A DNA stretch of 64,000 nucleotides from Verrucomicrobiaceae bacterium (GTDB lineage: Bacteria; Pseudomonadota; Gammaproteobacteria; Pseudomonadales; CAMLJR01), in the NCBI GenBank assembly GCA_028293825.1, contig JAQGNY010000048.1:11023-75022 (forward strand). Reading direction: 5' to 3'. The position numbers and the translations under genes are program-made. Under the pieces are notes generated by a model. The model was not told where the DNA came from. It saw nothing but the letters and a program-made list of their open reading frames with translations, and searched no databases. Below, piece by piece: positions 1 through 64,000 of this stretch. Numbering within the stretch: position 1 is the stretch's first letter; the number at the start of each line of letters is the position of its first letter.

Positions 1-3000
1 TACATGATTTATACATCCGGCTCCACCGGCAAGCCGAAAGGCGTTGTCGTTCCGCATCGCACCATCGTTAATTTTCTTTTCAGCATGGCGGACGAGCCTG
101 GTCTTACTCCAGCCGATCGATTGTTGGCGGTGACCACGATTTCATTCGACATTGCGGTGCTCGAATTATTCTTACCGCTGTTCGTCGGTGCGCATTTAAG
201 TATCGCCAGTCGCGACGAAACCAAAGACGGGTTTCGTTTACTCGAACGCATTCGCGAGCAGGAAATTACCGCGATGCAGGCGACGCCCAGCACGTGGCGA
301 TTATTGTTTGCAGCCGGTTGGGAGGGCGGCGCCAATTTCAAAGTATTAACCGGCGGCGAAGCGTTGCCGCAAAATCTGGCCAATGAATTATTAAATAAAG
401 TCGGCAGCGTGTGGAATATGTACGGCCCGACGGAAACCACGATTTGGTCAACGGTGGCACGCGTCGAAATCAATAAACCAGTCACGCTCGGGCAACCGAT
501 CGCAAATACCGTATTGCGTGTGGTCGATGCCGGCGGTAGCAACGTGGCGCTCGGTGTGGCCGGCGAATTATTAATTGGCGGCGAAGGTGTTACGCAGGGT
601 TATTGGCGTCGTCCCGATTTAAATATCGAGCGGTTTTTAACGCTCGATGGCACCCGTTTTTATCGCACTGGCGATTTGGTAAAGCTCGCCGCGAACGGCG
701 ATTTGCTGTATCTCGGCCGTATGGATAACCAGGTTAAATTGCGCGGTTATCGCATCGAACTCGGTGAAATCGAAACGCGGTTGGCGAATCGCGCCGAGAT
801 CGCCGAAGCCGCAGTCGTGGTCCAGGATTTTGGTGACGACGATCAGCGGTTAGTTGCGTTTTATCGTCCGCGTCTGCAAGCGCAAATTACCGTTGCGCAA
901 TTGCGCGATCATCTCGCCGCAGCGCTGCCGTCGTTTATGGTTCCGCAGCAATTTATCGAACTCGAAAAATTCCCGCAGACACCGAACGGAAAAGTCGATC
1001 GCAAAACACTGTCGTCGCCGAACATAGATGCGGCAAATAATACTGCAGCGTCGCCAGCGGCTAATTCCGCTGGCGCAGAGTCGGCCGATCCGGTGGTGCT
1101 TGAGCATTTCCGCCGCTTTCTAAAACAACCGCAGCTGCATGCCAACGCCGACTTTTTCCAAAACGGCGGCCACTCATTGCTCGCTATGCGCATGGTGGCG
1201 GAAATCAATAACAGCATGAGCGCGCAATTGGCGCTGACCGATTTATTTCAGGCGCCTACCGCTGCGGCGTTATCGGTATTGCTCACGCATAAAAATGCCG
1301 ACCAAGAATTCGCTGAAAAGAAAGTCGCAAATGCATTGCACATTCCGCGCAAAGAAAAACGCGATCGGTTTTTAATGTCGTTGCAGCAGCGCCGCCTGTG
1401 GTATCTCGAGCAATTGGAAAAAACCGGCGTTGAATATAATTTGCCGGCGAGCTGGCGCCTGCGCGGAAAATTAAATGTCACTGCGCTGCAACAGGCTTTC
1501 GATATTTTATTCGCGCGCCACGATGCACTGCGTGTGAGTTTGATCGAAGAGAGCGACGGTTTATTTCAACGCGTGCGACCGGCGGTTGCCGGTGTTTTAC
1601 AAATTCAACTACTGAGCGGCGCGAATGAAAGCGAGCGCCTTGCCGCGCTGCAAATTGAATTGCAGCAGCGCAAAACTTTCCGCTTCGATTTAGCGAACGA
1701 CACCTTATTTCAGGCTGTACTTTTCACTGTTGGGCCGGATGATCATGTGCTTTTTGTGCTTGTACACCATGCGGTTTTCGACGGCTGGTCCTTCGATATT
1801 TTACTGGCGGAGCTCGCAGAGAGTTACAACGCGGCGCTGGTCGGACGCGCGCCACAGCTGCCGGAATTACCGGTGCAGTACGGCGATTTTTCAGAGTGGA
1901 TGCGTCAGCGCACCGAAGCCAGCGACGGCACGGATTTAAATTATTGGCTGCAACATCTCGCCGGTGATTTGCCTGTGCTCGATTTGCCGTGCGGTGGCGA
2001 GCGGCCGGAGTTTCAGGAGCATCGCGGCAGCGCGCTGGATTTCGTTTTCGATGTCGATGCGATGGCGCGGTTGCGCGATTTCGCGCGCCAGCAAGGCGTC
2101 ACGTTGTACATGGTGATGATGGCCATCTATAAAGTGCTGCTGTGGCGCTACAGCGGCCAGCGCGACATTATTGTCGGCACGCCGATTTCGGGACGCAATT
2201 TCACTGAAATTAACGATCTGATCGGATTTTTCGTCAACGCATTAACGCTGCGCGATCAGTTGGAGCCAGCACAGTCGTTCGTTGAATTTTTGCAGCAAGT
2301 CAAACAAACCTGTTTAAACGGCTTCGCGCATCAGGAAGTGCCGTTTGAACAGTTAGTCGAAAAATTAAATCCGCTGCGCGATTCCAGCCGCTCGCCGATT
2401 TTCCAAGTAATGCTGATGTATCAGGACATCAGCAACCGCACCGAAGTGTTCGAAGGCATCACGCGCGAGCAAGTCAATGTCGATCGCCCCGGTGTGCAAA
2501 CCGATCTGGATTTCTGGCTGAAATGGGACGGTAAAACGATGGCTGCAGGCTTCGAATACGACCGCGATATTCTGTCTCCCGAAACAGTTGAGGCAATGCG
2601 TGCGGATTTCAGCGCGCTGGTGCAGCGTGTGCCCGAGATGGCTGCAGCTTCGGTATGGGCGCTGGCCGATATGCCGAATGCCGGCGTGCAGCACGCGCTC
2701 GGTGCGTTGAATGACACCGCTACCGATCTGCCTGCCGATGCGCTGATTCACCGCTTGTTCGAGCAACAGGTCGAACGCACGCCGGATGCCATCGCCACCC
2801 GTTACCGCAATATTCGGCTCAGCTACGCCGAGCTCAATGCGCGCGCGAATCGGATCGCGAATTGGTTGGATCAGAACGGCATAAAACCGGGTGCGATGAT
2901 TGGTGTCGCGCTGGCGCCGTCGTCATGGCTGCAGCCGGTATTGCTCGCGGTGTTGAAGCACGGCAGCACCTATGTGCCGATCGATCCGCAATTCCCGCTG

Positions 3001-4614
3001 GAGCGCATTCGCTACATGATCGACAATTCCGGGCTCGCGCTGCTGATTTGCGACGATGCGCTGGATAGTCAATTAGTGGCCGGCACTGAAGCGGCAGTCA
3101 TTCATCTGGAGGCATTGAGCAAGGCGATAGCTGCAAACGACATCGCCAATTTAAATCGAGCCATCGCTGCGGAAAGCCCGGCCTATGTGATTTACACCTC
3201 GGGCTCGACCGGCTTGCCGAAGGGTGTGGTGGTAAACCATCGCGGCGTGACTAATTATTTATTGTCGATGGCGAAGCGACCGGGTTTCACCGCGACCGAT
3301 TGCATTTTGGCGGTGACGACGCTGTCGTTCGATATCGCTGTGACGGAGTTGTTTCTGCCATTGATCTGCGGCGGCAACAGCGTGTTGGTCGACCGCGATG
3401 TTGCTACCGATGGCGATTTGCTGCGCGAAATTATCGAAACCAATGGCATCACGTTGTTGCAGGCAACACCGTCGTCGTGGCGCTTGCTGTTAGGCGCCGG
3501 TTGGACCGGCGACCGTAGCTTTCGTGCGCTATGCGGCGGCGAAGCGCTGCCGCCGGAATTGATTCATCAATTACTGCCGAAAGTGGGCGAGCTGTGGAAC
3601 GTGTATGGACCGACCGAAACTACGGTCTGGTCCACCGCCTATCATGTCCGGAGTGTCGAGGACGCCGGTGTAATCGGTACGCCGCTGGCGAACACTAGTT
3701 GCTTCATTCTCAACGAACAGCAGCAGTTGGTACCGATCGGTGTGGTCGGCGAACTGTGCATTGGCGGTGCTGGCGTGGCGGCGGGTTATTTGAATCGCCC
3801 CGATCTGACGGCCGAGCGATTCATCGATAACCCTTTTGGCGATGGCAAGCTTTATCGCACCGGCGATATGGCGCAATTGCGCGCCGACGGTTTACTGCGT
3901 TATCAGGGGCGCAGCGATCACCAAGTCAAAGTGCGTGGTTATCGCATTGAGCTCGGCGAAATCGAATCCGCGCTGGCGCAATATCCGGCCATAACGCAGG
4001 CCATTGTGATCGCACGCGAATTTCAGCCCGGTGATTATCGCCTCGTCGCTTATGTGGTCGCGAAAAAAGACGAGCCACTCGTAGTCACCGAATTGCGCAA
4101 ATTCCTGCGCGATTATTTGCCGAGCTACATGTTGCCGCAGCATGTGGTTGCGCTCGATGCCTTGCCAATGACGCCGAACTTGAAGGTGGATCGCAAAGCG
4201 TTGCCAGAGCCGGTTATCGAGGTCGATGCCGAAGCGCGCCTGCCAACCACAGAGAACGAATTATTAATCGCGGCAATTTGGTGTGAAGCGCTGCAAGTTG
4301 AGCGCGTGGTGCTCGAGGATAATTTCTTCGACAGCGGCGGACATTCGCTGACGGCGGTCGATGCGATCCGGCGCGTCTATCAACAAACCGGGCATCGCTT
4401 TGAAGTGCGTGAATTCATCATGGAAACGCTGGAGCAGCTGGCGGCGAAGCTCGATCGCGGCGCGGCTCCGGCGGCGGGTTTAGCTGAAAGTGGGACTGGG
4501 GGTGCGGCCGTGAATGGGGCTACGAGTTCGCCGTTTTCCGCGCCCGTCGAGGCCGAAAACGGCCGGGGAGTGTTGGGGCGATTTATGCGAAAATTTTCGG
4601 GTAAGGGCCCATAG
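1..4614 (+). CDS. Non-ribosomal peptide synthetase, C-terminal part (A-T-C-A-T, no TE); 5' end lies outside the window
   Basis: A3 motif YTSGSTG(K/L)PKG twice, YGPTETT twice, YRTGD twice, A10 PNGKVDRK/PNLKVDRK; T domains FFQNGGHSLL and FFDSGGHSLT; C domain HHAVFDGWS. The frame is open from base 1. Confidence 0.97.
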   Translation, partial: YMIYTSGSTGKPKGVVVPHRTIVNFLFSMADEPGLTPADRLLAVTTISFDIAVLELFLPLFVGAHLSIASRDETKDGFRLLERIREQEITAMQATPSTWRLLFAAGWEGGANFKVLTGGEALPQNLANELLNKVGSVWNMYGPTETTIWSTVARVEINKPVTLGQPIANTVLRVVDAGGSNVALGVAGELLIGGEGVTQGYWRRPDLNIERFLTLDGTRFYRTGDLVKLAANGDLLYLGRMDNQVKLRGYRIELGEIETRLANRAEIAEAAVVVQDFGDDDQRLVAFYRPRLQAQITVAQLRDHLAAALPSFMVPQQFIELEKFPQTPNGKVDRKTLSSPNIDAANNTAASPAANSAGAESADPVVLEHFRRFLKQPQLHANADFFQNGGHSLLAMRMVAEINNSMSAQLALTDLFQAPTAAALSVLLTHKNADQEFAEKKVANALHIPRKEKRDRFLMSLQQRRLWYLEQLEKTGVEYNLPASWRLRGKLNVTALQQAFDILFARHDALRVSLIEESDGLFQRVRPAVAGVLQIQLLSGANESERLAALQIELQQRKTFRFDLANDTLFQAVLFTVGPDDHVLFVLVHHAVFDGWSFDILLAELAESYNAALVGRAPQLPELPVQYGDFSEWMRQRTEASDGTDLNYWLQHLAGDLPVLDLPCGGERPEFQEHRGSALDFVFDVDAMARLRDFARQQGVTLYMVMMAIYKVLLWRYSGQRDIIVGTPISGRNFTEINDLIGFFVNALTLRDQLEPAQSFVEFLQQVKQTCLNGFAHQEVPFEQLVEKLNPLRDSSRSPIFQVMLMYQDISNRTEVFEGITREQVNVDRPGVQTDLDFWLKWDGKTMAAGFEYDRDILSPETVEAMRADFSALVQRVPEMAAASVWALADMPNAGVQHALGALNDTATDLPADALIHRLFEQQVERTPDAIATRYRNIRLSYAELNARANRIANWLDQNGIKPGAMIGVALAPSSWLQPVLLAVLKHGSTYVPIDPQFPLERIRYMIDNSGLALLICDDALDSQLVAGTEAAVIHLEALSKAIAANDIANLNRAIAAESPAYVIYTSGSTGLPKGVVVNHRGVTNYLLSMAKRPGFTATDCILAVTTLSFDIAVTELFLPLICGGNSVLVDRDVATDGDLLREIIETNGITLLQATPSSWRLLLGAGWTGDRSFRALCGGEALPPELIHQLLPKVGELWNVYGPTETTVWSTAYHVRSVEDAGVIGTPLANTSCFILNEQQQLVPIGVVGELCIGGAGVAAGYLNRPDLTAERFIDNPFGDGKLYRTGDMAQLRADGLLRYQGRSDHQVKVRGYRIELGEIESALAQYPAITQAIVIAREFQPGDYRLVAYVVAKKDEPLVVTELRKFLRDYLPSYMLPQHVVALDALPMTPNLKVDRKALPEPVIEVDAEARLPTTENELLIAAIWCEALQVERVVLEDNFFDSGGHSLTAVDAIRRVYQQTGHRFEVREFIMETLEQLAAKLDRGAAPAAGLAESGTGGAAVNGATSSPFSAPVEAENGRGVLGRFMRKFSGKGP

Positions 4615-4733
4615 CCGGGTTTACTGCAGCGCTGCTGGTTGAGGGTGTTGGTTCAATGATAGAGTCGCGAGCGCGCCAAATTGGACGGTAGGATACACAG
4701 GCTCATGCTAAACAAAGAGATAAGGAAACAATC

Positions 4734-5372
4734 ATGACTTTTTTTCTCGACATGCGATTTTTAAAAGTAGCGGCTGTAGCTCTGACCACCGCATTGTTAG
4801 GCGCTTGCGCGGTTGAACATCTTGAGGCCGGCCCGCCGCCGACAATCAACGAGTTTGCGACCGATACCAATTACCGTATCGGTGTCGGCGATGAGTTGCA
4901 TGTGCAGGTGTGGCGTAACGACGAATTGTCGGCCAAAGTGCCGGTACGTCCGGATGGAAAAATATCGTCGCCATTAGTTGGAGATATCACCGCGGCGGGT
5001 TTATCCACGCAAGAGCTGGCCAAAGCAATTACCGAAAAGCTGGGCAATTACGTGCGCAATCCCGAAGTGACTGTCATCGTCACCAATCCAGCCAGTGCTG
5101 ATTTTCTGCGGCGTGTGCGCGTAACCGGCGCGGTGCGTACGCCAGTGACGGTGACTTTTCGCCAAGGTATGACGGTGTTGGATGTGGTGTTGCAGGCGGG
5201 CGGTTTAACCGAGTTTGCCTCACCGGGACGCGCTCGTTTGTATCGCACAGTTGAAGGCCGCACTAAGATTTATCCGGTCGATCTCGATGCGGTTCTGCAA
5301 AAAGGCGATCTGCGCACCAACTACACTCTGTATCCGTCTGATGTCGTGACGGTTCCCGAAAGAAGTTTCTAA
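4734..5372 (+). CDS. Polysaccharide export OPX/Wza-family lipoprotein (XrtA-system type, short form)
   Basis: Lipobox LLGAC; YRIGVGDELHVQVW and VRPDGKISSPLVG (Poly_export); SLBB domain; RBS AAGGAA. Confidence 0.93.
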   Translation: MTFFLDMRFLKVAAVALTTALLGACAVEHLEAGPPPTINEFATDTNYRIGVGDELHVQVWRNDELSAKVPVRPDGKISSPLVGDITAAGLSTQELAKAITEKLGNYVRNPEVTVIVTNPASADFLRRVRVTGAVRTPVTVTFRQGMTVLDVVLQAGGLTEFASPGRARLYRTVEGRTKIYPVDLDAVLQKGDLRTNYTLYPSDVVTVPERSF

Positions 5373-5394
5373 GTTTTTTGCAGCGGAGTTCTCA

Positions 5395-6918
5395 ATGCAA
5401 ACGTCGTTGCCGGAGCAATGGGCTAACGCCATCCTTAAAGAACTCAATCAACACAAAGGCAAAGTTGTGGTGTGCTTTGCCTTTGTAATTTGTATTGTGG
5501 TGATAGCAGGATTCTTGTGGCCGAAAAAATACGAAGCATCAACAATTGTTTTTGCTGACGATCAAAACATTATTAAGCCGTTGTTGGCAGGTCAGGCTGA
5601 GGTCACACGCCTGACCGAAAACGATCAGCTGTTAGCAGTACAGCAACGCATAACCTCGAACAATATTATGGAGCAGGTGCTGCTCGAGGCTAAGTTGGTC
5701 GACAACATCAATGATAAATACTCATTACAGCCGAAAATTCGCGCGCTAATTAATGGATTGAAAATCGATCAAGCCGGCCGCAATCGCATAAAGATTTCCT
5801 TTCGCGACAAAGATGCGAGCAAGGCCTACATAGTGACTTCCGCAATTACGAATGTGTTTATTCGCGACAGCGCTCGTACTAAGCGCGAGGAGAGCGGCGA
5901 AGCCTATACATTTATCGATAACCAAGTGAAAACGTACAAGGATCAATTACAGTCTGCTGAGGATAAGCTCAAAGAATTCCGAACTGCGAATCCTGGCGCG
6001 AGTGATGGCACCGGCTCGAACCGCGTTGGGGATTTTCGCACCTCGATTGAAAGCCTGACGCTTGACTTGCAGGTGGCGCGCGCGCGCCGCAATGAATTAG
6101 CGCAGCAGATATCGCATGAAGGCCAATTCATTGCGCAGAGCTACAAGGCGGATGTGTATCGCAATGCGTTGACGCAGGCGCAGGCGAAGCTCGATACCCT
6201 GCGTTTGAGCTATCAGGAGACATATCCGGATATCGTATCGCTCAAACAACAAATCGAAGATTTGCGGCGATCGATCACCCAGGCCGAAGGCGAACCATCG
6301 AAGGGCAATGATCGCAGCAGCGCCGCTAATCCGGTTTATCAAAAAATTAAATCTGATTTGTCCGACGCCGAAGTCAATGTAAAAACATTGGAGCTGAAAT
6401 TAGATTCCTCGCGGCGAATGCTTGATGGCGAGATGTCGAACTCGAAACAAAATGCGGAATATCAAGCTCAGCTGGCCGAGCTGTCGCGCGATTACAATGT
6501 CACGAAGCAGATTTACGAAGATTTGTTGGAGCGCAAAGAAAAAGCGCGCATGTCAGTGGCGCTCGATGTGCAGGGGCAGGGTTTAAATTACCGCATTCAA
6601 GAGCCGCCGGTTTTTCCGACCGCGCCGGTAGGTCTGCGCTTTATTCACTTTTATCTCGCCGCACCGATATTGGGTTTCTTAATTCCGATCGGTTTATTGA
6701 TCGCCTACATTCAGCTCGATCCACGCGTTCGATTTGTTGATCGGATGGAGCTTGTATTGCCAGCCTCTGTGCAAGTCATCATGGTGGTGCCGCATATGTC
6801 AACATCGATGGCCAAGCGTATGGCCCGCGCGGAATGGAATTACTTGGCGATTTTCATCGCCGTTGTGTTGGCGGCCTATGCAATTGTCGCTGTCGTACGC
6901 TTATCGGGATTGGTGTAA
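5395..6918 (+). CDS. Polysaccharide chain-length determinant/co-polymerase (PCP, XrtA-system type)
   Basis: N-terminal TM plus WPKKYEAS, long coiled coil, YQETYPDIVSLK, LSRDYNV, Pro-rich EPPVFP before C-terminal TMs. Confidence 0.92.
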   Translation: MQTSLPEQWANAILKELNQHKGKVVVCFAFVICIVVIAGFLWPKKYEASTIVFADDQNIIKPLLAGQAEVTRLTENDQLLAVQQRITSNNIMEQVLLEAKLVDNINDKYSLQPKIRALINGLKIDQAGRNRIKISFRDKDASKAYIVTSAITNVFIRDSARTKREESGEAYTFIDNQVKTYKDQLQSAEDKLKEFRTANPGASDGTGSNRVGDFRTSIESLTLDLQVARARRNELAQQISHEGQFIAQSYKADVYRNALTQAQAKLDTLRLSYQETYPDIVSLKQQIEDLRRSITQAEGEPSKGNDRSSAANPVYQKIKSDLSDAEVNVKTLELKLDSSRRMLDGEMSNSKQNAEYQAQLAELSRDYNVTKQIYEDLLERKEKARMSVALDVQGQGLNYRIQEPPVFPTAPVGLRFIHFYLAAPILGFLIPIGLLIAYIQLDPRVRFVDRMELVLPASVQVIMVVPHMSTSMAKRMARAEWNYLAIFIAVVLAAYAIVAVVRLSGLV

Positions 6919-7712
6919 TGGCTTCCGAAGACAAAGACAATCCGTTGGTATTGCGTCCGGTATTAGACCGGCCGGGTACCAATGTGCTGAACCTCGGCGC
7001 CAAGCCGCCGATGGAAGAAGAAGACGAAGCGCGCGAAAAAATTCGCCGCATGGCTGAGGTCAGCTGGCTTAATTATTCCGAGCTGGAAGAGTTCAAAATT
7101 ATTCACCCAGGCATGCGCCAACCGAAAGTCTTGAATGCATTTCGCGAGCTGCGTACGAATTTATACAAGCTGGCCGAAGGCAAAGAAAACTTTGTACTGA
7201 TGGTCACTTCAGTGGCGCCCGAGGGTGGGGCTAGTTTTATCAGCATGAATCTCGGCGCGGTGATTGCACTCGATGAAAGCAAAACGTCGATCGTGGTGGA
7301 TTGCAATGTATACGACCCGTCGCTGCATCGTATTCTGCCAGTCGAGCCCGATTTCGGTTTGGTCGACTATTTGGAAAACGTCACGCTCGAATTAAAAGAC
7401 GTGATTTATTCGACGGGTATTCGCCGCATGCGGATGATTCCCGCCGGCAGTCGGCGTCAGCCTGGTACCGAATTTTTTACGTCGACGCGAATGAAACGCT
7501 TCGTCACCGAGTTGCGCACGCGTTATCGCGACCGCTATGTCATTGTCGATGCGCCTTCGCTTGGCAGCAGCGCCGATGCGCGAATTTTGGCGGAAATGTG
7601 CGACTACGTTTTATTGGTAGTGCCGTCGGGTCGCGTTAATGAAGCCCAAATTGCGGCCAGCATAGAAGCAGTCGGCGAGAGCAAGCTTGCTGGCGTGATA
7701 TTCAACAATTGA
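6918..7712 (+). CDS. CpsD/CapB-type BY-kinase-like protein with degenerate Walker A
   Basis: FRELRTNL, MVTSVAPEGGASF, VVDCN, YVIVDAPS, GVIFN. ATG at 6918 overlaps the TAA of the upstream gene and is preferred over the track start at 6834. Confidence 0.85.
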   Translation: MASEDKDNPLVLRPVLDRPGTNVLNLGAKPPMEEEDEAREKIRRMAEVSWLNYSELEEFKIIHPGMRQPKVLNAFRELRTNLYKLAEGKENFVLMVTSVAPEGGASFISMNLGAVIALDESKTSIVVDCNVYDPSLHRILPVEPDFGLVDYLENVTLELKDVIYSTGIRRMRMIPAGSRRQPGTEFFTSTRMKRFVTELRTRYRDRYVIVDAPSLGSSADARILAEMCDYVLLVVPSGRVNEAQIAASIEAVGESKLAGVIFNN

Positions 7713-7764
7713 TTTTTTGTTTTAAATTATTTTTTAAGCGCGACAGCAGGCGAGAGATTTCGGA

Positions 7765-9069
7765 ATGAAAATTAAAATTACTGGCGCCTGTAAACCGGCT
7801 GTTCTGGGTATTTGTTTCAGTGGCTTGGCGCATCCAGCGTTTGCGATAAGCGATTTAACTTTTTCCGCCGGCGCGGGTTTGGAAGCGCACGACAATGCTG
7901 GGCTTGTACACAGTGATGAAAAATCCGATACCAAACGGCTTATCAATGCCGATGTCGGTTACAAGAAAACCGATGGCGCTGTCATTGTCGATATGGGATA
8001 CAACGCCGAGTACGGCGACTATCAGCATAATGTACAGAGCGATGAAACAGCGATTAACGGACGCACCGCGCTGACTTGGACCATTGCGCCGCGCCAATTG
8101 GATGTTGTTTTTTCGCATCAGATTTCACAGCAATTAGCCGACCGTCGCGGACTCGATGTTGCCAGCAATCGCGAAGAGCGCTCGGTGCTGACCGGCGGTG
8201 TCGATGGGTTTTTGCATTTATCGGCAGTCGATTCCTTAGTGTTCAGTCCGCGTGTTTCGGATATTCGTTTTCAAGACAGCGACGATTCGAATTCGCGGCG
8301 CGCCACCATGACGGCAACGCTGAATCACAAGCTCAGTCGTGTTTCCGCGCTGGATTTAACCGCCGGCTACGATCACGTCACCTTCGATGAGTCGAAGAAT
8401 GATTACAACTCGCCGAATGTAATGCTGTCTTTTAATACCGCGCTGGCGCGCCTTAGTTATCAAATTGGTCTAGGTGCGAATCGTATTAAACGCGATTCGA
8501 GTGACAGCAAAGATGTGAATGGTTCAACGGTGCGCGCTGCAATCGATTACAAAGGTGATGAGGGCAGCGATTGGGGCGCGTCGTATATCCGCCAATTAAC
8601 CGACAGCTCGATCGGTCTCTCCAATTTCGAATTGTCAGTGCCTAATTTTGAATCGAACGACAGTAACTTCGATCAGTTCGATATTATTCAAAGCAACAAA
8701 GTGAATGCGTATTGGCATCAACGTATCAATGCATCTAGTCAGTTATCGCTAAGCGCGGGCTTTGAGAAGCAAGACTATAAAGAAACGCCACGCGATCAAA
8801 GTATTGCGGATGCCCAGGCAGGCTATCAGTATTCGATTAATAGCCGCTGGTCAACGGGGGTGGATGCGCAGTTCGAGCGCACTAAATTTCTCGATGATCC
8901 GAAGTCAAAATACGATACGACGCGTGTTTATTTTAATGTGACTTATCGGCCGCTGCGCCCACTTGAAATTAAATTTTCTATCGGGCAAGACAAACGCAAT
9001 GCCGATACAAGCGCGCTGAGCTATACGGATAAAGTGGCATTGATTGGGTTTAAATATAAGTTTTTCTAG
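7765..9069 (+). CDS. Outer-membrane beta-barrel associated with polysaccharide export
   Basis: Signal peptide (AHPAFA), alternating amphipathic beta-strands, C-terminal FKYKFF beta-signal; lies in the OPX/PCP operon. Confidence 0.8.
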   Translation: MKIKITGACKPAVLGICFSGLAHPAFAISDLTFSAGAGLEAHDNAGLVHSDEKSDTKRLINADVGYKKTDGAVIVDMGYNAEYGDYQHNVQSDETAINGRTALTWTIAPRQLDVVFSHQISQQLADRRGLDVASNREERSVLTGGVDGFLHLSAVDSLVFSPRVSDIRFQDSDDSNSRRATMTATLNHKLSRVSALDLTAGYDHVTFDESKNDYNSPNVMLSFNTALARLSYQIGLGANRIKRDSSDSKDVNGSTVRAAIDYKGDEGSDWGASYIRQLTDSSIGLSNFELSVPNFESNDSNFDQFDIIQSNKVNAYWHQRINASSQLSLSAGFEKQDYKETPRDQSIADAQAGYQYSINSRWSTGVDAQFERTKFLDDPKSKYDTTRVYFNVTYRPLRPLEIKFSIGQDKRNADTSALSYTDKVALIGFKYKFF

Positions 9070-9072
9070 CGG

Positions 9073-10143
9073 TTAATAGGCGCCGTAACTCTGGCTGCGC
9101 TTATTGTTACCTTTAAATTTTTCATACAAATACTGTGCCCACGATACATAGCGAACGAGTTCATCAAAATTATCGGGCATGGTCATGCGCGGAATGGCGT
9201 ACCGATAATTCGGATCAGAAGCTATTTGCGGTCCATTCAAATAACCGGGTAAAGCGCTAAATGCGGCGCTTACGCCGGCGTCACGCAATTTATTAAACAT
9301 GCGCTCGTCATATTGATCTGCCTGCCCGCTGGGATAGCAGAAAATATTACTGGGCTGTTTACATTCCTGCTTAACGCGTTTGAATGATTCGGCAATTTCA
9401 TGCGATTGCTCATCGTCGGAAAGCCCGGAAACGATTCGATGTGTGACAGTATGCGGCGCAAATTGCATACCGCGCTCTTCCATCGTACGAATTTCATCCC
9501 AGGTTGCGGGCCGCTCATCCAGTGGCGGCGCTGACGGAATACGGATTTGCAGTTCTTGGGAAATTTGTTCAACGATTTGATACGCGTTATTGGCGCCGTG
9601 TTTACGAATTGCAGCGATAACAGGGCGATGCGCTTTCGGTATTTGCAAATTGAAGGTTTGCTCTGCGCTTGCGAATTTAACCGTCACAGATGTTGCGGTG
9701 GTATTTTTCAGTAAAAAATTTAATTGATGTTCCCACTGCCACAAGTTGCCGTCGATAAAACCGGTAATTAAAAAGCAGGTCGCCGGACAATCGAATTTTG
9801 AAAATATATTACCCGCCAGTGTGACTTGTTCAGCGAAGCCATCATCGAGCGAGAATGCCACCCATTTCTCGCGCTCCAATGTTCCATTCAATGTGCGTTG
9901 AACGGCTTCCTCCAGCGAAATGAAGCGATAATTGTTTTCACAAAGATAGTTCAAGCAGCGCTCTAAGTGCACAGGGCTCAATCCGTTGACGCCAGCCTCA
10001 GGCACTTCGAGGCGATGCAGCATGAATATCGTCACGTGCGCCGGCAACAGCTGCTTGGCGATGCTATTCAGCATACGCGAAGAGGCAACATTCTTTATTA
10101 ATCGGGCGTAACGAGTATTCATGAATATCCGTGTTTGAGACAA
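9073..10143 (-). CDS. Polysaccharide deacetylase (CE4/NodB family)
   Basis: FMLHR, FSLDDG, PHTVTH, FCYPSG, IPR motifs; start may be the ATG at 10122. Confidence 0.88.
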   Translation of the reverse strand: MSQTRIFMNTRYARLIKNVASSRMLNSIAKQLLPAHVTIFMLHRLEVPEAGVNGLSPVHLERCLNYLCENNYRFISLEEAVQRTLNGTLEREKWVAFSLDDGFAEQVTLAGNIFSKFDCPATCFLITGFIDGNLWQWEHQLNFLLKNTTATSVTVKFASAEQTFNLQIPKAHRPVIAAIRKHGANNAYQIVEQISQELQIRIPSAPPLDERPATWDEIRTMEERGMQFAPHTVTHRIVSGLSDDEQSHEIAESFKRVKQECKQPSNIFCYPSGQADQYDERMFNKLRDAGVSAAFSALPGYLNGPQIASDPNYRYAIPRMTMPDNFDELVRYVSWAQYLYEKFKGNNKRSQSYGAY

Positions 10144-10228
10144 ATTGCATCTTGCTGACTGTGGGCTGACAACACCTGAGTTGATTTTACTGCATTAACG
10201 CACCTTTTAAAGTCCATAAAGAAAATGC

Positions 10229-11650
10229 TTAGGGAAGATTTTTGACAATTCGCGGCCCCAGCACGTTGGCTAGTACCACCGGCAACTTCTGCCAGCAGGC
10301 AATCAGCAGTCGAAACTTAGGGCTATCCGGTTTTAACGCAGGCAGTTCACCGCCATTACTCAACCAATAATGCCAGTAATGCTGGACCGGCTGGGCGCCC
10401 CATTGCCTCTTAAAATTGAACGTGCCCGAATCTTGCGTCGAGCGTCCAAAATCAAAAAAGCGATATTTGCGCTCGATACAAAACCCCAGTACGGCGTGAT
10501 ACAGCAGCATATTCATGTTTAATGTGTTGACGGTACGCAGCGTTGACGCCCACGGAATTTCCATCATGTCGCGATGGCCGAGCAAAAAAGCAGCAGCGAC
10601 TGGCTTGTTGTTGAGGCGAACGATGACCAGGTGCGATTGATTCGGCATCGCCGTCAAAATATTACGGAAAAACTCTTTTCCATAAACCGGTGTGCCCAAA
10701 TCCCGCATGTTAATGGAAAACACGCGATAGAAATCGTCGAGCAAGTCGAGATGGCCGATGGCAATTTGCGGATCTTCTCGCTGTGCACGTTTTATTTGTG
10801 CGCGGATTTTCGCGCCAATCTCGTCGTCGAGCGCATTGGTATTGTCCGGTAATATTTTGATCATCGACACTTTATCGGTGCGACGTGGCCATTCATTTAA
10901 TACGCGCGTGGCGCGTATTTCGAGGTGAGAAATACCGAGCACTTGCGCGCATTCTTGCGCCTTATTGAGCAGCGCAACTGTCGCCGCATTATTGTTTGTT
11001 AGCGGTCCGCCGTAATTGAAGAACGGCATCGACACGGCGAAGTCGCCAAATAAGCGGCTGCGCAAACGAACCAACGGCAATATCCCGCAGGTTGCACCAT
11101 GGGCAGTGCTGGCCAGCAAATATATAGAGGAGTGGTCGAAGCTGTCGGCGATTACATTGCGCCAGTGATAGCGGTGATAAAGGGCGGCGTGTGGGTGCGA
11201 GTCAACATATGCATCCCACACGCCCTGATCGCCATCGACTATTTCACGAACGGAGATCGGCCCGGCAATCTCCTGTTGGCTAGAAAGGTCGCGCTGATAA
11301 GCACCAAACTGTTGTGGGGTTAGCGCGGCATTATTTGTGTCATCCACAAATAAATTGCAGATTTGCTCCTCAATTTCTTTGCGGCGTAATTCGATGCGAT
11401 CCAGCTCTGCAGAAAGTCGCTGCATCTCCAGCTTGATCGGTTCGATGTCTAGCCCATCGGTTTTCGCCTGACCAAATCGACGCGCGCATTCTTGTTTGTT
11501 TAATTTGGCTTGTTTGAGTAAGGGCTTAAGTGTGTCGAGTATTTCAACCAGCTGTTCGACGTGAGTTGATTTTTCCGTTGCGATTAAAGTATTGGGCCAG
11601 CGCTGTGAACATGCTGCGCCAACATTTTTCAGGATGTCTTTAATCTGCAT
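10229..11650 (-). CDS. FemAB-family (XrtA/PEP-CTERM-associated) aminoacyl transferase with an N-terminal seryl-tRNA-synthetase-like coiled-coil arm
   Basis: WDAYVDSHP, SRLFG, SMPFFNYGG, NMRDLGTP, FDFGRS, FKRQWGA; extra ~125 N-terminal aa containing GQAKTDGLDIEPIKLEMQRLSAELD. Confidence 0.9.
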   Translation of the reverse strand: MQIKDILKNVGAACSQRWPNTLIATEKSTHVEQLVEILDTLKPLLKQAKLNKQECARRFGQAKTDGLDIEPIKLEMQRLSAELDRIELRRKEIEEQICNLFVDDTNNAALTPQQFGAYQRDLSSQQEIAGPISVREIVDGDQGVWDAYVDSHPHAALYHRYHWRNVIADSFDHSSIYLLASTAHGATCGILPLVRLRSRLFGDFAVSMPFFNYGGPLTNNNAATVALLNKAQECAQVLGISHLEIRATRVLNEWPRRTDKVSMIKILPDNTNALDDEIGAKIRAQIKRAQREDPQIAIGHLDLLDDFYRVFSINMRDLGTPVYGKEFFRNILTAMPNQSHLVIVRLNNKPVAAAFLLGHRDMMEIPWASTLRTVNTLNMNMLLYHAVLGFCIERKYRFFDFGRSTQDSGTFNFKRQWGAQPVQHYWHYWLSNGGELPALKPDSPKFRLLIACWQKLPVVLANVLGPRIVKNLP

Positions 11651-11665
11651 TTGCCAGGAAACTCT

Positions 11666-12574
11666 CTAAGCCGTGCAGAGTCGCACGGGCGTGGTTTCTA
11701 GCACCGCAGTCGATTGCAGGCTTTCACTGACCGTACCGAATGGGAATTCTTTGAGGAGCTTTTGTAAGCGCGGTAGACATTTTTCGAGATTGTTGTAATG
11801 GCGAAATCGCGACAATAAGCTCGCGCCACTTACGCGAGGTTGATCTGGGTCAATCTCCCATGGGTGCAGATAAAAAATTGCCGGAGTTTGTCCTGCATTC
11901 GTCGCGCGTTGAAATAACGCACGCGACAGCGCGTACGGATAAAGACGAAAGTAACCACCGCCAGCCGCCGGCATTTGATAGCCGAATAGCTTCGCCGTAG
12001 TCAGTGGAAATTCGATCAACGCGCCGTTCGCGGTTTCGACCTGATAGGGTGATGTGGGCGAGTTGGGTATTCCGTAGCGGTCGTGGTAAACCGGAAAAAT
12101 ACTCGAATCCCAGGTGAATCCAAGCTCGGCCAATATATCCAGCGCCCACAACGAGTCGCGCGTAATTGAATAGCTGGCAGCGCGATAACCGAGAACCGGC
12201 ACCTGCGCGATATCTTCAATCAATTGTTTGGAGCGAATTGTTTCTTCGCGAAATATCGCTGGGGTTTGTTTGTAAATAAGTTGATGACTGTAACCATGCG
12301 ACGCAATTTCGTGACCGCGTGTATTTATTTCGCGCACAAGATGCGGGTATCGTTCGGCAACCCAACCGAGTATAAAAAAAGTTGCTTTGATCTGGGCGGT
12401 ATCGAACAAATCGAGCAGGCATCGCGTATTGCGTTCAACCGTAGATGGCCATTGCTCCCATTGATCCGGCGAAATAACTTTTGCGAGAGCGGCAACATGG
12501 AAATAATCTTCCACATCGACTGTCATCGCGTGGCGAACGATTGGTGCAGTCGGCGAGGTTGCTGGCGTCGTCAT
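11666..12574 (-). CDS. XrtA-system polysaccharide deacetylase (DUF3473 type)
   Basis: MTVDVEDYF, ATFFILGW, EIASHGYSH, GYRAASYS, GGGYFR, YLHPWEIDP. Confidence 0.93.
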   Translation of the reverse strand: MTTPATSPTAPIVRHAMTVDVEDYFHVAALAKVISPDQWEQWPSTVERNTRCLLDLFDTAQIKATFFILGWVAERYPHLVREINTRGHEIASHGYSHQLIYKQTPAIFREETIRSKQLIEDIAQVPVLGYRAASYSITRDSLWALDILAELGFTWDSSIFPVYHDRYGIPNSPTSPYQVETANGALIEFPLTTAKLFGYQMPAAGGGYFRLYPYALSRALFQRATNAGQTPAIFYLHPWEIDPDQPRVSGASLLSRFRHYNNLEKCLPRLQKLLKEFPFGTVSESLQSTAVLETTPVRLCTA

Positions 12575-12648
12575 GACAAAAATAATCTACACTGAGCGGC
12601 TGGTTGACCCGGGAATACTAGCATAGCCCCTGCAACGAAAAGTACCGC

Positions 12649-14112
12649 ATGAAAAAACTGATCATCCAAGGAAGCTTGGCCTTTGCATTCGCCGTTTGGG
12701 TAGTGCTGAACTGGCCCGCATTAATTGCCTTACACCTGCGCTGGATTATAGTCGATGAGTCTTATTCGATCGGCTACCCGGTCGTCGCGATAGCGCTGTG
12801 GTTGATTTTTGAGTCACGCAAATCTTTATTGAATATTCCCATTCGGCCATCACTGTTAGCAATCGGGCTGTTTTTGTTGGCGAGTACAGCGAGCCTCGCG
12901 GCGCAGTTGGTGCAGCTGCAATTGCTGCAACAATTGATGGTGCCGATTTCGCTGTGGCTGCTAATTGTGGCTGTGGCGGGATGGCGTTTCGGCCGAGTCT
13001 TATTGTTTCCGTTTTTGCTGATTTATATCGCTATTCCATTGTGGGATGTTTTGGTCGATCCGCTGCGGATGGTGACCGTCATCGTTACGCAAAGCGTTTT
13101 GCATGTCGCGAAAATTCCAGCATTTGTTCTTGGTTATCAAATCACGCTGCCGGACGGAATAATAATGGTCGCAGACGGCTGCAGCGGCCTTAATTTATTG
13201 CTCAGCGCCGTGGTCGTCGGCGCGTTGCAATTTCACCTGATGGTGCAGCCGTTCTGGCGGCGCGCAGCAGTGGCCACATTAGCGGTGATGCTGGGACTAA
13301 TTGATAATTGGATTCGCGTCGTCGCAATCGTATTGGTCGGCCATTTCTCGCACATGCAAAGCGCGCTGGTTTATCACCACGGTAATTTTGGCTGGATAGT
13401 TTTTGCCATAAGCCTGGTGCCATTTTTTATGGCCGTGCGCTGGCTCGATCACGGTGATTATGTAAAACCGGTGGATATTTCTATATCGTCTTCGCCCGCA
13501 CTGAGCGCACACACTGCGAGTTATGCAGCGATTGCTGCTGCCGGCGGTATTGCATTGTTGGCGTTGACGTTGTTTATCGCGCAGCGCGAGCGTTCGGCGA
13601 CGGTGCTGATCGCTCCCGCGCAGGCCATTCCGGCGCAGGCGATGTGGTTGCCGCAATATGAAGGTTACGATCAACAGCAGCATTGGCGAGTTTCGGTTGA
13701 CGCTGCGAGCTTCGATATCTCCGTACTGACCTATTTGCACCAGACCGATACAAAAAAATTAATCTATTTCAGCAATCGTATTGCGGATGAGCAGCACACG
13801 CTATCTGTGGCCACGGTGGCTGTGAGTGACTCGCTACGGATCAATCAAACCGTCATCGATGCTGGCGGGCCGCGCATGGTGTGGTGGTTTTATTTGATCG
13901 ACAGTCATGTCGTCACCGGTGGCCTTGCAGCAAAGTGGCATCAACTGATGGAGTTGCTACGAGGCAACGCAGGCGCGTCGCTGGTAACGATTTCAACACG
14001 CTGTACTTCTTCAAGCTGCAGCGAGTTTTTATCGGATGATGATGTTGCAACGCCCGCAGTTCGCGGTCTTCTAATCAGCTGGTTTACAAAATTAAATATT
14101 GCTTCGCGCTAA
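12649..14112 (+). CDS. xrtA: Exosortase (XrtA/EpsH type) with C-terminal EpsI-like domain
   Basis: Multi-TM; catalytic Cys (VADGCSGL), Arg (NWIRV), His (HHGNFGW); periplasmic C-terminal domain with VWWFY. Confidence 0.85.
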   Translation: MKKLIIQGSLAFAFAVWVVLNWPALIALHLRWIIVDESYSIGYPVVAIALWLIFESRKSLLNIPIRPSLLAIGLFLLASTASLAAQLVQLQLLQQLMVPISLWLLIVAVAGWRFGRVLLFPFLLIYIAIPLWDVLVDPLRMVTVIVTQSVLHVAKIPAFVLGYQITLPDGIIMVADGCSGLNLLLSAVVVGALQFHLMVQPFWRRAAVATLAVMLGLIDNWIRVVAIVLVGHFSHMQSALVYHHGNFGWIVFAISLVPFFMAVRWLDHGDYVKPVDISISSSPALSAHTASYAAIAAAGGIALLALTLFIAQRERSATVLIAPAQAIPAQAMWLPQYEGYDQQQHWRVSVDAASFDISVLTYLHQTDTKKLIYFSNRIADEQHTLSVATVAVSDSLRINQTVIDAGGPRMVWWFYLIDSHVVTGGLAAKWHQLMELLRGNAGASLVTISTRCTSSSCSEFLSDDDVATPAVRGLLISWFTKLNIASR

Positions 14113-15125
14113 ATCCAGCCGGACAGGCGGGCGCGAAAGCGCGTGGGTGTGTTACTCACGTCCTCATGGATGCCGATGCGATGCAGTTGATGTGTCGATG
14201 CCGGTAGCGCATTAATGCCTGATTGCGTGGTAACGGCAGCAGCGTAATTTTCACTGACCAGTTTGGCCGCTGCCGCGCTGAAATCGCCATTGGGATAACA
14301 GAATAAGGTCACCGGTTTTTCCAGTTGCGCTTCAAGTTTGCTGCGGCTATCGACGATTTCGGCATGCAGCGTTTTTTCCGGCAAACCTTTCACCAGCCGC
14401 GTGTGATGACATGTATGCGAGCCAATTTCAACGAGTCCCGTCGCTTGCATCTGTCGCACTTCGGACCAATTCATTAACGAAGGCTCCGGCAACGAAGCAA
14501 GGCCCGTATCCGCTTCCATTGCATCCAAATTTGTACGCAGTTGGGGATCGGACAGACGCTTACATTCATTAATCAATGCGGCGATAGCTTCACGCGAATG
14601 GACGCCGCTAGTTTGATAAGTAGTGAAGGCTTGTAGCCAGTCGAAGCTGCGTAAAGCTTGGCGATCAATGTCGGCAAGCGCGAGTAAGCGCGACAATCGA
14701 TTCGGCCAGAATTGTTGTTTGGTGCCGATCATGTCGGACACTGCGAAAACGGTGGCGGGCAGTTGCTCGGCTTGCAGTGCCGGTAGGGCGAATTCAAAAT
14801 TGTCGCGCCAACCATCGTCGAAGGTGATTGCACACGCGCGCGCCGGTAAGGGTTGATTGCTGGCCCGTCGCTGCGTCCATTCGGAGAGCGGCATTACCGC
14901 AAAAAGTTGTTTGATGATGCGCAGCTGTTGGCGAAAGCTTTCCGGAGTTACTATCATCCCCGGTTCTTCGGTGCGATAGCGCGGATCATGCACTGGCAAT
15001 ATGCGGTGATACATCAGCACCCAGAGTTGATTTTTACGGGTGCTGTAGCGATGTGGGCCAAGTTGGTCTGCGAGAAAATGAAGCGGCGCTTTAACGGCGT
15101 TTTTAATTCGCAAGCTATGACTCAC
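14109..15125 (-). CDS. Polysaccharide deacetylase (CE4 family)
   Basis: VLMYHR, ITFDDGWRDN, GSHTCHH, FCYPNG. Start placed at the GTG at 15125 because the track start (15176) abuts the divergent gene. Confidence 0.88.
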   Translation of the reverse strand: MSHSLRIKNAVKAPLHFLADQLGPHRYSTRKNQLWVLMYHRILPVHDPRYRTEEPGMIVTPESFRQQLRIIKQLFAVMPLSEWTQRRASNQPLPARACAITFDDGWRDNFEFALPALQAEQLPATVFAVSDMIGTKQQFWPNRLSRLLALADIDRQALRSFDWLQAFTTYQTSGVHSREAIAALINECKRLSDPQLRTNLDAMEADTGLASLPEPSLMNWSEVRQMQATGLVEIGSHTCHHTRLVKGLPEKTLHAEIVDSRSKLEAQLEKPVTLFCYPNGDFSAAAAKLVSENYAAAVTTQSGINALPASTHQLHRIGIHEDVSNTPTRFRARLSGWI

Positions 15126-15178
15126 AATAAAAATCCTACGGTTAGCTGAGAACCATTTTAGAGAAAGCGCGCGCAAGT

Positions 15179-16276
15179 ATGAAGACCATCTTACATGTAA
15201 TCGATACCACCGGCCCCGGCGGCGCTGAAACCGTTTTTATCGAGTTGGCCGATCGTTTGCGGACGTTGGGTTATCGTTCGATTGTTGTGATTCGCGGTCC
15301 TGGCTGGGTGTACGACGAGCTGCGCCGTCGCGACATCACACCGCATATTATTCCGGCCAAAGGCTCGTTCAATATTAAGTTCGTGCGTGCGTTGATCAAG
15401 CTCATTCGCGCCGAGCGTGTGGATGTGATCCAGTCGCATTTGTTGGGCTCGAATGTTTATTGCGCACTGGTTGGATTAATCACGCGGCGTCCTGTAGTCG
15501 CCACTTTTCACGGGCGCGTCGATGTAAATCCGAATGAGCGCCTGCGCGCAGTGAAATTGTTCTTAATGAATCTTGGCGTTAAATATTTTGTCACCGTATC
15601 GAAAAGTTTGTGTGCTGAAATTCATGCCGAAGGACTATTAAATCGCAAAAAAACGCAGGTGATTTACAACGGCATCGATACTTCTCGGTACGGAAAATCC
15701 AGCGAGCGTGCGCTGCTTATACAGCTTGGTTTGGGTGCAGATACGGTGCTGGTCGGCAGTTTGGGCAATGTACGTCCGGCCAAAGCTTATGATGTGTTGA
15801 TTAAAGCGGTGCCGCAGATTATTGCGTGTTATCCGCAAGCTCACTTTGTTATCGCGGGCGACATTAAAGCATCGCTGATGACAGAGTTGGATTTGCTATT
15901 GAAAGAATTTGCGGTGAGCGATCACGTGCACTTTCTGGGTTTTTGTAATGACAGCGCGGCGTTTTTGGCGCAGCTCGATATATTTTTACTCAGCTCGCGC
16001 TCGGAAGGGTTTTCCATTTCCACGATTGAGGCTATGGCAACCGGGTTGCCGATCGTCGCAACGCGCTGCGGCGGGCCGGAAGAAATTGTGTCCGACTCGG
16101 TCGACGGCCTTTTAGTTGAATCTGAAAATCCCATCGCGTTGGCTAACGGCGTACTCAAATTATTAGATGACCGCAATTTGCAAACGCGCATCGCGGAGAA
16201 CGGCAATCGCCGCGCGCGCGAAGCATTCGAAATAAGCGGCATGATTGGCCAATACACTCGATTGTATGAATCCTGA
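15179..16276 (+). CDS. Glycosyltransferase family 4
   Basis: GPGGAE, IYNGID, SRSEGFSISTIEAMATGLP. Confidence 0.93.
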   Translation: MKTILHVIDTTGPGGAETVFIELADRLRTLGYRSIVVIRGPGWVYDELRRRDITPHIIPAKGSFNIKFVRALIKLIRAERVDVIQSHLLGSNVYCALVGLITRRPVVATFHGRVDVNPNERLRAVKLFLMNLGVKYFVTVSKSLCAEIHAEGLLNRKKTQVIYNGIDTSRYGKSSERALLIQLGLGADTVLVGSLGNVRPAKAYDVLIKAVPQIIACYPQAHFVIAGDIKASLMTELDLLLKEFAVSDHVHFLGFCNDSAAFLAQLDIFLLSSRSEGFSISTIEAMATGLPIVATRCGGPEEIVSDSVDGLLVESENPIALANGVLKLLDDRNLQTRIAENGNRRAREAFEISGMIGQYTRLYES

Positions 16277-16297
16277 TACAAATAAAATACAGCTGGT

Positions 16298-17482
16298 TTA
16301 GTTCAATAGATTTTTAATGTACTGCTTCAACTCGAACCAAGCAGGCGCCAGATCATCGAACCGATTTATTTCATGCCGCGTGGAAAATGGATGTGGAATG
16401 AAGAATCGTACGACGGCGCGCAATTTTTGAAATACCGAATAACCGGAGCGGGGACGCACGGTAAGCAGTAAATTATCGAGATCGCCTAACAGCCAACGTA
16501 AGCGGCGACCGGTGCTATATTTATCGACGATTTGCGGGTTTTCTTCATTGCAGACGCGGTACAGTAAATGAGGGAAATCGACCCCGGCGTCTATAGCCAG
16601 CTGCAGCGAACCCCAAAAGCGCGTATTCACTTCCATTAGATACGCTTTACCTGCGGGATCGACGCGAAACTCAATCATTGCGACACCGTGCCACTCGGCG
16701 GCGTCTAATAGCTTTTTTGCCATGCCGTGCATTTGCGGATCTAACGGCGCACTTTCTGACAGGGTGCTGACGCCGCCAGCGGGTGGTTTTTCTCGCAAGC
16801 GTTTGTGAGCAAAGAACGTAACGGGTTTGCCGTGGTCATAAAGCGCAAATATTCCAGCGCCATGCCCTGGAATAAATTCTTGCAGGATGAAGGGGTAATT
16901 GCGCAAATACGGTTTTTCGAGCAGCAGCTTTAATTGGAGCACATCGTTTGCGACGTGCACGGTTGTGTTCAACCAGCCGCTAGGTGTGCGGATACGAGAC
17001 AGGCAGGGTTTAATTACAACAGGATATTGCGTTACTTGGCGCTCATCAATTTCCGCTGAGCTGTTAAAATGACGACTTTCCGGGTAAGCCACGCCACACT
17101 TTTCGGCAAGCAGGACTAAACTCCATTTGTCGGCAAGCGCTAATACGGTTTCGTACGATGCAAATGGGATTCGGCAAATGCCCAGTTGATTGTTGAGTTG
17201 AAGGACCGTGCGGCTGCTTATTTCAGTGGTCGGAAAAACCCAATCGATTTTTTCGGATTGAATAATTTCAGTCAGCCAAGTAAAAAATATTTCTGGCTCG
17301 TGAGCTGCGGAGGGATGCTGAAAATATTGTGCACTGTAACGTGAGCTACCAGAGAGCGCAGTCGGCGCCTCATCTGCTGTAATCACTCTTAGGTAAGTAT
17401 GACGCCCTAAAGAGCGAACAACGGCGAGAGCACTGCGTTGATTGGCATCCAGGACGAGTATTGTTGATTTTTTATTGGGCAT
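16298..17482 (-). CDS. ATP-grasp carboxylate-amine ligase
   Basis: DKW, YPVVIKP, ILQEFIPG, GVAMIEFR, LMEVNTRFWGSL. Confidence 0.9.
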   Translation of the reverse strand: MPNKKSTILVLDANQRSALAVVRSLGRHTYLRVITADEAPTALSGSSRYSAQYFQHPSAAHEPEIFFTWLTEIIQSEKIDWVFPTTEISSRTVLQLNNQLGICRIPFASYETVLALADKWSLVLLAEKCGVAYPESRHFNSSAEIDERQVTQYPVVIKPCLSRIRTPSGWLNTTVHVANDVLQLKLLLEKPYLRNYPFILQEFIPGHGAGIFALYDHGKPVTFFAHKRLREKPPAGGVSTLSESAPLDPQMHGMAKKLLDAAEWHGVAMIEFRVDPAGKAYLMEVNTRFWGSLQLAIDAGVDFPHLLYRVCNEENPQIVDKYSTGRRLRWLLGDLDNLLLTVRPRSGYSVFQKLRAVVRFFIPHPFSTRHEINRFDDLAPAWFELKQYIKNLLN

Positions 17483-17555
17483 TGAACGACAACATCGGAT
17501 TCATTGTGATTAGAGTCAGTGTAAGCAAACACGTTGAGTATAGAAGGCTTAATCA

Positions 17556-18122
17556 ATGCTAGAGCCAATAAAAAACTACATCAACGATAATTACGGCTCA
17601 AAACGTGGCCTTCTCAATACGAGTAGATCCTTATGGTTCACGCAAATCGGTGGTTACAAAGAATTTCAGGACATTGATTGGGATCGCGTACAGCGTTTGA
17701 TATTTATCTGTAGTGGCAATATTTGTCGCAGTCCTCTCGGCGACGTGTATGCAAAATCAAAAGGCTACAACGCCGAATCTTTCGGGCTGGATTGTGGCGA
17801 CGCCTATCCAGCGGACCCTCGAGCAATAAATTTTGGTGCCACGCTGGGCCTTGATCTACAAGGGCATCGCACCCGAAATATTGCGAACTATCGGCCTTCC
17901 AGTCATGACTTGCTAGTCGGTATGGAGCCATCTCACATGCGGCCGTTGGAAAAATACACGGATAGCTCCGTGCAGATTACCTTGGCGGGGTTATGGCTTG
18001 ATCCCGTAAGGCCATATCTTCATGATCCTTACAATGCTTGTCCCGCATTTTTTAATAAATGCGAACAAAAAGTAGTGGCTGCTACGAATAATTTGTTGCG
18101 CAAGTTAAAGACGCCTACCTAG
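17556..18122 (+). CDS. Low-molecular-weight protein tyrosine phosphatase family protein
   Basis: P-loop CSGNICRS; acid loop HDPY. Confidence 0.88.
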   Translation: MLEPIKNYINDNYGSKRGLLNTSRSLWFTQIGGYKEFQDIDWDRVQRLIFICSGNICRSPLGDVYAKSKGYNAESFGLDCGDAYPADPRAINFGATLGLDLQGHRTRNIANYRPSSHDLLVGMEPSHMRPLEKYTDSSVQITLAGLWLDPVRPYLHDPYNACPAFFNKCEQKVVAATNNLLRKLKTPT

Positions 18123-18124
18123 CA

Positions 18125-19420
18125 ATGGAAGATTTTTACGCGCTGCGCGTCAAGAAGATGTTCTCATGGTTTAAGCGAGAACATTTTTCGTTTTGGATGA
18201 TTTGCGCCTATTTATTTGTGGAATACGTGCGGCCGCAATCGATTATTCCGGCGTTGGATATTCTGCCTTGGGCAATGGTTTTTATTCTGCTCTCTCTGAT
18301 TGGCTTGCTAACCGATCCACGACGTAAGTGGGCAAGCGACCCCGCAAATAAATGGATGCTCTCTTTTTTTGTGGTAATTGTATTATCAAGTTTCCTAGCT
18401 TATCGACCCGACGTCTCTTACGCAAAGCTGAACTCTTTTTATACATGGCTAATTATTTATTTTCTTATTATTAATATCGTTTATACAAAAGAGCGGTTTT
18501 TTGTTTTTTTAGCTGTTTTTATCATCGCCACGTTTAAGATTTCTTTTGGCCTCTCTCTAGTGTGGGCTAAACGGGGCTTTAGTTTTACAACATGGGGGCT
18601 ACAAGGGCCGCCCGGGTTTTTTCAAAACTCGGGTGAATTAGCGATTCAAATGGCCGTTTTTTTTCCAATTGCATTTACAGTTGCAAAGCATCTCAAGCCT
18701 TACGTATCCAAAAAGATATTTTTTGTACTGGCTTTAATGCCGGTAACTGCCGCGCTGACAATTCTTGGTTCTAGCTCCCGCGGCGGTCAGATTGCTTTAG
18801 CCGCGCAACTAGTAATTATGTTTTGGCGAAGGCTGTTTAATCCAAAGATTCTCATCGGCGCAGTATTGGCGGGGGCAATCTTGTTCGCTTTGATTCCTCC
18901 TGAGCAAAAAGAACGGTTTAGCTCTACTGGTAACGATCGTACTTCTCAGCAAAGGTTGCTGTACTGGCAGCACGGTATGCAAATGATGCGAGAGCATCCG
19001 GGATTGGGTGTTGGATATTTTAACTTTGCGCCTTACTACGCCGATCACTTTCAAGGCGATATGCTTTATGAGTTCGTGGAGCTGCCGCACAATATTTTTA
19101 TACAAGTCGGTACGGATACCGGATTTACCGGGCTATTTATTTTCTTGTGCCTGATATATCGAACGGCTAAAACAAATATTGCGACCGCTCGTTATTCGAA
19201 AGCCTCGGGAAATCAGGGCGACTTATATTATGATCTGGCAAAAAGTTTAAATGTTTCGCTGTGGGGCTTTGTGGTCGCCGGCCAGTTCGTTACAGTGACT
19301 TACTATCCATTTATGTGGATTAATTTGGCTTTAACCGTGGCCTTGCACCGATCAGTTGTTGATGTGAAGCTACCGGCGGGGCAATTGAGTAGTGGCCCTC
19401 CTCGCGCAGCCAATACTTAA
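18125..19420 (+). CDS. O-antigen ligase/Wzy-like membrane protein (exosortase A-associated O-glycosylation ligase type)
   Basis: About 10-12 TMs, SSSRGG, GLGVGYFNF, LPHNIFIQV..DTGFTG. Confidence 0.85.
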   Translation: MEDFYALRVKKMFSWFKREHFSFWMICAYLFVEYVRPQSIIPALDILPWAMVFILLSLIGLLTDPRRKWASDPANKWMLSFFVVIVLSSFLAYRPDVSYAKLNSFYTWLIIYFLIINIVYTKERFFVFLAVFIIATFKISFGLSLVWAKRGFSFTTWGLQGPPGFFQNSGELAIQMAVFFPIAFTVAKHLKPYVSKKIFFVLALMPVTAALTILGSSSRGGQIALAAQLVIMFWRRLFNPKILIGAVLAGAILFALIPPEQKERFSSTGNDRTSQQRLLYWQHGMQMMREHPGLGVGYFNFAPYYADHFQGDMLYEFVELPHNIFIQVGTDTGFTGLFIFLCLIYRTAKTNIATARYSKASGNQGDLYYDLAKSLNVSLWGFVVAGQFVTVTYYPFMWINLALTVALHRSVVDVKLPAGQLSSGPPRAANT

Positions 19421-19435
19421 TGATCAAGTTGGTTT

Positions 19436-20443
19436 TTATGTATGTAACAGGGGTAATATTTGGGTTAGCTTTTCGCTCCACTCTTTTTCTAAAGCCTCTT
19501 TAAAAACGGTAACTTCCGCTTTAAATTTTTCATGATCCTTCAAAATAATTTCAACGGCTTTTGCAATCGGTTTTGATTCATTGGCAACATGCAGGCCGCC
19601 CGCTCTAAAATATTTTTTCAGGGCGATACTATCCGACAAAATAAACGGCTTGCGTGCCGCAACTGCTTCGTAAGCGCCACAGACAAGGCAATCTTCGCGA
19701 GTGGTGAGATCGATGATGACATCTGATGTACAAATTAAGTTGTGATAATCCGCGTCTGGTACGTAGCCAGTTAAAGTTACGTTATTGGGAATGGGCTTGC
19801 CGTAGCCTTTTTCCCGCCCTTTGCTGGATCCGGTGATAAGAAATTGAACATTCGGCAAAGTTCCCGCCGCTGCAATCACCTCATAATAAGGTTCGTCTTG
19901 CGCCCATGTGCATATAAATAGGACTTGAGGTTTTTTGCTCGCAGATTTTTCTATCGCAGCGGATGAATCTAGATCGTCAAAGTCTTTGGGGAGTGGGTCG
20001 GGCAGCACCAAGGGGCGTCCACCAACGCTGCTAACTCTATCCGCAAGAGCATCATTGGTCACAATAACAAAGTCGGCGAATCGTATAATGAAGTTTGCGA
20101 GTGGCGCCAAAATAAATTTTGCTTTGTTTGGGTATATGCCGGCGTTATGTGCATCTACTACAACTGTGTAACGGATGATCCGCTTTAGTAATACCGCAAT
20201 TAACGCCAGAACAATCGACGGGTTTTGTACGAACACTGTTTTCTTATACCACCTCCGTAATAGAGCAACGGATTTTACGGTCGATTTTACGTAGCGTGTG
20301 GCGCGGTTGCCTGGTTCGATAATCTCGACAAGCTCCGCATTAAGCCGTAAAGACAGGTTTCTATTTCGAACTTGCTTCTCCCACGTTAACCAAAGAGCCC
20401 AGGGTTTTTCTTTATAGTCGAGCGACTCTGGTTTTATTCTCAA
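19436..20443 (-). CDS. Glycosyltransferase (GT-B fold, GT4-like)
   Basis: VQNPS, VDAHN, DEPY, LTGYVPD, CGAYEAVAARKP. Confidence 0.8.
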   Translation of the reverse strand: MRIKPESLDYKEKPWALWLTWEKQVRNRNLSLRLNAELVEIIEPGNRATRYVKSTVKSVALLRRWYKKTVFVQNPSIVLALIAVLLKRIIRYTVVVDAHNAGIYPNKAKFILAPLANFIIRFADFVIVTNDALADRVSSVGGRPLVLPDPLPKDFDDLDSSAAIEKSASKKPQVLFICTWAQDEPYYEVIAAAGTLPNVQFLITGSSKGREKGYGKPIPNNVTLTGYVPDADYHNLICTSDVIIDLTTREDCLVCGAYEAVAARKPFILSDSIALKKYFRAGGLHVANESKPIAKAVEIILKDHEKFKAEVTVFKEALEKEWSEKLTQILPLLHT

Positions 20444-20524
20444 TCGTATTGCTCCGTTTTAATCGAGTGGCCCTCGATTTATTTTAGCCGTCGATATGAT
20501 AGTTCTACATAGCACAAATAAGAA

Positions 20525-20554
20525 AGGTGATTAAAGCTGTCGCTTTAATCACCT
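20525..20554 (-). terminator. Intrinsic terminator downstream of the lyase-like gene
   Basis: Perfect 13-bp stem AGGTGATTAAAGC-tgtc-GCTTTAATCACCT followed by TTCTTATTT on the minus strand. Confidence 0.7.
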
Positions 20555-20589
20555 CTTAATTTTATTAGTAAATATTGTGCTTTAGCTTT

Positions 20590-21465
20590 TTACTTTATCT
20601 GCAGTACAGGCGGAGCCGGTGGGCTTGCGGCTGCGGGCGTGCTGGTAGTGGTTGTCTTGGTTCCAGTTCCAACAAAGGGATTGCCTTTTGCGTCCACAGC
20701 GGCTGGCGTATCTGAAGTTAGCACAATATCGTCGACGTACAGTTTTTGCGTAGCGGGTGAGCCGCCATTCCAATACGTAAACATATGGGCACGATCAGAA
20801 AACGATGACGCGCTAACGAGGGTTTTTCTGTTAGTAATGTCCTTCAACAATTCGCCATTTTTCCAGACGCGAACACGCGCAGTACCACCGCTTGAAACCG
20901 GGACATTATCGAATTTAACGTAGAATTCATATGTCTCCCAAGTGCCTAAGACAGGAGCATATTTTGCTGCCCCAAAATCGTCCCATACCTGCTCGCCTTC
21001 AAAAATGTAAGAATCAGCAATGGCAGAGCCTTTTGGATTTATATACCAATCGTTGTAACCCTCATTCGAGTTAGATGCGCTTAAGGTGTGAATTCTCAAG
21101 AATTTGAGGCGGTTTCCCTCACTCGTTGAGTTATAATTAAAGCCCGCAGGCATAAATGTTCTAACCCTATACCAGATCTGATCGCCTTTTTTTAATACAG
21201 TCGGATAATTTATGATCCCACCCCAAGTTCCGAAGGCTGTAGCACCTTTGGTGATATTCATCTCGACAGCCTTTCCTCCCTCATAAGAGTTGGTGTCCGT
21301 GAAAAATGTACCTCCTGCTGCATCGCTGAACCCTCCGCTTCCTTGAGCGGCTTTTCCCAATACGCCATTGTTGAAGTTCATGTCAATCCGCCATGCGAAT
21401 GCGCTACAGGCGGTGACTGATGCTGCCAGCACAACAATGGATTTGAATATAAGTTTTTTAAACAT
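20590..21465 (-). CDS. Secreted beta-sandwich carbohydrate-active protein (polysaccharide-lyase-like) with Thr-rich linker and PPAPPVLQIK tail
   Basis: Signal peptide ending SAFA; WYRVRTFMPAGF, KFLR, WETYEFYVK, RVRVWKNG, LYVDDIVL typical of jelly-roll lyase/LamG folds. Confidence 0.65.
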   Translation of the reverse strand: MFKKLIFKSIVVLAASVTACSAFAWRIDMNFNNGVLGKAAQGSGGFSDAAGGTFFTDTNSYEGGKAVEMNITKGATAFGTWGGIINYPTVLKKGDQIWYRVRTFMPAGFNYNSTSEGNRLKFLRIHTLSASNSNEGYNDWYINPKGSAIADSYIFEGEQVWDDFGAAKYAPVLGTWETYEFYVKFDNVPVSSGGTARVRVWKNGELLKDITNRKTLVSASSFSDRAHMFTYWNGGSPATQKLYVDDIVLTSDTPAAVDAKGNPFVGTGTKTTTTSTPAAASPPAPPVLQIK

Positions 21466-21865
21466 CTTTTTAGCCTCAAGATAATCGGGTCAGTCCAATG
21501 CGGGACTTGTGTAGAGTCTATACTCCACGTGTTTTTTCGGGGCTCGCTCTTTTCGCCAATTGCCGGTTTGGTGACGGTGTACTCATAATATCCTTGATCC
21601 ACCGCCCAGCCAGACCTTAAAACACCCCCAAAGTAAGGGTAATTCCTTACGCCGAAAACTCTTAACAATCCGACATAACTTATATGGATATTGGCTCATT
21701 CGGAACCGTTTTTCATGAGAGATCCTTACAAGTTCGGGATATGAAAGAAAATTTATACTGCTCTTTATCCAGGAGTTGATTTATGGGTAATAGTGCTCGC
21801 GGTAAAATGGACATCGATCCGTGTTAAATTTTACCAAATAATATATTCAAAGGAGGGTAACGAAA

Positions 21866-22516
21866 ATGCTTAAAAAAATTGCCGCGCAATTGCCTGAGCG
21901 GGCACAGCAAGAGTTAAAGCGCATTCAACACGGTAGACAAATAAAAAATGGTCATTTTAACGGAGATGAGCCAGAGTTTTTCCGGCTATCTGAGTGGCTA
22001 ACGCCTGGCGATTGGTGTCTCGACGTAGGCGCTAATATCGGACATTACGCGCGTGCAATGTCCGACTTGGTGGGTGCTCAGGGACGTGTTATAGCTTTTG
22101 AGCCAATGAGCAATACATTTGAATTGCTAGCCGCGAATGCTGCTCGTTTTCAATATCAAAATGTCACTCTTGTGAATGCGGCTGTATCCAGCGCTACCGG
22201 AATTGTATCGATGGGGTTGCCTACATTTAACACTGGGCTAAATAACTATTACCGAGCTCAGATCGGCGCTGGTGATATTCAAGCGTTAGCTTTATCTATT
22301 GATTCACTCAACCTTAACAATCGAGTTTCGCTGATTAAGATTGATGTTGAGGGGCATGAGCTTCAAGCGATCCGAGGAATGGTTAATTTAATCGAAAATT
22401 TTAGCCCGATTTTAATTGTTGAGGATGAGGATCCTGAAGTCGAGCTTTTACTTAATGGTTATGGCTATAAATACTCGCGTGCAAATGGCTCTCCAAATCG
22501 TGTCTTTACAAAATAG
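21866..22516 (+). CDS. FkbM-family SAM methyltransferase
   Basis: LDVGANIG, AFEP, LIKIDVEGHE; RBS AGGAGG. Confidence 0.92.
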   Translation: MLKKIAAQLPERAQQELKRIQHGRQIKNGHFNGDEPEFFRLSEWLTPGDWCLDVGANIGHYARAMSDLVGAQGRVIAFEPMSNTFELLAANAARFQYQNVTLVNAAVSSATGIVSMGLPTFNTGLNNYYRAQIGAGDIQALALSIDSLNLNNRVSLIKIDVEGHELQAIRGMVNLIENFSPILIVEDEDPEVELLLNGYGYKYSRANGSPNRVFTK

Positions 22517-22637
22517 TTGCGCCTATCCTGGGGCTGAAGGTAAAGGTGACCTTTCCCCTGCGTTAGTGCCATTGCATTAATTTGATATCATTTATCAGGC
22601 CATTTGTTTTGCACAGACCTCTGGCGGGGTAATCGCC

Positions 22638-24119
22638 CTACCTCCGCAGAAGCCTCTTCACTATTGGGCCTGTTATTTTAGAAATATAAAAGCGGCTGTT
22701 TGGATCCCTCCATAAAACTCCGGCCAAAATAAAAACAAAAATGAAGTAAACGATTGTTTTAGCAAATAGGTCCAGCCAAAGAGTCTTAAAAGTTACTCCG
22801 TATACGGCAAGTACATATCCAATGGCGCCTACAGCCAGGCTTAATAAAAGTGGACTTATCTTTATTTGCATATCGAAATTTTTCTTCGCTATTTTTTCTG
22901 TCATAAAAAACTGAAGAATCATTGCAAACATCAATGCTATGGCTGCCCCAATTTCCCCGAATTTCGGAATTAATGTCAAATTCAATGCCGTAATAGCTGC
23001 CATTGTTATGTAGTTATTGAAGGTGATCTGTTTAGTATTTCCTGACACTAAAAAACTGAAATTCATGAACATAATAAGACATGAAAAAATAGAGCTCACG
23101 GTAAGAAAAGGTACGGAAGCACTTGCTTTATGAAATTCTAAAGCAGACATAATTTTGATGGTCGGATCTGCGAAAATACTGATTCCTAGACCGATAATAA
23201 TTAAAAAAACACTGACAATGCGAAACACATTTCCAAATAATTCAGATGCTCGCTCATTACGATGATAGTAAAAGCGTTCGACGTCCCATACTTGGGAAAA
23301 AGGGCTCCATGCAAGAAACCCTAGAATGCCTGCAAATTTTAATGCAAGTTCATACAGTCCAACTTGATCGAGCGACCCAAACAATCGAATGTAGTAACGA
23401 TTCGATTGCCATATATACAAACCAGCTAAACCGGAAAACCATAGTGGCCAACTAAAAATCAACATACGTTTTGCAATTGAAAAATCGAAGCGATATCCCG
23501 TGTTATAAAGAATGTAAACCGTCAACCCAAGTGCATAGAGTGTCGATGACACGCCGCCGCTAATTACAACCCCCATCACTCCCAGTTTTAGAAAGGCTAT
23601 TAGCCATATATTAAGGCCCAGTTGAATAACTAGTTTGGTTAAGTTTACGGAAATAAATAAAAGTGGTTTTTGCTGAATTCGAATGAACGTGAGGCCATAA
23701 TATTCCAATGCCTGTGTAACGATTTGAAACCCGAAAAGCCCAATTATTAAACCAAATTTTTCGCTGCCAAACAGCATGGATGAGGCAGGGTTTCTGCATA
23801 AAAATATTATTAGTGCAGCTATACCACTGATCCCGCCAGTAATAGTCAGTGCTACGCTAAGGACTGATTTTCGATTCGCTTCAGCACCTTTTTCAAAATA
23901 AAACTTGGGAATCGCATCGCCCAATCGAGCCCCGAAAAAGGGTTCCATCAACGCAAGAGTGAATGTCAGAAGGCCCACGACACCATAGTCCGCAGGACTC
24001 ATAAAGCGGGTATATACGGGCAGCATCAAAAAGCTAACAAGCTGTCGCGACAACGTGCCGATCGCGTAAATAGTCGAATGCTTAATTAGCTTTCCGGCTT
24101 GCGGTGCAGGTTCTTTCAA
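22638..24119 (-). CDS. Wzx-type oligosaccharide flippase
   Basis: HSTIYAIG, LPVYTRFMSPADYG, VGLYELA, PKFGEIGAA; ~12-14 TMs. Confidence 0.9.
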   Translation of the reverse strand: MKEPAPQAGKLIKHSTIYAIGTLSRQLVSFLMLPVYTRFMSPADYGVVGLLTFTLALMEPFFGARLGDAIPKFYFEKGAEANRKSVLSVALTITGGISGIAALIIFLCRNPASSMLFGSEKFGLIIGLFGFQIVTQALEYYGLTFIRIQQKPLLFISVNLTKLVIQLGLNIWLIAFLKLGVMGVVISGGVSSTLYALGLTVYILYNTGYRFDFSIAKRMLIFSWPLWFSGLAGLYIWQSNRYYIRLFGSLDQVGLYELALKFAGILGFLAWSPFSQVWDVERFYYHRNERASELFGNVFRIVSVFLIIIGLGISIFADPTIKIMSALEFHKASASVPFLTVSSIFSCLIMFMNFSFLVSGNTKQITFNNYITMAAITALNLTLIPKFGEIGAAIALMFAMILQFFMTEKIAKKNFDMQIKISPLLLSLAVGAIGYVLAVYGVTFKTLWLDLFAKTIVYFIFVFILAGVLWRDPNSRFYISKITGPIVKRLLRR

Positions 24120-24375
24120 AAGATACTCTCTATGGGTAAGTTATATAATGCACACCGTGGGCATTTTCTAACGAGGCAATTACTGGCATTATTGATACAA
24201 GTAAGCGGAGCACACGATTCAACATTCCGACTCCCCGTCCAATTTCAATTAGATAGCTAATGTCAAAATGCAGACCAGCTTATTTTCAATAGCACGAAGT
24301 TTTTTTGTACAGCCTGCACCTCTTATTTCACATGGTGCCCGTAGCAATTGGATCACTTAGATAAATGAAGAAGAG

Positions 24376-25521
24376 CTAAGTCTTTTTCTGTTCTACGGCT
24401 GCAGTAAGTTCTCTAATTTGTCGTTCTGTAGAAAATTTAATAATCGTTTTTGCCCTCGCAGTTTCTGAGAGTGCGTTTCGTTGTGCCGAATTATCCAAAA
24501 GATCGCTCATTAACTCGGCAAGTTGTTTGTGATCGCCGGGTTCAAATAATAGCTGCGGTGAACTTGTTGCGACGGACTCCCGAAGGCCCGGTAAATTAGA
24601 TGCAATAAGTGGTAATCCGCTAGCCTGCATCTCTAAAGAAGAGCAGGTTAGTGAGTCCCATCCTGTAGAGGCGATGATGCCTGCATAGCATCCCCTATGA
24701 AGCTTATTAATATCATCTCTATAGCCGCCAAAGATGACGCGGTCTCTAACTGTTGGTGCAAGCTGTGCTAGAAGAGGCTGTTCTTCACCTGGACGATTTC
24801 CCAGTAGAAGAATATGCCAATCGTCGATTTTTCGGTGTTCGAACAAATGATTCGCTGCGTTCATTATCACCCTCGTACCTTTACGGTGCTCCATATGCCC
24901 GGAATAAAAAAATATTTTTCTCTGCTTGGGTATGGCAAATTGTTCGTACACGTAAGGATGGTCGAGTGGGTCTGGCCGAAATTGATTGTGGTCAACACTA
25001 AGATAGACGACTCGAGTTTTTTTAATAGAGATACCTCTTCCTAGAACGGCAGTATCGGCCATGCCTAGCGACTCGAAAATGTAAAGATCTGGCCCGTTAG
25101 GTCTCAGCAATACATTTATTTGTTTCAGCAAGCGTTTCGCCGGTCCAAACAGCGAGCTCATGGGGGCTCCCCAGTAAGAAACAAATTTCCGAATCCCACC
25201 CCGCCTAAAGTACTTATATGTGGGTAAATTGACTGGCTGGTCGAAACCAAAGAGGATATTTATTCTATTTTTTTTAACGTAGTTTTCAATAAACTCTCCA
25301 TGCTGTTTATCGTTGTTTGCCGAATCGATAACAACATATTGTTCGAAATTGCTCGGCAGCGTTGTTGGCTTGCCCTTCATCATTGATGTGTAGGCAAAAT
25401 GTACTCGGTCGCTATTGTTTTGGCATAGCTGTAGCGCCATTTTAAAAAAAATTGGCTCAAGCCGGCCTATGGCATAGCCAGTATTTGATTCACAGTGAAA
25501 AAGTACCAATATGCCATTCAT
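24376..25521 (-). CDS. Glycosyltransferase family 4
   Basis: FYSGHMEHRKG, FGGYRDD, SSLEMQASGLP. Confidence 0.85.
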   Translation of the reverse strand: MNGILVLFHCESNTGYAIGRLEPIFFKMALQLCQNNSDRVHFAYTSMMKGKPTTLPSNFEQYVVIDSANNDKQHGEFIENYVKKNRINILFGFDQPVNLPTYKYFRRGGIRKFVSYWGAPMSSLFGPAKRLLKQINVLLRPNGPDLYIFESLGMADTAVLGRGISIKKTRVVYLSVDHNQFRPDPLDHPYVYEQFAIPKQRKIFFYSGHMEHRKGTRVIMNAANHLFEHRKIDDWHILLLGNRPGEEQPLLAQLAPTVRDRVIFGGYRDDINKLHRGCYAGIIASTGWDSLTCSSLEMQASGLPLIASNLPGLRESVATSSPQLLFEPGDHKQLAELMSDLLDNSAQRNALSETARAKTIIKFSTERQIRELTAAVEQKKT

Positions 25522-25567
25522 TGATTGTTTTTGATTCCAGAGTCTCGCTCTATAAAGGGCGATAGTT

Positions 25568-26707
25568 TTATTTGGCTAAGCCTCGATACAATTTGCATGC
25601 GGCCTCGGCATTCGAAGAGGCTAAATACCTGCTAGGCATAGATTGCTGGCCAATATTAGTAGCTGGAAATCTATTGACGTGCAAAAGACCGACCACGGCA
25701 CTCGCATATGCTTGTGGAAGATGATCAGTAACGAGTATCCCGAATGCATCATTGTGCAAGAGGTTAGTTAAGCCCCCGACCGCATGGGCGACTACCGGTG
25801 TAGTTACCGCGATAGATTCCAGTACTGTCATCGGTAATCCTTCATGATCTGAACACATGACCAATACATCCAATCCTGCCAGGCAGGATGTACTGTCAGG
25901 GCGATGTCCGTGAAAGGTGACTTGGCCGGTGACATCTAGCGTAGCGGCTTGCTGGGTTAAGCGCTGACGCAAAGGACCATCGCCAATCACATGGAAATGC
26001 CAGTTGATTTCTGGGGCCTGCTGCAGCAATAACGCGGCCATGTCCAAAAATAAATCGACGCGCTTTACCTGTTGTAATCTCCCGACAATACCTACGTGGA
26101 CGGTGTTGGAAGCATTCAATCGAAAGTCTACCGGCTTGATCGAAGCTCTTACTACTTCGACATCGATACCGTTTTCCACTAGAACAACTTTTTGTGCTGG
26201 AAATATTGCAGTCAGCTTATTTTTTAAGTCTTGCGAAACGGCGATGATCCTATCTTGAAAGTATTTCCCGCACCAAAAATCGAATAAGTAAAAAATGCGC
26301 CTGTGAAAATTGAGTAGTCCCTTTGGGGTATGCTCGGGCGCGCCATGACAGGTTCGTACACTTGGTATTCGGGCGGCAAGGAGGTTCGCGATGACGCCAA
26401 GCACATTTTCTTTTTGGCGATGTGTATGGATTACATTGGGTCGAAGATCGATCATGAGCTTGCGAAGGCGCCAAAGAATCTGCAATCCGTTGAGCTTGGT
26501 TTCATCTATTACGGTAATGGCGATATTTTTATCGCGAAGTTTGCGCGCAAGTTCTCCGTCATTTAAGAGTGCGGCATGAGGTTCTATCGCATTGCCATCT
26601 CTAAGTTGTGATAACAGCGTGAAGAGCTGCACTTCCGCGCCGGCCCACAAATCTCCTGACGCAATATGCAGTACTTTCAGCTTCGGGGTTGCGCGCGACA
26701 AGTCCAT
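25568..26707 (-). CDS. Glycosyltransferase family 4
   Basis: GDLWAGAE, VGRLQQVK, SDHEGLPMTVLES. Confidence 0.92.
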   Translation of the reverse strand: MDLSRATPKLKVLHIASGDLWAGAEVQLFTLLSQLRDGNAIEPHAALLNDGELARKLRDKNIAITVIDETKLNGLQILWRLRKLMIDLRPNVIHTHRQKENVLGVIANLLAARIPSVRTCHGAPEHTPKGLLNFHRRIFYLFDFWCGKYFQDRIIAVSQDLKNKLTAIFPAQKVVLVENGIDVEVVRASIKPVDFRLNASNTVHVGIVGRLQQVKRVDLFLDMAALLLQQAPEINWHFHVIGDGPLRQRLTQQAATLDVTGQVTFHGHRPDSTSCLAGLDVLVMCSDHEGLPMTVLESIAVTTPVVAHAVGGLTNLLHNDAFGILVTDHLPQAYASAVVGLLHVNRFPATNIGQQSMPSRYLASSNAEAACKLYRGLAK

Positions 26708-26814
26708 GATCAGCCATTAGAATGTTGACTGGTAATGCTAGCCCAACCCCGCCAATAGTGAAATCGCGGCAGCATTTTTGATGAGATATTTATTTCGCGA
26801 CTACCAAGGGACTT

Positions 26815-27945
26815 ATGACAAAATTTTTGTTTTGGCTATTTGCGATACTGTCGATTTATAGCTACTTCCTTTATCCCTTCGTTTTAATGCTGCTGTCGCG
26901 TAATCGTTCGGTAATTTCGCCGCATTTGACGGGTGAGGTGCCGAAGCTTTCCCTAATTGTCACGGCCTATAACGAAAACGGCCGCATTCGCCAGAAAATC
27001 GAAAACAGTCTGGCCATCGATTTCCCTGGGGTCGAAATTATCGTGGCCTCGGACTGCTCCTCCGACGACACCGATGCCATCGTGAACGAATATGCCGATC
27101 GCGGTGTACGTCTGGTGCGCGCTGGCGAGCGCCTGGGTAAAGAAAATGCGCAATGGTGTGCCATTCAGGCCGCGACTGGCGACATCTTAGTATTTTCCGA
27201 TGTGGCGACCGAGATCCCTTCAGATGCGCTGCGCAACTTAGTCGATCATTTTGCCAACCCACAGGTCGGTGCGGTTTCCAGCGAGGATCGCTTTATCAGT
27301 CAGGATGGCGAAGTGGCGGGCGAGGGTGCTTATGTTAAATATGAAATGTGGTTGCGCCAGATGGAATCGCAAGCTGCAGGTTTGGTTGGTTTAAGCGGCT
27401 CATTTTTCGCTGCGCGCAAAGCGGTGTGTCAGGAGTGGGATATTCATTCGCCTAGCGATTTTAATACCGCATTAAATTGCGTGCGCTTGGGCTATCGCGC
27501 GATTACCGCTTCCGATGTACTGGGCTTTTACAAAGATTTAAAAGACCCGCAGAAAGAATATCAACGCAAGGTGCGCACGGTGTTGCGGGGAATGACCGCT
27601 ATAGCGCGGCATCGCGATGTGTTAAGTTTACCGCGTTATCATCAATTCGCATTTCAGGTGTGGAGCCATAAATTGATGCGCTGGCTGGTACCTTTATTTT
27701 TAGCGTTGTTGTTCGTGGTTAGTGTTGGATTGGCCGGAAGCAGTTCTTTCTATACGCTAATGTTACTCGGCCAGCTCGCATTTTATGGGGTCGCATTCGC
27801 AGCCCATCGTAATGAAGCAATTAAACAAAATCCCATCGCACGAATTATTTATTTTTTTGTGCAGGTGAATGTCGCAATCGCTCATGCCGCCTACCGGTAT
27901 TTTTCCGGGAAACGCATGACCACATGGCAGCCTTCCGCGCGATGA
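26815..27945 (+). CDS. Glycosyltransferase family 2 (membrane-anchored)
   Basis: TAYNE, ASDCSSDDT, GKENA, VFSD, EYQRKVR, C-terminal TMs. Confidence 0.92.
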   Translation: MTKFLFWLFAILSIYSYFLYPFVLMLLSRNRSVISPHLTGEVPKLSLIVTAYNENGRIRQKIENSLAIDFPGVEIIVASDCSSDDTDAIVNEYADRGVRLVRAGERLGKENAQWCAIQAATGDILVFSDVATEIPSDALRNLVDHFANPQVGAVSSEDRFISQDGEVAGEGAYVKYEMWLRQMESQAAGLVGLSGSFFAARKAVCQEWDIHSPSDFNTALNCVRLGYRAITASDVLGFYKDLKDPQKEYQRKVRTVLRGMTAIARHRDVLSLPRYHQFAFQVWSHKLMRWLVPLFLALLFVVSVGLAGSSSFYTLMLLGQLAFYGVAFAAHRNEAIKQNPIARIIYFFVQVNVAIAHAAYRYFSGKRMTTWQPSAR

Positions 27946-29063
27946 AATGGAGCGATCTAAGACCAGCAGGTAATGCAATCTCACTGCGTATCGACAACCG
28001 GCTTCCCACCTTTGCCGGTTACGTTCCGCTATGGGTTAATTCGGGAACGGCAGCGTTGGCACTGTCAATCGTTGCCGCGCGCGGATTGCATCCACATATC
28101 GCTCAGCCAGAAGTTATTTTGCCGGGCTACGGCTGTCCCGATTTAATTGCTGCAGCTGAGTTTGCCGGTGTGCGCATTGTGCTCGCCGATATTGGCGCCG
28201 ATGATCCGGGTTTTAATCTTGATGCATTGAAAGCCGCGCTTTCTGCCAACACCATTGCTGTAGTCGCCGTTAATTTTTTAGGTATCAAAGAGCGGTTGAG
28301 TGAAATCCGCGAATTGATTGGCCCGGATATCGAATTAATTGAAGATGACGCGCAGTGGTTCCCTGAGCCGACTACTGATCTCAGTGGCGATTTTATCTGT
28401 TTGAGTTTTGGGCGCGGTAAGCCGGTAAGTTTGTTGGGCGGCGGCGCGTTATTAATTAAGGACTCTTTGGTTGAGCGTGTGTTGCCGTGGCTTAACATCG
28501 CGCCCAACTCCAGCGGTGCTAGCGGTAGTTATATGTTGAAAGTGGCGGCATACAATACGTTGCTCAACCCTTTCGCCTACGGTTTTATAAGTCGCAATCC
28601 ATTTCTCAAGCTCGGTGAAACACGACTTAAATTATTGACCGAAATTTCCGCGTTGGATAAACAGCGCCAGCAGTTTTTAACGAGCAACGTGCGCATTCAT
28701 TTTAATCGTGAGCGGGCTAGCGAAGAAAAATTACGCGAAATTATCGCCACCAGCGCCCGACTTACGGATGTCGTAGCCGCAGCCGGCGAGCGTAGTGCGC
28801 GCCTGCTGCGCTATCCTGTGTTATGCAAAAACCTTAAACAGCGAAATCGTGTATGGGAAGAATTCCGCCAAGCGGGCTTAGGCGTCACGGCGATGTACCA
28901 AAAAACATTGCCGGAGATTCCGGACGTAGCGCAGAGAGTTTATGCCGCCGATAATTTGAGTGGGGCAAAAGCGTTTTCGGAACGGTTGCTTACGCTGCCG
29001 ACGCACAGCGGCGTAAAGGCGAAACATTTGAAACATATCGCCGATATTGTGAAAGCCATTTAA
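27942..29063 (+). CDS. DegT/DnrJ/EryC1/StrS-family PLP-dependent sugar aminotransferase
   Basis: NSGTAAL, IEDDAQ, SFGRGKP (PLP Lys), LLTLPTH; ATGA overlap with the GT2 stop. Confidence 0.85.
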   Translation: MKWSDLRPAGNAISLRIDNRLPTFAGYVPLWVNSGTAALALSIVAARGLHPHIAQPEVILPGYGCPDLIAAAEFAGVRIVLADIGADDPGFNLDALKAALSANTIAVVAVNFLGIKERLSEIRELIGPDIELIEDDAQWFPEPTTDLSGDFICLSFGRGKPVSLLGGGALLIKDSLVERVLPWLNIAPNSSGASGSYMLKVAAYNTLLNPFAYGFISRNPFLKLGETRLKLLTEISALDKQRQQFLTSNVRIHFNRERASEEKLREIIATSARLTDVVAAAGERSARLLRYPVLCKNLKQRNRVWEEFRQAGLGVTAMYQKTLPEIPDVAQRVYAADNLSGAKAFSERLLTLPTHSGVKAKHLKHIADIVKAI

Positions 29064-29276
29064 CCGTAAGTTTTCAGTAATGATTTGTTAGTTAAATCGT
29101 AGTTGGTTTCAATTTAGAGCTTAATGAAGTTAAGCTAAATGTCAGGAAGCTGAAAATAGCTTTTCCGCACAGAGATTCACATGCATTTGCGCTCTCGCTT
29201 ATCCCTTTGAGGTTATCACTGAAATCTCTGCGTTATATTTAATTTATTATTGGTGTGTTTAATGCCAACGTCTCAT

Positions 29277-30527
29277 TCAAATAAAATCGGCTGGTGCGAA
29301 TGGCTTTAGTTGATGTGTTATTTCCGCTATCCAATATCCACTAAAAATTAATTTAGAAAAATTTTTTCGGAGTAACTGGTTGGGGGTTCTGGCAATACGC
29401 GAAATAAATTGATGTGTTTTTACTAATGCGTTCTCAATGGAAAATTTTATATGAGGACGCTGTAAGCGCCCTGAAAGTAGCGGTGGTTGTGCGGTTCCAA
29501 GTATGGCTTTGTACTGTGAGTCGCCTGCTAAGAAATTGTAAATGGCCATACCGAGTGCCGCGTTGTACTCGATGGCCAAGAGATGAGATACATAACCGGG
29601 ACGCAACATATTGCGATCCTCGGAAGCAAAGCCCGATTGCAACATCAACACGGTATTACGCCAAACAAAATTATATATATAGCCGATTGCCCTTTCCCCA
29701 CAGCAAATTCGCAGCATTTGGATTTCGCCTCGGTTAAATGCATTGCGTATCAGAGCGAGATGAAATTTTACCCATTTTGGATGAGCGAATGAGCCGGTTC
29801 TGCCGACACGGTTCCAGCGCTCCGTGTGCAACTGTCCCATTCGCATAAAATAGTCACAGGCTTGATCCACATCAGCGGCGCAATCTATTTTAAGAGTGCC
29901 TTCGTTGGAGTATTCCTTAAAAGAGCGTCGGATTTGCCAGCGCCGACTTTTACTCAATTTATTTAAAATAGATTCGACAGTCGTATTTGAATCGAGTGGT
30001 GTAACCCATATTCCGAGCGACCTATCGGTTATTTTTTTGAGCGCTAACCGTTGTTGATCGACCGAGTCATACGCTGCTTTCGGCACGTTCGTCAGGCGTA
30101 ATTCGTTCCAATCGAAAAGACTGTTATTTAAGTCGAAGATGAAGTGGTTTAGCGCAGCTGTTTCATGTCCTCTCTGCGTTAATAATCCGTTGTATTCAAT
30201 AAACATATTGAGATGGTGTTTACATGATTCATTTAATGTCACCATGGTCGACTTAAAAAAATGTCGCCGTTTTATGGTGTCATTACCAACCACGGCAAGC
30301 GCAATTAGCTCGCCTTTGAAGTAGCAACGATAGATAGATAGTGATGTGTGAGCTGATACAATTTGCAGCCAGGCGCCAATCCAGCTCCAGCTTAAAAAAA
30401 ATGAACAGTCTGACAAAGGCTCTAGTGCCCGCCACTCACGCTCCAGCGTTTCGATGCTGTCCAGAGCGCTGAAGCTGCCTTCATACCCTGACCCCTCTAT
30501 GTAGCTAATGGACTCCGTCAATTGCAA
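29277..30527 (-). CDS. GNAT protein of the CelD/BcsL (Fem-like Acetyltransf_6) family
   Basis: FFLSWSW, IEYNGLL, LHTERW, LQSGF, RPGYVSH, YNFLAGDSQYK. Confidence 0.82.
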   Translation of the reverse strand: MQLTESISYIEGSGYEGSFSALDSIETLEREWRALEPLSDCSFFLSWSWIGAWLQIVSAHTSLSIYRCYFKGELIALAVVGNDTIKRRHFFKSTMVTLNESCKHHLNMFIEYNGLLTQRGHETAALNHFIFDLNNSLFDWNELRLTNVPKAAYDSVDQQRLALKKITDRSLGIWVTPLDSNTTVESILNKLSKSRRWQIRRSFKEYSNEGTLKIDCAADVDQACDYFMRMGQLHTERWNRVGRTGSFAHPKWVKFHLALIRNAFNRGEIQMLRICCGERAIGYIYNFVWRNTVLMLQSGFASEDRNMLRPGYVSHLLAIEYNAALGMAIYNFLAGDSQYKAILGTAQPPLLSGRLQRPHIKFSIENALVKTHQFISRIARTPNQLLRKNFSKLIFSGYWIAEITHQLKPFAPADFI

Positions 30528-30613
30528 CTCCGATGGCCATCTGGTGCAGGTTTAGATTTTTCAGCACATTTAATGCGAGCTCGGGTATACCGCACTCTAT
30601 TTATCGGAGCTTA

Positions 30614-33247
30614 CTAGCTGCGCTCAGCCTGTTGCACATGCTCTTTAATTTCTTTGGAGTCAGGCGCAAGTTGAAGTGCCGCTTTTAATAATTCGCGCGC
30701 TTTTTCCACCTGATTATTCTTCAGCAGAATCCAGCCGTAGGTATCGAGCACTGCAGCATTACGCGGTTGTAGCTGATAAGCCTTGGCGCCCAGATCAAGC
30801 GCGCGTTTGTCAGCCTTCTGCAAATACAGCAGGGCGAGATTATTCAATACTGCGGCATTGTTACCATCGCGGGCGACGCCGGTTTCGTAGGCGCGAATAG
30901 CTGCAGCGCTGTCGCCTTGTTGTTCCGCAATCATTCCCTGCAACAATAATGGTGTGGCGCTGGTCGGTATTTTGGTTTGCCACTCGGCCAAAAATTGTTG
31001 TGCCGCCGCGCGATCTGAAGCGCTCAATGCGCGTTGCAGTTTGACTGCGATGCTGTCGTTGGGCGTGCGTTGCCACAGTGTTCGATAACGCGCGACAGCA
31101 TCGGGCCAACGCTGCTCGGCGGCGGCTATGTCGGCCTTCAGCTCCTCGACCATCGGCGTTTGCGCTTGTAATTGCTCCAGCTGCGCAACGACTTTTTCCG
31201 CCTCCTGCGGCGAGTTAGCGCGCAGCTCCACGCGCGCGAGTTGAGTCAGCAACGGCGCGCTGCGTGGATTAGCGCGTAGCGCTTGTACCAACTCCTTGCG
31301 CGCTGCGCCAAAATCGCGATTATTGCTGGCTTGTTCCGAACGTGTCATTGCCAACAATTGGCGCACGTAGTTTGCGTAACGTTGATCTGCTGTATCAGGG
31401 ATTGCTTTCAACAAGCGATCGGCGTCATCCAGGCGCGCATTGCGAATGTAATACTCGGCGATTACGGCATGCGTTACTGGCGAAGCTTGCGCGCTCGGTA
31501 CCAATTGCTCGACGGTACTTAAAGTCGCTTCGCGTCCATTGGCAATTTCGCGTGCAGTGATCAAGCCTTTAATGGCCGCAACGTTATCGGCATCGGTTTG
31601 CAATATCGATTTGAATTGGGTTTCGGCGATTTCAGGATGCTTCTGCAATAAATTTAATTGCGCGAAATCGAATTGGGCACTGATTAATTTTGGATCGAGC
31701 GCCAATGCTTTTTGCAGCGCATCGGACGCTACATCAAGCTGGCGTGAGAGTAGCGCGGTGTGACCAAGCACGGCTAAATTGTCAGCTTTAGGCGGTTGTT
31801 GTGCGGCGAATTTGCGCGCCACTTCCAGTGCTTGAGCATTATTGCCCAGTCCAAGTTGCGTGCTAATTAAAAGTCGATTCAGACTCGCATCCTGCGGATG
31901 TGTAACCAAGGCGCCTTGCAATAATTCGAGCGCATGCGTCGCTTGCCCGGTCGTTAAATAGTGGCGGACCAATGTCGTCGTTATCGCGACGTTATTGGGC
32001 TCTTCCGCTTGGGCCTGCGCCACTAAGCGCGCGCCTTCGTCGGTTTTGCCGGTGTCGAGTAACGCAATGCCGACCAGTGCTTTGAGCTGTGGGCTTTTCA
32101 AGCGCGCGCGCTGCTCGGGGCCGAAGGTTTCCAATAATTTTGCTGGCTGTGCGCTGCGTAAATCAGCTGCAGCCAATGCTAGCAAAGCACCTTCGGGAGC
32201 CACCTCGGGATCGACATGCGCGGTGAGATATTGCGCGGCGCCAGCCACATCATTGTTAGCGTATTTGATCATGCCGAGCAGAATACCGGCGGTGTCGTTT
32301 TTCGATTGCTGATAAACCTCGTTCAGCAAAGGCTCCGCTTCTGCAAGTTTGCCGTTTTGAAACAGCTCAAGACCTTTATTGAATTTTTCCTGCGTGCGCA
32401 TGCGCTCGGGGTCGGCGTCGGCGAGCGTTTTGGTATAAATCAATGATTCGCTAGACCGGCCGAGCTTGGTCAATACCGACGACAGTGTTTCCAGCACGGC
32501 TATTTTGGTCGGAGTCAAAATATCAGTCTGTGGTAACTCAATCAGTGCTTTGCTGAGCAAATCTTCAGCGTGCGCAAAATCGCTGTTTTGTTCGAATAAA
32601 CGCGCCGCGAACAGCAATGTGGCGATGTCTTTCGGATCGCGTTGCAATACGTCCTGCGCCAAAGCGAGCGCTGCCGCGTTGTCGCCTTGTGCCGATAAAT
32701 TGCGAGCCAACTCAAGCGTGGCGCGCGTGGCGATTTTTGGATCTTTTTGCAGCTCGACCAACTCAAGTTTTGCTGCATCGAATTGGCCGCTGCCGGAAAG
32801 CGCGCGCGCGTGCAATAAACTCAGCTCCGGATGTTCGTTCAGCGGCAGTTGCGCTTTTTTGGCATCGAGATAATCGAGCGCGGTTTGATATTTCTTTTGC
32901 GCGACATAGGCGTCCACCAGCTCGGTCGCGATATCGCCGTTGGCATTTTGCGCAAGCGGCTCCAGCGTCTGCACTGCCAATCGGGGTTGACCAATGGCGT
33001 TAAATTCGCGTGCCAGCAGTTCGCTATTGCGCGGATCGTTTGGTGCTAACTTTAGTGCGTTGCGCGTTTCAATAATTGCGGCGCGATACTGGCCCTGCTG
33101 CAGATAGTTTTGGGCGCGTTCATAATATTGACCAGCCTGGGCTTGGTTTTTATCGGCAGATTTTCCGCGATCGCCACAACCCGCCAGTGCGATGCCGAGA
33201 CTTATCGCAATTGCGACAGCTATTTTTTTTGTGGCAGCCTCATACAT
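30614..33247 (-). CDS. prsT: PEP-CTERM system TPR lipoprotein PrsT-like
   Basis: Lipobox LAGC, many TPRs, LNNLA, VLDTYGWIL; downstream of prsK-prsR; ATG at 33247 preceded by GGAG. Confidence 0.8.
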   Translation of the reverse strand: MYEAATKKIAVAIAISLGIALAGCGDRGKSADKNQAQAGQYYERAQNYLQQGQYRAAIIETRNALKLAPNDPRNSELLAREFNAIGQPRLAVQTLEPLAQNANGDIATELVDAYVAQKKYQTALDYLDAKKAQLPLNEHPELSLLHARALSGSGQFDAAKLELVELQKDPKIATRATLELARNLSAQGDNAAALALAQDVLQRDPKDIATLLFAARLFEQNSDFAHAEDLLSKALIELPQTDILTPTKIAVLETLSSVLTKLGRSSESLIYTKTLADADPERMRTQEKFNKGLELFQNGKLAEAEPLLNEVYQQSKNDTAGILLGMIKYANNDVAGAAQYLTAHVDPEVAPEGALLALAAADLRSAQPAKLLETFGPEQRARLKSPQLKALVGIALLDTGKTDEGARLVAQAQAEEPNNVAITTTLVRHYLTTGQATHALELLQGALVTHPQDASLNRLLISTQLGLGNNAQALEVARKFAAQQPPKADNLAVLGHTALLSRQLDVASDALQKALALDPKLISAQFDFAQLNLLQKHPEIAETQFKSILQTDADNVAAIKGLITAREIANGREATLSTVEQLVPSAQASPVTHAVIAEYYIRNARLDDADRLLKAIPDTADQRYANYVRQLLAMTRSEQASNNRDFGAARKELVQALRANPRSAPLLTQLARVELRANSPQEAEKVVAQLEQLQAQTPMVEELKADIAAAEQRWPDAVARYRTLWQRTPNDSIAVKLQRALSASDRAAAQQFLAEWQTKIPTSATPLLLQGMIAEQQGDSAAAIRAYETGVARDGNNAAVLNNLALLYLQKADKRALDLGAKAYQLQPRNAAVLDTYGWILLKNNQVEKARELLKAALQLAPDSKEIKEHVQQAERS

Positions 33248-33321
33248 AGCCGGCAATGCTCCGTAAAATTTTGGGCGCCGCCGAATATGCGGCCCTCCGG
33301 GTTTGTTCAAAAGGCTATGCG

Positions 33322-34683
33322 TTATTCGCCTGGAATATTGATATCGTACTTTTTGACCAAGTCATACAGCGTTGGGCGAGTTATGCCCAATAATTTTGCC
33401 GCCGCTGAATAATTTCCATCCGCCAACGATAGCGCTTGTTTTATGGCAATACGTTCGGCTTCTTGACGCACGTGACGCAAATTAATAAATAATTCACTTG
33501 GCGTAACCAGTGCTAAATCCACCGGTGTAATATTTTTTCCTTCACACATGATGACGGCGCGTTTTATTTTGTTTTCCATTTCCCGAATGTTGCCGGGCCA
33601 ATGGTAGCCTTCGATGGCCTCGGCCGCTTCGCTGGTGAAGCCATTAATTTTTCGTTGTTGCTGTTCGGCGAATTTTTCTAAGAAATGGCGCGCGAGTAAT
33701 ACTTTGTCGCCTTGGCGCTCGCGCAGCGGTGGAATTTCTATCACCATTTCGCAAATGCGATAATACAAATCTTCGCGAAAAGTATTTTCTTTCACCATCG
33801 CGTCGAGGTTTTTATTGGTTGCGCAAATCACGCGAACATCGACCGGGATTTCGTCGCGTCCACCGACGCGCTCAATAACGCGTTCCTGCAGGAAGCGCAA
33901 TAATTTGGCTTGCAGCGGCAACGGCATATCGCCGATTTCATCGAGGAATAATGTGCCTTCGTGCGCGGTTTCAATTTTACCGAGTGTGCGTTTATTGGCG
34001 CCGGTAAATGCGCCTTTCTCGTAACCGAATAATTCGCTTTCCATTAAGCTTTCTGGAACGGCCGCGCAATTAATGGCAACGAAACGTTTTTCCGCACGCG
34101 GGCTTAAATTGTGAATCGCACGCGCGAACACTTCTTTCCCGGTTCCACTTTCGCCGAGCAGCGTGCATGTCACTGTCGTCGGTGCAATTTTTTCGACGTT
34201 GCGACAGATGCGCAGCATTTGCGGGTCCGATGCAATCACGCCTGATAATGGCGATATACGTTGTTCAAGCAGACGCCGATTTTTTTGTTCCAAGTCGAAC
34301 ATGTTATAGGCGCGTTCGACGATCAGATTTAGCGTGTCGGCATTAATTGGTTTTTGGTAAAAATCGTATGCACCTAAAGCGACGGCGCGTACGGCATTTT
34401 CGTAATCATGATTGCCGGTGATGACAATAATTTTTGTCGATGGCGCTAGGCGCATAATTTCCTGAACGCATTTAAAGCCTTCTTCGACGCCTTCCTCATC
34501 GGGCGGCAAGCCTAAATCTTGTAAAACCACGGCGGGTTCGTGCAAGCGCACAGCGGCAATTGCACCGGCGCGGTCTTCTGCAATAACGACGGTGTATTGA
34601 TCGAAATGCCAACGTAATTGACTGCTGAGGCCGGAGTCATCCTCAACGATTAGCAATGTTTGTTTCGGTTTAATTTGACTCAT
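33322..34683 (-). CDS. prsR: Sigma54-dependent response regulator PrsR
   Basis: REC (VEDD, QDLGLPP), GESGTGKE, GAFTGA, LFLDEIG, WPGNIRE, Fis HTH LGITRPTLY. Confidence 0.93.
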   Translation of the reverse strand: MSQIKPKQTLLIVEDDSGLSSQLRWHFDQYTVVIAEDRAGAIAAVRLHEPAVVLQDLGLPPDEEGVEEGFKCVQEIMRLAPSTKIIVITGNHDYENAVRAVALGAYDFYQKPINADTLNLIVERAYNMFDLEQKNRRLLEQRISPLSGVIASDPQMLRICRNVEKIAPTTVTCTLLGESGTGKEVFARAIHNLSPRAEKRFVAINCAAVPESLMESELFGYEKGAFTGANKRTLGKIETAHEGTLFLDEIGDMPLPLQAKLLRFLQERVIERVGGRDEIPVDVRVICATNKNLDAMVKENTFREDLYYRICEMVIEIPPLRERQGDKVLLARHFLEKFAEQQQRKINGFTSEAAEAIEGYHWPGNIREMENKIKRAVIMCEGKNITPVDLALVTPSELFINLRHVRQEAERIAIKQALSLADGNYSAAAKLLGITRPTLYDLVKKYDINIPGE

Positions 34684-34712
34684 TTCGCGCCTTGCAACTT
34701 AGTTCGAAAAAC

Positions 34713-34762
34713 CCAGTTTTGAAAGTGCTCAATTGGACCAGTTTTAAAAGTGCTTAATTAGA
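34713..34762. repeat. Tandem 25-bp imperfect direct repeat spanning the prsK stop codon
   Basis: CCAGTTTTGAAAGTGCTCAATTGGA / CCAGTTTTAAAAGTGCTTAATTAGA (3 mismatches). Confidence 0.85.
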
Positions 34763-36799
34763 TAAGGGAAGCGCAATCGTAAAGGTGGTGCCTTCGCCGG
34801 GTGCGCTGTCGACAGTGACATTACCGCCTAGCGATGCAATAAATTCGCGCGTTTGATAAGCGCCGATACCCATGCCTTTGCCCGATTTGGTGGTAACGAA
34901 AGGCCGGAACAATTGATTCTTGATGAAGTCCTGATCCATTCCGACACCATTATCTTCGATGACGATAATTGCATCGTTTTCGTCGCGTTGCAAAGTGATA
35001 TCGACGAAGCCGTTGCTATCGGTGGCGTCCTGCGCGTTTTTGATAATGTGCGTGAGCGTCATGATCAGGCGATCCTGATCCGCATTTACTTTTAAATTAG
35101 TTTGCTGCAAACGCAATGACGGCACTGGCTTTTGTTCTTTGCATTTTTTAACGGCTTCCATTAACACGCGGTGCAATTCCAGCGAGCGCAATTCGCTCGA
35201 TTCATTCTGCTGCAATTTTCGCAGAAGATTGCTCATTCGACTGACTGAGTTGTCGATAGTGCGAATTGCATCTTCAAAAAACGCCGGGTTTTCCCGATGT
35301 TTTGCCGCGTTTTCTACGACCAGCGCCTGCTGCGCGATAAGGTTTTTCAAATCATGCATGATGAATGCGGTGAGTTTGTTGAACGCCTCAAATTGACGTG
35401 ATTCTGCGAGCATTTCGGCTGCTTCATGCCGATCCAAATAGGACGCTACCTGGCGACTTACTGTTTTCAATAAATCGAGGTCTTCCCATGTTAACGAGTC
35501 GTCCAGTTCGGGCTTCGTCAGCACCATAAAGCCGAGTAGCTCTGATTCAGTTAGTAACGGCAGTACTAGCCACAAATCGTTAATGGTATGAATCCATGCC
35601 GGCAGCAATTCGTTCATTGCACCCAAGCTGTCGTTTTCCGGGGATTGCGTGGAAAAAACCCATTCGGTTTTTTTCATCGCTGAACAAAAAGGGCTGTCGG
35701 CGGGCTCATCGACACTGGCGTTGGGCAACGGCACGTTGTACGCGGCCATCGGTGTATAACGCTGACCCTGGCGCAGCCACAAAGCGCCGCCGGGGCTTTT
35801 AAAAATTTCGGCGACCGCTTTGATTGCGCGCTCGTGAAAATTCTCAGCGCCAAATGGTTGTGACAGGTAGTTGATGAGTTTCAACCATTCGGCGCGATAG
35901 TCGTACTTATGATGGAAGAAGTGTTTGTTGATCCAAACATTCAGGTGTGAACGCGCTGTTTCCGAAACGAAAATGCCGCCCACACTCATCAGCGCGAGAA
36001 ATAGCACCAGAATTTGAACGACTGTGCCCCAACTGCCGCCGTACAGCTCGACGTAATAGCCGCCCACGGCCATCAGCGCGAGAAAGCAGCCCGCTGCCGT
36101 GAGGCTGGTTGTGTAAAACACGGCGGGTCGCGACAGTGTCATTCGTGTCGGTTTTGCGTTTTGTCGTGCAACTGCGATTGAACCCGCGATCATAAATAAT
36201 CCGGCAATCGCATTTACGCTGCCGCGTGCGCGCCACAAATCGACATCGATGGCGCCAAACATTAATGCGTGCGAAAACAGATAAATGTCGTAAACAAAGA
36301 GCGAACTGATCGCGACGCTCAACAGCTTTATTAATCGATCTTGTTGCGAGTTGCGATATAGCTGCTCGACGGAAACGAGTCCCACCACACCTAGCGATAC
36401 GCCGGCCCAAGTGAGCGTTTTGGTGTCGTAAGCGAGTGTTGTATGCGTTGCGAATAAATAACTGGCAAGAAAAAGTGCGCTGATCCAAACACCCTGAATA
36501 ATTGCACGCAATGGAAACGACAGCGTTTTCCCGGAGCTAAATACCATGCAGCTCAGCAGTGCACTAATCCAAGCGCCATCGCGCGCAATTTCCAAAATAA
36601 GTAGGACGGGCTTTTCCAGGCTGAGCCAGTGGTAGTGGACGGCAAATGCAAACTGCCACACCGCTGAAACAGCCGCAGCCAGAACCAACGTGCTATGCGC
36701 CGCGCGGATGTACCACAAATAAAAAAGCATTAACGTCAGCGCTAAAAAAATACAGCCGCCCGCTAAATTACTCAGAAAAGTGATCTGATCGTGCTGCAT
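34754..36799 (-). CDS. prsK: PEP-CTERM system histidine kinase PrsK
   Basis: TM region, NKHFFHHKYDYRAEW, GAF, FIMHDLKN, NAQDA, DNGVGM, GMGIG. Confidence 0.93.
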   Translation of the reverse strand: MQHDQITFLSNLAGGCIFLALTLMLFYLWYIRAAHSTLVLAAAVSAVWQFAFAVHYHWLSLEKPVLLILEIARDGAWISALLSCMVFSSGKTLSFPLRAIIQGVWISALFLASYLFATHTTLAYDTKTLTWAGVSLGVVGLVSVEQLYRNSQQDRLIKLLSVAISSLFVYDIYLFSHALMFGAIDVDLWRARGSVNAIAGLFMIAGSIAVARQNAKPTRMTLSRPAVFYTTSLTAAGCFLALMAVGGYYVELYGGSWGTVVQILVLFLALMSVGGIFVSETARSHLNVWINKHFFHHKYDYRAEWLKLINYLSQPFGAENFHERAIKAVAEIFKSPGGALWLRQGQRYTPMAAYNVPLPNASVDEPADSPFCSAMKKTEWVFSTQSPENDSLGAMNELLPAWIHTINDLWLVLPLLTESELLGFMVLTKPELDDSLTWEDLDLLKTVSRQVASYLDRHEAAEMLAESRQFEAFNKLTAFIMHDLKNLIAQQALVVENAAKHRENPAFFEDAIRTIDNSVSRMSNLLRKLQQNESSELRSLELHRVLMEAVKKCKEQKPVPSLRLQQTNLKVNADQDRLIMTLTHIIKNAQDATDSNGFVDITLQRDENDAIIVIEDNGVGMDQDFIKNQLFRPFVTTKSGKGMGIGAYQTREFIASLGGNVTVDSAPGEGTTFTIALPLSN

Positions 36800-36898
36800 A
36801 AGGCTCGATTAATAATCGTTGTTGCGTTGGGTGATGGAGCGATTGCGTCGAGCCCACATTATAGTCGTGGTGGCCACAATCGCTCGCGGAGCGAAGAT

Positions 36899-39112
36899 TT
36901 ACTTGCCGATTTGGCGCAAATTGCCGACGATATTTTCCATCGCGCGGTCGAACAAGATGCCATTTTCGAGAGGAATAGCGCGGCGTTGTTGTAAGTCGTA
37001 GGCAAAATCCTTGCGCGACTTTTCCATGACTTTAAAGCCGAAGCGATTGACGAAAACGAAGGTGTCGGAGATTTCGATTTTGGTGGAGAGCTTGCAGCGC
37101 AGAATTTTGCCGCGACGGCTGTCTTCATACGAAACCCACGTGCCGACCGGCAAGGCATCGGCTTTTTTAATGAATTCGTAGGTTAATGCTTTGTAGCGCG
37201 CGTGCTGACGTTCAAGCGCCGTCATTTCCTGCCAGTTTTTGCTACCGCTACCCGGCGTATGGCCAAGTGCGACTGCCTGTTCTGCGCTGATCGTTTGAAA
37301 GGTAACCGGGGCTTCGCACTGCAGTTGATCGAGCACTTCACCGATGACGCGTACGGCATTATGCGAGGCTTCCGCGGTGGTCGATATCTTCGTCAGACCT
37401 TGCGCAATGCGTTGTAGTAAATCCGGTTTGATTTTGCCGAGGCGATGCATCGAGCGCGGGTCTTCGTGTTTTTGCGAAGCCCAAATCAAATCGTCGACAA
37501 CCTGCATCGACTCCAGCCATTCGGCGCTGTCCTCGCCATTTTTTAAATGGATTAAAACCAGTAACTGTTGCCATTGATCGACTAAAAAAGCGGTGATTGG
37601 TGCGGGCAACTCTAATTTTTCCAGCTTCGCGAACAGCAGTTGCTGCACCACGGTTTTGGCTTGCTGAGTTTTTGCGTGACCTTCTAGCGACTGACTGGTG
37701 CGGCGCTCAACCAATGAGGTGCGATGTTGCTCCTGCTGCGCGAACAATTGCAGCTCGCTTAACTTTTCTGCGAACACCTGATCGTTATCGGCGTATTGCT
37801 CGTTAATGGTTTGGATGATTTCGAAAATTTTGTTGTAGAGCTTATCTTTTACCGGCTGATCGGATTCATCCCAGCCAATGCTGGCGTCGGCGATCGCGTT
37901 GATCAACTTGCGCGCGGGATGACCGGCATGGCTGAAAAATGCTTTGTCTTTCAGTGCTACTTTAAGAATAGGGATTTGCAGTCGACTAATTAACGCTTGG
38001 ATGGCGACCGGCAGATTTCGATCGTCCAACACGAAGTCAAAAAACATCGCCACTAAATTGATGACATCTTCGTCGGGCTGCTGCAGTGCGCGCGGACTAG
38101 TTGGATTGTGCGAGGCCAGCAGGGTTTGCACTAACTGCCGTAAATCCAGCGGTGCTGCGTCGCCGCCCATACCTTGTGGTGACTGCTGACTTGTCAATAA
38201 TGTAAGCAAGTCCGTACTGGCCATGATCGGCCCAGGATTCGAGCTATAAGCGCTGTAATTGGGCAGGTTGGTGAGGCCTAAGCGACGCATGCTGGCGAGT
38301 AAATTACTCAGCTCGGCAAAGTCGAACTGCAATTGCGAGGCGGCTTGCGCGGCGGCCTCTAAAACATTGTCGACGGATGAGCCCGTATTTGAATTGGCTT
38401 CACTACTCCCATCGGCCTGTTTATTTATGCTTCGTGTGATTTTCGGAAGCACGCCGGAATTAATCAGAAGCTCGTTCGATGCCGTATAAACTTTGATCAG
38501 CTTGCTGACGACTACACGGTCGAACTGCTTGAAAATAATAATGCGCGCTTTGATGTTGATATCGAAAAGCTCGCAGGCCTTGGCAAAAGCGCGACAGATA
38601 CGCTCTGGGTCGAGCGGATCGTTTTCTTGATCGATGGTGACGCGTGGAATCAGATAATCGAGACGCGTTGCCAAGTGATAGAGCGCCTCCTGACAATTAA
38701 TACGAGCCTTTGAAATCATGCCCGTTATCGCAACTTCTTGTTCGAGCGTATCGTTTTGAACAAGGCTTAAATTATCGACATTGGTTTCCTGGGCATTTGT
38801 CCGCGTCGCTGCGCTATTTTGCGCCAGCGTCAAAAAGCCCTGTTCGAAGTGCTGTTTAAATGAATTGATGACTCCGGCTTTTTTGAAACGCAATTCGCGC
38901 ATCGATTCAAAATAAAGATTTTGCTCGGCATTGCTACTGGCGCGACTCGAAAGGTCAAAAAATAGGTCATCGCAATTGCTGAACAGGTCTTCAAGACTAT
39001 TCAATAAGACGGTTTGGGCATCATCTTTAAGTTGGCGAACGAGGGGCGGCAAATTAGACCAAGCGGTGGAAGTGTTTTCCACCATCTTCAAATAATCCTT
39101 TTCCTTTGACAT
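36899..39112 (-). CDS. DUF1631 family protein
   Basis: QNLYFESMRELR, LVAMFFDFVLDD, RLQIPILKVAL, HPARKLIN, FVNRFG. Confidence 0.8.
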   Translation of the reverse strand: MSKEKDYLKMVENTSTAWSNLPPLVRQLKDDAQTVLLNSLEDLFSNCDDLFFDLSSRASSNAEQNLYFESMRELRFKKAGVINSFKQHFEQGFLTLAQNSAATRTNAQETNVDNLSLVQNDTLEQEVAITGMISKARINCQEALYHLATRLDYLIPRVTIDQENDPLDPERICRAFAKACELFDINIKARIIIFKQFDRVVVSKLIKVYTASNELLINSGVLPKITRSINKQADGSSEANSNTGSSVDNVLEAAAQAASQLQFDFAELSNLLASMRRLGLTNLPNYSAYSSNPGPIMASTDLLTLLTSQQSPQGMGGDAAPLDLRQLVQTLLASHNPTSPRALQQPDEDVINLVAMFFDFVLDDRNLPVAIQALISRLQIPILKVALKDKAFFSHAGHPARKLINAIADASIGWDESDQPVKDKLYNKIFEIIQTINEQYADNDQVFAEKLSELQLFAQQEQHRTSLVERRTSQSLEGHAKTQQAKTVVQQLLFAKLEKLELPAPITAFLVDQWQQLLVLIHLKNGEDSAEWLESMQVVDDLIWASQKHEDPRSMHRLGKIKPDLLQRIAQGLTKISTTAEASHNAVRVIGEVLDQLQCEAPVTFQTISAEQAVALGHTPGSGSKNWQEMTALERQHARYKALTYEFIKKADALPVGTWVSYEDSRRGKILRCKLSTKIEISDTFVFVNRFGFKVMEKSRKDFAYDLQQRRAIPLENGILFDRAMENIVGNLRQIGK

Positions 39113-39325
39113 GGGTCTCTACTCCTCGCCAATTTTGGCGGGCTTGGGTGAGCGCAATTGCGCTGTTGTTTACGCTTCGCCCAGCGTCTTAAGGTCCCTG
39201 ACTGGCGCAAAAAACAGCCGTCTAATTTTGTTGGGGGACACTGCGCCCAAATCATAGTTGAATTAGGTCGTAAAAGACAGAGTGTTGAAATGGCAGGATT
39301 TTTACAGAAAATGGTGAATTTGAAT

Positions 39326-39811
39326 TTAATTAATCGGGACCGAAATTGGGGCGGATAGCGAGCTCTCCAATCCGTTTTGATCGAGTGCCGTGATTGCGAA
39401 TGTGTAAGTGCCTGCCACGCTGAGAGTTATTTGCAGAGCAGTGGTCGAACCGCCGCTAACGGGCAGCACCGTATCGTTGCTCGCGTCGGTTCCTTCGACG
39501 GCGTAATAGATTCGATAGCCAGACAATTCACTCGCAGTTATCGGCGAGCCGTCTGCTCGGGTGACGGGCATTGACCAAGTCAGTTGGATTGAATAAACGG
39601 TGGGCGTAGGCGGGGGAATGGTGATTCCGCTACCCGAATTCGAGCCAGAGCCGGAAGACGCACTGCCGTTGCTTGTACTGCCAGAACTGTTGTTAGAGGA
39701 GGTGGCCGGTGTCGACGATGAGTTGCCGCCGCCGCTCCCGCCGCCGCATGCGGCGAGCAGCGTTGTGATAAAGCCAATTACCATCCAAGTGCGAACGGCT
39801 CGCAGAGGCAT
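39326..39811 (-). CDS. Lipoprotein with Ser/Gly linker and a fibronectin type III-like domain
   Basis: Lipobox LAAC-GGG; SIQLTW, GYRIYY, GTYTFAITA, LES..S; start ATG at 39811. Confidence 0.8.
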   Translation of the reverse strand: MPLRAVRTWMVIGFITTLLAACGGGSGGGNSSSTPATSSNNSSGSTSNGSASSGSGSNSGSGITIPPPTPTVYSIQLTWSMPVTRADGSPITASELSGYRIYYAVEGTDASNDTVLPVSGGSTTALQITLSVAGTYTFAITALDQNGLESSLSAPISVPIN

Positions 39812-39979
39812 GTTGTAATTCTCTTTTATAGTTGGTTTCCACTTCACTGTGGTTGAACGGCGCGCTCGGGCTGCGCTCCACACTGGCACGGATTGTAAGA
39901 TGTGCCAGCCCCATGAACAACAGAAATGATCGTTTTTTGTGCGCTTGTTGCGGGGTTTGCGAAGGAGACTGGCGGTATC

Positions 39980-40975
39980 TCAACGATCTCGATCAACCGC
40001 GAGCTGACACAGCCGATTTAACGCTTGCAGATAAGGCGAATCGGACAGCCCCGATAACTCATTTGCAGCAGCCTCGGCGTAAAAACGGGCTCTTTCCATT
40101 GTGTAATCGAGAGCCCCGCAACGCGTTACTGCGGCAACCACTTCTTCAATGCCGCTGGCGTCGCGATTAGTAATCGCGGCGCTGATGAGGTCCCGCTCGG
40201 TATCGCTACCGCTATTTATCGTCGCGATTAGAGGCAGCGTAGGCTTGCCTTCGCCGAGGTCATCGCCGATATTTTTCCCCATCTTTTCGGGATCGCCGAG
40301 ATAGTCCAACACGTCGTCGGCCAACTGAAACGCGATGCCGAGATTGAGGCCGTAGCGATAGAGGCGAGCGCTGGTTTCAGTGTCTGCTGCGCTAATAAAG
40401 GCGGCGCCTTGGGCAGCGGCGGCAAACAGCACGGCGGTTTTATTCTTGATGACTTCAAAATAGGCGGCTTCGCTCGTCGATGCGTCGCCGGCTTTGGTTA
40501 GCTGCAGCACTTCGCCTTCCGCGATGGTATTGGTGGTATCAGCGAGCAATTGCATCAGCGGTAAATTGCCGAGTTCAACCAGCAACTGGAACGCTCGTGA
40601 ATACAGAAAATCGCCGACTAATACGCTGGGCGCGTTGCCCCATTGCGCATTCGCCGTCGGCCGGCCGCGGCGCAGGCTGGAAATATCGACCACGTCATCG
40701 TGCAGCAATGTGGCGGTGTGGATGAACTCGATGATGGCGGCGAGCGAAATATGCTCGCGCTGAACATTGCCGAGCGCGCCAGCGCCTAGCAGCACCAGCA
40801 ATGGCCGCAAGCGCTTGCCTCCGGCATCGACAATGTAATGGCCAATGTTTTCGACGAGCGCAACTTTGGAATGAAGTTGATCGATGATGAGCTGGTTGAC
40901 CTGGTCGAATTCGCTGCTCATCAGCGTACGGATTTGCTGCATGGATACAGTACTACTTGGCGGGGAGTGCGGCAT
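39980..40975 (-). CDS. ispB: Octaprenyl diphosphate synthase
   Basis: GGKRLRP, LLHDDVVD..LRRG, FQLADDVLD, GKNIGDDL.EGK. Confidence 0.93.
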   Translation of the reverse strand: MPHSPPSSTVSMQQIRTLMSSEFDQVNQLIIDQLHSKVALVENIGHYIVDAGGKRLRPLLVLLGAGALGNVQREHISLAAIIEFIHTATLLHDDVVDISSLRRGRPTANAQWGNAPSVLVGDFLYSRAFQLLVELGNLPLMQLLADTTNTIAEGEVLQLTKAGDASTSEAAYFEVIKNKTAVLFAAAAQGAAFISAADTETSARLYRYGLNLGIAFQLADDVLDYLGDPEKMGKNIGDDLGEGKPTLPLIATINSGSDTERDLISAAITNRDASGIEEVVAAVTRCGALDYTMERARFYAEAAANELSGLSDSPYLQALNRLCQLAVDRDR

Positions 40976-41028
40976 CGTAGAGTTCGGATCGAAGCCCTGT
41001 CAAGAAAACCGCAGCCGGTAAACCGTCG

Positions 41029-41499
41029 TTACATCTGTTCCAGATCGCGCAATTCTTCCGAATAGCGGCGGCAGTTTTTCCACAGCCACTCGTCCAGCTG
41101 ATTGGCCTGGTCCAAATTGCCGCGATTGCGCGATTGAATGGCGTTTAATTTTGCGCCCCGACAGCCTTCCCAATCGTCTTTTAGCGCGCTGATTTCAACG
41201 GGCGGTGTGGCGGGGGTGGAGTTGATGATGACCGGCCGCCGATAGTAAGGAGAGGGTCGGTTTTCCAGGCGTGGACCGCAGCGCAAATCGCGATTGGGGC
41301 CGCTGCAATCGAGGAGCGGTGGATTCTCTTTTGGCGGTGGTGGGGGTGGCGGCACGCTTACCGCTGGCCTGTTTTTTGGCAGATCGTTGTCGTCGGCCAG
41401 CGCCAATGACGGTACTAACAATGTGCAGGCGAACAATATGACCGCCAGTTGACGCCATCCGCTGTTGCCGGCTTTGCGTTGATACAAGCTTCCATCCAT
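41029..41499 (-). CDS. Hypothetical secreted Pro-rich protein with 4 Cys in the mature region
   Basis: Signal peptide (SLALA), poly-Pro, helical C-terminus; same strand as neighbours. Confidence 0.55.
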   Translation of the reverse strand: MDGSLYQRKAGNSGWRQLAVILFACTLLVPSLALADDNDLPKNRPAVSVPPPPPPPKENPPLLDCSGPNRDLRCGPRLENRPSPYYRRPVIINSTPATPPVEISALKDDWEGCRGAKLNAIQSRNRGNLDQANQLDEWLWKNCRRYSEELRDLEQM

Positions 41500-41534
41500 T
41501 TTCGATCATCCCGCTATCAATTGGTCGTGTGCAA

Positions 41535-42395
41535 TTAGCCGCGTGCGTTCAGTGCGCCCATTAAGCCTTTGACCGCGCCGGGGATATCGCCAGGCAGCAC
41601 GATCGTTTTTGCATTGGTCGACGCGGCCAAATCGCCTAGGCGTTCTACATATTTCTCGCCGAGCAGATAAACCATTGGCAGTGAATTGTTGCCGACGGCA
41701 GCGGTGATTTTTTCGATGGCCTTCTGGCTGGCCTCGGCGAGCACGACTTTCGCTTCGGCATCGCGGCGGGACGCTTCAAGTCGGCCCTCCGCCTCAAGAA
41801 TTCGCGCCGCTTTCTCACCATCGGCGCGAGTAACAGTGGCGCGCCGTGCGCGCTCGGCCGCCGCTTGTTCTTCCATCGCCGACTGCATCGTTGCCGACGG
41901 TTTGATGTCCTGCACTTCGACCGTTTTCAGCGTGATGCCCCATTCGGCGATGTCGTCGGAAATCGATGCTTTCAGTTTGGCTTTGATCATGTCACGCGAC
42001 GATAACGCGGCGTCGAGCGACATTTCGCCGACGATGGAGCGCAGCGCGGTTTGCACCAGCATGCGGATCGCGACAGTGTAATTGTCGATGCCGTACACGG
42101 CTTTTTCCGGGCTGATGATGTTGATGTAGGCCACTGCGTTGACGATGATGACGACGTTGTCCTGCGTTATGACTTCCTGGCTTGGGATGTCGAGCACGAT
42201 GTCTTTGGTCGTGACTTTGTAGGCGACATCGTCGATATACGGAATGACGAAATTGAGCCCCGGCTGCAGCGTCATGTGGTATTTGCCGAAGCGTTGGACG
42301 ACGAATTTGAAGCCCTGCGGCACCAGCCGTACGCCTTTGGCGAGCGTGACGCCAATGGCAATCAGAATTGCGATCGGAATGATCAGTGAGTTCAT
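41535..42395 (-). CDS. qmcA: SPFH/band 7 (QmcA-like) membrane protein
   Basis: VVQRFGKY, QEVITQDNV, LRSIVG, WGI, AERARRA. Confidence 0.85.
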   Translation of the reverse strand: MNSLIIPIAILIAIGVTLAKGVRLVPQGFKFVVQRFGKYHMTLQPGLNFVIPYIDDVAYKVTTKDIVLDIPSQEVITQDNVVIIVNAVAYINIISPEKAVYGIDNYTVAIRMLVQTALRSIVGEMSLDAALSSRDMIKAKLKASISDDIAEWGITLKTVEVQDIKPSATMQSAMEEQAAAERARRATVTRADGEKAARILEAEGRLEASRRDAEAKVVLAEASQKAIEKITAAVGNNSLPMVYLLGEKYVERLGDLAASTNAKTIVLPGDIPGAVKGLMGALNARG

Positions 42396-42443
42396 TACCT
42401 TCCCCTAATTAATAAAATTCATTATTGAATTGTTCGATGACGA

Positions 42444-42887
42444 TCAGAACTTCTCGATCAAAAGCGCATTGCCGAGCACGTCGATCACCTTGCAGCGATC
42501 GCCCATTACGAGCGGCGCTTCGCACAAATACGGCCACTCGTCCTCGCCCAGCAGTGGCACCGAAAAACGCACGATGCCGCGCACATGCTCGGCACTTGGC
42601 TTGATCACCGTGCCGATTTGGCCGACGGCGGCTTCACGCGAAATACCCGCTTTGGTTTTGTCGAGCATGCGTGGTTTGAAATAGCGAAACCAGGCGACCG
42701 CCAGTCCGGCAGTGCTGATAGCCCAGATAACCAGTTGGATCGTTAATGAAAGCGGAAGGATGGCGGCCAAGGCAGCGACGACAAAGGCGCCGAGACCAAA
42801 CCATAAGACGGTGAAGCTGGGGACGAAAATTTCAAAAACGCAGAAGGCGATACCGATCAGCAGCCATTGCCAGATTTCGATGTGCAT
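42444..42887 (-). CDS. NfeD/YbbJ family protein
   Basis: W.LIG, EIFVP, WFGLGA, C-terminal OB fold; adjacent to the SPFH gene. Confidence 0.85.
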   Translation of the reverse strand: MHIEIWQWLLIGIAFCVFEIFVPSFTVLWFGLGAFVVAALAAILPLSLTIQLVIWAISTAGLAVAWFRYFKPRMLDKTKAGISREAAVGQIGTVIKPSAEHVRGIVRFSVPLLGEDEWPYLCEAPLVMGDRCKVIDVLGNALLIEKF

Positions 42888-42962
42888 AGCGAGTTCAATC
42901 CATTCGGTGTCGCCGGAAGTCTAGCACGGCCATAGTTGCGCGGAGATCGCCGCCGCGCGACG

Positions 42963-43760
42963 TCACATAACCAGTTTTACCCCGGTAAAGAGTAGGATTG
43001 CGGCGAGCGCCGGCCGCAAATAATGATCCGCCACATTGCTCGCCAAATGGCTGCCGATATAAATGCCGGGCAGCGAGCCGATCAATAAATTGCCCAGCAG
43101 GCCCAGATTGAGATTGCCGAAACCGGCGTGGCCGAGCCCCGCCAGCAGTGTCAGCGGCACGGCATGGGCAATCTCGGTGCCGACTAATTTAGTCGTCGGC
43201 AACAGTGGATACAGTAGAAATAGCGCGACGGTGCCGACCGCGCCGGCGCCGATCGAGGTGATCGTCACGATTGCGCCGAGCAACACACCGACGGCAACGG
43301 TCGCGATGTCCTGTTGCTTAGGATTCATTCGCGTCATCCAGAAATCGTTGCGATGGCTGTAATCGAGTAGCTTTTGTTTAAACACGATGGCCAGCGCGGT
43401 AAAGATCAGCGCAAAGCCGAGCATGGTTTTGATAAAGGTGTTCATGCCGGCGCCGCTGAAACCGATGTAGTGCATCGCGAGCAGTGTAATCGCCGATGCC
43501 GGCAGACTGCCGAGCGCCAGCCAGCCGGTGATGCGCCAATTGATGTTGTCGTGCTTACTGTGGACGAAGACGCCGCCGGCCTTGGTGATCGCGGCGTAGA
43601 GCAGGTCGGTGCCCACCGCCGCCGAAGGCGCAATGCCGAAATGCAACAGGATCGGTGTCATCAGCGAACCGCCGCCGACACCCGTCATCCCGACAATAAA
43701 TCCCACCAGTAATCCGGACGCAACGTAGATCCAATCGAAAGCGGGCCAGTCGAAAACCAT
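42963..43760 (-). CDS. Sulfite exporter TauE/SafE family
   Basis: GMTGVGGGSLMTP, AVGTDL, TSIGAG, VGTEIAHA. Confidence 0.9.
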   Translation of the reverse strand: MVFDWPAFDWIYVASGLLVGFIVGMTGVGGGSLMTPILLHFGIAPSAAVGTDLLYAAITKAGGVFVHSKHDNINWRITGWLALGSLPASAITLLAMHYIGFSGAGMNTFIKTMLGFALIFTALAIVFKQKLLDYSHRNDFWMTRMNPKQQDIATVAVGVLLGAIVTITSIGAGAVGTVALFLLYPLLPTTKLVGTEIAHAVPLTLLAGLGHAGFGNLNLGLLGNLLIGSLPGIYIGSHLASNVADHYLRPALAAILLFTGVKLVM

Positions 43761-43944
43761 AAAGACCTTTATTTTTCTAAGTGTTGTTAAATCAGCAGGG
43801 CGCGCAGATTACCAGTTGCCTGTGGTCCTTTAATACGAAAACTTGTGCGCCCGGCCTTTGTGCCGCGCGGCGGTTTCCCTCGTCATGGTGTGACGGTAGA
43901 CTCGCGGCTTCGACAGCGGGGCATTCAGTAAGTAGAGGCAATCA

Positions 43945-44952
43945 ATGAGCAAGGGTTATCGCATGCCGGCGGAGTGGCAACCGCATGAACGCTGTTGGAT
44001 GGCATGGCCGAGCAATGCCGACATCTGGCCGAACGGCATGACCGCGGCACGGCGCAACTTCGCTGCCGTGGTGCGCGCCATTCTGGAGTTCGAGCCGGTG
44101 ACCTTGCTGGTGCGCCCGCAGGACCGTGAGGATGCGTTTCGCCGTTGCGGCGAACAGGTGACGTACTGGGAATATCCGCTCGACGATTCGTGGATGCGCG
44201 ATTTCGGCCCGACCTTAGTGGTCAATGCGCAAAATCAACTGGCCGGCGTCAATTGGACCTTCAACGGCTGGGGCAAATACCCGCACGAGAACGACCGGAA
44301 CGTGGCGCGCTTTATCCTCGACCAACTGGGTCTGCCGTCTATCGATGTGCCGCTGGTGCTCGAAGGCGGCTCGATTCATGTCGATGGCGAAGGCAGCGTG
44401 CTCACCACCGAGCAATGCCTGTTGCATCCAAATCGCAATCCGCAATTGAGCCAAGGAGAAATCGAGGCTGAAGTGCTGGAGAATCTCGGCGCGCAATCGA
44501 TGATCTGGTTGCAGCAAGGGTTGAAAGACGACGACACCGACGGCCATATCGACGAGATCGCCTGCTTCGTAAAACCCGGAGTCGCGCTGGCCTTGATCAG
44601 CAACGATTCGAACGATATCGATTACGCACCGCTACAAAATAACTTGAGCATCCTGCGCAACGCCGTCGATGCGCGCGGCCGCAAACTTGAAGTCATCACG
44701 GTGCCGCAGCCCGAAATCGCCTACAAAGGTGGCGCGCGGTTATCGCAGTCGTACGTTAATTTTTACATCGCCAATGGCGGCATCGTGATGCCGGCTTTCG
44801 GTGATCGCAAAGCCGATGATCGCGCGCGCGGTGTGCTCAGCGAAATCTTTTCGCCGCGCAAAATTTTGCAAATTCCCGCGCGCGAATTAGCGTACGGCGG
44901 CGGCAATATTCATTGCATTACACAGCAGCAACCGCTGCTAGCGAGAGGTTGA
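43945..44952 (+). CDS. aguA: Agmatine deiminase
   Basis: RMPAEW, DSWMRDFGP, LEGGSIHVDGEG, DTDGHID, SYVNFY, GGGNIHCITQQQP. Confidence 0.95.
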   Translation: MSKGYRMPAEWQPHERCWMAWPSNADIWPNGMTAARRNFAAVVRAILEFEPVTLLVRPQDREDAFRRCGEQVTYWEYPLDDSWMRDFGPTLVVNAQNQLAGVNWTFNGWGKYPHENDRNVARFILDQLGLPSIDVPLVLEGGSIHVDGEGSVLTTEQCLLHPNRNPQLSQGEIEAEVLENLGAQSMIWLQQGLKDDDTDGHIDEIACFVKPGVALALISNDSNDIDYAPLQNNLSILRNAVDARGRKLEVITVPQPEIAYKGGARLSQSYVNFYIANGGIVMPAFGDRKADDRARGVLSEIFSPRKILQIPARELAYGGGNIHCITQQQPLLARG

Positions 44953-44957
44953 AATAG

Positions 44958-45839
44958 ATGCGTAACGTAACTGTCGCCGCCACCCAAATGGCCTGCGGTT
45001 GGAATCGCCCGGAAAATATTCAGCGCGCCGAAAATCTCGTGCGCGAAGCGGCCAAACAGGGCGCGCAAATTATTTTGCTACAGGAATTATTCGAGACGCC
45101 GTATTTCTGTATCGATCAGAACGCGCAGCATTTTGCGTTGGCGACCACGTTGGAGGAAAACCCAGCAGTCAATCATTTTCGTAACGTTGCGCGCGAGTTA
45201 GCGGTGGTATTGCCGATCAGTTTTTTCGAGCGCGCCAATAATGCGAACTACAACACCACGGCGGTGATCGATGCCGACGGCAGCGTGCTCGGTATTTATC
45301 GAAAAACGCATATTCCGAACGGTCACGGCTATCAGGAAAAACAGTTTTTCAATGTTGGCGATACCGGTTTTAAAGTGTGGCAGACGCGCTACGGAAAAAT
45401 CGGCGTCGGCATTTGCTGGGATCAATGGTTTCCGGAAACCGCGCGTGCGATGGCTTTACTCGGCGCGGAATTAATTTTCTATCCGACGGCGATTGGTTCC
45501 GAGCCGCACGATCCGAGCATCGACTCGAAAGATCATTGGCAGCGCGCGATGCAAGGACACGCCGCTGCGAATTTGGTGCCGGTGATTGCATCGAATCGCA
45601 TCGGCACCGAAGCGAGTGTGACTGACGAAAAACTGCAAATTACATTTTACGGCTCGTCATTTATTTGCGATGAAACCGGCGCGATGCTGCAGGTCGCCGA
45701 TCGCGCTAGCGAAGCGGTGTTGGTGCAAAGTTTCGATCTAGATGCGATTCGCGATCGGCGTATTGCCTGGGGCGTGTTTCGCGATCGGCGGCCGAGCCAA
45801 TACGGCATGTTGCTCACTACCGATGGCGGCGCCGCCTAA
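44958..45839 (+). CDS. aguB: N-carbamoylputrescine amidase
   Basis: LQELFETPYFC, YRKTHIP, GICWDQWFPE, YPTAIGSEP. Confidence 0.95.
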   Translation: MRNVTVAATQMACGWNRPENIQRAENLVREAAKQGAQIILLQELFETPYFCIDQNAQHFALATTLEENPAVNHFRNVARELAVVLPISFFERANNANYNTTAVIDADGSVLGIYRKTHIPNGHGYQEKQFFNVGDTGFKVWQTRYGKIGVGICWDQWFPETARAMALLGAELIFYPTAIGSEPHDPSIDSKDHWQRAMQGHAAANLVPVIASNRIGTEASVTDEKLQITFYGSSFICDETGAMLQVADRASEAVLVQSFDLDAIRDRRIAWGVFRDRRPSQYGMLLTTDGGAA

Positions 45840-46053
45840 ATAATGCAAGCGCTCGACACGCAGAGTGTGCGCTGCATAGCGTTTAAACAGATGCGAACGC
45901 AGAGCTGGGCCGGCTTGCCAAGTCAGTCACACTCTCAGCCGTGTCTTTTAGAACGATGCGGCCATAATTAACGCCAAGGTTCAGCACGAGTGCCCTCGGC
46001 ATGAAAATAATATTTTGCGGTAGCAAATTCGAGCGGAGTGCGAAAGTTCGAAC

Positions 46054-47481
46054 ATGAGCGACCGTGAGCAAGGCGTGATTCACCATGCGGTGATTTTCTT
46101 TGATGGCGATGCCGTCGTTAAAGAAATGCTACAGGTGGAATTTGAAGCGGTGCTCGACCAAGTGGTCGGCTTGTCCGAATTCGCGGGTCGTGAAATCGGC
46201 GCGTGTTTTTTGCGGATCAACCAGCGTTTGCAAATTGTCGGCGCGGTGTTTTTTCTGGTCGATTTCGATCTGCGCGGCTACGTGAATCGCAGTTGGAATG
46301 TGCCGCTCGAACATTTACTCGATAACGCCGGGCGTGGCCCGGATTTAGGCGGCGGTCGCATTCGCTTATCGTGCCGCAGCCAATGTTCTATTCCGTGGCA
46401 TTCGCGGCAATTGTGGGACCCGAATCTCGACGGCGAAAATAATTCGCTGCAAAAAATGATGCAGGCATTGCAGCGCAATCGGTTAGGTTTGGCGGCCGAT
46501 GTACCCGAGATGACTGACACCGTCGAGCAACCGCCGCTGTTGCATACATTGAGCAATATCGAGCCGGTCGAATCGATAAAAACCAAATCAAAAGAAAAGC
46601 CCGCCGAAACCGAGCGCCAAATCGTCGAGCGCGTTAATTTGCGTTTGCAACAGGAATATCGCCATAAGCTGACCGCGTTGCAGGAAGAACAGCAATTGCA
46701 ATTGGCGACGGTGAAATCGACGTATCAGCAGCAGGTCGATCAGTTGCATCAGCATTATCGAATGCAGCAAGGCCAGTTCAAAGAAGCCATTGAGTCGGCG
46801 AAGAATGTGATTCGCGAAGAAAAGCGCCGCAATCAAATGCTGAAAGACAAGCTCGACAATCAGGCCGATGAATTTCAGCGCACGCGCGAAGCATTGCATC
46901 AAGAAGTTGCGCATGAGCGCGAGAGCGCGCAGGAACGCGGCCAACAACAAGTGCAACAGCAATTCGATATCGAATTAAAAGCGCGCGTGGAACAGGCCAG
47001 CGCTGAGCTGAAAGAAATGCTCGACATGCGCGAGGTCGAATTATTTTATCGCGAAGAACAATTGGGCACGCTGCGCGAAGAAATTGCACGGCTGCGCCAA
47101 GATCGCGAGCGTTTGGTTGGCCAGGGCGGCGATCGGTTATTGCAGCACTTGGTCGAAAATGGTGTCGCGTTTGTCGCCTATCAACCCGGTGTTGAGGCGA
47201 TGACGATTCCGTTTATGGATATTCCACGCTATTTGGAATCGCCATTGGATTATGTCGCAGAGAAGTGCACGGTGACGCCGCAGCAATATCAGGAATGGTT
47301 AAATCATTACGAATTGCCGGTGTGCGCCGCTACTAAAGCGGATGGCGCGCGCTGCGGCGAACTGGTTGAAAAAATCGAACGCCCGCATCAGTTTTTGCCG
47401 GGCCGCAGCGACCGTTGCGCAATCCATCGCGATGCCGAACAAATACCGCCGCGCGTTGCGCATAAACTTGGCAACAATTAA
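46054..47481 (+). CDS. Conserved hypothetical coiled-coil protein with a putative C-terminal Zn site
   Basis: N-terminal EFEAVLD/WNVPL domain, long heptad region, C-terminal C..C..CxxH. Confidence 0.7.
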   Translation: MSDREQGVIHHAVIFFDGDAVVKEMLQVEFEAVLDQVVGLSEFAGREIGACFLRINQRLQIVGAVFFLVDFDLRGYVNRSWNVPLEHLLDNAGRGPDLGGGRIRLSCRSQCSIPWHSRQLWDPNLDGENNSLQKMMQALQRNRLGLAADVPEMTDTVEQPPLLHTLSNIEPVESIKTKSKEKPAETERQIVERVNLRLQQEYRHKLTALQEEQQLQLATVKSTYQQQVDQLHQHYRMQQGQFKEAIESAKNVIREEKRRNQMLKDKLDNQADEFQRTREALHQEVAHERESAQERGQQQVQQQFDIELKARVEQASAELKEMLDMREVELFYREEQLGTLREEIARLRQDRERLVGQGGDRLLQHLVENGVAFVAYQPGVEAMTIPFMDIPRYLESPLDYVAEKCTVTPQQYQEWLNHYELPVCAATKADGARCGELVEKIERPHQFLPGRSDRCAIHRDAEQIPPRVAHKLGNN

Positions 47482-48458
47482 TGCTGTATCAGTTAGCGCA
47501 GAGCGCACCGATGCAACGCGTGCAATTGCTCGAATGGGAGCAACGTGGCGTCGATTTACAAATATGGCGGCTCGATCAACTCGATGTGGCGGCGCCGGGA
47601 AATAAATTATTTAAACTCGATGCCAATTTACGCGGCGCGCGCGCGGCCGGATATTCGCGCGTACTCAGTTTTGGCGGCGCCTTTTCCAATCATATTCACG
47701 CGCTGGCTTTAACCGGCGCCGCGCAGGGTTTTAGCACAGTAGGAATTATTCGTGGCGAGGCCGATGCTGCGAATAATCCGACGTTGAGCGACGCAGTTGC
47801 CGCCGGCATGCAGTTACATTTTGTCGATCGCAGCAGTTATCGGATGCTATCGAAACTGCGTCATGGCGATGATTTAGGCGCTGCGCTCGGTGCGCAATTC
47901 GTGGATTGTTATGTCATTCCGGAAGGAGGCGCCAATGATCTCGGCGTGATCGGTTGCAAAGTATTGGGAGCTGCGCTCGCGAATACTGCGCACGCGGATG
48001 CGCAAATTGTATTGCCGTGTGCCACTGGCACCACATTGGCGGGATTGGTGGCTGGTTTGAACAATGCGAATACGGTGCTCGGCGTGGCCGTTTTAAAAGG
48101 TGCCGAATCGATGGCAGCAACAGTGCGCACCACGCTCAACAGTATCGATGCACACCACTGCACACGCTGGTCGATCGACACTGCGCATCACGGCGGCGGT
48201 TACGCGCGTATGTCGGCTGACCTGGAACAATTCATCGCTAATTTTCAGCAGCAGACGCGCATTCCGATCGAGCCGGTTTACTCCGGTAAAATGTTGTACG
48301 CTATTCACCGTCGCATTGAACGCGACGATTTCGAGCGCGGCACCCGGTTAATTGCGTTGCATACCGGGGGTTTACAAGGGATGCGCGGGTTTGGCTACCG
48401 GAAAACCCAGCAAATGAATAAGGCCGGCTTTTCCCACAGCGTTTTGCGAGTGGGTTGA
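47481..48458 (+). CDS. ACC deaminase/D-cysteine desulfhydrase family PLP enzyme
   Basis: GNKLFKL, SFGGAFSNH, IPEGG, ATGTTLAG, EPVYSGK, HTGGLQG. Confidence 0.9.
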   Translation: MLYQLAQSAPMQRVQLLEWEQRGVDLQIWRLDQLDVAAPGNKLFKLDANLRGARAAGYSRVLSFGGAFSNHIHALALTGAAQGFSTVGIIRGEADAANNPTLSDAVAAGMQLHFVDRSSYRMLSKLRHGDDLGAALGAQFVDCYVIPEGGANDLGVIGCKVLGAALANTAHADAQIVLPCATGTTLAGLVAGLNNANTVLGVAVLKGAESMAATVRTTLNSIDAHHCTRWSIDTAHHGGGYARMSADLEQFIANFQQQTRIPIEPVYSGKMLYAIHRRIERDDFERGTRLIALHTGGLQGMRGFGYRKTQQMNKAGFSHSVLRVG

Positions 48459-48486
48459 CACCTGCTATCGCGCTGTCGGAATCGTA

Positions 48487-49659
48487 TTGGATGATTCAGT
48501 AATGAATACGTTGTTAATGGATCAGAAATTAAAAAAGCATTTGTTGCAGACATTTGTGCCGGTTAACGCGCTGACGGAAGATCATCTAAATACGTTGTTG
48601 CGCGACACCCAGGTTGAAGTCATTTGTCGCGGCCAGGTTATTGCGCAACGGGGCGACTGCGATAACACGCATATTTATTTGCTCAGCGGTAGTGTTTCGA
48701 TCGACACCGGCACCGGCGATCCACAGCACATCGATGCGAATAATCCTTTCGTTGGCCATCCGCTCGCCCACCATCAGCCGCGTTTGGAAACCGTTACCGC
48801 CACCGACGACTGCCAAATCTTGCGTTTCGACAGCAATAAGCTCGACGCCATGCTGGCGTGGGACCAAGCGGCCAATTACATCATTCTCGATATTACCGGT
48901 CAGCGCGATCTCGACGAAGACGCCGACTGGATGCTCACGCTGCTGCGCTCGAATCTGTTTTACAAAGTGCCGCCGATGAATATTCGGCAAATTCTGACGC
49001 GTTTTCGCTCGACGTTTGCCCACTCCGGCGATGTCATCGTGCGCCAGGGCGAGGTCGGCGACTCCTGCTATTTCGTTAAGGAAGGCAGCGTGTCAGTGTT
49101 TCGCGCAGCCGATGAAAAAGGTAAATCGGAGCTGGTTGCGGATTTGGGTGTCGGCCGTTGTTTTGGTGAGGATGCTTTAGTCAACGACGCGCCGCGCAAT
49201 GCGACCGTGATGATGCGCGAAAACGGCGTGCTGATGAAACTCGATAAACAGGATTTCTATTTGCTGTTGAAATCGCCGCCGGTGCGCGGTTTGTCGCTCA
49301 CCGAAGTCGATCGCGATTTAATTGCCGGCGCGCAATTAATCGACGTGCGTACCGAAGGTGAGTTCGAACTCGCGCACGCGCCGCACGCGCTGAATATGCC
49401 GCTAACGATTTTGAAATTGAAATCGCGGCTGCTCGATCGCGACACCCACTACATCACCTATTGCAACAGCGGTCGGCGCAGCAGCGCGGCGGCGTTTTTG
49501 CTGGTAGAAGAGGGTTACAACGTCACCGTGTTGCGCAATGGTTTCGACAGCTTATCGCTCGCACAACGGCTGCGTTTTATCGGCGAAGGGAACGACGACT
49601 ATTTAACCCGCGAACGCCAGCTCGCCACAGATCCGATTCAACGCCTCAAATCGAATTAA
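48487..49659 (+). CDS. Tandem cyclic-nucleotide-binding domain protein with C-terminal rhodanese domain
   Basis: Second CNB FGEDAL...PRNATV; degenerate first CNB; rhodanese LIDVR, YCNSGRRS. Confidence 0.85.
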   Translation: MDDSVMNTLLMDQKLKKHLLQTFVPVNALTEDHLNTLLRDTQVEVICRGQVIAQRGDCDNTHIYLLSGSVSIDTGTGDPQHIDANNPFVGHPLAHHQPRLETVTATDDCQILRFDSNKLDAMLAWDQAANYIILDITGQRDLDEDADWMLTLLRSNLFYKVPPMNIRQILTRFRSTFAHSGDVIVRQGEVGDSCYFVKEGSVSVFRAADEKGKSELVADLGVGRCFGEDALVNDAPRNATVMMRENGVLMKLDKQDFYLLLKSPPVRGLSLTEVDRDLIAGAQLIDVRTEGEFELAHAPHALNMPLTILKLKSRLLDRDTHYITYCNSGRRSSAAAFLLVEEGYNVTVLRNGFDSLSLAQRLRFIGEGNDDYLTRERQLATDPIQRLKSN

Positions 49660-49709
49660 CCCACCGCCGCAACTGACCCGCTGTAAAACAGCTGCCATAA
49701 GGCTGTGTG

Positions 49710-49720
49710 TATAATGCCGC
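49710..49720 (+). promoter_or_regulatory. Putative sigma70 -10 element of nadK with GC-rich discriminator
   Basis: TATAAT-GCCGC ~35 nt upstream of the ATG; no clear -35. Confidence 0.4.
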
Positions 49721-49748
49721 TCGTTCTTTCTCCCAGGGCGCGGCGTTC

Positions 49749-50633
49749 ATGGATCCCTTTCGCAATATTGGCATCATCGGTCGCGAAGGCAGCGGTGTTG
49801 TCGAATCGCTGCAGCGGCTGATCGTATTTCTGCGCACGCGCGGCCTCAACATAATTATCGGCGACCACATTCAGCATTTGCTGGAGCCGCAGTATCTGCA
49901 CGACGTGCGCGTATCCTCGCGCAAAATGATCGGCGAAGTCAGCGATCTGATTATTGTCGTCGGCGGCGACGGCAGTCTGCTCGCTGCGGCGCGCACATTG
50001 GCGCGTTTCGATGTGCCGGTGCTGGGGGTGAATCGCGGTCGTCTCGGTTTTCTCACCGATGTTTCACCGGATGAAATCGAGCAGCGCGTCGGCGAAGTGC
50101 TCGACGGTCAATACCGCATTGAAAAGCGCTTTTTGCTGGATGCTGTAGTCACGCGCAATGGCGAACCAATCGGCGTCGCCGATGCGTTGAACGACATCGT
50201 CGTTAACTCCGGCACCTCGGCAAAAATGATCGAGTTCGAGTTGTATATCGAAGGCGAATTCGTTTATCGCCAACGTTCCGACGGTTTAATTGTGTCGACG
50301 CCGACCGGCTCGACTGCGTATTCGTTATCCGGTGGCGGCCCGATTATGCATCCGCGTCTCGATGCCATCGCGCTGGTGCCGATGTTTCCGCATACGCTCA
50401 GTAGCCGTCCGATTGTCGTCGACGGCAATAGCGAAATTAAAATCGTTATTTGTGAAAGTAACACCACGCAATTGCCGGTATCGTGCGACGGTCAAGTGCA
50501 CCTGACCGCACAAAGTGGCGATGCCGTTTACGTGACGAAGAAGCCGCACAAATTAAAAATGATTCATCCGCTCAACCACAGTTTTTACGCGAGCTGTCGC
50601 GACAAACTGGGCTGGAATACTTCTAATTTCTGA
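49749..50633 (+). CDS. nadK: NAD(+) kinase
   Basis: GGDGS, GVNRGRLGFL, ALNDI, TPTGSTAYSLSGGGP. Confidence 0.95.
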   Translation: MDPFRNIGIIGREGSGVVESLQRLIVFLRTRGLNIIIGDHIQHLLEPQYLHDVRVSSRKMIGEVSDLIIVVGGDGSLLAAARTLARFDVPVLGVNRGRLGFLTDVSPDEIEQRVGEVLDGQYRIEKRFLLDAVVTRNGEPIGVADALNDIVVNSGTSAKMIEFELYIEGEFVYRQRSDGLIVSTPTGSTAYSLSGGGPIMHPRLDAIALVPMFPHTLSSRPIVVDGNSEIKIVICESNTTQLPVSCDGQVHLTAQSGDAVYVTKKPHKLKMIHPLNHSFYASCRDKLGWNTSNF

Positions 50634-50648
50634 ACGTTGTGTTGTTGA

Positions 50649-51485
50649 ATGCCTGATCTGATCGCGCTCGAAGTTCCGCTTACCGAAGATTTATTGCCCT
50701 TTAGCCAATACCTGTGGCGGCACGGTATGGCGCACCGCATTCTCGAAATAAATGACCACCAAGTTGTTTTCGTTAAGCGCATCGAGCAGATCGACAGCGT
50801 GCGCGATTTATATGAGCGTTTGGGGCGCGGCGAAACGCTGCCCGAACAGCCGGATCTGCCGAAATCACCGCGCTATTTTTCGCTGTTATTGCGGCGCGTG
50901 CCGATAACACTAACGTTCGTTGCAATCAGCGTCATCGTATTTGCGCTGACCAGTTTCGACGATCAATTTTTAACGGCGCTTACTTTTTTTCGCATCGAGC
51001 AAGGTAGCGACGGCATTATTTTCGGATCGATGCAGCAGCAATATTGGCGTTTGCTAACACCGATTTTTTTGCATTTTGGTCTGCCGCATATTGTGTTCAA
51101 TATGTTGTGGTTATGGGATCTCGGCCGACGTGTCGAGTTAGTGCAGGGGCCGCTGCGCTTGATATCGATCGTTGCGCTGATCGGTGTGGCGTCGAATATT
51201 ACGCAGGCACTGGCGCAGCCATCGCTCTTCGGCGGCATGTCCGGTGTCGATTACGGCTTGCTCGGTTACTGTTGGATTTGGGGTTGGCTGCGTCGCGATC
51301 CAGTGTTGCATGTGCCGGTGCCGATCATGATTGCGATGATCGCCATGTTGCTGCTGAGCATGACCGGTTTGATGGAATTTATGGGTATGGGCGCGATTGC
51401 CAATGCCGCGCATGTCGGCGGTCTGATTATGGGTTTGGTGCTCGGTCTGGCGACCATTTTGATCAGCAAAAAACCGGTTAATTAA
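50649..51485 (+). CDS. Rhomboid family intramembrane serine protease (GlpG-like)
   Basis: WRLLTPIFLH, HIVFN, GGMSGV, ANAAHVGG. Confidence 0.92.
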   Translation: MPDLIALEVPLTEDLLPFSQYLWRHGMAHRILEINDHQVVFVKRIEQIDSVRDLYERLGRGETLPEQPDLPKSPRYFSLLLRRVPITLTFVAISVIVFALTSFDDQFLTALTFFRIEQGSDGIIFGSMQQQYWRLLTPIFLHFGLPHIVFNMLWLWDLGRRVELVQGPLRLISIVALIGVASNITQALAQPSLFGGMSGVDYGLLGYCWIWGWLRRDPVLHVPVPIMIAMIAMLLLSMTGLMEFMGMGAIANAAHVGGLIMGLVLGLATILISKKPVN

Positions 51486-51510
51486 TATTCATTTTTATGC
51501 GGTGTCGGTT

Positions 51511-51774
51511 ATGAATTTTCAGCAGTTGTTGCATTCGATTACCCCTGATGTTTATGAAAATATGAAGCGCGCGGTGGAGATCGGCAAATGGCCCGACGGG
51601 CGCGGCCTCACCACCGAGCAGCGCGAACTGTGCATGCAGGCGGTAATTGCGTATGAGGAAAAAAATGTCGATGCGCGCGAACGCACGGGCTATATCGATC
51701 GCGGCAGCAAGCAAGATGGCGAATTATGCGATGACGATCACCAGCACACCGAGCAGCCGTTGAAGTGGAGCTGA
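51511..51774 (+). CDS. YeaC/DUF1315 family protein
   Basis: ITPDVYENMKRAVEIGKWPDG, CMQAVIAY. Confidence 0.85.
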   Translation: MNFQQLLHSITPDVYENMKRAVEIGKWPDGRGLTTEQRELCMQAVIAYEEKNVDARERTGYIDRGSKQDGELCDDDHQHTEQPLKWS

Positions 51775-51784
51775 TCGATGTGGA

Positions 51785-52630
51785 GTGTTTGACGTGAGTG
51801 CGGTTTCCGTTTCTGGCGCGCTGCGCAAATTGCGCACGCAGCTCGATAATGCAGCAGTCAGTTACCGCGCTGTCATCGGCGCACACGAAATCGATTTAAA
51901 TCCACTGCTCGGGCAAACCATCAGCCTGCATTATTCCGGCACCATTACCTGCATTCACTGCGATCGCAAAACCAATAAAAGTTTTAGCCAGGGTTACTGT
52001 TACCCCTGCTTTCAAAAATTGGCGCAGTGTGACATTTGTATCGTCAGCCCCGAAAAATGCCATCACGATGCCGGCACCTGTCGCGAGCCGGAGTGGGCGG
52101 CGCAATATTGCATGCAGCCGCATGTGGTGTATCTTGCCAATTCTTCCGGTATTAAAGTCGGCATTACGCGTGGCACACAGGTGCCGACGCGTTGGATCGA
52201 TCAAGGCGCGGTGCAGGCGCTGCCGATTTTAGGCGCGCAAACGCGGCAACAATCCGGCTTGATTGAAGTAATGTTCAAGCCACATGTCGCCGACAAAACC
52301 AATTGGCGCGCGATGCTGAAAGGTCAGGTCAGCGTGCTCGATTTATATGTCGAGCGCGATCGTTTATTGCAACTGTGCGCCGCCGAAATCGAAACACTGC
52401 AACAGCGTTTCGGTTTGCAGGCGATTCAACTATTGCCGGCCGCAACTGCAATTGCGATCGATTATCCGGTGCTACAACATCCGGAAAAAGTCGTCAGCCT
52501 CGATCTTGAAAAAACACCGCGCATCGAAGGCCGCTTACTCGGTATCAAAGGTCAGTATTTAATGCTCGATATCGGCGTGCTGAATATTCGTAAATTCGGC
52601 GCCTATCACGTAACGTTTTCGACGCAATGA
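51785..52630 (+). CDS. DUF2797 family Cys-rich protein
   Basis: CIHC, QGYCYPC, CDIC, VYLANSSGIKVGITR, RWIDQGA, GIKGQYL. Confidence 0.85.
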   Translation: MFDVSAVSVSGALRKLRTQLDNAAVSYRAVIGAHEIDLNPLLGQTISLHYSGTITCIHCDRKTNKSFSQGYCYPCFQKLAQCDICIVSPEKCHHDAGTCREPEWAAQYCMQPHVVYLANSSGIKVGITRGTQVPTRWIDQGAVQALPILGAQTRQQSGLIEVMFKPHVADKTNWRAMLKGQVSVLDLYVERDRLLQLCAAEIETLQQRFGLQAIQLLPAATAIAIDYPVLQHPEKVVSLDLEKTPRIEGRLLGIKGQYLMLDIGVLNIRKFGAYHVTFSTQ

Positions 52631-52691
52631 ATGTTTTGCCTGTCGCTGCTTCGACAGCGGGGTTTTACCAGCCACAGCAATTGGAGAATCT

Positions 52692-55367
52692 ATGATGCGC
52701 GACGCACAACCCCGCACGATTCAGCTGAAAGATTATCGCGTTCCCGATTTTTTAATCGAAAACACCGCGCTGCATTTTGAGCTGCACGAAGAGCGCACGC
52801 TGGTGCGCACCACGCTCGAAATGCGCCGCAACCCTGACGCTGAAAATCAGTACGCGCCGCTGGTGCTCGACGGGCAGAATTTATTGCTGCACAGCGTCAA
52901 TATTGACGGACGCGTATTGACGCAAAACGATTATCAGCTCAGCCCCGATCATTTGACGATTGCCGAAGTGCCGGCGCATTTTGTGTTTCATTGCGAAACA
53001 GAAATAAAGCCGCAGGAAAATACCTCGCTGGAAGGTTTATATAAATCGCGCACGATGTTCTGTACGCAATGCGAAGCAGAAGGTTTTCGCAAAATCACTT
53101 ATTTTCTCGATCGTCCCGATGTGATGTCCGTGTTCACTGTCAGCATCGACGCGGAACTTGCGCGTTATCCGGTGCTGTTATCGAACGGAAATTTAGTGCA
53201 CAGCGGTGACACCAAAGTGCCGGGTCGTCATTTTGCGACGTGGCACGATCCGTTCAAAAAACCGTGCTATTTATTTGCGTTGGTGGCGGGTGATCTCGCG
53301 CATATCGAAGACCGTTTCAGCACGATGAATAATCGTGACGTGACCCTGCGCATTTATGTCGAGCCCAAAGACGCCGATAAATGCGACCACGCGATGGCTT
53401 CGCTGAAACATTCGATGCTATGGGACGAAAAAGTTTACGGTCGCGAATACGATTTGAATATTTTCAATATTGTCGCCGTCGATGATTTCAACATGGGCGC
53501 AATGGAAAATAAAAGCCTAAATATATTCAATACCTCGTGCGTGTTGGCGCGCCCAGAAACGACAACAGATATTGGGTTTCAGCGCGTTGAAGCGGTGGTT
53601 GCGCACGAATATTTTCACAACTGGTCGGGCAACCGTGTCACCTGCCGCGATTGGTTTCAGTTGAGTTTGAAAGAGGGTTTCACGGTATTTCGCGACAGCG
53701 AGTTTTCCGCCGACATGGGCTCGCGCACTGTTAAGCGTGTTGAAGATGTGAGCTTGTTGCGCACGCTGCAATTCGCCGAAGACGCGGGGCCGATGGCGCA
53801 TCCGATTCGACCCGACTCGTACATGGAGATTTCCAATTTCTATACGTTGACCGTGTACGAAAAGGGCAGCGAAGTCGTGCGCATGTTGCACGAAATTCTC
53901 GGCGCTGAATTATTTCGCAAAGGTACCGATTTATATTTCTCGCGCCACGATGGCCAAGCCGTTACCTGCGATGATTTCGTCAACGCGATGGAAGCGGCCA
54001 GCGGCCGCGATCTAAAACAATTTCGGCGCTGGTACTCGCAGGCAGGCACACCGCGCCTGCATGTCGATGGAAAATATGATGCGGATGCGCGCACCTACAC
54101 GCTGACGGTTAAACAATCGTGTCCGCCGACGCCGGGTCAGCCAAAAAAAGAACCGTTTCATATTCCGCTCGCCGTCGCGTTATTCGGCGATGCCGGCGCG
54201 TTGCGTTTGCAGCTTGCCGGCCAGCCGATAAATGGTGAAAGCGCGGATAACACTGCCACGGTGCTTGACGTTACTGAGGCAGAACAGCAGTTCGTGTTTT
54301 CCGATATTCCCGAGCGGCCGGTGCCGAGTTTGCTGCGCGGTTTTTCCGCGCCGGTGAAATTATTCTTTCCGTATGCGCGCGATGAATTAATGTTTTTGAT
54401 GCGCCGCGACAGCGATGGTTTTTGCCGCTGGGATGCAGCGCAGCAATTGGCTGTTGCCACATTGAGCGACATGATTGCCGCTTATCAACGCGGCGGAGAT
54501 TTGCAGCTCGATGCGCGCTTATTAACGGCGTACGCGGATTTGCTCGACGACAGCACGCTCGATCCGGCGATGGTCGCGTTGATGCTGACGTTGCCGAGCG
54601 AAGCGTATCTTGCGGAAATTTACGACGTCGTCGATGTGCCGGCCATTCACGCTGCGCGCGAAGCAGCGCGCCTGCAAATTGCGCAGGGTTTACGCGAAAG
54701 ATTATGGCGCGCGTATCGCGCCAATCAATCGAATGCGCCTTACGCGGCGACCGCCCAACAAATCGCGCAGCGCAGTTTGAAAAATATCAGTCTTGCGTAC
54801 TTGATGCTGTTGGAGGAAGCGGACATCGTTGCTGCCAGCGTCGAGCAATTCACGCAGGCGCAAAATATGACCGATGTGATGGCAGCGTTGACGACGCTGG
54901 TGAACAGCCATCAAGACGCGCACAAGGCAGACGTGTTAGAGCGGTTTTATCAGCGCTGGCAACACGAGCCATTAGTGGTTAACCAATGGTTTCAAGTACA
55001 AGTCGCGTGCGCGCTGCCCGGAACATTGGAGCATGTACGGCAATTGATGCAGCACGAAGAGTTCGATATTAAAAACCCGAACAAAGTGCGTGCTGTCGTC
55101 GGTGCTTTCGCTGCGCAAAATACGGTGAATTTCCATCAACTCGATGGCGAGGGTTATCGCTTTCTCGCCGATCAAGTCATCGTGCTGAATAAATTAAATC
55201 CGCAAATTGCATCGCGGCAATTGGCGCCATTATCGAAGTGGCAAAAATACCCGGCGCCGGTGCAGGCGCGCATGATCGCCGAGTTGCGGCGCATTGCCGC
55301 CGAGCCCAATCTGTCGAGCGATGTATTTGAAATTGTCGAAAAAAGCCTCGCACAGGCCACGACGTAA
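52692..55367 (+). CDS. pepN: Aminopeptidase N
   Basis: TQCEAEGFR, GAMENK, HEYFH, LSLKEG, YEKG, NPNKVR. Confidence 0.97.
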   Translation: MMRDAQPRTIQLKDYRVPDFLIENTALHFELHEERTLVRTTLEMRRNPDAENQYAPLVLDGQNLLLHSVNIDGRVLTQNDYQLSPDHLTIAEVPAHFVFHCETEIKPQENTSLEGLYKSRTMFCTQCEAEGFRKITYFLDRPDVMSVFTVSIDAELARYPVLLSNGNLVHSGDTKVPGRHFATWHDPFKKPCYLFALVAGDLAHIEDRFSTMNNRDVTLRIYVEPKDADKCDHAMASLKHSMLWDEKVYGREYDLNIFNIVAVDDFNMGAMENKSLNIFNTSCVLARPETTTDIGFQRVEAVVAHEYFHNWSGNRVTCRDWFQLSLKEGFTVFRDSEFSADMGSRTVKRVEDVSLLRTLQFAEDAGPMAHPIRPDSYMEISNFYTLTVYEKGSEVVRMLHEILGAELFRKGTDLYFSRHDGQAVTCDDFVNAMEAASGRDLKQFRRWYSQAGTPRLHVDGKYDADARTYTLTVKQSCPPTPGQPKKEPFHIPLAVALFGDAGALRLQLAGQPINGESADNTATVLDVTEAEQQFVFSDIPERPVPSLLRGFSAPVKLFFPYARDELMFLMRRDSDGFCRWDAAQQLAVATLSDMIAAYQRGGDLQLDARLLTAYADLLDDSTLDPAMVALMLTLPSEAYLAEIYDVVDVPAIHAAREAARLQIAQGLRERLWRAYRANQSNAPYAATAQQIAQRSLKNISLAYLMLLEEADIVAASVEQFTQAQNMTDVMAALTTLVNSHQDAHKADVLERFYQRWQHEPLVVNQWFQVQVACALPGTLEHVRQLMQHEEFDIKNPNKVRAVVGAFAAQNTVNFHQLDGEGYRFLADQVIVLNKLNPQIASRQLAPLSKWQKYPAPVQARMIAELRRIAAEPNLSSDVFEIVEKSLAQATT

Positions 55368-55384
55368 AAAATTGTTTTGCAGTT

Positions 55385-55458
55385 GTAGGGCGCTGCTTGT
55401 CGCGCCCTTTCACAGACAGCACCAACTTTAAAAAGAGCGCAGCAAGCAGCGCCCCTAC
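55385..55458. repeat. GTAG-family REP doublet (inverted pair)
   Basis: GTAGGGCGCTGCTTGTCGCGCCCTT ... AAGAGCGCAGCAAGCAGCGCCCCTAC. Confidence 0.75.
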
Positions 55459-55486
55459 GTATTAATTTGAAGATTAAGGAATCGAT

Positions 55487-56356
55487 ATGCAACTGCGTCC
55501 GCGCCGCTCCGTTCTTTACATGCCGGGCAATAATCAGCGCGCATTGGAGAAGGCAAAAACGCTTGCCGCCGATGCGCTGATTTTCGATCTGGAAGACGCG
55601 GTTGCGCCCGATCAAAAAATCGCAGCGCGTGCGGTATTAATCGAAGCAGTTAAAAATAACGATTACGGTCGTCGCGAAATCGCCATTCGCATCAATGCGT
55701 TGGCGACGACATGGGGCGCAGACGATATCAAAGCGGTGGCGTCAACGTCGGTGCATGCGGTTTGTGTGCCGAAAATCGAAAGCGCCGAGCAGGTGCGCGC
55801 CATAGCGCTGGCGTTAGAGCATAACGGCGCGCCGCCGAGCATGGCGATTTGGGCGATGATTGAAACGCCGCTCGGCGTATTGAACGCGCGTGAAATCGTG
55901 GCCGCGCATCCGCGTTTGAATGTGTTGATCATGGGCACGTCGGATTTGTCGAAAGATTTGCGCGTGCCGCACACACCGGATCGCTTGGGCTTTATTACAT
56001 CATTGGGGTTATGCGTGCTGGCGGCGCGCGCCTACGGTTTGGATATTCTCGATGGTGTCGATTTGGATCTAAGCGGTAGCGAGGCGTTTCGCGCTATCTG
56101 CGCGCAGGGTCGCACCTTGGGCTTCGACGGTAAAACGTTAATTCACCCGAATCAAATCGCCGGTGCCAACGATATATTCGGACCGAGTGCTGCGGTCATC
56201 GAACATGCGCAGCGCGTGTTAGAGGTGTGGTGGGCAGCGGAAAAGTCTGGCGCTGGCGTGGCGGTTCTGGACGGTAAATTAGTTGAAAATCTGCACGCGG
56301 CGGAAGCCGAGCGGGTGCTGGCGATAGCGGCTGCAATTGCAGCCGTCGCGCCATAG
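55487..56356 (+). CDS. CitE/HpcH-family CoA-ester lyase (malyl-CoA thioesterase/lyase-like)
   Basis: RRSVLYMPG, FDLEDAV, PKIE, MIETP, GFDGKTLIHPNQ. Confidence 0.9.
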   Translation: MQLRPRRSVLYMPGNNQRALEKAKTLAADALIFDLEDAVAPDQKIAARAVLIEAVKNNDYGRREIAIRINALATTWGADDIKAVASTSVHAVCVPKIESAEQVRAIALALEHNGAPPSMAIWAMIETPLGVLNAREIVAAHPRLNVLIMGTSDLSKDLRVPHTPDRLGFITSLGLCVLAARAYGLDILDGVDLDLSGSEAFRAICAQGRTLGFDGKTLIHPNQIAGANDIFGPSAAVIEHAQRVLEVWWAAEKSGAGVAVLDGKLVENLHAAEAERVLAIAAAIAAVAP

Positions 56357-56364
56357 CGTGGTTG

Positions 56365-57645
56365 TTAGCTGGAAGGGACCGGCGCGGCGGTTGCGGCGCT
56401 GAGTTTTTTCATCTGCCATGCTGCAGGTAACAACACTAATAAAAATACCAGGAATGACAGCGCATAACTGCCAGTGAGATCGCGCAGTGACGCCGCAATC
56501 AGCGAGCCGACTGCGCCCATGCCGAGGAAGGTATTGCTCAGCCCTAACACTTGGCCAAAGGCGCGCGGCCCGAAACGTTCGATCACGATCGCACTGTTCA
56601 ACGGCAAATAGCCGGAGTGAAAGAAGCCGAGAATAGCGATGCCGACGCACAGCGCGGTAAAGCTCGAACCCACGCTGATAAGAATAATTGCGCAGCTAAC
56701 GCCACCGCCAATCATCCAATACAAATAGCGATGATCGTGTCGATCGAGCATGCGACCGATCATGATGCGCCCAATCAACATCAGGATTGATAATTCGGAA
56801 ACCAGAAAGCCCGTCTGTTGCGCGGTGACGCCCATATCGTGCGCGTACGCGCCCAGATTCATTTGCACCGCATTGAATGCCAGAGATAGCGGTAAAAAAC
56901 ACAGAATCAATGTGCGGAAATCGCTGTGGCGCAGCAATGCGCCGGTGGTGAATGTACGCGGTCGCGGCGGCAATTTATTATCGCGATGCTGCATGTCGAG
57001 CAGCTCTTCCTCCGGCGGTTTACGTTTCAACACCAGCCAAGTCAGCGGTGCGACCACCAGTGCGATGAATAAACCAATCGACACAAAAGTAATTCGCCAG
57101 CCGGCATGCGCAAGCAGAATCGCGGCGAACGGTGGCATGGCCAGACCGCCCACCGATGAACCTAATGTCGACATGGATAACGCTAGACCGCGATCCTTGG
57201 TAAACCAGCGTGTCGCCAAAGTTTGCGCAGGCAGCGAGCTGGTCAAGATCAAGCCGGGTGGGAAAATCACCAGAAAAACCAGCACGATTTGCCACAGTGC
57301 AGTGGCCATACTTACCAGCAACATGCCGCCGGCAAATAGCATGGCGCCGGCGCTGATAAGAATATGACTGGGGAAGCGATCGATAGCGCGGCCGGCCATC
57401 GGCGAGATTAAGCCCGAGATAATTTGCGAGCACACACCGGCAATCATGATGTGACTGCGCGCGACGCCGAACTCTTCGCTCCACGGGATTACCCATAGTG
57501 TGAAGCAAAAATAATGCGTGCCGACACACAGCGATTGGAAGACCAGCGTCATGGCGATGACGTTCCAACCGTAGTGCCACTTGAAGGTAGAGACGGGTAA
57601 TTTGTTCACTTGGGTGTACAGCATTATGTCGTTGTTTGATTTCAC
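56365..57645 (-). CDS. MFS transporter
   Basis: 12 TMs, YGWNVI, GRAIDRF, WFTKDRGLA, GRMLDR. Confidence 0.88.
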   Translation of the reverse strand: MKSNNDIMLYTQVNKLPVSTFKWHYGWNVIAMTLVFQSLCVGTHYFCFTLWVIPWSEEFGVARSHIMIAGVCSQIISGLISPMAGRAIDRFPSHILISAGAMLFAGGMLLVSMATALWQIVLVFLVIFPPGLILTSSLPAQTLATRWFTKDRGLALSMSTLGSSVGGLAMPPFAAILLAHAGWRITFVSIGLFIALVVAPLTWLVLKRKPPEEELLDMQHRDNKLPPRPRTFTTGALLRHSDFRTLILCFLPLSLAFNAVQMNLGAYAHDMGVTAQQTGFLVSELSILMLIGRIMIGRMLDRHDHRYLYWMIGGGVSCAIILISVGSSFTALCVGIAILGFFHSGYLPLNSAIVIERFGPRAFGQVLGLSNTFLGMGAVGSLIAASLRDLTGSYALSFLVFLLVLLPAAWQMKKLSAATAAPVPSS

Positions 57646-57849
57646 CTTAGCAGATAAGGCGCGGCGAATGAACGTATGCGTGCAATGGCTTCAGGCAAAA
57701 TAAAATGGATGGGTTCAGCTGATTACGGTTTCGGCAGCTGCGAAAATAGAATTAGTGGAATTGGATAGGAGGACGAGACAGCGGTGTGGGTTTGAAATGG
57801 CGGCGGCGATTTCGCGCCGCGCGCAAACATTAACTCTAAAGTCTCAAGC

Positions 57850-58998
57850 TCAATACCAGACCGAGATGAAAAAGCGAATAACATCGGCATCGAACGAATA
57901 CAGCGGCTCGGTGCCGGGCGCAACGCCTTTAATGGTAGCGTTGCGATAGTTTTCGTAGTCGAATTTCAAATGATCCCAATACAAATTAATGCTGCTTTTT
58001 TCGATCAGGCTATTTTTGAACGGCAGTTCGTAAGTGATGCCGACGCCGGCTGCCATCGAATGAAATGCACTCAACTGTTTGTCGCGCGTCATGTATTTAA
58101 ATTCGGTGGCATTGCTAAACAGGTCACTGTAAAAATTAGCTTCGTTCTGTTTGTAGTAGCGCGCATGAATATCGAATATCCAACCGTGTGGCAACGCGTG
58201 TTCGTAACCGACTTCCAGCGTATTGCTTTTGATATCCCAGCCGTCGTTGTAATAACGGTAGCTGCCGTAAAGTGCGGCGCGCGTATCGGGTAAATGGTAT
58301 TTGGCGCCCAATGTGGTGGTATAGCTGGTGCGCGCTTGCGGAAATATTTCTTGCTGCCAGCTGTACGAACTGCCGTTTACATAACGAAAGCTGCGATAGG
58401 GATTGGCGAGAAAACCTTCGTCGGAAATGATTTCCTCACTCAGGTTAACAATCAGATTGCGCGTTACGATCTGGCTGACGCTGACACGGTATTCTTGATG
58501 GGTAGCGGTTTCTTTAAACGCTGCATTGCTGTTGGATTTAATCGTGTCGCTGCCGCGTGTGTAACCCATGCTCAGTGTGGTCAGATCGCCGAAAAAATCC
58601 TGACTGATATCGAAGTGAACCGTGTTCGACAGATAATCGCTTTCGCTGCTGTGGATCATGCCCGCAGTCATCATGGTGCGATCGAATAAATAATCGAGAC
58701 TGAGACTTTCTTCGGTACGTTTATCGGCGAATGGACTGGCTTGCGTGATGACGTCGATCGATGCGCTGCTGACATTGTCGACGTAGTAATTACCGCTGAC
58801 CGAAAATTTGTCGGCGATATTTTTGCGTACTAATACCGAGGGGCCATCGACGGTCAGGCCACCGCCATCGTAGCGGTGATAAAGCACATCCATTCGCTCT
58901 TCCGGCAAAATGGCGGCGAATAATAATGGCGCACTGCTGGCGAGCAATGCGGCGACGATTAATAATCGTTTTTTAGTTACAACCGCAGCCGCCACCAT
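57850..58998 (-). CDS. DUF3570 family outer-membrane beta-barrel
   Basis: YDGGG, DNVSSASIDV, ESDY, GFLANPYR, RYYNDGWDI; the start overlaps the GGGCGCN codons of the upstream gene. Confidence 0.8.
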   Translation of the reverse strand: MVAAAVVTKKRLLIVAALLASSAPLLFAAILPEERMDVLYHRYDGGGLTVDGPSVLVRKNIADKFSVSGNYYVDNVSSASIDVITQASPFADKRTEESLSLDYLFDRTMMTAGMIHSSESDYLSNTVHFDISQDFFGDLTTLSMGYTRGSDTIKSNSNAAFKETATHQEYRVSVSQIVTRNLIVNLSEEIISDEGFLANPYRSFRYVNGSSYSWQQEIFPQARTSYTTTLGAKYHLPDTRAALYGSYRYYNDGWDIKSNTLEVGYEHALPHGWIFDIHARYYKQNEANFYSDLFSNATEFKYMTRDKQLSAFHSMAAGVGITYELPFKNSLIEKSSINLYWDHLKFDYENYRNATIKGVAPGTEPLYSFDADVIRFFISVWY

Positions 58999-59194
58999 TG
59001 CCTCCTTGTCCACCGCGCGAACCTTCGCGCACGCCGTACACATGGGCAAGATAAACACCGGCAACGGGATTGCGTTCAAAGCTCATGATCGGATCGGCGA
59101 GATGATCCCGTTCATAAGGTTTGACCCACGGCTCCATGCTGCTGCAGGCAGCACAGAGAAGAGCGATTGTGGCAATTAAAAAAGTACGCAGCAT
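58973..59194 (-). CDS. DUF4266 family small lipoprotein
   Basis: Lipobox CAAC; VKPYERDHLADPIM; REGSRGG; C-terminal GGGCGCN. Confidence 0.85.
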   Translation of the reverse strand: MLRTFLIATIALLCAACSSMEPWVKPYERDHLADPIMSFERNPVAGVYLAHVYGVREGSRGGQGGNGGGCGCN

Positions 59195-59685
59195 TATTCT
59201 CGAATCAGTTCTTTAATTTGTTGTTCGTAATCTTGTTCGTAACCCGGCTTGTAGCCTTTGTGTAAATAGCGCATGTTGCCATCGCGATCGATCAACACCG
59301 TGGTCGGCATCGCACTTACATTGTAGCTGGAGCTGACGCTGCCGGTATCGTCGAGGAGAACCGGAAAGCTCACCGGAATATCTTTTAATAATTTTGTCGC
59401 GAGCGCCGAATCTTTATCGACATTGACACCGACAACGTTGAATCCTAATTTTTTGTAACGCTCCTGCAATGCATTGAGCTGTGGCATTTCCTGCCGGCAC
59501 GGGCCGCACCACGATGCCCAGAAATTTAACAGGATAACTTCGCCGCGATGTTCGCTAAGACGAATATTGCTGCCTTCCGTACTTTTTAAAGCGAAGTCCG
59601 GGGCCGATTCATTCGCATGGCAAAGCGAAGCGGCAGCAGTGAACAAAAATGCATAAAAAATAGGTAAAAATGATTTTGCGTGCAT
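59194..59685 (-). CDS. TlpA-family thiol-disulfide reductase
   Basis: Signal peptide; APDF; NFWASWCGPC; MPTT. Confidence 0.93.
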   Translation of the reverse strand: MHAKSFLPIFYAFLFTAAASLCHANESAPDFALKSTEGSNIRLSEHRGEVILLNFWASWCGPCRQEMPQLNALQERYKKLGFNVVGVNVDKDSALATKLLKDIPVSFPVLLDDTGSVSSSYNVSAMPTTVLIDRDGNMRYLHKGYKPGYEQDYEQQIKELIRE

Positions 59686-59730
59686 GGTTTTTCCGGTCTC
59701 AAAAGCGTCTCGTTTTGAGAATAGCAGTCA

Positions 59731-60381
59731 TCAGAAAAACACACTGAACCCAGTTCGCAATTCAAGGTTGTTGGTGCGCTCACTTTCACCAAATGTGCTG
59801 CGATTAAATAGATGGTCGCGCGCATCGACATGCCAAGCTAGCCAATCGGTAAGTAATAACCGAAAGCCAACACCGAAATTCGCGGTAAACGCGCTATCGC
59901 CGGCGAAATCGGTACCGCCGACACCGGCAATTAAATACAGCGCCGAATTGAATGCGTATTTACTGGTGATGAAAACTTCGCCGGGCAATATATTCCAGCC
60001 CACCGACAAATCGTAATATTTGTAATCGCGGTCGGAATCGCTCAACAGCGAAGCGCCACCGCTCAATTTTTCGAAACTGGTTTTATCGCCTTTCGACATG
60101 GCGTAATTGGCTTCGAGAAAAATATCTTCGGTGACGTGGTAGGCGAGCATCACACCTTTGACCGGTTCGCTGCCGAAATCCTGAATGCTCAACACGCCGT
60201 AATACGCGCCGACTTCAAAATCCTGCGAATCGATTTTAGGTACTTTAAGTTCGCGACGTTGCAAATCAGGTTCAATAATCTGATCGGAGCGGGATGGTTT
60301 ATTCGCATCTTCAGCCCAGCCGTAAACTGCGGTCAGAGAAAATAATGCGGTTAGAAAAAAGCGCTGAATCCGATTTTCCAT
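59731..60381 (-). CDS. Small outer-membrane beta-barrel protein
   Basis: Signal peptide, AYHVTED, NILPGE, terminal FSVFF. Confidence 0.75.
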   Translation of the reverse strand: MENRIQRFFLTALFSLTAVYGWAEDANKPSRSDQIIEPDLQRRELKVPKIDSQDFEVGAYYGVLSIQDFGSEPVKGVMLAYHVTEDIFLEANYAMSKGDKTSFEKLSGGASLLSDSDRDYKYYDLSVGWNILPGEVFITSKYAFNSALYLIAGVGGTDFAGDSAFTANFGVGFRLLLTDWLAWHVDARDHLFNRSTFGESERTNNLELRTGFSVFF

Positions 60382-61124
60382 TCTTCTACATTCTGGTTAG
60401 TTTCTTGATCGGTTAATACTACATAGTTCTTGTACTGCGCGCGCAGTAAAAACCGCCGCGTCAGATAGTAACGAACGCCAATGCCTGCATCGATTAATCC
60501 ATCGGACCGATTCGTTGCCTGCACCAATGTCGATTTCGGTTCGGTGTAAACCATGCCGCCGCCGAGCGTTACAAACGGCGAAATGCGCCACTGCGGAAAT
60601 GGCTGCATAACTAAACTGCCGGTGGCAATTTTGCCGTTGGAAAAGCTGCCGAAATATTGCGAGCCTTCAATTTCGACCGAAATATTGCGCGTGAAATGAT
60701 ACGCGCCGTACGCGCTGACAATATCGGCGCCGCCGAAACTGCCGGTCATTAAACCGCCTTCCCAATGCCGCTGTTGATACGCGTCGAAATTCGGATGACT
60801 GACGGCTAGCGGCTCGCCGTCGGGCGCGAGTGTTTTCGCCATTTGCGCGATCGACACCCAGCCTTCTTTTTCACGCGGCGTATCTTTGTTAATGCGGACC
60901 TTGATCCAATCGGTGCGTTGTTTCATCGCTTCGACGATCGCACCGCGTTCCGCAATATAAAAAATCGGATAACCGCGACCGGGGCCGGTGTGCAATTCAA
61001 TAAATGGATCGACCACCTTTACCGGCAAATAATTATCGTCGGCGTGAGCGATGCAACCGAAGGCCGTATTCAATAACAGCAACAGCGCTATTTTTTTTGC
61101 GTTGGCAAAAAGCATCAACACCAC
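60351..61124 (-). CDS. SH3b domain plus outer-membrane beta-barrel protein
   Basis: ELHTGPGRGYP, WIKV, EGWV (SH3b); terminal FSAFF. Confidence 0.75.
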   Translation of the reverse strand: MVLMLFANAKKIALLLLLNTAFGCIAHADDNYLPVKVVDPFIELHTGPGRGYPIFYIAERGAIVEAMKQRTDWIKVRINKDTPREKEGWVSIAQMAKTLAPDGEPLAVSHPNFDAYQQRHWEGGLMTGSFGGADIVSAYGAYHFTRNISVEIEGSQYFGSFSNGKIATGSLVMQPFPQWRISPFVTLGGGMVYTEPKSTLVQATNRSDGLIDAGIGVRYYLTRRFLLRAQYKNYVVLTDQETNQNVEEWKIGFSAFF

Positions 61125-61264
61125 ACGATTCTGATAGCGATGGATATGGCGGAAAAACAGCGAAAGCGGATGCAGCGCGGTAGTCCGGTTATTAGTCTAG
61201 CAGTAAGTAGAAATACTGCCGCGCTCTCGCGCACCAACAAAAAGGTCATTGTTTGCATCGATAA

Positions 61265-64000
61265 TTACTGCGCCGCAGCCGCTTTGACGACGTCGTTATA
61301 GTACTGACCGCCGATGTCCAACCACTCGGAAATCAAACGCAGTTCCGCTTTTGTTAATAAATTACTGTGATCGAAACCTGTTTCACCCGATGTGCCGCAA
61401 ATGCCGCCCTTAAAGCAGCCGAAAAATCTCGCGCTATTTAAAGAGCCGCCTGCCGACATTACCGGCGCGACCGTGTGTTGTGTTGTGGTGGTAGTGCCGT
61501 CGCTGTTATTTACGATGGTATCTGGAACATCGACTACTGCGCCGCCCATCAATTGTTGTTGTATGTCTTGCGTAAATAATTCCGAAAACGACAGCACGCG
61601 ATCGTTGTCGCGATCGGAGGGCGCGCTGGTCAGATCGAGTTGGCCCTTTGGCACTTGCGCAAGTGCGGCGGCGTCGACGGGGCCATGACAGCTGGTGCAT
61701 TGCATATCGGTCGCGAGCGTGTTGCCGGTGGCATCAACCGTGCGCGATTTATCCCAAATCGGCTGAATGTGCTCGAGATAATTAATCACGATGCGACAAC
61801 TGGGAATCCAATTGGCCTGACACGCATCGGTGGTCGGCGCCACCGGCACTTGGTGCGGATGCGCCGGATCGGTATTGGTGTAACGGTAATCGAGGTCGGC
61901 TGTTTTCAGTGCCACACTCGCATACTCGTCGGTAAAGAAAACATTGACCGACGGTTTGCGCGGCTGTTGATTGGTGGCCGCATAAATTTCAGCGATGCTT
62001 TGGCCCGCGCGATTTCCCGCGAGCGTGACCGAGCCTGCGGAAACTCCGTTGAAATAGCCGCTGCCGTTCGCCCCGGGATTGCTATCCAGCGCGGCGCTGT
62101 CGTCGCGGCCGTGAGTCAAGGTAACGCTCGCCGGTGTTTGTGCGTTGTGACAGCCGGTGCAACGCACGACTTCGCCGGCTCGAAATTGCCACCAGACTTT
62201 ATGTTGAGCCGTGCTGATGCGCTGCGCATTCGCATCGAGAATATTAAATGTGACCGGCACATCGGCCGGCACTTGCAGTGCGACCGAGCCGTCCGCTTCG
62301 ATCGGCACGTAACCGATGATCTGCCGTAAATAATTTCCGTTTTGTCCGAACGCAAAATTCGGCACGCGCAAAATTTGATTGTTGGCGGCGGGGATTTCAT
62401 CGTTGCGATCAGGCAGCGGCACACCCTGAATAATTTGCAGAAAACGCGCGCGTCGATTTTGGTACGCGGCGGTATTCATCGGATTTGCTTGCGTGGTAAT
62501 TAAGCCAGCCGGTGCGGCTGCGCCGAAATTACCGATGCCGCCATCGAGGTTGTACACCGAGCGAATATCGAGCACGGCAAGATTACTCGAGAGCAAATTG
62601 TTGTACGTGTTATTGCCGTAATCGAGTAAATCGTTGGTGCCGGTTGCGGTGGGATCAACCGCTCGCGTAATGGTTTTGGCCGGCGATGCCGCAACGATGT
62701 CGGTAAATAAAACGCCTTCCTGCGCAGTGACAATTGGTTTTTGTGTTTTCGCGACCGGATCGAAAATCCATATGCCGTAAATAAGTGGCGCCGGCAATGC
62801 ACCCTCGGGCGCTGAAACGCACGGAATAATTTTGCCGGCATCATCGAGTGCGCGACATTGGCTCCACGCAATCAATAAGCGCCCGCTGCCATCGAATAGC
62901 GGCCATACGGCGCCGAATTCGCCGCCGGGAGAAAGCTTTGCCGTGCCCGCTGTTGGATTGGGATTGGTATCTATAACCACCGGGTTCGCCGCCAGCGATT
63001 GTTGAGCGGTGCCGCCGACGCTGGAGTTTTCCCACGTTGGCTGTGCGTTATCGGAGAAATGCGCGGTATCGATCGCGACCAAATCGCCGCCCATGCCGGG
63101 AGAAATATACGGGCGCATGATGGTGACCAGACGGCCGTCTTCCATTTCACGCGGTTGACTGAATTGCACCGTCACGGCGGGATCGCTGCCGGTGTTGTGA
63201 CTGTTATAGCCATATAAGTAGGAGAGACGCATACCGCTCGGATTGATTGTGTACAAATCCATGCGGTTGTTGCCGCTCATATTATCCCAGCGCGTAAATA
63301 CCAATTTGCCGTTGCGCAATTGTGCTGGTGACAAATCGTGGCTCTGGTTATAGGAAATCTGATCGATGTGCGTGCCGTCCGCATCCATGATGTGCAGCAC
63401 ACCAGCTTTAATATTGCTGGGTGGTTCGGCCAATCCCGAATAGGCCGGCGAGCCGCTGCTCGATAATTGTTGCCGTGTTTTCAGTTGCCGGTTGGAAACG
63501 AAAACGATGCGCTGATCTTCCAGAAATTGCGGTGCGACATCGCTGCCCTGGCTGCGATTTTTACTGCTGATGACCGCGTTGATTTGTTTGGTTTTGAAAT
63601 TGTAAATCCAGATATCCCAACTCGGCTGATCCGGATCATCGATATCCAAATTGCGATCGAGCGGGGCGTGCAATGCGAAAACCAATTGCGTGCCATCCGG
63701 CGACACCGCCAGATCTTTTACATCGTACAAGTCTTCTTTGCCGGCAAATAATGCATCGGTGATATTGGTTTCAACCGCATCGGCATCGGCGCGACTACGC
63801 ACCAATAATTTTGCGCCGGGATGAAACGCGAATGGATCGCGCAGATCGTTAAGTTGCTTATCGGGGATCGGCTGCGTTGGTGCCGGCCTGCGAATATACG
63901 CAATAGGATATTCGACGGTAGCGGGATCGGTGGATTGATTGTCGCCGGCGATGCTGATGCCACCACCGCCGCCTCCGCCACAGGCGGTTAATAAGAACAG
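61265..64000 (-). CDS. Large lipoprotein with PD40/beta-propeller, hydrazine-synthase-alpha-like middle domain and two CxxCH motifs; 5' end outside the window
   Basis: Frame is open to 64000 (LFLLTACGGGGGGG lipobox); SPDGTQLVF, IVFVSNR, LVFTRWD; GYVPIEADGS..QVPADVP; CTGCH and CTSCH; EWLDIGGQY. Confidence 0.78.
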   Translation of the reverse strand: MFLLTACGGGGGGGISIAGDNQSTDPATVEYPIAYIRRPAPTQPIPDKQLNDLRDPFAFHPGAKLLVRSRADADAVETNITDALFAGKEDLYDVKDLAVSPDGTQLVFALHAPLDRNLDIDDPDQPSWDIWIYNFKTKQINAVISSKNRSQGSDVAPQFLEDQRIVFVSNRQLKTRQQLSSSGSPAYSGLAEPPSNIKAGVLHIMDADGTHIDQISYNQSHDLSPAQLRNGKLVFTRWDNMSGNNRMDLYTINPSGMRLSYLYGYNSHNTGSDPAVTVQFSQPREMEDGRLVTIMRPYISPGMGGDLVAIDTAHFSDNAQPTWENSSVGGTAQQSLAANPVVIDTNPNPTAGTAKLSPGGEFGAVWPLFDGSGRLLIAWSQCRALDDAGKIIPCVSAPEGALPAPLIYGIWIFDPVAKTQKPIVTAQEGVLFTDIVAASPAKTITRAVDPTATGTNDLLDYGNNTYNNLLSSNLAVLDIRSVYNLDGGIGNFGAAAPAGLITTQANPMNTAAYQNRRARFLQIIQGVPLPDRNDEIPAANNQILRVPNFAFGQNGNYLRQIIGYVPIEADGSVALQVPADVPVTFNILDANAQRISTAQHKVWWQFRAGEVVRCTGCHNAQTPASVTLTHGRDDSAALDSNPGANGSGYFNGVSAGSVTLAGNRAGQSIAEIYAATNQQPRKPSVNVFFTDEYASVALKTADLDYRYTNTDPAHPHQVPVAPTTDACQANWIPSCRIVINYLEHIQPIWDKSRTVDATGNTLATDMQCTSCHGPVDAAALAQVPKGQLDLTSAPSDRDNDRVLSFSELFTQDIQQQLMGGAVVDVPDTIVNNSDGTTTTTQHTVAPVMSAGGSLNSARFFGCFKGGICGTSGETGFDHSNLLTKAELRLISEWLDIGGQYYNDVVKAAAAQ

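What the first reader, a model, noticed from the sequence alone, without database searches (positions are those of the whole stretch)
1..30527. Candidate new system: exopolysaccharide decorated with amino acids or peptides by NRPS, tRNA-dependent and ATP-grasp enzymes in an exosortase locus
Seen: a TE-less NRPS lies 119 bp upstream of, and on the same strand as, the OPX-PCP export operon. The same locus encodes further amide-forming candidates (FemAB 10229-11650, ATP-grasp 16298-17482, Fem-like GNAT 29277-30527) and four amine-generating enzymes (three CE4 deacetylases and a DegT aminotransferase). Known: FemABX and ATP-grasp D-Asp ligases build peptidoglycan cross-bridges, and XrtA loci often carry a FemAB and a deacetylase, but an NRPS is not a described core component as far as I know. 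Inference: sugar amines are unmasked and then acylated with Gly/oligo-Gly and Ser, giving a peptide-bearing and possibly cross-linkable capsule or matrix.
Basis: partly seen in the sequence, partly recalled or inferred. Interest (0 to 1): 0.85.

Follow-up and report, generated by a model that had tools for sequence, protein, structure and literature searches.

The report
Lipopeptide assembly line inside exosortase locus
A peptide-and-lipid-building enzyme line with no built-in release step sits inside a slime-polysaccharide export locus and appears to be unloaded by an unusual pair of helper proteins, an arrangement that recurs in several bacterial phyla and has not been described.

Summary
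The window cuts the NRPS: the gene is a 2173-aa C-A-T-C-A-T, preceded by a FAAL-ACP-KS-AT-ACP-aminotransferase gene. Together they form an iturin-like loading line for a beta-amino-fatty-acyl dipeptide; both A-domain codes look Gly-like.

Window 4734-36799 is a canonical XrtA/PEP-CTERM EPS locus. The assembly line fills a variable slot between the priming glycosyltransferase and the OPX gene. This is seen on one contig in relative G006. For this genome it is inferred from contig C50 plus a junction seen in G004.

No TE is present. Instead the line travels with two alpha/beta-fold proteins, distant kin of the 'exosortase A system-associated hydrolases 1/2'. One has Cys and the other Arg at the nucleophile elbow, and they are predicted to form a heterodimer.

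Around relatives of the Cys protein, 66 of 67 loci with enough upstream DNA hold a PKS/NRPS. In 16 of 30 genomes with a strong exosortase hit, the exosortase lies on the same contig.

Best reading: a lipopeptide line tied to the EPS system and off-loaded by this pair, possibly onto de-N-acetylated sugars. The acceptor is unknown. FemAB, ATP-grasp and the CE4 deacetylases belong to the locus whether or not the NRPS is present.

The parts
1..4614 (+). 3' 71% (1537 of 2173 aa) of the C-A-T-C-A-T NRPS gene. Approximate domains in window coordinates: A1 remainder 1-996; T1 about 1090-1290 (GGHSL serine at 1174-1176); C2 1369-2634; A2 2758-4182; T2 4267-4446; 55-aa tail 4447-4611. No TE, reductase or terminal C domain.
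   Evidence: Pfam domains. True start at G000:C12:9115. Motifs, A codes and tail. The C-terminal basic-hydrophobic '..LFG'-type tail is shared with last modules elsewhere.
4615..4733 (+). 119-bp gap between the NRPS stop and the OPX start.
   Evidence: Sequence. No terminator-like or sigma-70-like site in 4300-5000. No sigma-54-like match in the gap.
4734..5372 (+). XrtA/PEP-CTERM-system outer-membrane polysaccharide export protein (OPX).
   Evidence: TIGR03027, 202.8 bits, cut-off 180. Poly_export and SLBB domains.
5395..6918 (+). XrtA-system chain-length determinant (PCP).
   Evidence: TIGR03007, 327.2 bits, cut-off 278.85.
6834..7712 (+). XrtA-associated tyrosine autokinase. The true start is probably later than 6834.
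   Evidence: TIGR03018, 199.3 bits, below the cut-off of 230.65. Relatives' proteins align from residue 29.
7765..9069 (+). Outer-membrane beta-barrel protein.
   Evidence: PF10082, 29 bits. Weak match to TIGR03016.
9073..10143 (-). CE4 polysaccharide deacetylase with no obvious signal peptide.
   Evidence: PF01522. N-terminus inspected.
10229..11650 (-). FemAB-family XrtA/PEP-CTERM-system protein, a core locus gene.
   Evidence: TIGR03019, 353.5 bits, cut-off 260.35.
11666..12574 (-). XrtA-system polysaccharide deacetylase (CE4 plus DUF3473), a core locus gene.
   Evidence: TIGR03006, 405.3 bits, cut-off 276.2.
12649..14112 (+). Exosortase with a fused EpsI-like C-terminal domain.
   Evidence: Best match TIGR03109 XrtA, 186.8 bits, below the cut-off of 208. 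TIGR02602, 132.3 bits, above 105.55. PF09721.
14109..15176 (-). Third CE4 deacetylase.
   Evidence: PF01522, 82.7 bits.
15179..16276 (+). GT4 glycosyltransferase, stp2-like.
16298..17482 (-). ATP-grasp enzyme of unknown substrate. It is conserved in the XrtA loci of this lineage with or without the NRPS.
   Evidence: PF15632. Found in 13 of 41 relatives, including G011, G002, G009 and G010, which lack the PKS/NRPS insert.
17556..18122 (+). Low-molecular-weight phosphotyrosine phosphatase.
   Evidence: PF01451.
18125..19420 (+). Wzy/O-antigen-ligase-like membrane protein.
   Evidence: PF04932. TIGR03097-like, below cut-off.
19436..29063 (.). Glycosyltransferases (19436-20443, 24376-25521, 25568-26707, 26815-27945), a hypothetical protein (20590-21465), an FkbM methyltransferase (21866-22516), a flippase (22638-24119) and a DegT-family aminotransferase (27924-29063).
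29277..30527 (-). Acetyltransf_6 (FemAB-like GNAT) protein.
   Evidence: PF13480, 80.3 bits. No NCBIfam family. A 48%-identical homologue is present in NRPS-less G010.
30614..36799 (-). PrsT (30614-33310), PrsR sigma-54 response regulator (33322-34683) and PrsK histidine kinase (34754-36799). These mark the right end of the XrtA locus.
   Evidence: TIGR02917, TIGR02915 and TIGR02916, all above cut-off.

Best explanation
SHOWN
- Window 1-4614 is the end of a two-gene hybrid assembly line: FAAL-ACP-KS-AT-ACP-aminotransferase, then C-A-T-C-A-T.
- This line lies inside a canonical XrtA/PEP-CTERM exopolysaccharide locus, in a variable slot between the priming glycosyltransferase and the OPX export gene.
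- It has no release domain.
- It is always accompanied by a gene pair, hydr2 then hydr1. Both encode alpha/beta-fold proteins distantly related to the 'exosortase A system-associated hydrolases 2 and 1'.
- hydr1 carries an invariant Cys and His where serine hydrolases have their nucleophile and base. hydr2 carries an invariant Arg at the nucleophile position.

INFERRED
- The FAAL loads a fatty acid. KS-AT extends it. The aminotransferase turns the beta-keto group into a beta-amine, as in iturin/mycosubtilin loading.
- Two Gly-type modules add a dipeptide.
- The chain on the last carrier domain is taken over as a thioester by Cys113 of hydr1. hydr1 works as a heterodimer with the catalytically dead hydr2, perhaps docked through the short basic-hydrophobic C-terminal tail of the NRPS.
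- The chain is then passed to an acceptor.

My preferred acceptor (about 0.4) is an amino sugar of the lipid-linked EPS repeat unit, de-N-acetylated by the locus's cytoplasmic CE4 enzymes. This is deacetylate-then-reacylate logic, as in NodB/NodA, and would give a lipopeptide-bearing polysaccharide. Release to water as a free lipopeptide is the main alternative. The confidence given (0.6) is for the core claim: the line belongs functionally to the EPS/XrtA system and is off-loaded by the hydr pair.
For: Architecture
- Domain architecture.
- Canonical XrtA locus genes above curated cut-offs (TIGR03027, 03007, 03019, 03006, 02917, 02915, 02916).
- 17 PEP-CTERM hits in the genome.

Embedding
- In G006 one contig reads priming GT, F-A(MOx)-T, KS-AT-KR-DH-ACP, C-A-T, hydr2, hydr1, OPX, all on one strand.
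- In this genome, priming GT (TIGR03013, 568 bits), hydr2 and hydr1 point off the start of contig C50. C12 starts with a TIGR04325 methyltransferase.
- G004 contig C160 shows hydr1 followed directly by that methyltransferase (73% identity).
- In 8 relatives the priming GT abuts OPX. In 2 the slot holds AsnB-like, acyl-CoA-ligase and NadE genes. In 5, including this genome, it holds PKS/NRPS.

hydr pair and carrier-loading enzymes
- Orthologous pairs (46-70% identity) were found only in the five genomes with PKS/NRPS next to OPX.
- Other forms: an A-T-hydr2 fusion (G005); NRPS followed by the pair (G029); a fused hydr2-hydr1 beside ACP and an amino acid-[ACP] ligase (G002).
- In 80 loci around hydr1 relatives from Gammaproteobacteria, Acidobacteriota, Gemmatimonadota and Myxococcota, hydr2 precedes hydr1 in 78. 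Of 67 loci with at least 3 kb upstream, 66 hold a megasynthase ORF.

Link to exosortase and EPS genes
- 16 of 80 loci have EPS/Xrt markers within 10 kb.
- 30 of 50 genomes have a strong exosortase hit. In 16 of those 30 it is on the same contig as hydr1, 0.4-58 kb away.
- Three Marinobacter genomes show distances of 12-20 kb by coordinates.

Active-site residues and pairing
- C113 aligns with the Ser of solved hydrolases.
- C113 and H260 are invariant in 26 sequences and in 7 canonical TIGR03100 members.
- The Arg elbow is conserved in hydr2 relatives and in 7 canonical partners.
- Heterodimer model: ipSAE 0.92 against a best control of 0.00. That mark was reached by 58 of 80 solved complexes and 2 of 110 mismatched pairs. 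The runs share at least 79% of contacts, and partner pLDDT is at least 88.

Other
- An Sfp-size PPTase lies in the same C50 block.
- The three CE4 proteins show no obvious signal peptide.
Against: - No experiment or expression data. No RNA run holds the stretch.
- The C50-C12 join in this genome is inferred. The contig ends do not overlap.
- 13 of 50 cassette-bearing genomes gave no exosortase hit and 7 gave only weak ones. Most are MAGs, so absence is unproven.
- In a complete Ketobacteraceae chromosome the exosortases lie more than 1 Mb from the cassette. The cassette can therefore exist unlinked to an exosortase.
- hydr1 and hydr2 score far below the curated cut-offs of TIGR03100 and TIGR03101 (70 against 168 bits; 99 against 203 bits).
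- The hydr1 fold matches only generic esterases and lipases at TM about 0.55-0.6. This says nothing about transfer versus hydrolysis.
- The complex prediction used my own shallow alignments. Fused forms exist, so a pass was likely.
- A-domain codes were extracted by hand from motif anchors.
- Nothing identifies the acceptor.
- The related genomes are kin, so the counts overstate independence.
Confidence: 0.6

Rival explanations
1. Free lipopeptide. The hydr2/hydr1 pair is simply a trans-acting thioesterase that hydrolyses the chain. The product is a diffusible beta-amino-fatty-acyl-Gly-Gly-type surfactant or signal. It is co-located and co-regulated with matrix genes, like the long-chain N-acyl amino acids made by exosortase-linked NAS enzymes.
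For:
- Precedent: NAS genes are linked to PEP-CTERM/exosortase loci (passages in PMC7293339 and PMC11072679). This genome also has two TIGR03694 NAS genes.
- The cassette occurs in genomes where no exosortase was found, or where it is far away.
- The nearest structural matches are esterases and lipases.
Against: - A Cys nucleophile paired with a dead partner is unusual for a plain hydrolytic TE.
- In G006 the line sits co-directionally between the priming GT and OPX with small gaps.
- No exporter specific to a lipopeptide was seen in the slot.
Confidence: 0.3
2. NRPS, FemAB, ATP-grasp and GNAT act together to put Gly, oligo-Gly and Ser on de-N-acetylated sugars, giving a peptide-bearing and possibly cross-linkable matrix.
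For: - All the named enzyme families are present.
- The A codes are Gly-like.
- The CE4 enzymes look cytoplasmic.
- The NRPS is embedded in the locus.
Against: - The line is primed by a FAAL-PKS-aminotransferase, so its product is lipidated.
- No Ser code was seen.
- FemAB (TIGR03019) and the TIGR03006 deacetylase are core XrtA genes everywhere. The ATP-grasp and second GNAT occur in NRPS-less relatives. The enzymes therefore do not co-vary as one module.
- There is no evidence of cross-linking.
Confidence: 0.12
3. Exosortase acceptor. The lipopeptide, with its free beta-amine, or the acyl chain made by related lines, is the membrane-anchored nucleophile onto which XrtA transfers PEP-CTERM proteins. 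This would be analogous to lipid attachment by archaeosortase.
For: - The cassette lies within 0.4-58 kb of an exosortase in 16 of 30 genomes with a strong exosortase hit.
- The type II line has an aminotransferase domain that creates an amine.
- The genome has 17 PEP-CTERM hits.
Against: - Type I lines (formyltransferase-A-MOx-T plus KS-AT-KR) share the same hydr pair but have no aminotransferase.
- Acidobacterial loci have EPS genes but no exosortase hit.
- The archaeosortase analogy is recalled, not tested here.
Confidence: 0.08
4. Unrelated secondary-metabolite cluster that happens to lie beside the EPS locus, for example in an insertion hot spot.
For: - The slot between priming GT and OPX is variable: empty in 8 relatives, with other content in 2.
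- A true orthologue of this NRPS was found in only 1 of 40 relatives.
Against: - Two different line architectures occupy the same slot.
- The linkage recurs in other families and phyla.
- The accompanying hydrolases are kin of families defined by XrtA association.
- This is the only NRPS/PKS locus found in the genome with this query.
Confidence: 0.08

Closest known systems
XrtA-associated acyl-CoA ligase / ACP / 'hydrolase 1' / 'hydrolase 2' cassette (NCBIfam TIGR03098, TIGR03100, TIGR03101). These are computational families with no assigned function.
   Same: - The gene order is hydr2 then hydr1.
- hydr1 has Cys and His; hydr2 has Arg at the nucleophile elbow.
- The pair sits next to a carrier-loading adenylating enzyme and to XrtA-system genes. 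In 8 canonical loci, a ligase was found in 6 and an ACP in 2.
   Different: - Here a 4456-aa PKS-NRPS line replaces the stand-alone ligase.
- The two hydrolases score far below the family cut-offs and are 22-27% identical to canonical hydr1.
- The TIGR03099 decarboxylase that I recall as part of the canonical set was not looked for.
[quoted passage not shown]
   Same: A lipid-amino-acid conjugate is made by genes that cluster with exosortase/EPS genes. Two such genes are also present in this genome.
   Different: - NAS is a single GNAT-like enzyme using acyl-ACP. Here it is a thiotemplate PKS-NRPS with a beta-amino fatty acid and two residues.
- I saw the 2011 paper only as cited in passages of PMC7293339 and PMC11072679. 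The paper itself is not held.
Iturin/mycosubtilin-type lipopeptide synthetases (recalled knowledge).
   Same: The loading logic is acyl-AMP ligase, ACP, KS, AT, ACP, aminotransferase, followed by C-A-T modules.
   Different: There are only two amino-acid modules. There is no terminal TE, so no macrolactam. The genes sit inside an EPS locus.
Nod-factor N-acylation: NodB deacetylase, NodF/NodE acyl carrier system, NodA acyltransferase (recalled knowledge).
   Same: A CE4 deacetylase sits beside a dedicated carrier-bound acyl donor in a glycan pathway. The TIGR03006 protein gives a weak NodB match (43.4 bits).
   Different: No NodA homologue was sought or seen. The transfer step here is assigned by inference to the hydr pair. 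The glycan is a Wzx/Wzy-type polymer.
Cys-nucleophile alpha/beta-fold acyl-transfer enzymes such as PHA synthase PhaC (recalled knowledge).
   Same: There is a G-x-C-x-G elbow with a conserved His, and a thioester donor.
   Different: No detectable sequence or fold-level closeness was found. The top fold matches are Ser esterases and lipases.

Membership tests
XrtA/PEP-CTERM exopolysaccharide system | Exosortase A | tested here: inconclusive
   The best family is TIGR03109 at 186.8 bits, below the cut-off of 208. The general exosortase model TIGR02602 gives 132.3 bits, above 105.55.
XrtA/PEP-CTERM exopolysaccharide system | XrtA-specific companions: OPX, chain-length determinant, FemAB, deacetylase, PrsT/PrsR/PrsK and priming GT | tested here: met
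   TIGR03027, 03007, 03019, 03006, 02917, 02915 and 02916 are above cut-off. TIGR03013 on contig C50 gives 568 bits.
XrtA/PEP-CTERM exopolysaccharide system | PEP-CTERM substrate proteins in the genome | tested here: met
   17 TIGR02595 hits, all above the 16-bit cut-off; 0 of 14 control genomes ring.
Exosortase A system-associated hydrolase 1 / 2 (TIGR03100 / TIGR03101) | Score above the curated cut-off | tested here: not met
   hydr1 gives 69.7 bits against 168.45. hydr2 gives 99.3 bits against 202.75.
Exosortase A system-associated hydrolase 1 / 2 (TIGR03100 / TIGR03101) | Adjacent pair, with a shared Cys/His in hydr1 and an Arg elbow in hydr2 | tested here: met
Exosortase A system-associated hydrolase 1 / 2 (TIGR03100 / TIGR03101) | Neighbourhood of a stand-alone AMP-forming ligase (TIGR03098) and an ACP | tested here: not met
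   A PKS/NRPS replaces them here. Canonical loci hold a ligase in 6 of 8.
Iturin-family lipopeptide synthetase | FAAL-ACP-KS-AT-ACP-aminotransferase loading module followed by C-A-T modules | tested here: met
   The second ACP is counted from two PP-binding stretches.
Iturin-family lipopeptide synthetase | Terminal thioesterase giving a cyclic heptapeptide | tested here: not met
   No TE family was found. There are two modules only, and the ORF ends 55 aa after T2.
N-acyl amino acid synthase, exosortase-associated (TIGR03694) | A member encoded in the finding's region | tested here: not met
   The two members lie on other contigs, C37 and C11.
Nod-type deacetylate-then-N-acylate pathway | NodA-type acyltransferase | not tested
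   No NodA search was run. The analogy is functional only.

The most novel reading that the evidence does not exclude
The Cys/Arg-elbow alpha/beta-fold heterodimer is a new class of trans-acting off-loading transacylase for TE-less PKS/NRPS lines. It moves a carrier-bound lipopeptidyl or acyl chain onto a de-N-acetylated sugar of the lipid-linked EPS repeat unit, which is Nod-factor logic applied to a matrix polymer. Alternatively it makes the long-sought lipid acceptor of exosortase. Either way the XrtA matrix would be a covalently lipidated polysaccharide or protein, built in several phyla by interchangeable assembly lines feeding one conserved transferase.
Probability: 0.3. Interest if true: 0.9.

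Novelty: new variant of a known kind. Interest (0 to 1): 0.72.

Why it matters
The PEP-CTERM/exosortase system has been known since 2006, but its chemistry is unsolved. Neither what XrtA attaches proteins to nor what the 'associated' ligase, ACP and hydrolase genes do is known.

This locus gives a concrete handle in three ways:
- It shows that the hydrolase pair is the constant partner of carrier-protein-bound acyl or peptidyl groups of very different origin.
- It shows that whole PKS/NRPS lines can replace the simple ligase.
- It shows that the lines lack any other release domain.

This makes the role of the pair, and the link between lipo-amino-acid chemistry and matrix assembly, directly testable with a defined substrate (T2-bound lipo-dipeptide) and a defined active-site residue (Cys113).

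For genome miners, it flags a widespread family of 'orphan, TE-less' hybrid clusters as probable cell-surface or matrix chemistry rather than antibiotics. hydr1 relatives were found at 225 places in one-genome-per-species contigs.

Tried and rejected
- Sigma-54 promoter scan. I scanned for the consensus TGGCAC-N5-TTGC (a recalled motif) with up to 2 mismatches in the window, L001 and L037. Counts were at chance: 77 found against 87 expected, 15 against 18, and 22 against 21. None lay in the 119-bp gap. This gives no information on PrsR control.
- Promoter/terminator scan of 4300-5000. Nothing was found. This is compatible with read-through but does not show it.
- Contig-end overlap between the C50 start and the C12 start. 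There is none. The join rests on synteny only.
- Expression. The look-up of sequencing runs listed one DNA holder, which may be the source sample, and no RNA holder.
- Fold search of the hydr1 model (pLDDT 88.1). It returned only generic Ser esterases and lipases, TM about 0.55-0.6. No specific transferase or thioesterase family emerged.
- G022's hydr pair, which I thought might be canonical, is also below cut-off, and its neighbours have no NCBIfam family.
- Literature. I searched:
  - 'exosortase' + 'nonribosomal peptide': 6 papers
  - 'exosortase' + 'polyketide synthase': 7 papers
  - 'PEP-CTERM' + 'acyl-CoA ligase' + 'hydrolase' + 'exosortase': 0 papers
  - 'PEP-CTERM' + 'NRPS' + 'exopolysaccharide' + 'gene cluster': 0 papers
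  - the TIGR numbers: 1 paper, PMC3584217, which only lists TIGR03100 for Bcam1334
  - 'fatty acyl-AMP ligase' + 'aminotransferase' + 'lipopeptide' + 'Marinobacter': 0 papers
  By title and abstract none of the listed papers describes a PKS/NRPS in an exosortase locus. I read passages only of PMC7293339, PMC11072679, PMC1569441 and PMC3584217. Subscription papers and supplements were not searchable, so 'not described' holds for these searches only.
- Haft 2006 (PMC1569441). A term search found no mention of acyl-CoA, hydrolase, FemAB, decarboxylase or acyl carrier.
- I first read the 18 of 80 (strict count 16 of 80) EPS-marker figure as weak linkage. Whole-genome positions showed that the 10-kb flanks were simply too short.
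- I considered and dropped the idea that the ATP-grasp co-varies with the NRPS.

Full report
WHAT IS IN THE WINDOW

The window is G000:C12:11023-75022.

They also show that window 4734-36799 is a textbook XrtA/PEP-CTERM exopolysaccharide locus. Its genes are:
- OPX (TIGR03027), chain-length determinant (TIGR03007), tyrosine kinase and an outer-membrane barrel
- a CE4 deacetylase, FemAB (TIGR03019) and the XrtA-system deacetylase (TIGR03006)
- an exosortase with a fused EpsI domain. Its best match is XrtA at 186.8 bits, under the cut-off of 208.
- a third CE4, glycosyltransferases, an ATP-grasp, an LMW phosphatase, a Wzy-like protein, a flippase, an FkbM methyltransferase, a DegT aminotransferase and an Acetyltransf_6 GNAT
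- PrsT, PrsR and PrsK, all above cut-off.

The genome has 17 PEP-CTERM hits.

The NRPS stop (4614) and the OPX start (4734) are 119 bp apart on one strand. No terminator-like site lies between them.

Upstream DNA (L001 = C12:1-12000) shows the following:
- The frame starts at C12:9115, giving a 2173-aa C-A-T-C-A-T protein. The window holds its last 1537 residues.
- A 2283-aa protein precedes it, with AMP-binding (FAAL-like), PP-binding, KS, AT, a second PP-binding stretch and a class-III aminotransferase.
- Further up lie a cupin_8 protein and a TIGR04325 methyltransferase, and then the contig ends.

From recalled knowledge, this is the loading logic of iturin/mycosubtilin, which make a beta-amino fatty acid starter.

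I extracted the ten-residue A-domain codes by hand from the FD, TPS, GGE, NxYGPTE and GKxDR anchors. They read DILQLGMIWK and DITQLGVVWK. Both are close to the Gly code as I recall it (DILQLGLIWK), and neither resembles a Ser code.

The ORF ends 55 residues after T2. No TE, reductase or terminal C family was found.

With this query, this is the only NRPS/PKS locus in the genome.

THE LINE IS EMBEDDED IN THE LOCUS

A true orthologue of the NRPS (71% identity) was found in 1 of 40 relatives, G004. There it is again followed by OPX, with a gap of about 95 bp.

In two further same-genus genomes (G006, G012) and one of a sister genus (G014), a different line lies upstream of OPX. It consists of formyltransferase-A(luciferase-like monooxygenase)-T, then KS-AT-KR-DH-ACP, then C-A-T.

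In G006 a single contig reads, all on one strand: priming GT, these three genes, two proteins of about 300 aa, OPX, PCP.

Across the relatives, the slot between the priming GT and OPX is filled as follows:
- In 8 relatives the priming GT abuts OPX.
- In 2 relatives the slot holds an AsnB-like amidotransferase, an acyl-CoA ligase (TIGR03098-like, below cut-off) and a NadE-like gene.

In this genome the left arm of the locus is on contig C50. It holds pgi, a TviB-like dehydrogenase, PMM, galU, GMP/PMI, ugd, fabA, fabB and an Sfp-size PPTase. These are followed by the priming GT (TIGR03013, 568 bits) and the two ~280-aa proteins, which run off the contig start.

The contig ends do not overlap. 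However, G004 contig C160 shows the second small protein followed directly by the TIGR04325 methyltransferase with which C12 begins (73% identity).

The most probable order here is therefore: sugar genes, priming GT, hydr2, hydr1, [gap], methyltransferase, cupin, PKS, NRPS, OPX.

THE TWO SMALL PROTEINS ARE THE CONSTANT PARTNER

Their best NCBIfam matches are 'hydrolase 2' and 'hydrolase 1, exosortase A system-associated'. Both are far below cut-off (99 against 203 bits; 70 against 168 bits).

Orthologous pairs (46-70% identity) were found only in the five genomes that have PKS/NRPS next to OPX.

More distant pairs always sit beside a carrier-loading enzyme:
- an A-T-hydr2 fusion followed by hydr1 (G005)
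- an NRPS followed by the pair (G029)
- a fused hydr2-hydr1 of about 605 aa behind an ACP, an acyl-CoA-dehydrogenase-like protein and an amino acid-[ACP] ligase (G002; a homologous arrangement by size and similarity in G010).

Active-site residues:
- hydr1 has G-L-C-S-G where solved relatives have G-L-S-M-G.
- C113, D126, D136 and H260 are invariant in 26 sequences.
- C113 and H260 are also invariant in seven canonical TIGR03100 members, which are 22-27% identical.
- hydr2 has G-L-R-x-G, with Arg at the nucleophile position. This holds in my seven sequences, in seven canonical partners and in the fused form.

A complex prediction supports a hydr1-hydr2 heterodimer:
- ipSAE is 0.92 against a best control of 0.00.
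- The mark was reached by 58 of 80 solved complexes and 2 of 110 mismatched pairs.
- The runs share at least 79% of contacts, and partner pLDDT is at least 88.
- The alignments were my own and shallow. Fused forms exist, so a pass is not surprising.
- The interface includes hydr1 residues 256-265, around H260.

The hydr1 model (pLDDT 88.1) resembles only generic esterases and lipases.

THE CASSETTE IS WIDESPREAD AND LINKED TO EXOSORTASE/EPS GENES

A scan of one genome per species with the hydr1 alignment found 225 places, of which the best 80 were kept. By record titles they come from Gammaproteobacteria (Spongiibacteraceae, Cellvibrionaceae, Marinobacter, Oleiphilus, Competibacter and others), Acidobacteriota, Gemmatimonadota and Myxococcota.

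Counts over the 80 loci:
- hydr2 directly precedes hydr1 in 78 of 80.
- Of 67 loci with at least 3 kb upstream, 66 hold a megasynthase ORF of more than 600 aa. In 52 of these it lies immediately upstream on the same strand.
- Two architectures recur. Type I (formyltransferase-A-MOx-T plus KS-AT-KR) alone is in 41 loci. Type II (FAAL/KS-AT-aminotransferase plus C-A-T-C-A-T of 2144-2166 aa, as in this genome) alone is in 22. Both are in 2 and neither in 15, mostly short contigs.
- Strict EPS/exosortase markers lie within the 10-kb flanks in 16 of 80 loci, and in 15 of the 55 loci with at least 8 kb downstream.

Because the flanks are short, I located exosortases genome-wide:
- Of 50 cassette genomes, 37 have a PF09721 hit and 30 have a strong one.
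- In 16 of those 30 the strong hit is on the same contig as hydr1, 0.4-58 kb away, and within 40 kb in 15.

In a separate set of five genomes, 4 have an exosortase. In three Marinobacter genomes it lies 12-20 kb from hydr1 by coordinates. In a complete Ketobacteraceae chromosome it lies more than 1 Mb away.

For a genome of 4-5 Mb, chance would put one given gene within 40 kb of another in roughly 2% of cases (my estimate). The genomes are kin, so the excess is real but its size is overstated.

Against the link: 13 of 50 genomes gave no exosortase hit and 7 gave only weak ones. Most are MAGs. Two acidobacterial loci have priming GT, kinase, TIGR03006-like and OPX genes adjacent but no exosortase hit.

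Eight canonical TIGR03100 loci hold hydr2 plus hydr1 with a stand-alone ligase in 6 and an ACP in 2, together with XrtA-system genes.

A SHARED TAIL

The last module before the hydr pair often ends in a variable linker followed by a short basic-hydrophobic peptide of the type G-(L/F)-(L/F)-x-(R/K)-L-F-G. This is seen in type II NRPSs, in type I PKSs and in C-A-T proteins. A strict pattern matched 25 of 61, and more match by eye.

The NRPS here ends ...GVLGRFMRKFSGKGP. I read the tail as a possible docking element. This is inference.

HOW IT MOST LIKELY WORKS

Shown: the architecture, the embedding, the constant hydr pair, its residues, and the linkage statistics.

Inferred: the chemistry. The steps would be:
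1. The FAAL loads a fatty acid.
2. KS-AT extends it.
3. The aminotransferase makes the beta-amine.
4. Two Gly-type modules extend the chain.
5. Cys113 of hydr1, in complex with the inactive hydr2, takes the chain from T2 as a thioester.
6. hydr1 hands the chain to an acceptor.

A Cys-His pair with a thioester donor suggests transfer rather than simple hydrolysis (recalled analogies: PHA synthase, arylamine N-acetyltransferase).

The locus provides three CE4 deacetylases without obvious signal peptides. TIGR03006-like genes also lie next to the cassette in several other lineages.

I therefore favour N-acylation of a de-N-acetylated sugar on the lipid-linked repeat unit (about 0.4). This is the logic of NodB/NodA with NodF/E (recalled).

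A free lipopeptide, analogous to the N-acyl amino acids of exosortase-linked NAS enzymes, is the main rival (about 0.3). For the NAS link I saw passages in PMC7293339 and PMC11072679. Two NAS genes are present in this genome.

THE OTHER 'AMIDE-FORMING' GENES

FemAB (TIGR03019) and the TIGR03006 deacetylase are core XrtA genes.

The ATP-grasp is present in 13 of 41 relatives, including four without the PKS/NRPS insert. The second GNAT has a homologue in NRPS-less G010. The two further CE4 genes, the ATP-grasp and the phosphatase are conserved in the G012 and G006 loci.

These genes belong to the lineage's XrtA locus. They do not co-vary with the NRPS. Their substrates remain open.

COMPARISON AND NOVELTY

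The nearest known thing is the uncharacterised XrtA-associated ligase/ACP/hydrolase-1/hydrolase-2 cassette, together with the published NAS-exosortase linkage.

What appears new:
- Whole TE-less PKS/NRPS lines of two architectures take the place of the ligase.
- The hydrolase pair has a Cys and an Arg at the two nucleophile elbows and probably forms a heterodimer.
- This pair is the constant partner of carrier-bound acyl groups across phyla.

My six literature searches found no description of this. Subscription journals and supplements were not covered.

I file it as a new variant of a known kind.

Noticed in passing
window 4447-4611; also the last modules in L052-L127: The last carrier-bearing protein before the hydr pair often ends in a variable linker plus a short basic-hydrophobic peptide of the type G-(L/F)-(L/F)-x-(R/K)-L-F-G. 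Type I PKS, type II NRPS and single C-A-T proteins share it. A strict pattern matched 25 of 61. It may be a docking tail.
   Followed up: partly
G000:C50:14148-14885 (L037): A 245-aa ACPS-family (Sfp-size) phosphopantetheinyl transferase lies next to fabA/fabB in the left arm of the locus. NRPS-less relatives G011, G002 and G010 instead carry ACP, an acyl-CoA-dehydrogenase-like gene and an amino acid-[ACP] ligase after fabB.
   Followed up: partly
G000:C37:39317-39961 and G000:C11:24943-25557: Two exosortase-associated N-acyl amino acid synthase genes (TIGR03694; 196 and 151 bits, cut-off 112) lie elsewhere in the genome.
   Followed up: no
G000:C34:87720-97612: Six PEP-CTERM hits lie in a row in ORFs of about 634-679 aa, suggesting a tandem array of paralogous PEP-CTERM proteins. 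Two further hits are on C50 at 22471-23102, near the left arm of the locus.
   Followed up: no
L048 (G005:C7) 7127-9664 and L042 (G002:C2) 7997-9814: These are Rosetta-stone forms. One is an 845-aa A-T-hydr2 fusion followed by hydr1. The other is a ~605-aa hydr2-hydr1 fusion, also seen in G010 and G013.
   Followed up: partly
L045 (G004:C160): G004 carries both line types in series: F-A(MOx)-T, a 244-aa protein of no family, KS-AT-KR-DH-ACP, hydr2, hydr1 and the methyltransferase. On other contigs it has the FAAL-PKS end, the C-A-T-C-A-T and OPX.
   Followed up: partly
L062, L112 against L051 (record titles): Two genomes that the genome tool places in the window's genus (G012, G006) carry record titles 'uncultured Verrucomicrobiaceae bacterium'. 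A third (G004) is titled Spongiibacteraceae. The titles disagree with the grouping.
   Followed up: no
L001 870-1826 (G000:C12): A cupin_8 (JmjC-like) protein lies upstream of the PKS. Homologues lie just downstream of hydr1 in Marinobacter and other type II loci (L084, L085, L099, L057, L115). It may be a tailoring hydroxylase of the line.
   Followed up: no
window 36899-39112 (-): A large DUF1631 / PacR-like protein (659 bits to PF07793) lies directly beyond PrsK. Its relation to the locus is unknown.
   Followed up: no
window 20590-21465 (-): A 291-aa protein with no Pfam or NCBIfam family and a hydrophobic, signal-like N-terminus lies in the middle of the glycosyltransferase block. G012 has a weak homologue (26% identity).
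   Followed up: no

Follow-up and report, generated by a model that had tools for sequence, protein, structure and literature searches.

A Fem-type transferase encoded in an XrtA/PEP-CTERM exopolysaccharide locus carries at its N-terminus a homologue of the seryl-tRNA synthetase arm

The 64,000-nucleotide stretch of DNA analysed here (the window) contains a gene (10229..11650, minus strand) encoding a 473-residue protein in which an N-terminal arm, homologous at the profile level to the tRNA-binding arm of seryl-tRNA synthetase (SerRS), precedes a FemAB-family (TIGR03019) transferase domain; the joining of arm and Fem domain is a real observation. We propose that the product is a cytoplasmic Fem transferase of the XrtA pathway which takes Ser-tRNA(Ser) as donor by means of its SerRS-type arm and makes an N-seryl amino sugar of the exopolysaccharide (EPS), a reading to which we assign a probability of roughly 0.58.

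The N-terminal residues quoted in the initial annotation are the actual start of this open reading frame, positions 11351..11650 corresponding to residues 1-100. Three parts follow one another on the minus strand: i) residues 1-105 (11336..11650), the SerRS arm homologue, recognized by profile, PDB, hhalign, and Foldseek comparisons, in which DSSP of the models, charge, and conserved columns define a net basic long helix 1 (residues 21-65; 11456..11590), and DSSP and charge a long helix 2 (residues 70-100; 11351..11443) that is net acidic as in SerRS; ii) residues 106-144 (11219..11335), a variable linker with a semi-conserved L-P-x-R-F motif, delimited by alignments, pLDDT, and dN/dS; and iii) residues 145-473 (10232..11218), a tandem-GNAT Fem-type aminoacyl-transferase domain without an internal coiled-coil insertion, assigned by TIGR03019, Pfam, and Foldseek. 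Arm and linker together give the protein 144 more N-terminal residues than the armless TIGR03019 form. The AlphaFold2 model of the whole protein has a mean pLDDT of 94.3 and a pTM of 0.85, with residues 101-130 in the linker region at 67-83.

The catalytic domain is of the Fem fold, and by its profile score it is a full-length match to the XrtA/PEP-CTERM FemAB family: TIGR03019 scores 353.5 bits against a cut-off of 260.35, residues 145-473 covering profile positions 3-330 of 330, and of the Pfam models FemAB_like reaches 30.8 bits (cut-off 27) and PF02388 20.5 bits (cut-off 24). The best Foldseek match of this domain is Weissella FemX (E 3.9e-15, TMt 0.69, target length 335), followed by Sbb17/Sba18, S. 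aureus FemX, MprF, and FemA, the last in 12th place, and the matches down to rank 21 are aminoacyl-tRNA-dependent transferases throughout. The arm thus precedes a complete Fem-type tandem-GNAT domain whose nearest solved structures are aminoacyl-tRNA-dependent transferases.

Taken as a single sequence, the arm sits close to the limit of detection. A phmmer search of residues 1-140 against 177,635 PDB sequences returned E. coli SerRS chains first (6r1m; E 0.0011-0.0012), residues 47-99 aligning with 48-98 across a common G-Q-A-K / D-I-E-P tip, so that the parallel with E. coli SerRS drawn in the initial annotation was correct. The Pfam family Seryl_tRNA_N (PF02403) matched the arm alone with 22.9 bits (E 1.1e-4; 32-99 aligned with 32-99 of 108) and the whole protein with 18.0 bits, both short of the gathering cut-off of 28.2; we therefore call the arm a divergent homologue rather than a member by Pfam's curated cut-off. 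When the organism's own genome was scanned with PF02403 the arm was the second-best match after SerRS, but its 20.7 bits stood barely above other coiled coils at 18.2 and 16 bits, and BLASTP of the arm against the resident SerRS gave no match (E 2). A significant Seryl_tRNA_N match, named beforehand as the test of a SerRS origin, was thus not obtained with the window's own sequence and was obtained at the profile level only. A word-indexed protein search with residues 1-145 returned the query alone among 1041 candidates, which reflects the sensitivity limit of that search rather than uniqueness, since other homologue searches did find relatives.

With relatives included the evidence is much stronger: i) PF02403 is the top family for 17 of 17 related arms, with a best E of 5.9e-9, the next family being matched by 5 of the 17; ii) the seven best PDB matches of the arm profile are all SerRS (E 1.9e-7 to 9.8e-4), 28-99 aligned with 28-99 without a gap, the first non-SerRS match coming at E 0.0029; iii) hhalign of the arms against 30 SerRS N-termini gives a probability of 97.5% and an E of 6.8e-12 over 73 columns; iv) the arm profile finds 325 matches at E <= 0.001 among 1.84 billion proteins, and the best 150 of these include 132 with PF02403, 23 with PF13480, and 2 with PF00587; v) a full-length profile of 120 homologues finds eight PDB sequences at E <= 0.01, all SerRS, with matches running from residues 6-20 to about 100; and vi) a precomputed PF02403 match is present, by hand count, in 70 of the 120 homologues (the best 120 of 4672). 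Alignment sets in close to residue 6-11 in the fusion protein and in SerRS alike; sequence identity between arm and SerRS is only about 20-35%. We conclude from these profile comparisons that residues 1-105 are homologous to the SerRS N-terminal arm, firmly so only once relatives are included, and that the N-terminus is, as first proposed, a captured SerRS domain beyond a look-alike coiled coil (17 of 17 arms, PDB, hhalign). Behind the arm no PF00587 match to a class II catalytic core was found, and TIGR00414 matched only the arm, with 10.3 bits where the cut-off is 301.65; the sole true SerRS of the genome lies elsewhere (contig C44, 535 bits).

In the models the N-terminal domain spans about 100 residues and includes a long hairpin of two antiparallel helices; the helices of the domain (3-8, 10-17, 21-65, and 70-100) are predicted at pLDDT above 95, and the arm-only model reaches 96.3. 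SerRS chains superpose on model residues 1-103, and the top 18 Foldseek matches of the arm in the PDB are all SerRS, led by the E. coli enzyme (TMq 0.73, rmsd 3.1 A, 104 columns, E 5.5e-3), none of them at E 0.001 or better. In VIA-align, SerRS at Z 10.0 is tied with unrelated helical hairpins at Z 9.2-9.8, and 106 of 48,161 PDB representatives reach Z >= 8, indicating that the hairpin fold is common. We therefore dropped structure as independent proof of SerRS origin, the likeness being non-discriminating; the modelled fold is consistent with that origin, not decisive for it.

Conserved surface positions add detail. Twenty columns are conserved by class in both Fem arms and SerRS, and the class is common to 17 of them, including K52/R51, R57/K56, G60/G59, K63/K62, and G66/G65 (Fem arm/SerRS); thus K52, R57, G60, and K63, at the end of long helix 1, align with conserved SerRS R51, K56, G59, and K62. 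By this alignment, the conserved basic and glycine positions of the hairpin tip are kept. The three remaining columns differ, the Fem arm being more basic (L38/R37, K42/Q41, K46/E45); both groups combine a basic helix 1 with an acidic helix 2, and the net charge is +2.1 in Fem arms versus -2.4 in SerRS.

The arm is translated, rather than lying upstream of a later start, as judged from M1 aligned in relatives, the 15-nt gap to the upstream gene, and a dN/dS of 0.16-0.21 in the arm as against 0.31-0.65 in the linker, values that are rough because dS is saturated. The arm is under purifying selection. It was found in 17 of 20 homologues from relatives, in 119 of the 120 closest homologues (best 120 of 4672), and at 24 of 80 genome loci; its bearers are a mostly marine gammaproteobacterial subclade of the TIGR03019 family. 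In a tree of the catalytic domain (leaving out two duplicate rows, L019 and L023, and six truncated ones, L028, L062, L093, L108, L118, and L139), 32 of 37 armed rows fall inside one clade of 35 (SH-aLRT 94); the armed and armless states need a minimum of six changes, only two of which are forced by well-supported branches.

We also asked which SerRS the arm most resembles. Against 30 SerRS, the arm profile matches 12 short-tipped ones, which come from the same order but other families, with E values between 1.3e-10 and 1.3e-4 and always in the register of about 29-99 to 29-99, whereas the other 18, the resident SerRS included, score E >= 0.0026. The arm has the length and register of short-tipped SerRS arms; its likeness is to such arms in neighbouring families and not to the resident enzyme. 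The arm tip of the genus's own SerRS is four residues longer, which accounts for the BLASTP failure and leads us to reject recent capture from the resident gene; a self-excluded arm HMM run against 32,245 genome ORFs (>= 60 aa) gave the resident SerRS 9.9 bits (E 1.6).

The gene lies in what its profile matches identify as a canonical XrtA/PEP-CTERM EPS locus, marked by an exosortase. Fifteen nucleotides upstream and co-directional is an XrtA-system polysaccharide deacetylase (TIGR03006; 11666..12574, minus strand; 405.3 bits versus a cut-off of 276.2), followed by a divergent gene (12649..14112, plus strand) for an exosortase A whose C-terminal domain is EpsI-like, which scores 186.8 bits with TIGR03109 (cut-off 208), 132.3 with TIGR02602 (cut-off 105.55), and 41.8 with EpsI (cut-off 42.8). 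Across the locus TIGR03027, TIGR03007, TIGR03006, PrsT, PrsR, and PrsK are above cut-off, and TIGR03018, XrtA (TIGR03109), and TIGR03097 below it. Within the flanks fetched, a same-strand TIGR03006-type neighbour accompanies 21 of 41 loci with an arm and 26 of 59 without; adjacency of the deacetylase, being as common in armless loci, was rejected as a hallmark of armed forms, and its limitation to roughly half of the loci as an immediate neighbour was counted against the N-serylation scheme. No tRNA gene was found within the window, and among 34 tRNAs of the draft genome there are four ordinary tRNA(Ser) isoacceptors, with no extra tRNA(Ser) gene and no tRNA(Sec) found; a dedicated tRNA for the fusion enzyme was set aside, the tRNA census being uninformative on this point.

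The scheme we favor runs as follows. In a gammaproteobacterial ancestor, a Fem transferase would have acquired at its N-terminus a whole bacterial SerRS N-terminal domain, comprising two short helices and an antiparallel helical hairpin of roughly 45 + 30 residues. The arm would grip tRNA(Ser) at its long variable arm and T-arm cleft as in SerRS, bringing Ser-tRNA(Ser) to the active site of the Fem domain; the adjacent NodB-type deacetylase, acting in the cytoplasm, would free an amine on a sugar linked to a lipid or nucleotide; and the seryl group would be moved onto that amine, so that the exopolysaccharide comes to contain an N-seryl amino sugar. We infer, on good grounds, that Ser-tRNA(Ser) is recruited to N-serylate a deacetylated sugar. 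Against this scheme stands that the SerRS arm acts across a dimer, whereas a Fem enzyme is presumably monomeric. A bolder statement, that the captured arm of this subclade diverts Ser-tRNA(Ser) from translation to N-serylate a de-N-acetylated EPS sugar, as the first case of a polysaccharide precursor being aminoacylated in a tRNA-dependent way and with a donor that can be read from the sequence of the enzyme itself, we advance tentatively, at somewhat less than even odds. If it is true, the armless majority of TIGR03019 enzymes would also be tRNA-dependent, with other donors. The arm had also been offered as direct evidence that FemABs of XrtA loci depend on tRNA; it is evidence for the armed subclade (24 of the 80 loci) and does not extend to the family as a whole.

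Three other explanations deserve comment. The module could be truly SerRS-derived but serve general affinity or another tRNA, the Fem active site picking the amino acid, perhaps not serine. Counting against our scheme, in characterised Fem enzymes active site and acceptor stem also contribute to amino-acid specificity, according to the accessible parts of PMC2655667 and PMC2175331, and the helical arm of FemA has been proposed, in the available portion of PMC4964394, to bind glycyl-tRNA; tRNA(Gly) has no long variable arm, so a helical arm alone does not dictate tRNA(Ser). The more basic Fem arm (the three differing columns and the charge difference noted above) would suit less specific backbone binding, and its low identity to SerRS points the same way. 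Yet helix lengths and register are exactly SerRS-like, ungapped over about 70 columns, the conserved tip residues are retained, and relatives without an arm still function, so that the arm is presumably kept for a specific gain; on balance we regard this explanation as unlikely, though it deserves to be taken seriously. Alternatively, the hairpin may no longer bind RNA and instead be a protein-protein or oligomerisation module, docking the enzyme for example onto SerRS itself or onto the machinery that assembles the EPS. Long helical hairpins are frequent interaction modules, as the 106 PDB representatives illustrate, and a flexible, variable linker joins the hairpin to the catalytic domain; however, conservation extends beyond the heptad core to polar and basic tip positions common to SerRS, helix 1 has a basic character, and enzymes of the partner family use aminoacyl-tRNA, all of which make such a role improbable. 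Finally, chance or convergent coiled-coil likeness, or an arm region that is not translated, is already largely refuted and very improbable, for although the single-sequence Pfam score is sub-threshold, other genomic coiled coils reach 16-18 bits, and a BLASTP comparison with the resident SerRS gives a negative result, the profile evidence is strong, the match begins near residue 6-11 of both proteins, M1 is conserved, the arm is under purifying selection, and the negative result is explained by the different, longer-tipped resident arm.

The fusion matters in several ways. To our knowledge no TIGR03019 enzyme has been characterised so far, and a SerRS-homologous arm allows a concrete guess at both the kind of donor (aminoacyl-tRNA) and its identity (Ser-tRNA(Ser)). 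The protein is a clear-cut example from nature of a tRNA-recognition module transferred from a synthetase to a non-ribosomal user of aminoacyl-tRNA, bearing on tRNA choice by Fem, MprF, and similar enzymes and on the engineering of donor specificity. Seryl-substituted amino sugars would be predicted in the polysaccharides of biofilms and flocs formed by marine gammaproteobacteria. We found no description of a SerRS-arm/Fem fusion in a literature search that lay outside subscription journals, InterPro architectures, and supplementary files; the fusion goes unmentioned in the accessible parts of PMC9379638, PMC13712802, PMC12945691, and PMC1569441. That search found no literature linking an exosortase with FemAB, and the sole paper found with both FemAB and PEP-CTERM, PMC3684757, merely has the gene in a locus table in its accessible text.

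Several known systems invite comparison. Armless TIGR03019 proteins (about 340-370 aa) share the catalytic domain, the type of locus, and the frequent upstream deacetylase, but lack the 144 N-terminal residues of the window's protein. Short-tipped gammaproteobacterial SerRS (E. coli, Pseudomonas) are homologous over residues of about 6-102, with common helix lengths, register, and tip residues; they have a class II core, whereas the fusion protein has none and its arm is more basic. S. aureus FemA/FemB are likewise Fem enzymes and have an arm of two antiparallel helices that has been proposed to hold the donor tRNA; in the available portion of PMC4964394, the FemA arm lies within GNAT domain 2 as an insertion (residues 246-307) and is likened to SerRS structurally, whereas the arm described here is N-terminal and SerRS-homologous by sequence, and the 329-residue catalytic part, matching the 330-position model end to end, has no internal arm of the FemA/FemB type. 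Fungal ErdS (AspRS + DUF2156) and LysX (a LysRS paralogue), as presented in the accessible part of PMC9437257, also join a synthetase to an aminoacyl-tRNA transferase and, like the fusion protein as we read it, channel a single amino acid away from translation by a synthetase-derived part; they fuse an entire active synthetase, whereas the window's protein has only the tRNA-recognition arm, so charging must fall to the cell's own SerRS. A further system is the complex formed by METTL6, SerRS and tRNA(Ser), in which, according to the available text of PMC11479938, METTL6, an unrelated enzyme, owes its tRNA(Ser) selectivity to the N-terminal stalk of SerRS on the long variable arm; there SerRS is a eukaryotic cofactor supplied in trans, whereas in the window's protein the stalk would act in cis after gene fusion.

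The Fem fusion gene (10229..11650, minus strand), an ORF of 473 aa that starts 15 nt past the stop of the co-directional upstream gene, belongs to TIGR03019 (NCBIfam 'FemAB family XrtA/PEP-CTERM system-associated protein') and to the Fem fold: the model covers residues 145-473 end to end (profile 3-330 of 330) at 353.5 bits against a cut-off of 260.35, and Pfam places Acetyltransf_6 and FemAB_like in the same region. No Fem model reaches residues 1-144, of which the initial annotation took codons 1-100 (11351..11650) for a captured tRNA-binding arm of seryl-tRNA synthetase (SerRS). The protein is not itself a SerRS, the class II catalytic core being absent in Pfam and NCBIfam scans.

Taken by itself, the window's sequence gives a borderline SerRS likeness. 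Seryl_tRNA_N (PF02403) aligns with the arm in perfect register (arm 32-99 on model 32-99 of 108) at 22.9 bits (E 1.1e-4), below the gathering score of 28.2; in a genome-wide PF02403 scan the arm ranks second (20.7 bits), behind the true SerRS (82.9 bits) and ahead of other coiled coils at up to 18.2 and 16.0 bits; BLASTP finds no match between the arm and the resident SerRS; and in a phmmer search of the PDB the best match is an E. coli-type SerRS (E 0.0011), the alignment covering exactly the motif for which the initial annotation drew a parallel with E. coli SerRS. The proposed Seryl_tRNA_N assignment fails Pfam's threshold for the single sequence and is recovered at profile level with relatives; the arm counts as a divergent PF02403 homologue that this one example leaves below the cut-off.

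As far as sequence comparison goes, the relatives settle the SerRS homology of the arm, and the captured SerRS N-terminal domain of the initial annotation is upheld. Among 41 related genomes, 22 have homologues, 20 of which were extracted and 17 of these carry the N-terminal extension. Specifically, i) PF02403 is the best Pfam family for all 17 arms (best E 5.9e-9), the runner-up family matching 5; ii) when a profile built from these arms is run over 177,635 PDB sequences, its top seven matches are SerRSs (E 1.9e-7 to 9.8e-4), all gapless with about 28-99 falling onto 28-99, the first unrelated coiled coil appearing at E 0.0029; iii) profile-profile comparison pairs the arms with 30 SerRS N-termini of those relatives at 97.5% probability (E 6.8e-12, 73 columns); and iv) just 8 PDB sequences match a full-length profile of 120 homologues at E <= 0.01, every one a SerRS, with matches running from residues 6-20 to about 100. 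No solved Fem enzyme is as close in sequence to the catalytic domain as SerRS is to the arm. In 1.84 billion representatives searched exhaustively with HMMER, the arm profile had 325 matches at E <= 0.001, the best 150 of which include PF02403 in 132, the Fem GNAT domain in 23, and a class II synthetase core in 2. Short fragments are numerous among the matches listed: many top matches (among P0122-P0271) are 55-200 aa, barely more than the arm, and may be metagenomic gene fragments or stand-alone arm proteins. P0161, a protein of 968 aa, has 7 separate stretches matching the profile.

The predicted fold agrees with SerRS homology, without proving it. The AlphaFold2 model of the full-length protein has pLDDT 94.3 and pTM 0.85. 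Its arm consists of two short helices (3-8 and 10-17) and a hairpin in which a 45-residue helix (21-65) is joined to helix 70-100 by a 4-residue turn; a lower-confidence linker and a tandem-GNAT body follow. Modelled by itself, the arm has the same elements (pLDDT 96.3). The 18 best Foldseek matches of the arm in the PDB are SerRSs, none at E 0.001 or better, led by E. coli SerRS (TMq 0.73, rmsd 3.1 A, 104 columns); an independent aligner also puts SerRS first (Z 10.0, 101 residues, model 1-103), many unrelated hairpins tying with it at Z 9.2-9.8. The catalytic body best matches Weissella FemX (E 3.9e-15, TMt 0.69), followed by Sbb17/Sba18 (aminoacyl-tRNA-dependent peptide synthases), S. aureus FemX, MprF, and FemA.

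The arm is retained and constrained. M1 and the first helices line up throughout the genus, and our arm HMM detects it in 119 of the 120 closest homologues (best 120 of 4672), the lone negative being a 385-aa entry. The arm has a dN/dS of 0.16-0.21, compared with 0.09-0.14 in the Fem domain and 0.31-0.65 in the linker; dS is saturated, which makes these values rough. SerRS arms in the order fall into two types: a short-tipped one, as in E. coli and Pseudomonas, and one, present in the window's genus and in some other families, whose tip is extended by 4 residues. Fem arms have exactly the helix lengths of the former. Twenty columns are class-conserved in both Fem and short-tipped SerRS arms, 17 of them in the same class; those beyond the hydrophobic core include K52/R51, R57/K56, G60/G59, K63/K62, and G66/G65 (Fem/SerRS), the Fem residues lying where helix 1 ends and in the tip. 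Helix 1 is basic and helix 2 acidic in Fem and SerRS arms alike, Fem arms being the more basic overall. Within the SerRS set (L001 and L032-L060, relatives' genes; the genome's own at G000:C44:38982-40253), the Fem-arm profile gives the 12 short-tipped SerRSs E-values of 1.3e-10 to 1.3e-4, in every case with about 29-99 falling onto 29-99, and the other 18 E >= 0.0026. Because the profile favours short-tipped SerRSs and gives the resident one 9.3 bits, a recent copy from the resident serS is ruled out.

The arm is present in 24 of 80 loci drawn from 185,579 species genomes, and the labels of these armed loci include Spongiibacteraceae, Cellvibrionaceae, Marinobacter, Saccharospirillum, Oleiphilus, Granulosicoccaceae, Thiotrichaceae, Allohahella, and one Acidovorax; Nitrospirota, Acidobacteriota, Geobacteraceae, and others have mostly armless forms. 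In a quick IQ-TREE catalytic-domain tree (LG+G4; 92 rows once 2 duplicates and 6 truncated rows had been removed), 32 of the 37 armed rows group together in a clade of 35 (SH-aLRT 94), and at least 6 changes of arm state are needed, just 2 of them forced by well-supported branches, which fits one or a few gains and some losses. Nested within the main armed clade are three rows with no detectable arm, L109 and L076/L083; the Glaciecola-labelled one of the three has a 77-residue N-terminal extension, unrecognised by the arm HMM, that may be a decayed arm. The catalytic domain of an armed gene labelled Verrucomicrobiaceae (L061) nests in the window's gammaproteobacterial genus clade, and that label looks unreliable.

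The window is a textbook example of an XrtA/PEP-CTERM locus, with an export protein, chain-length determinant, tyrosine kinase, glycosyltransferases, an O-antigen-ligase-like protein, XrtA fused to an EpsI-like domain, and PrsT, PrsR, and PrsK downstream. The 487-aa exosortase with the fused EpsI-like C-terminal domain (12649..14112, plus strand) scores 186.8 bits against the XrtA cut-off of 208, and also weakly matches XrtW. Directly upstream of the Fem gene lies the XrtA-system polysaccharide deacetylase TIGR03006 (11666..12574, minus strand), a neighbour found at about half of armed and half of armless loci. Two further minus-strand genes of the deacetylase family (9073..10143 and 14109..15176) also surround the Fem gene and weakly match IcaB/PgaB-type deacetylases, only 11666..12574 being canonical TIGR03006. 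A 5'-open ORF for a non-ribosomal peptide synthetase fragment (1..4614, plus strand; 1537 aa) lies immediately upstream of the EPS locus, and its adenylation region scores 409 bits against TIGR03098 (exosortase A-associated acyl-CoA ligase; cut-off 592). An ATP-grasp (carbamoyl-phosphate-synthase-like) gene of the locus (16298..17482, minus strand) may be another step that ligates amino acids or carboxylates for the polysaccharide. Also within the EPS locus, three minus-strand ORFs of 291-416 aa (19436..20443, 20590..21465, and 29277..30527) match no NCBIfam family at the thresholds applied.

In SerRS, the N-terminal arm holds tRNA(Ser) by its long variable arm. Fem enzymes move the aminoacyl group from aminoacyl-tRNA onto an amine (PMC4964394). 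The arm quite probably binds tRNA; a captured arm would recruit Ser-tRNA(Ser), the deacetylase would free a sugar amine, and the Fem domain would N-serylate it, a complete reading to which we give a probability of roughly 0.6. By eye, neither the Fem protein nor the deacetylase has an obvious N-terminal signal peptide, which suits a cytoplasmic reaction using aminoacyl-tRNA. Against this reading, the SerRS arm acts across the dimer, and no dedicated tRNA(Ser) was found in the window or draft genome. Also against it, the FemA arm is described as thought to serve tRNA(Gly) (PMC4964394), and Fem specificity as residing also in the active site (PMC2655667, PMC2175331).

A literature search for a SerRS-arm/Fem fusion found no description of one; precomputed annotation places PF02403 beside PF13480 in 70 of the 120 homologues listed (hand count; best 120 of 4672), whose names in the sources go no further than 'FemAB family... 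associated protein' or 'serine/alanine adding enzyme'. The arm of FemA is described as an internal insertion (PMC4964394), unlike that of the fusion protein; the nearest concepts to an arm-only fusion are whole-synthetase fusions such as that described for ErdS (PMC9437257), and METTL6, described as borrowing SerRS in trans (PMC11479938).
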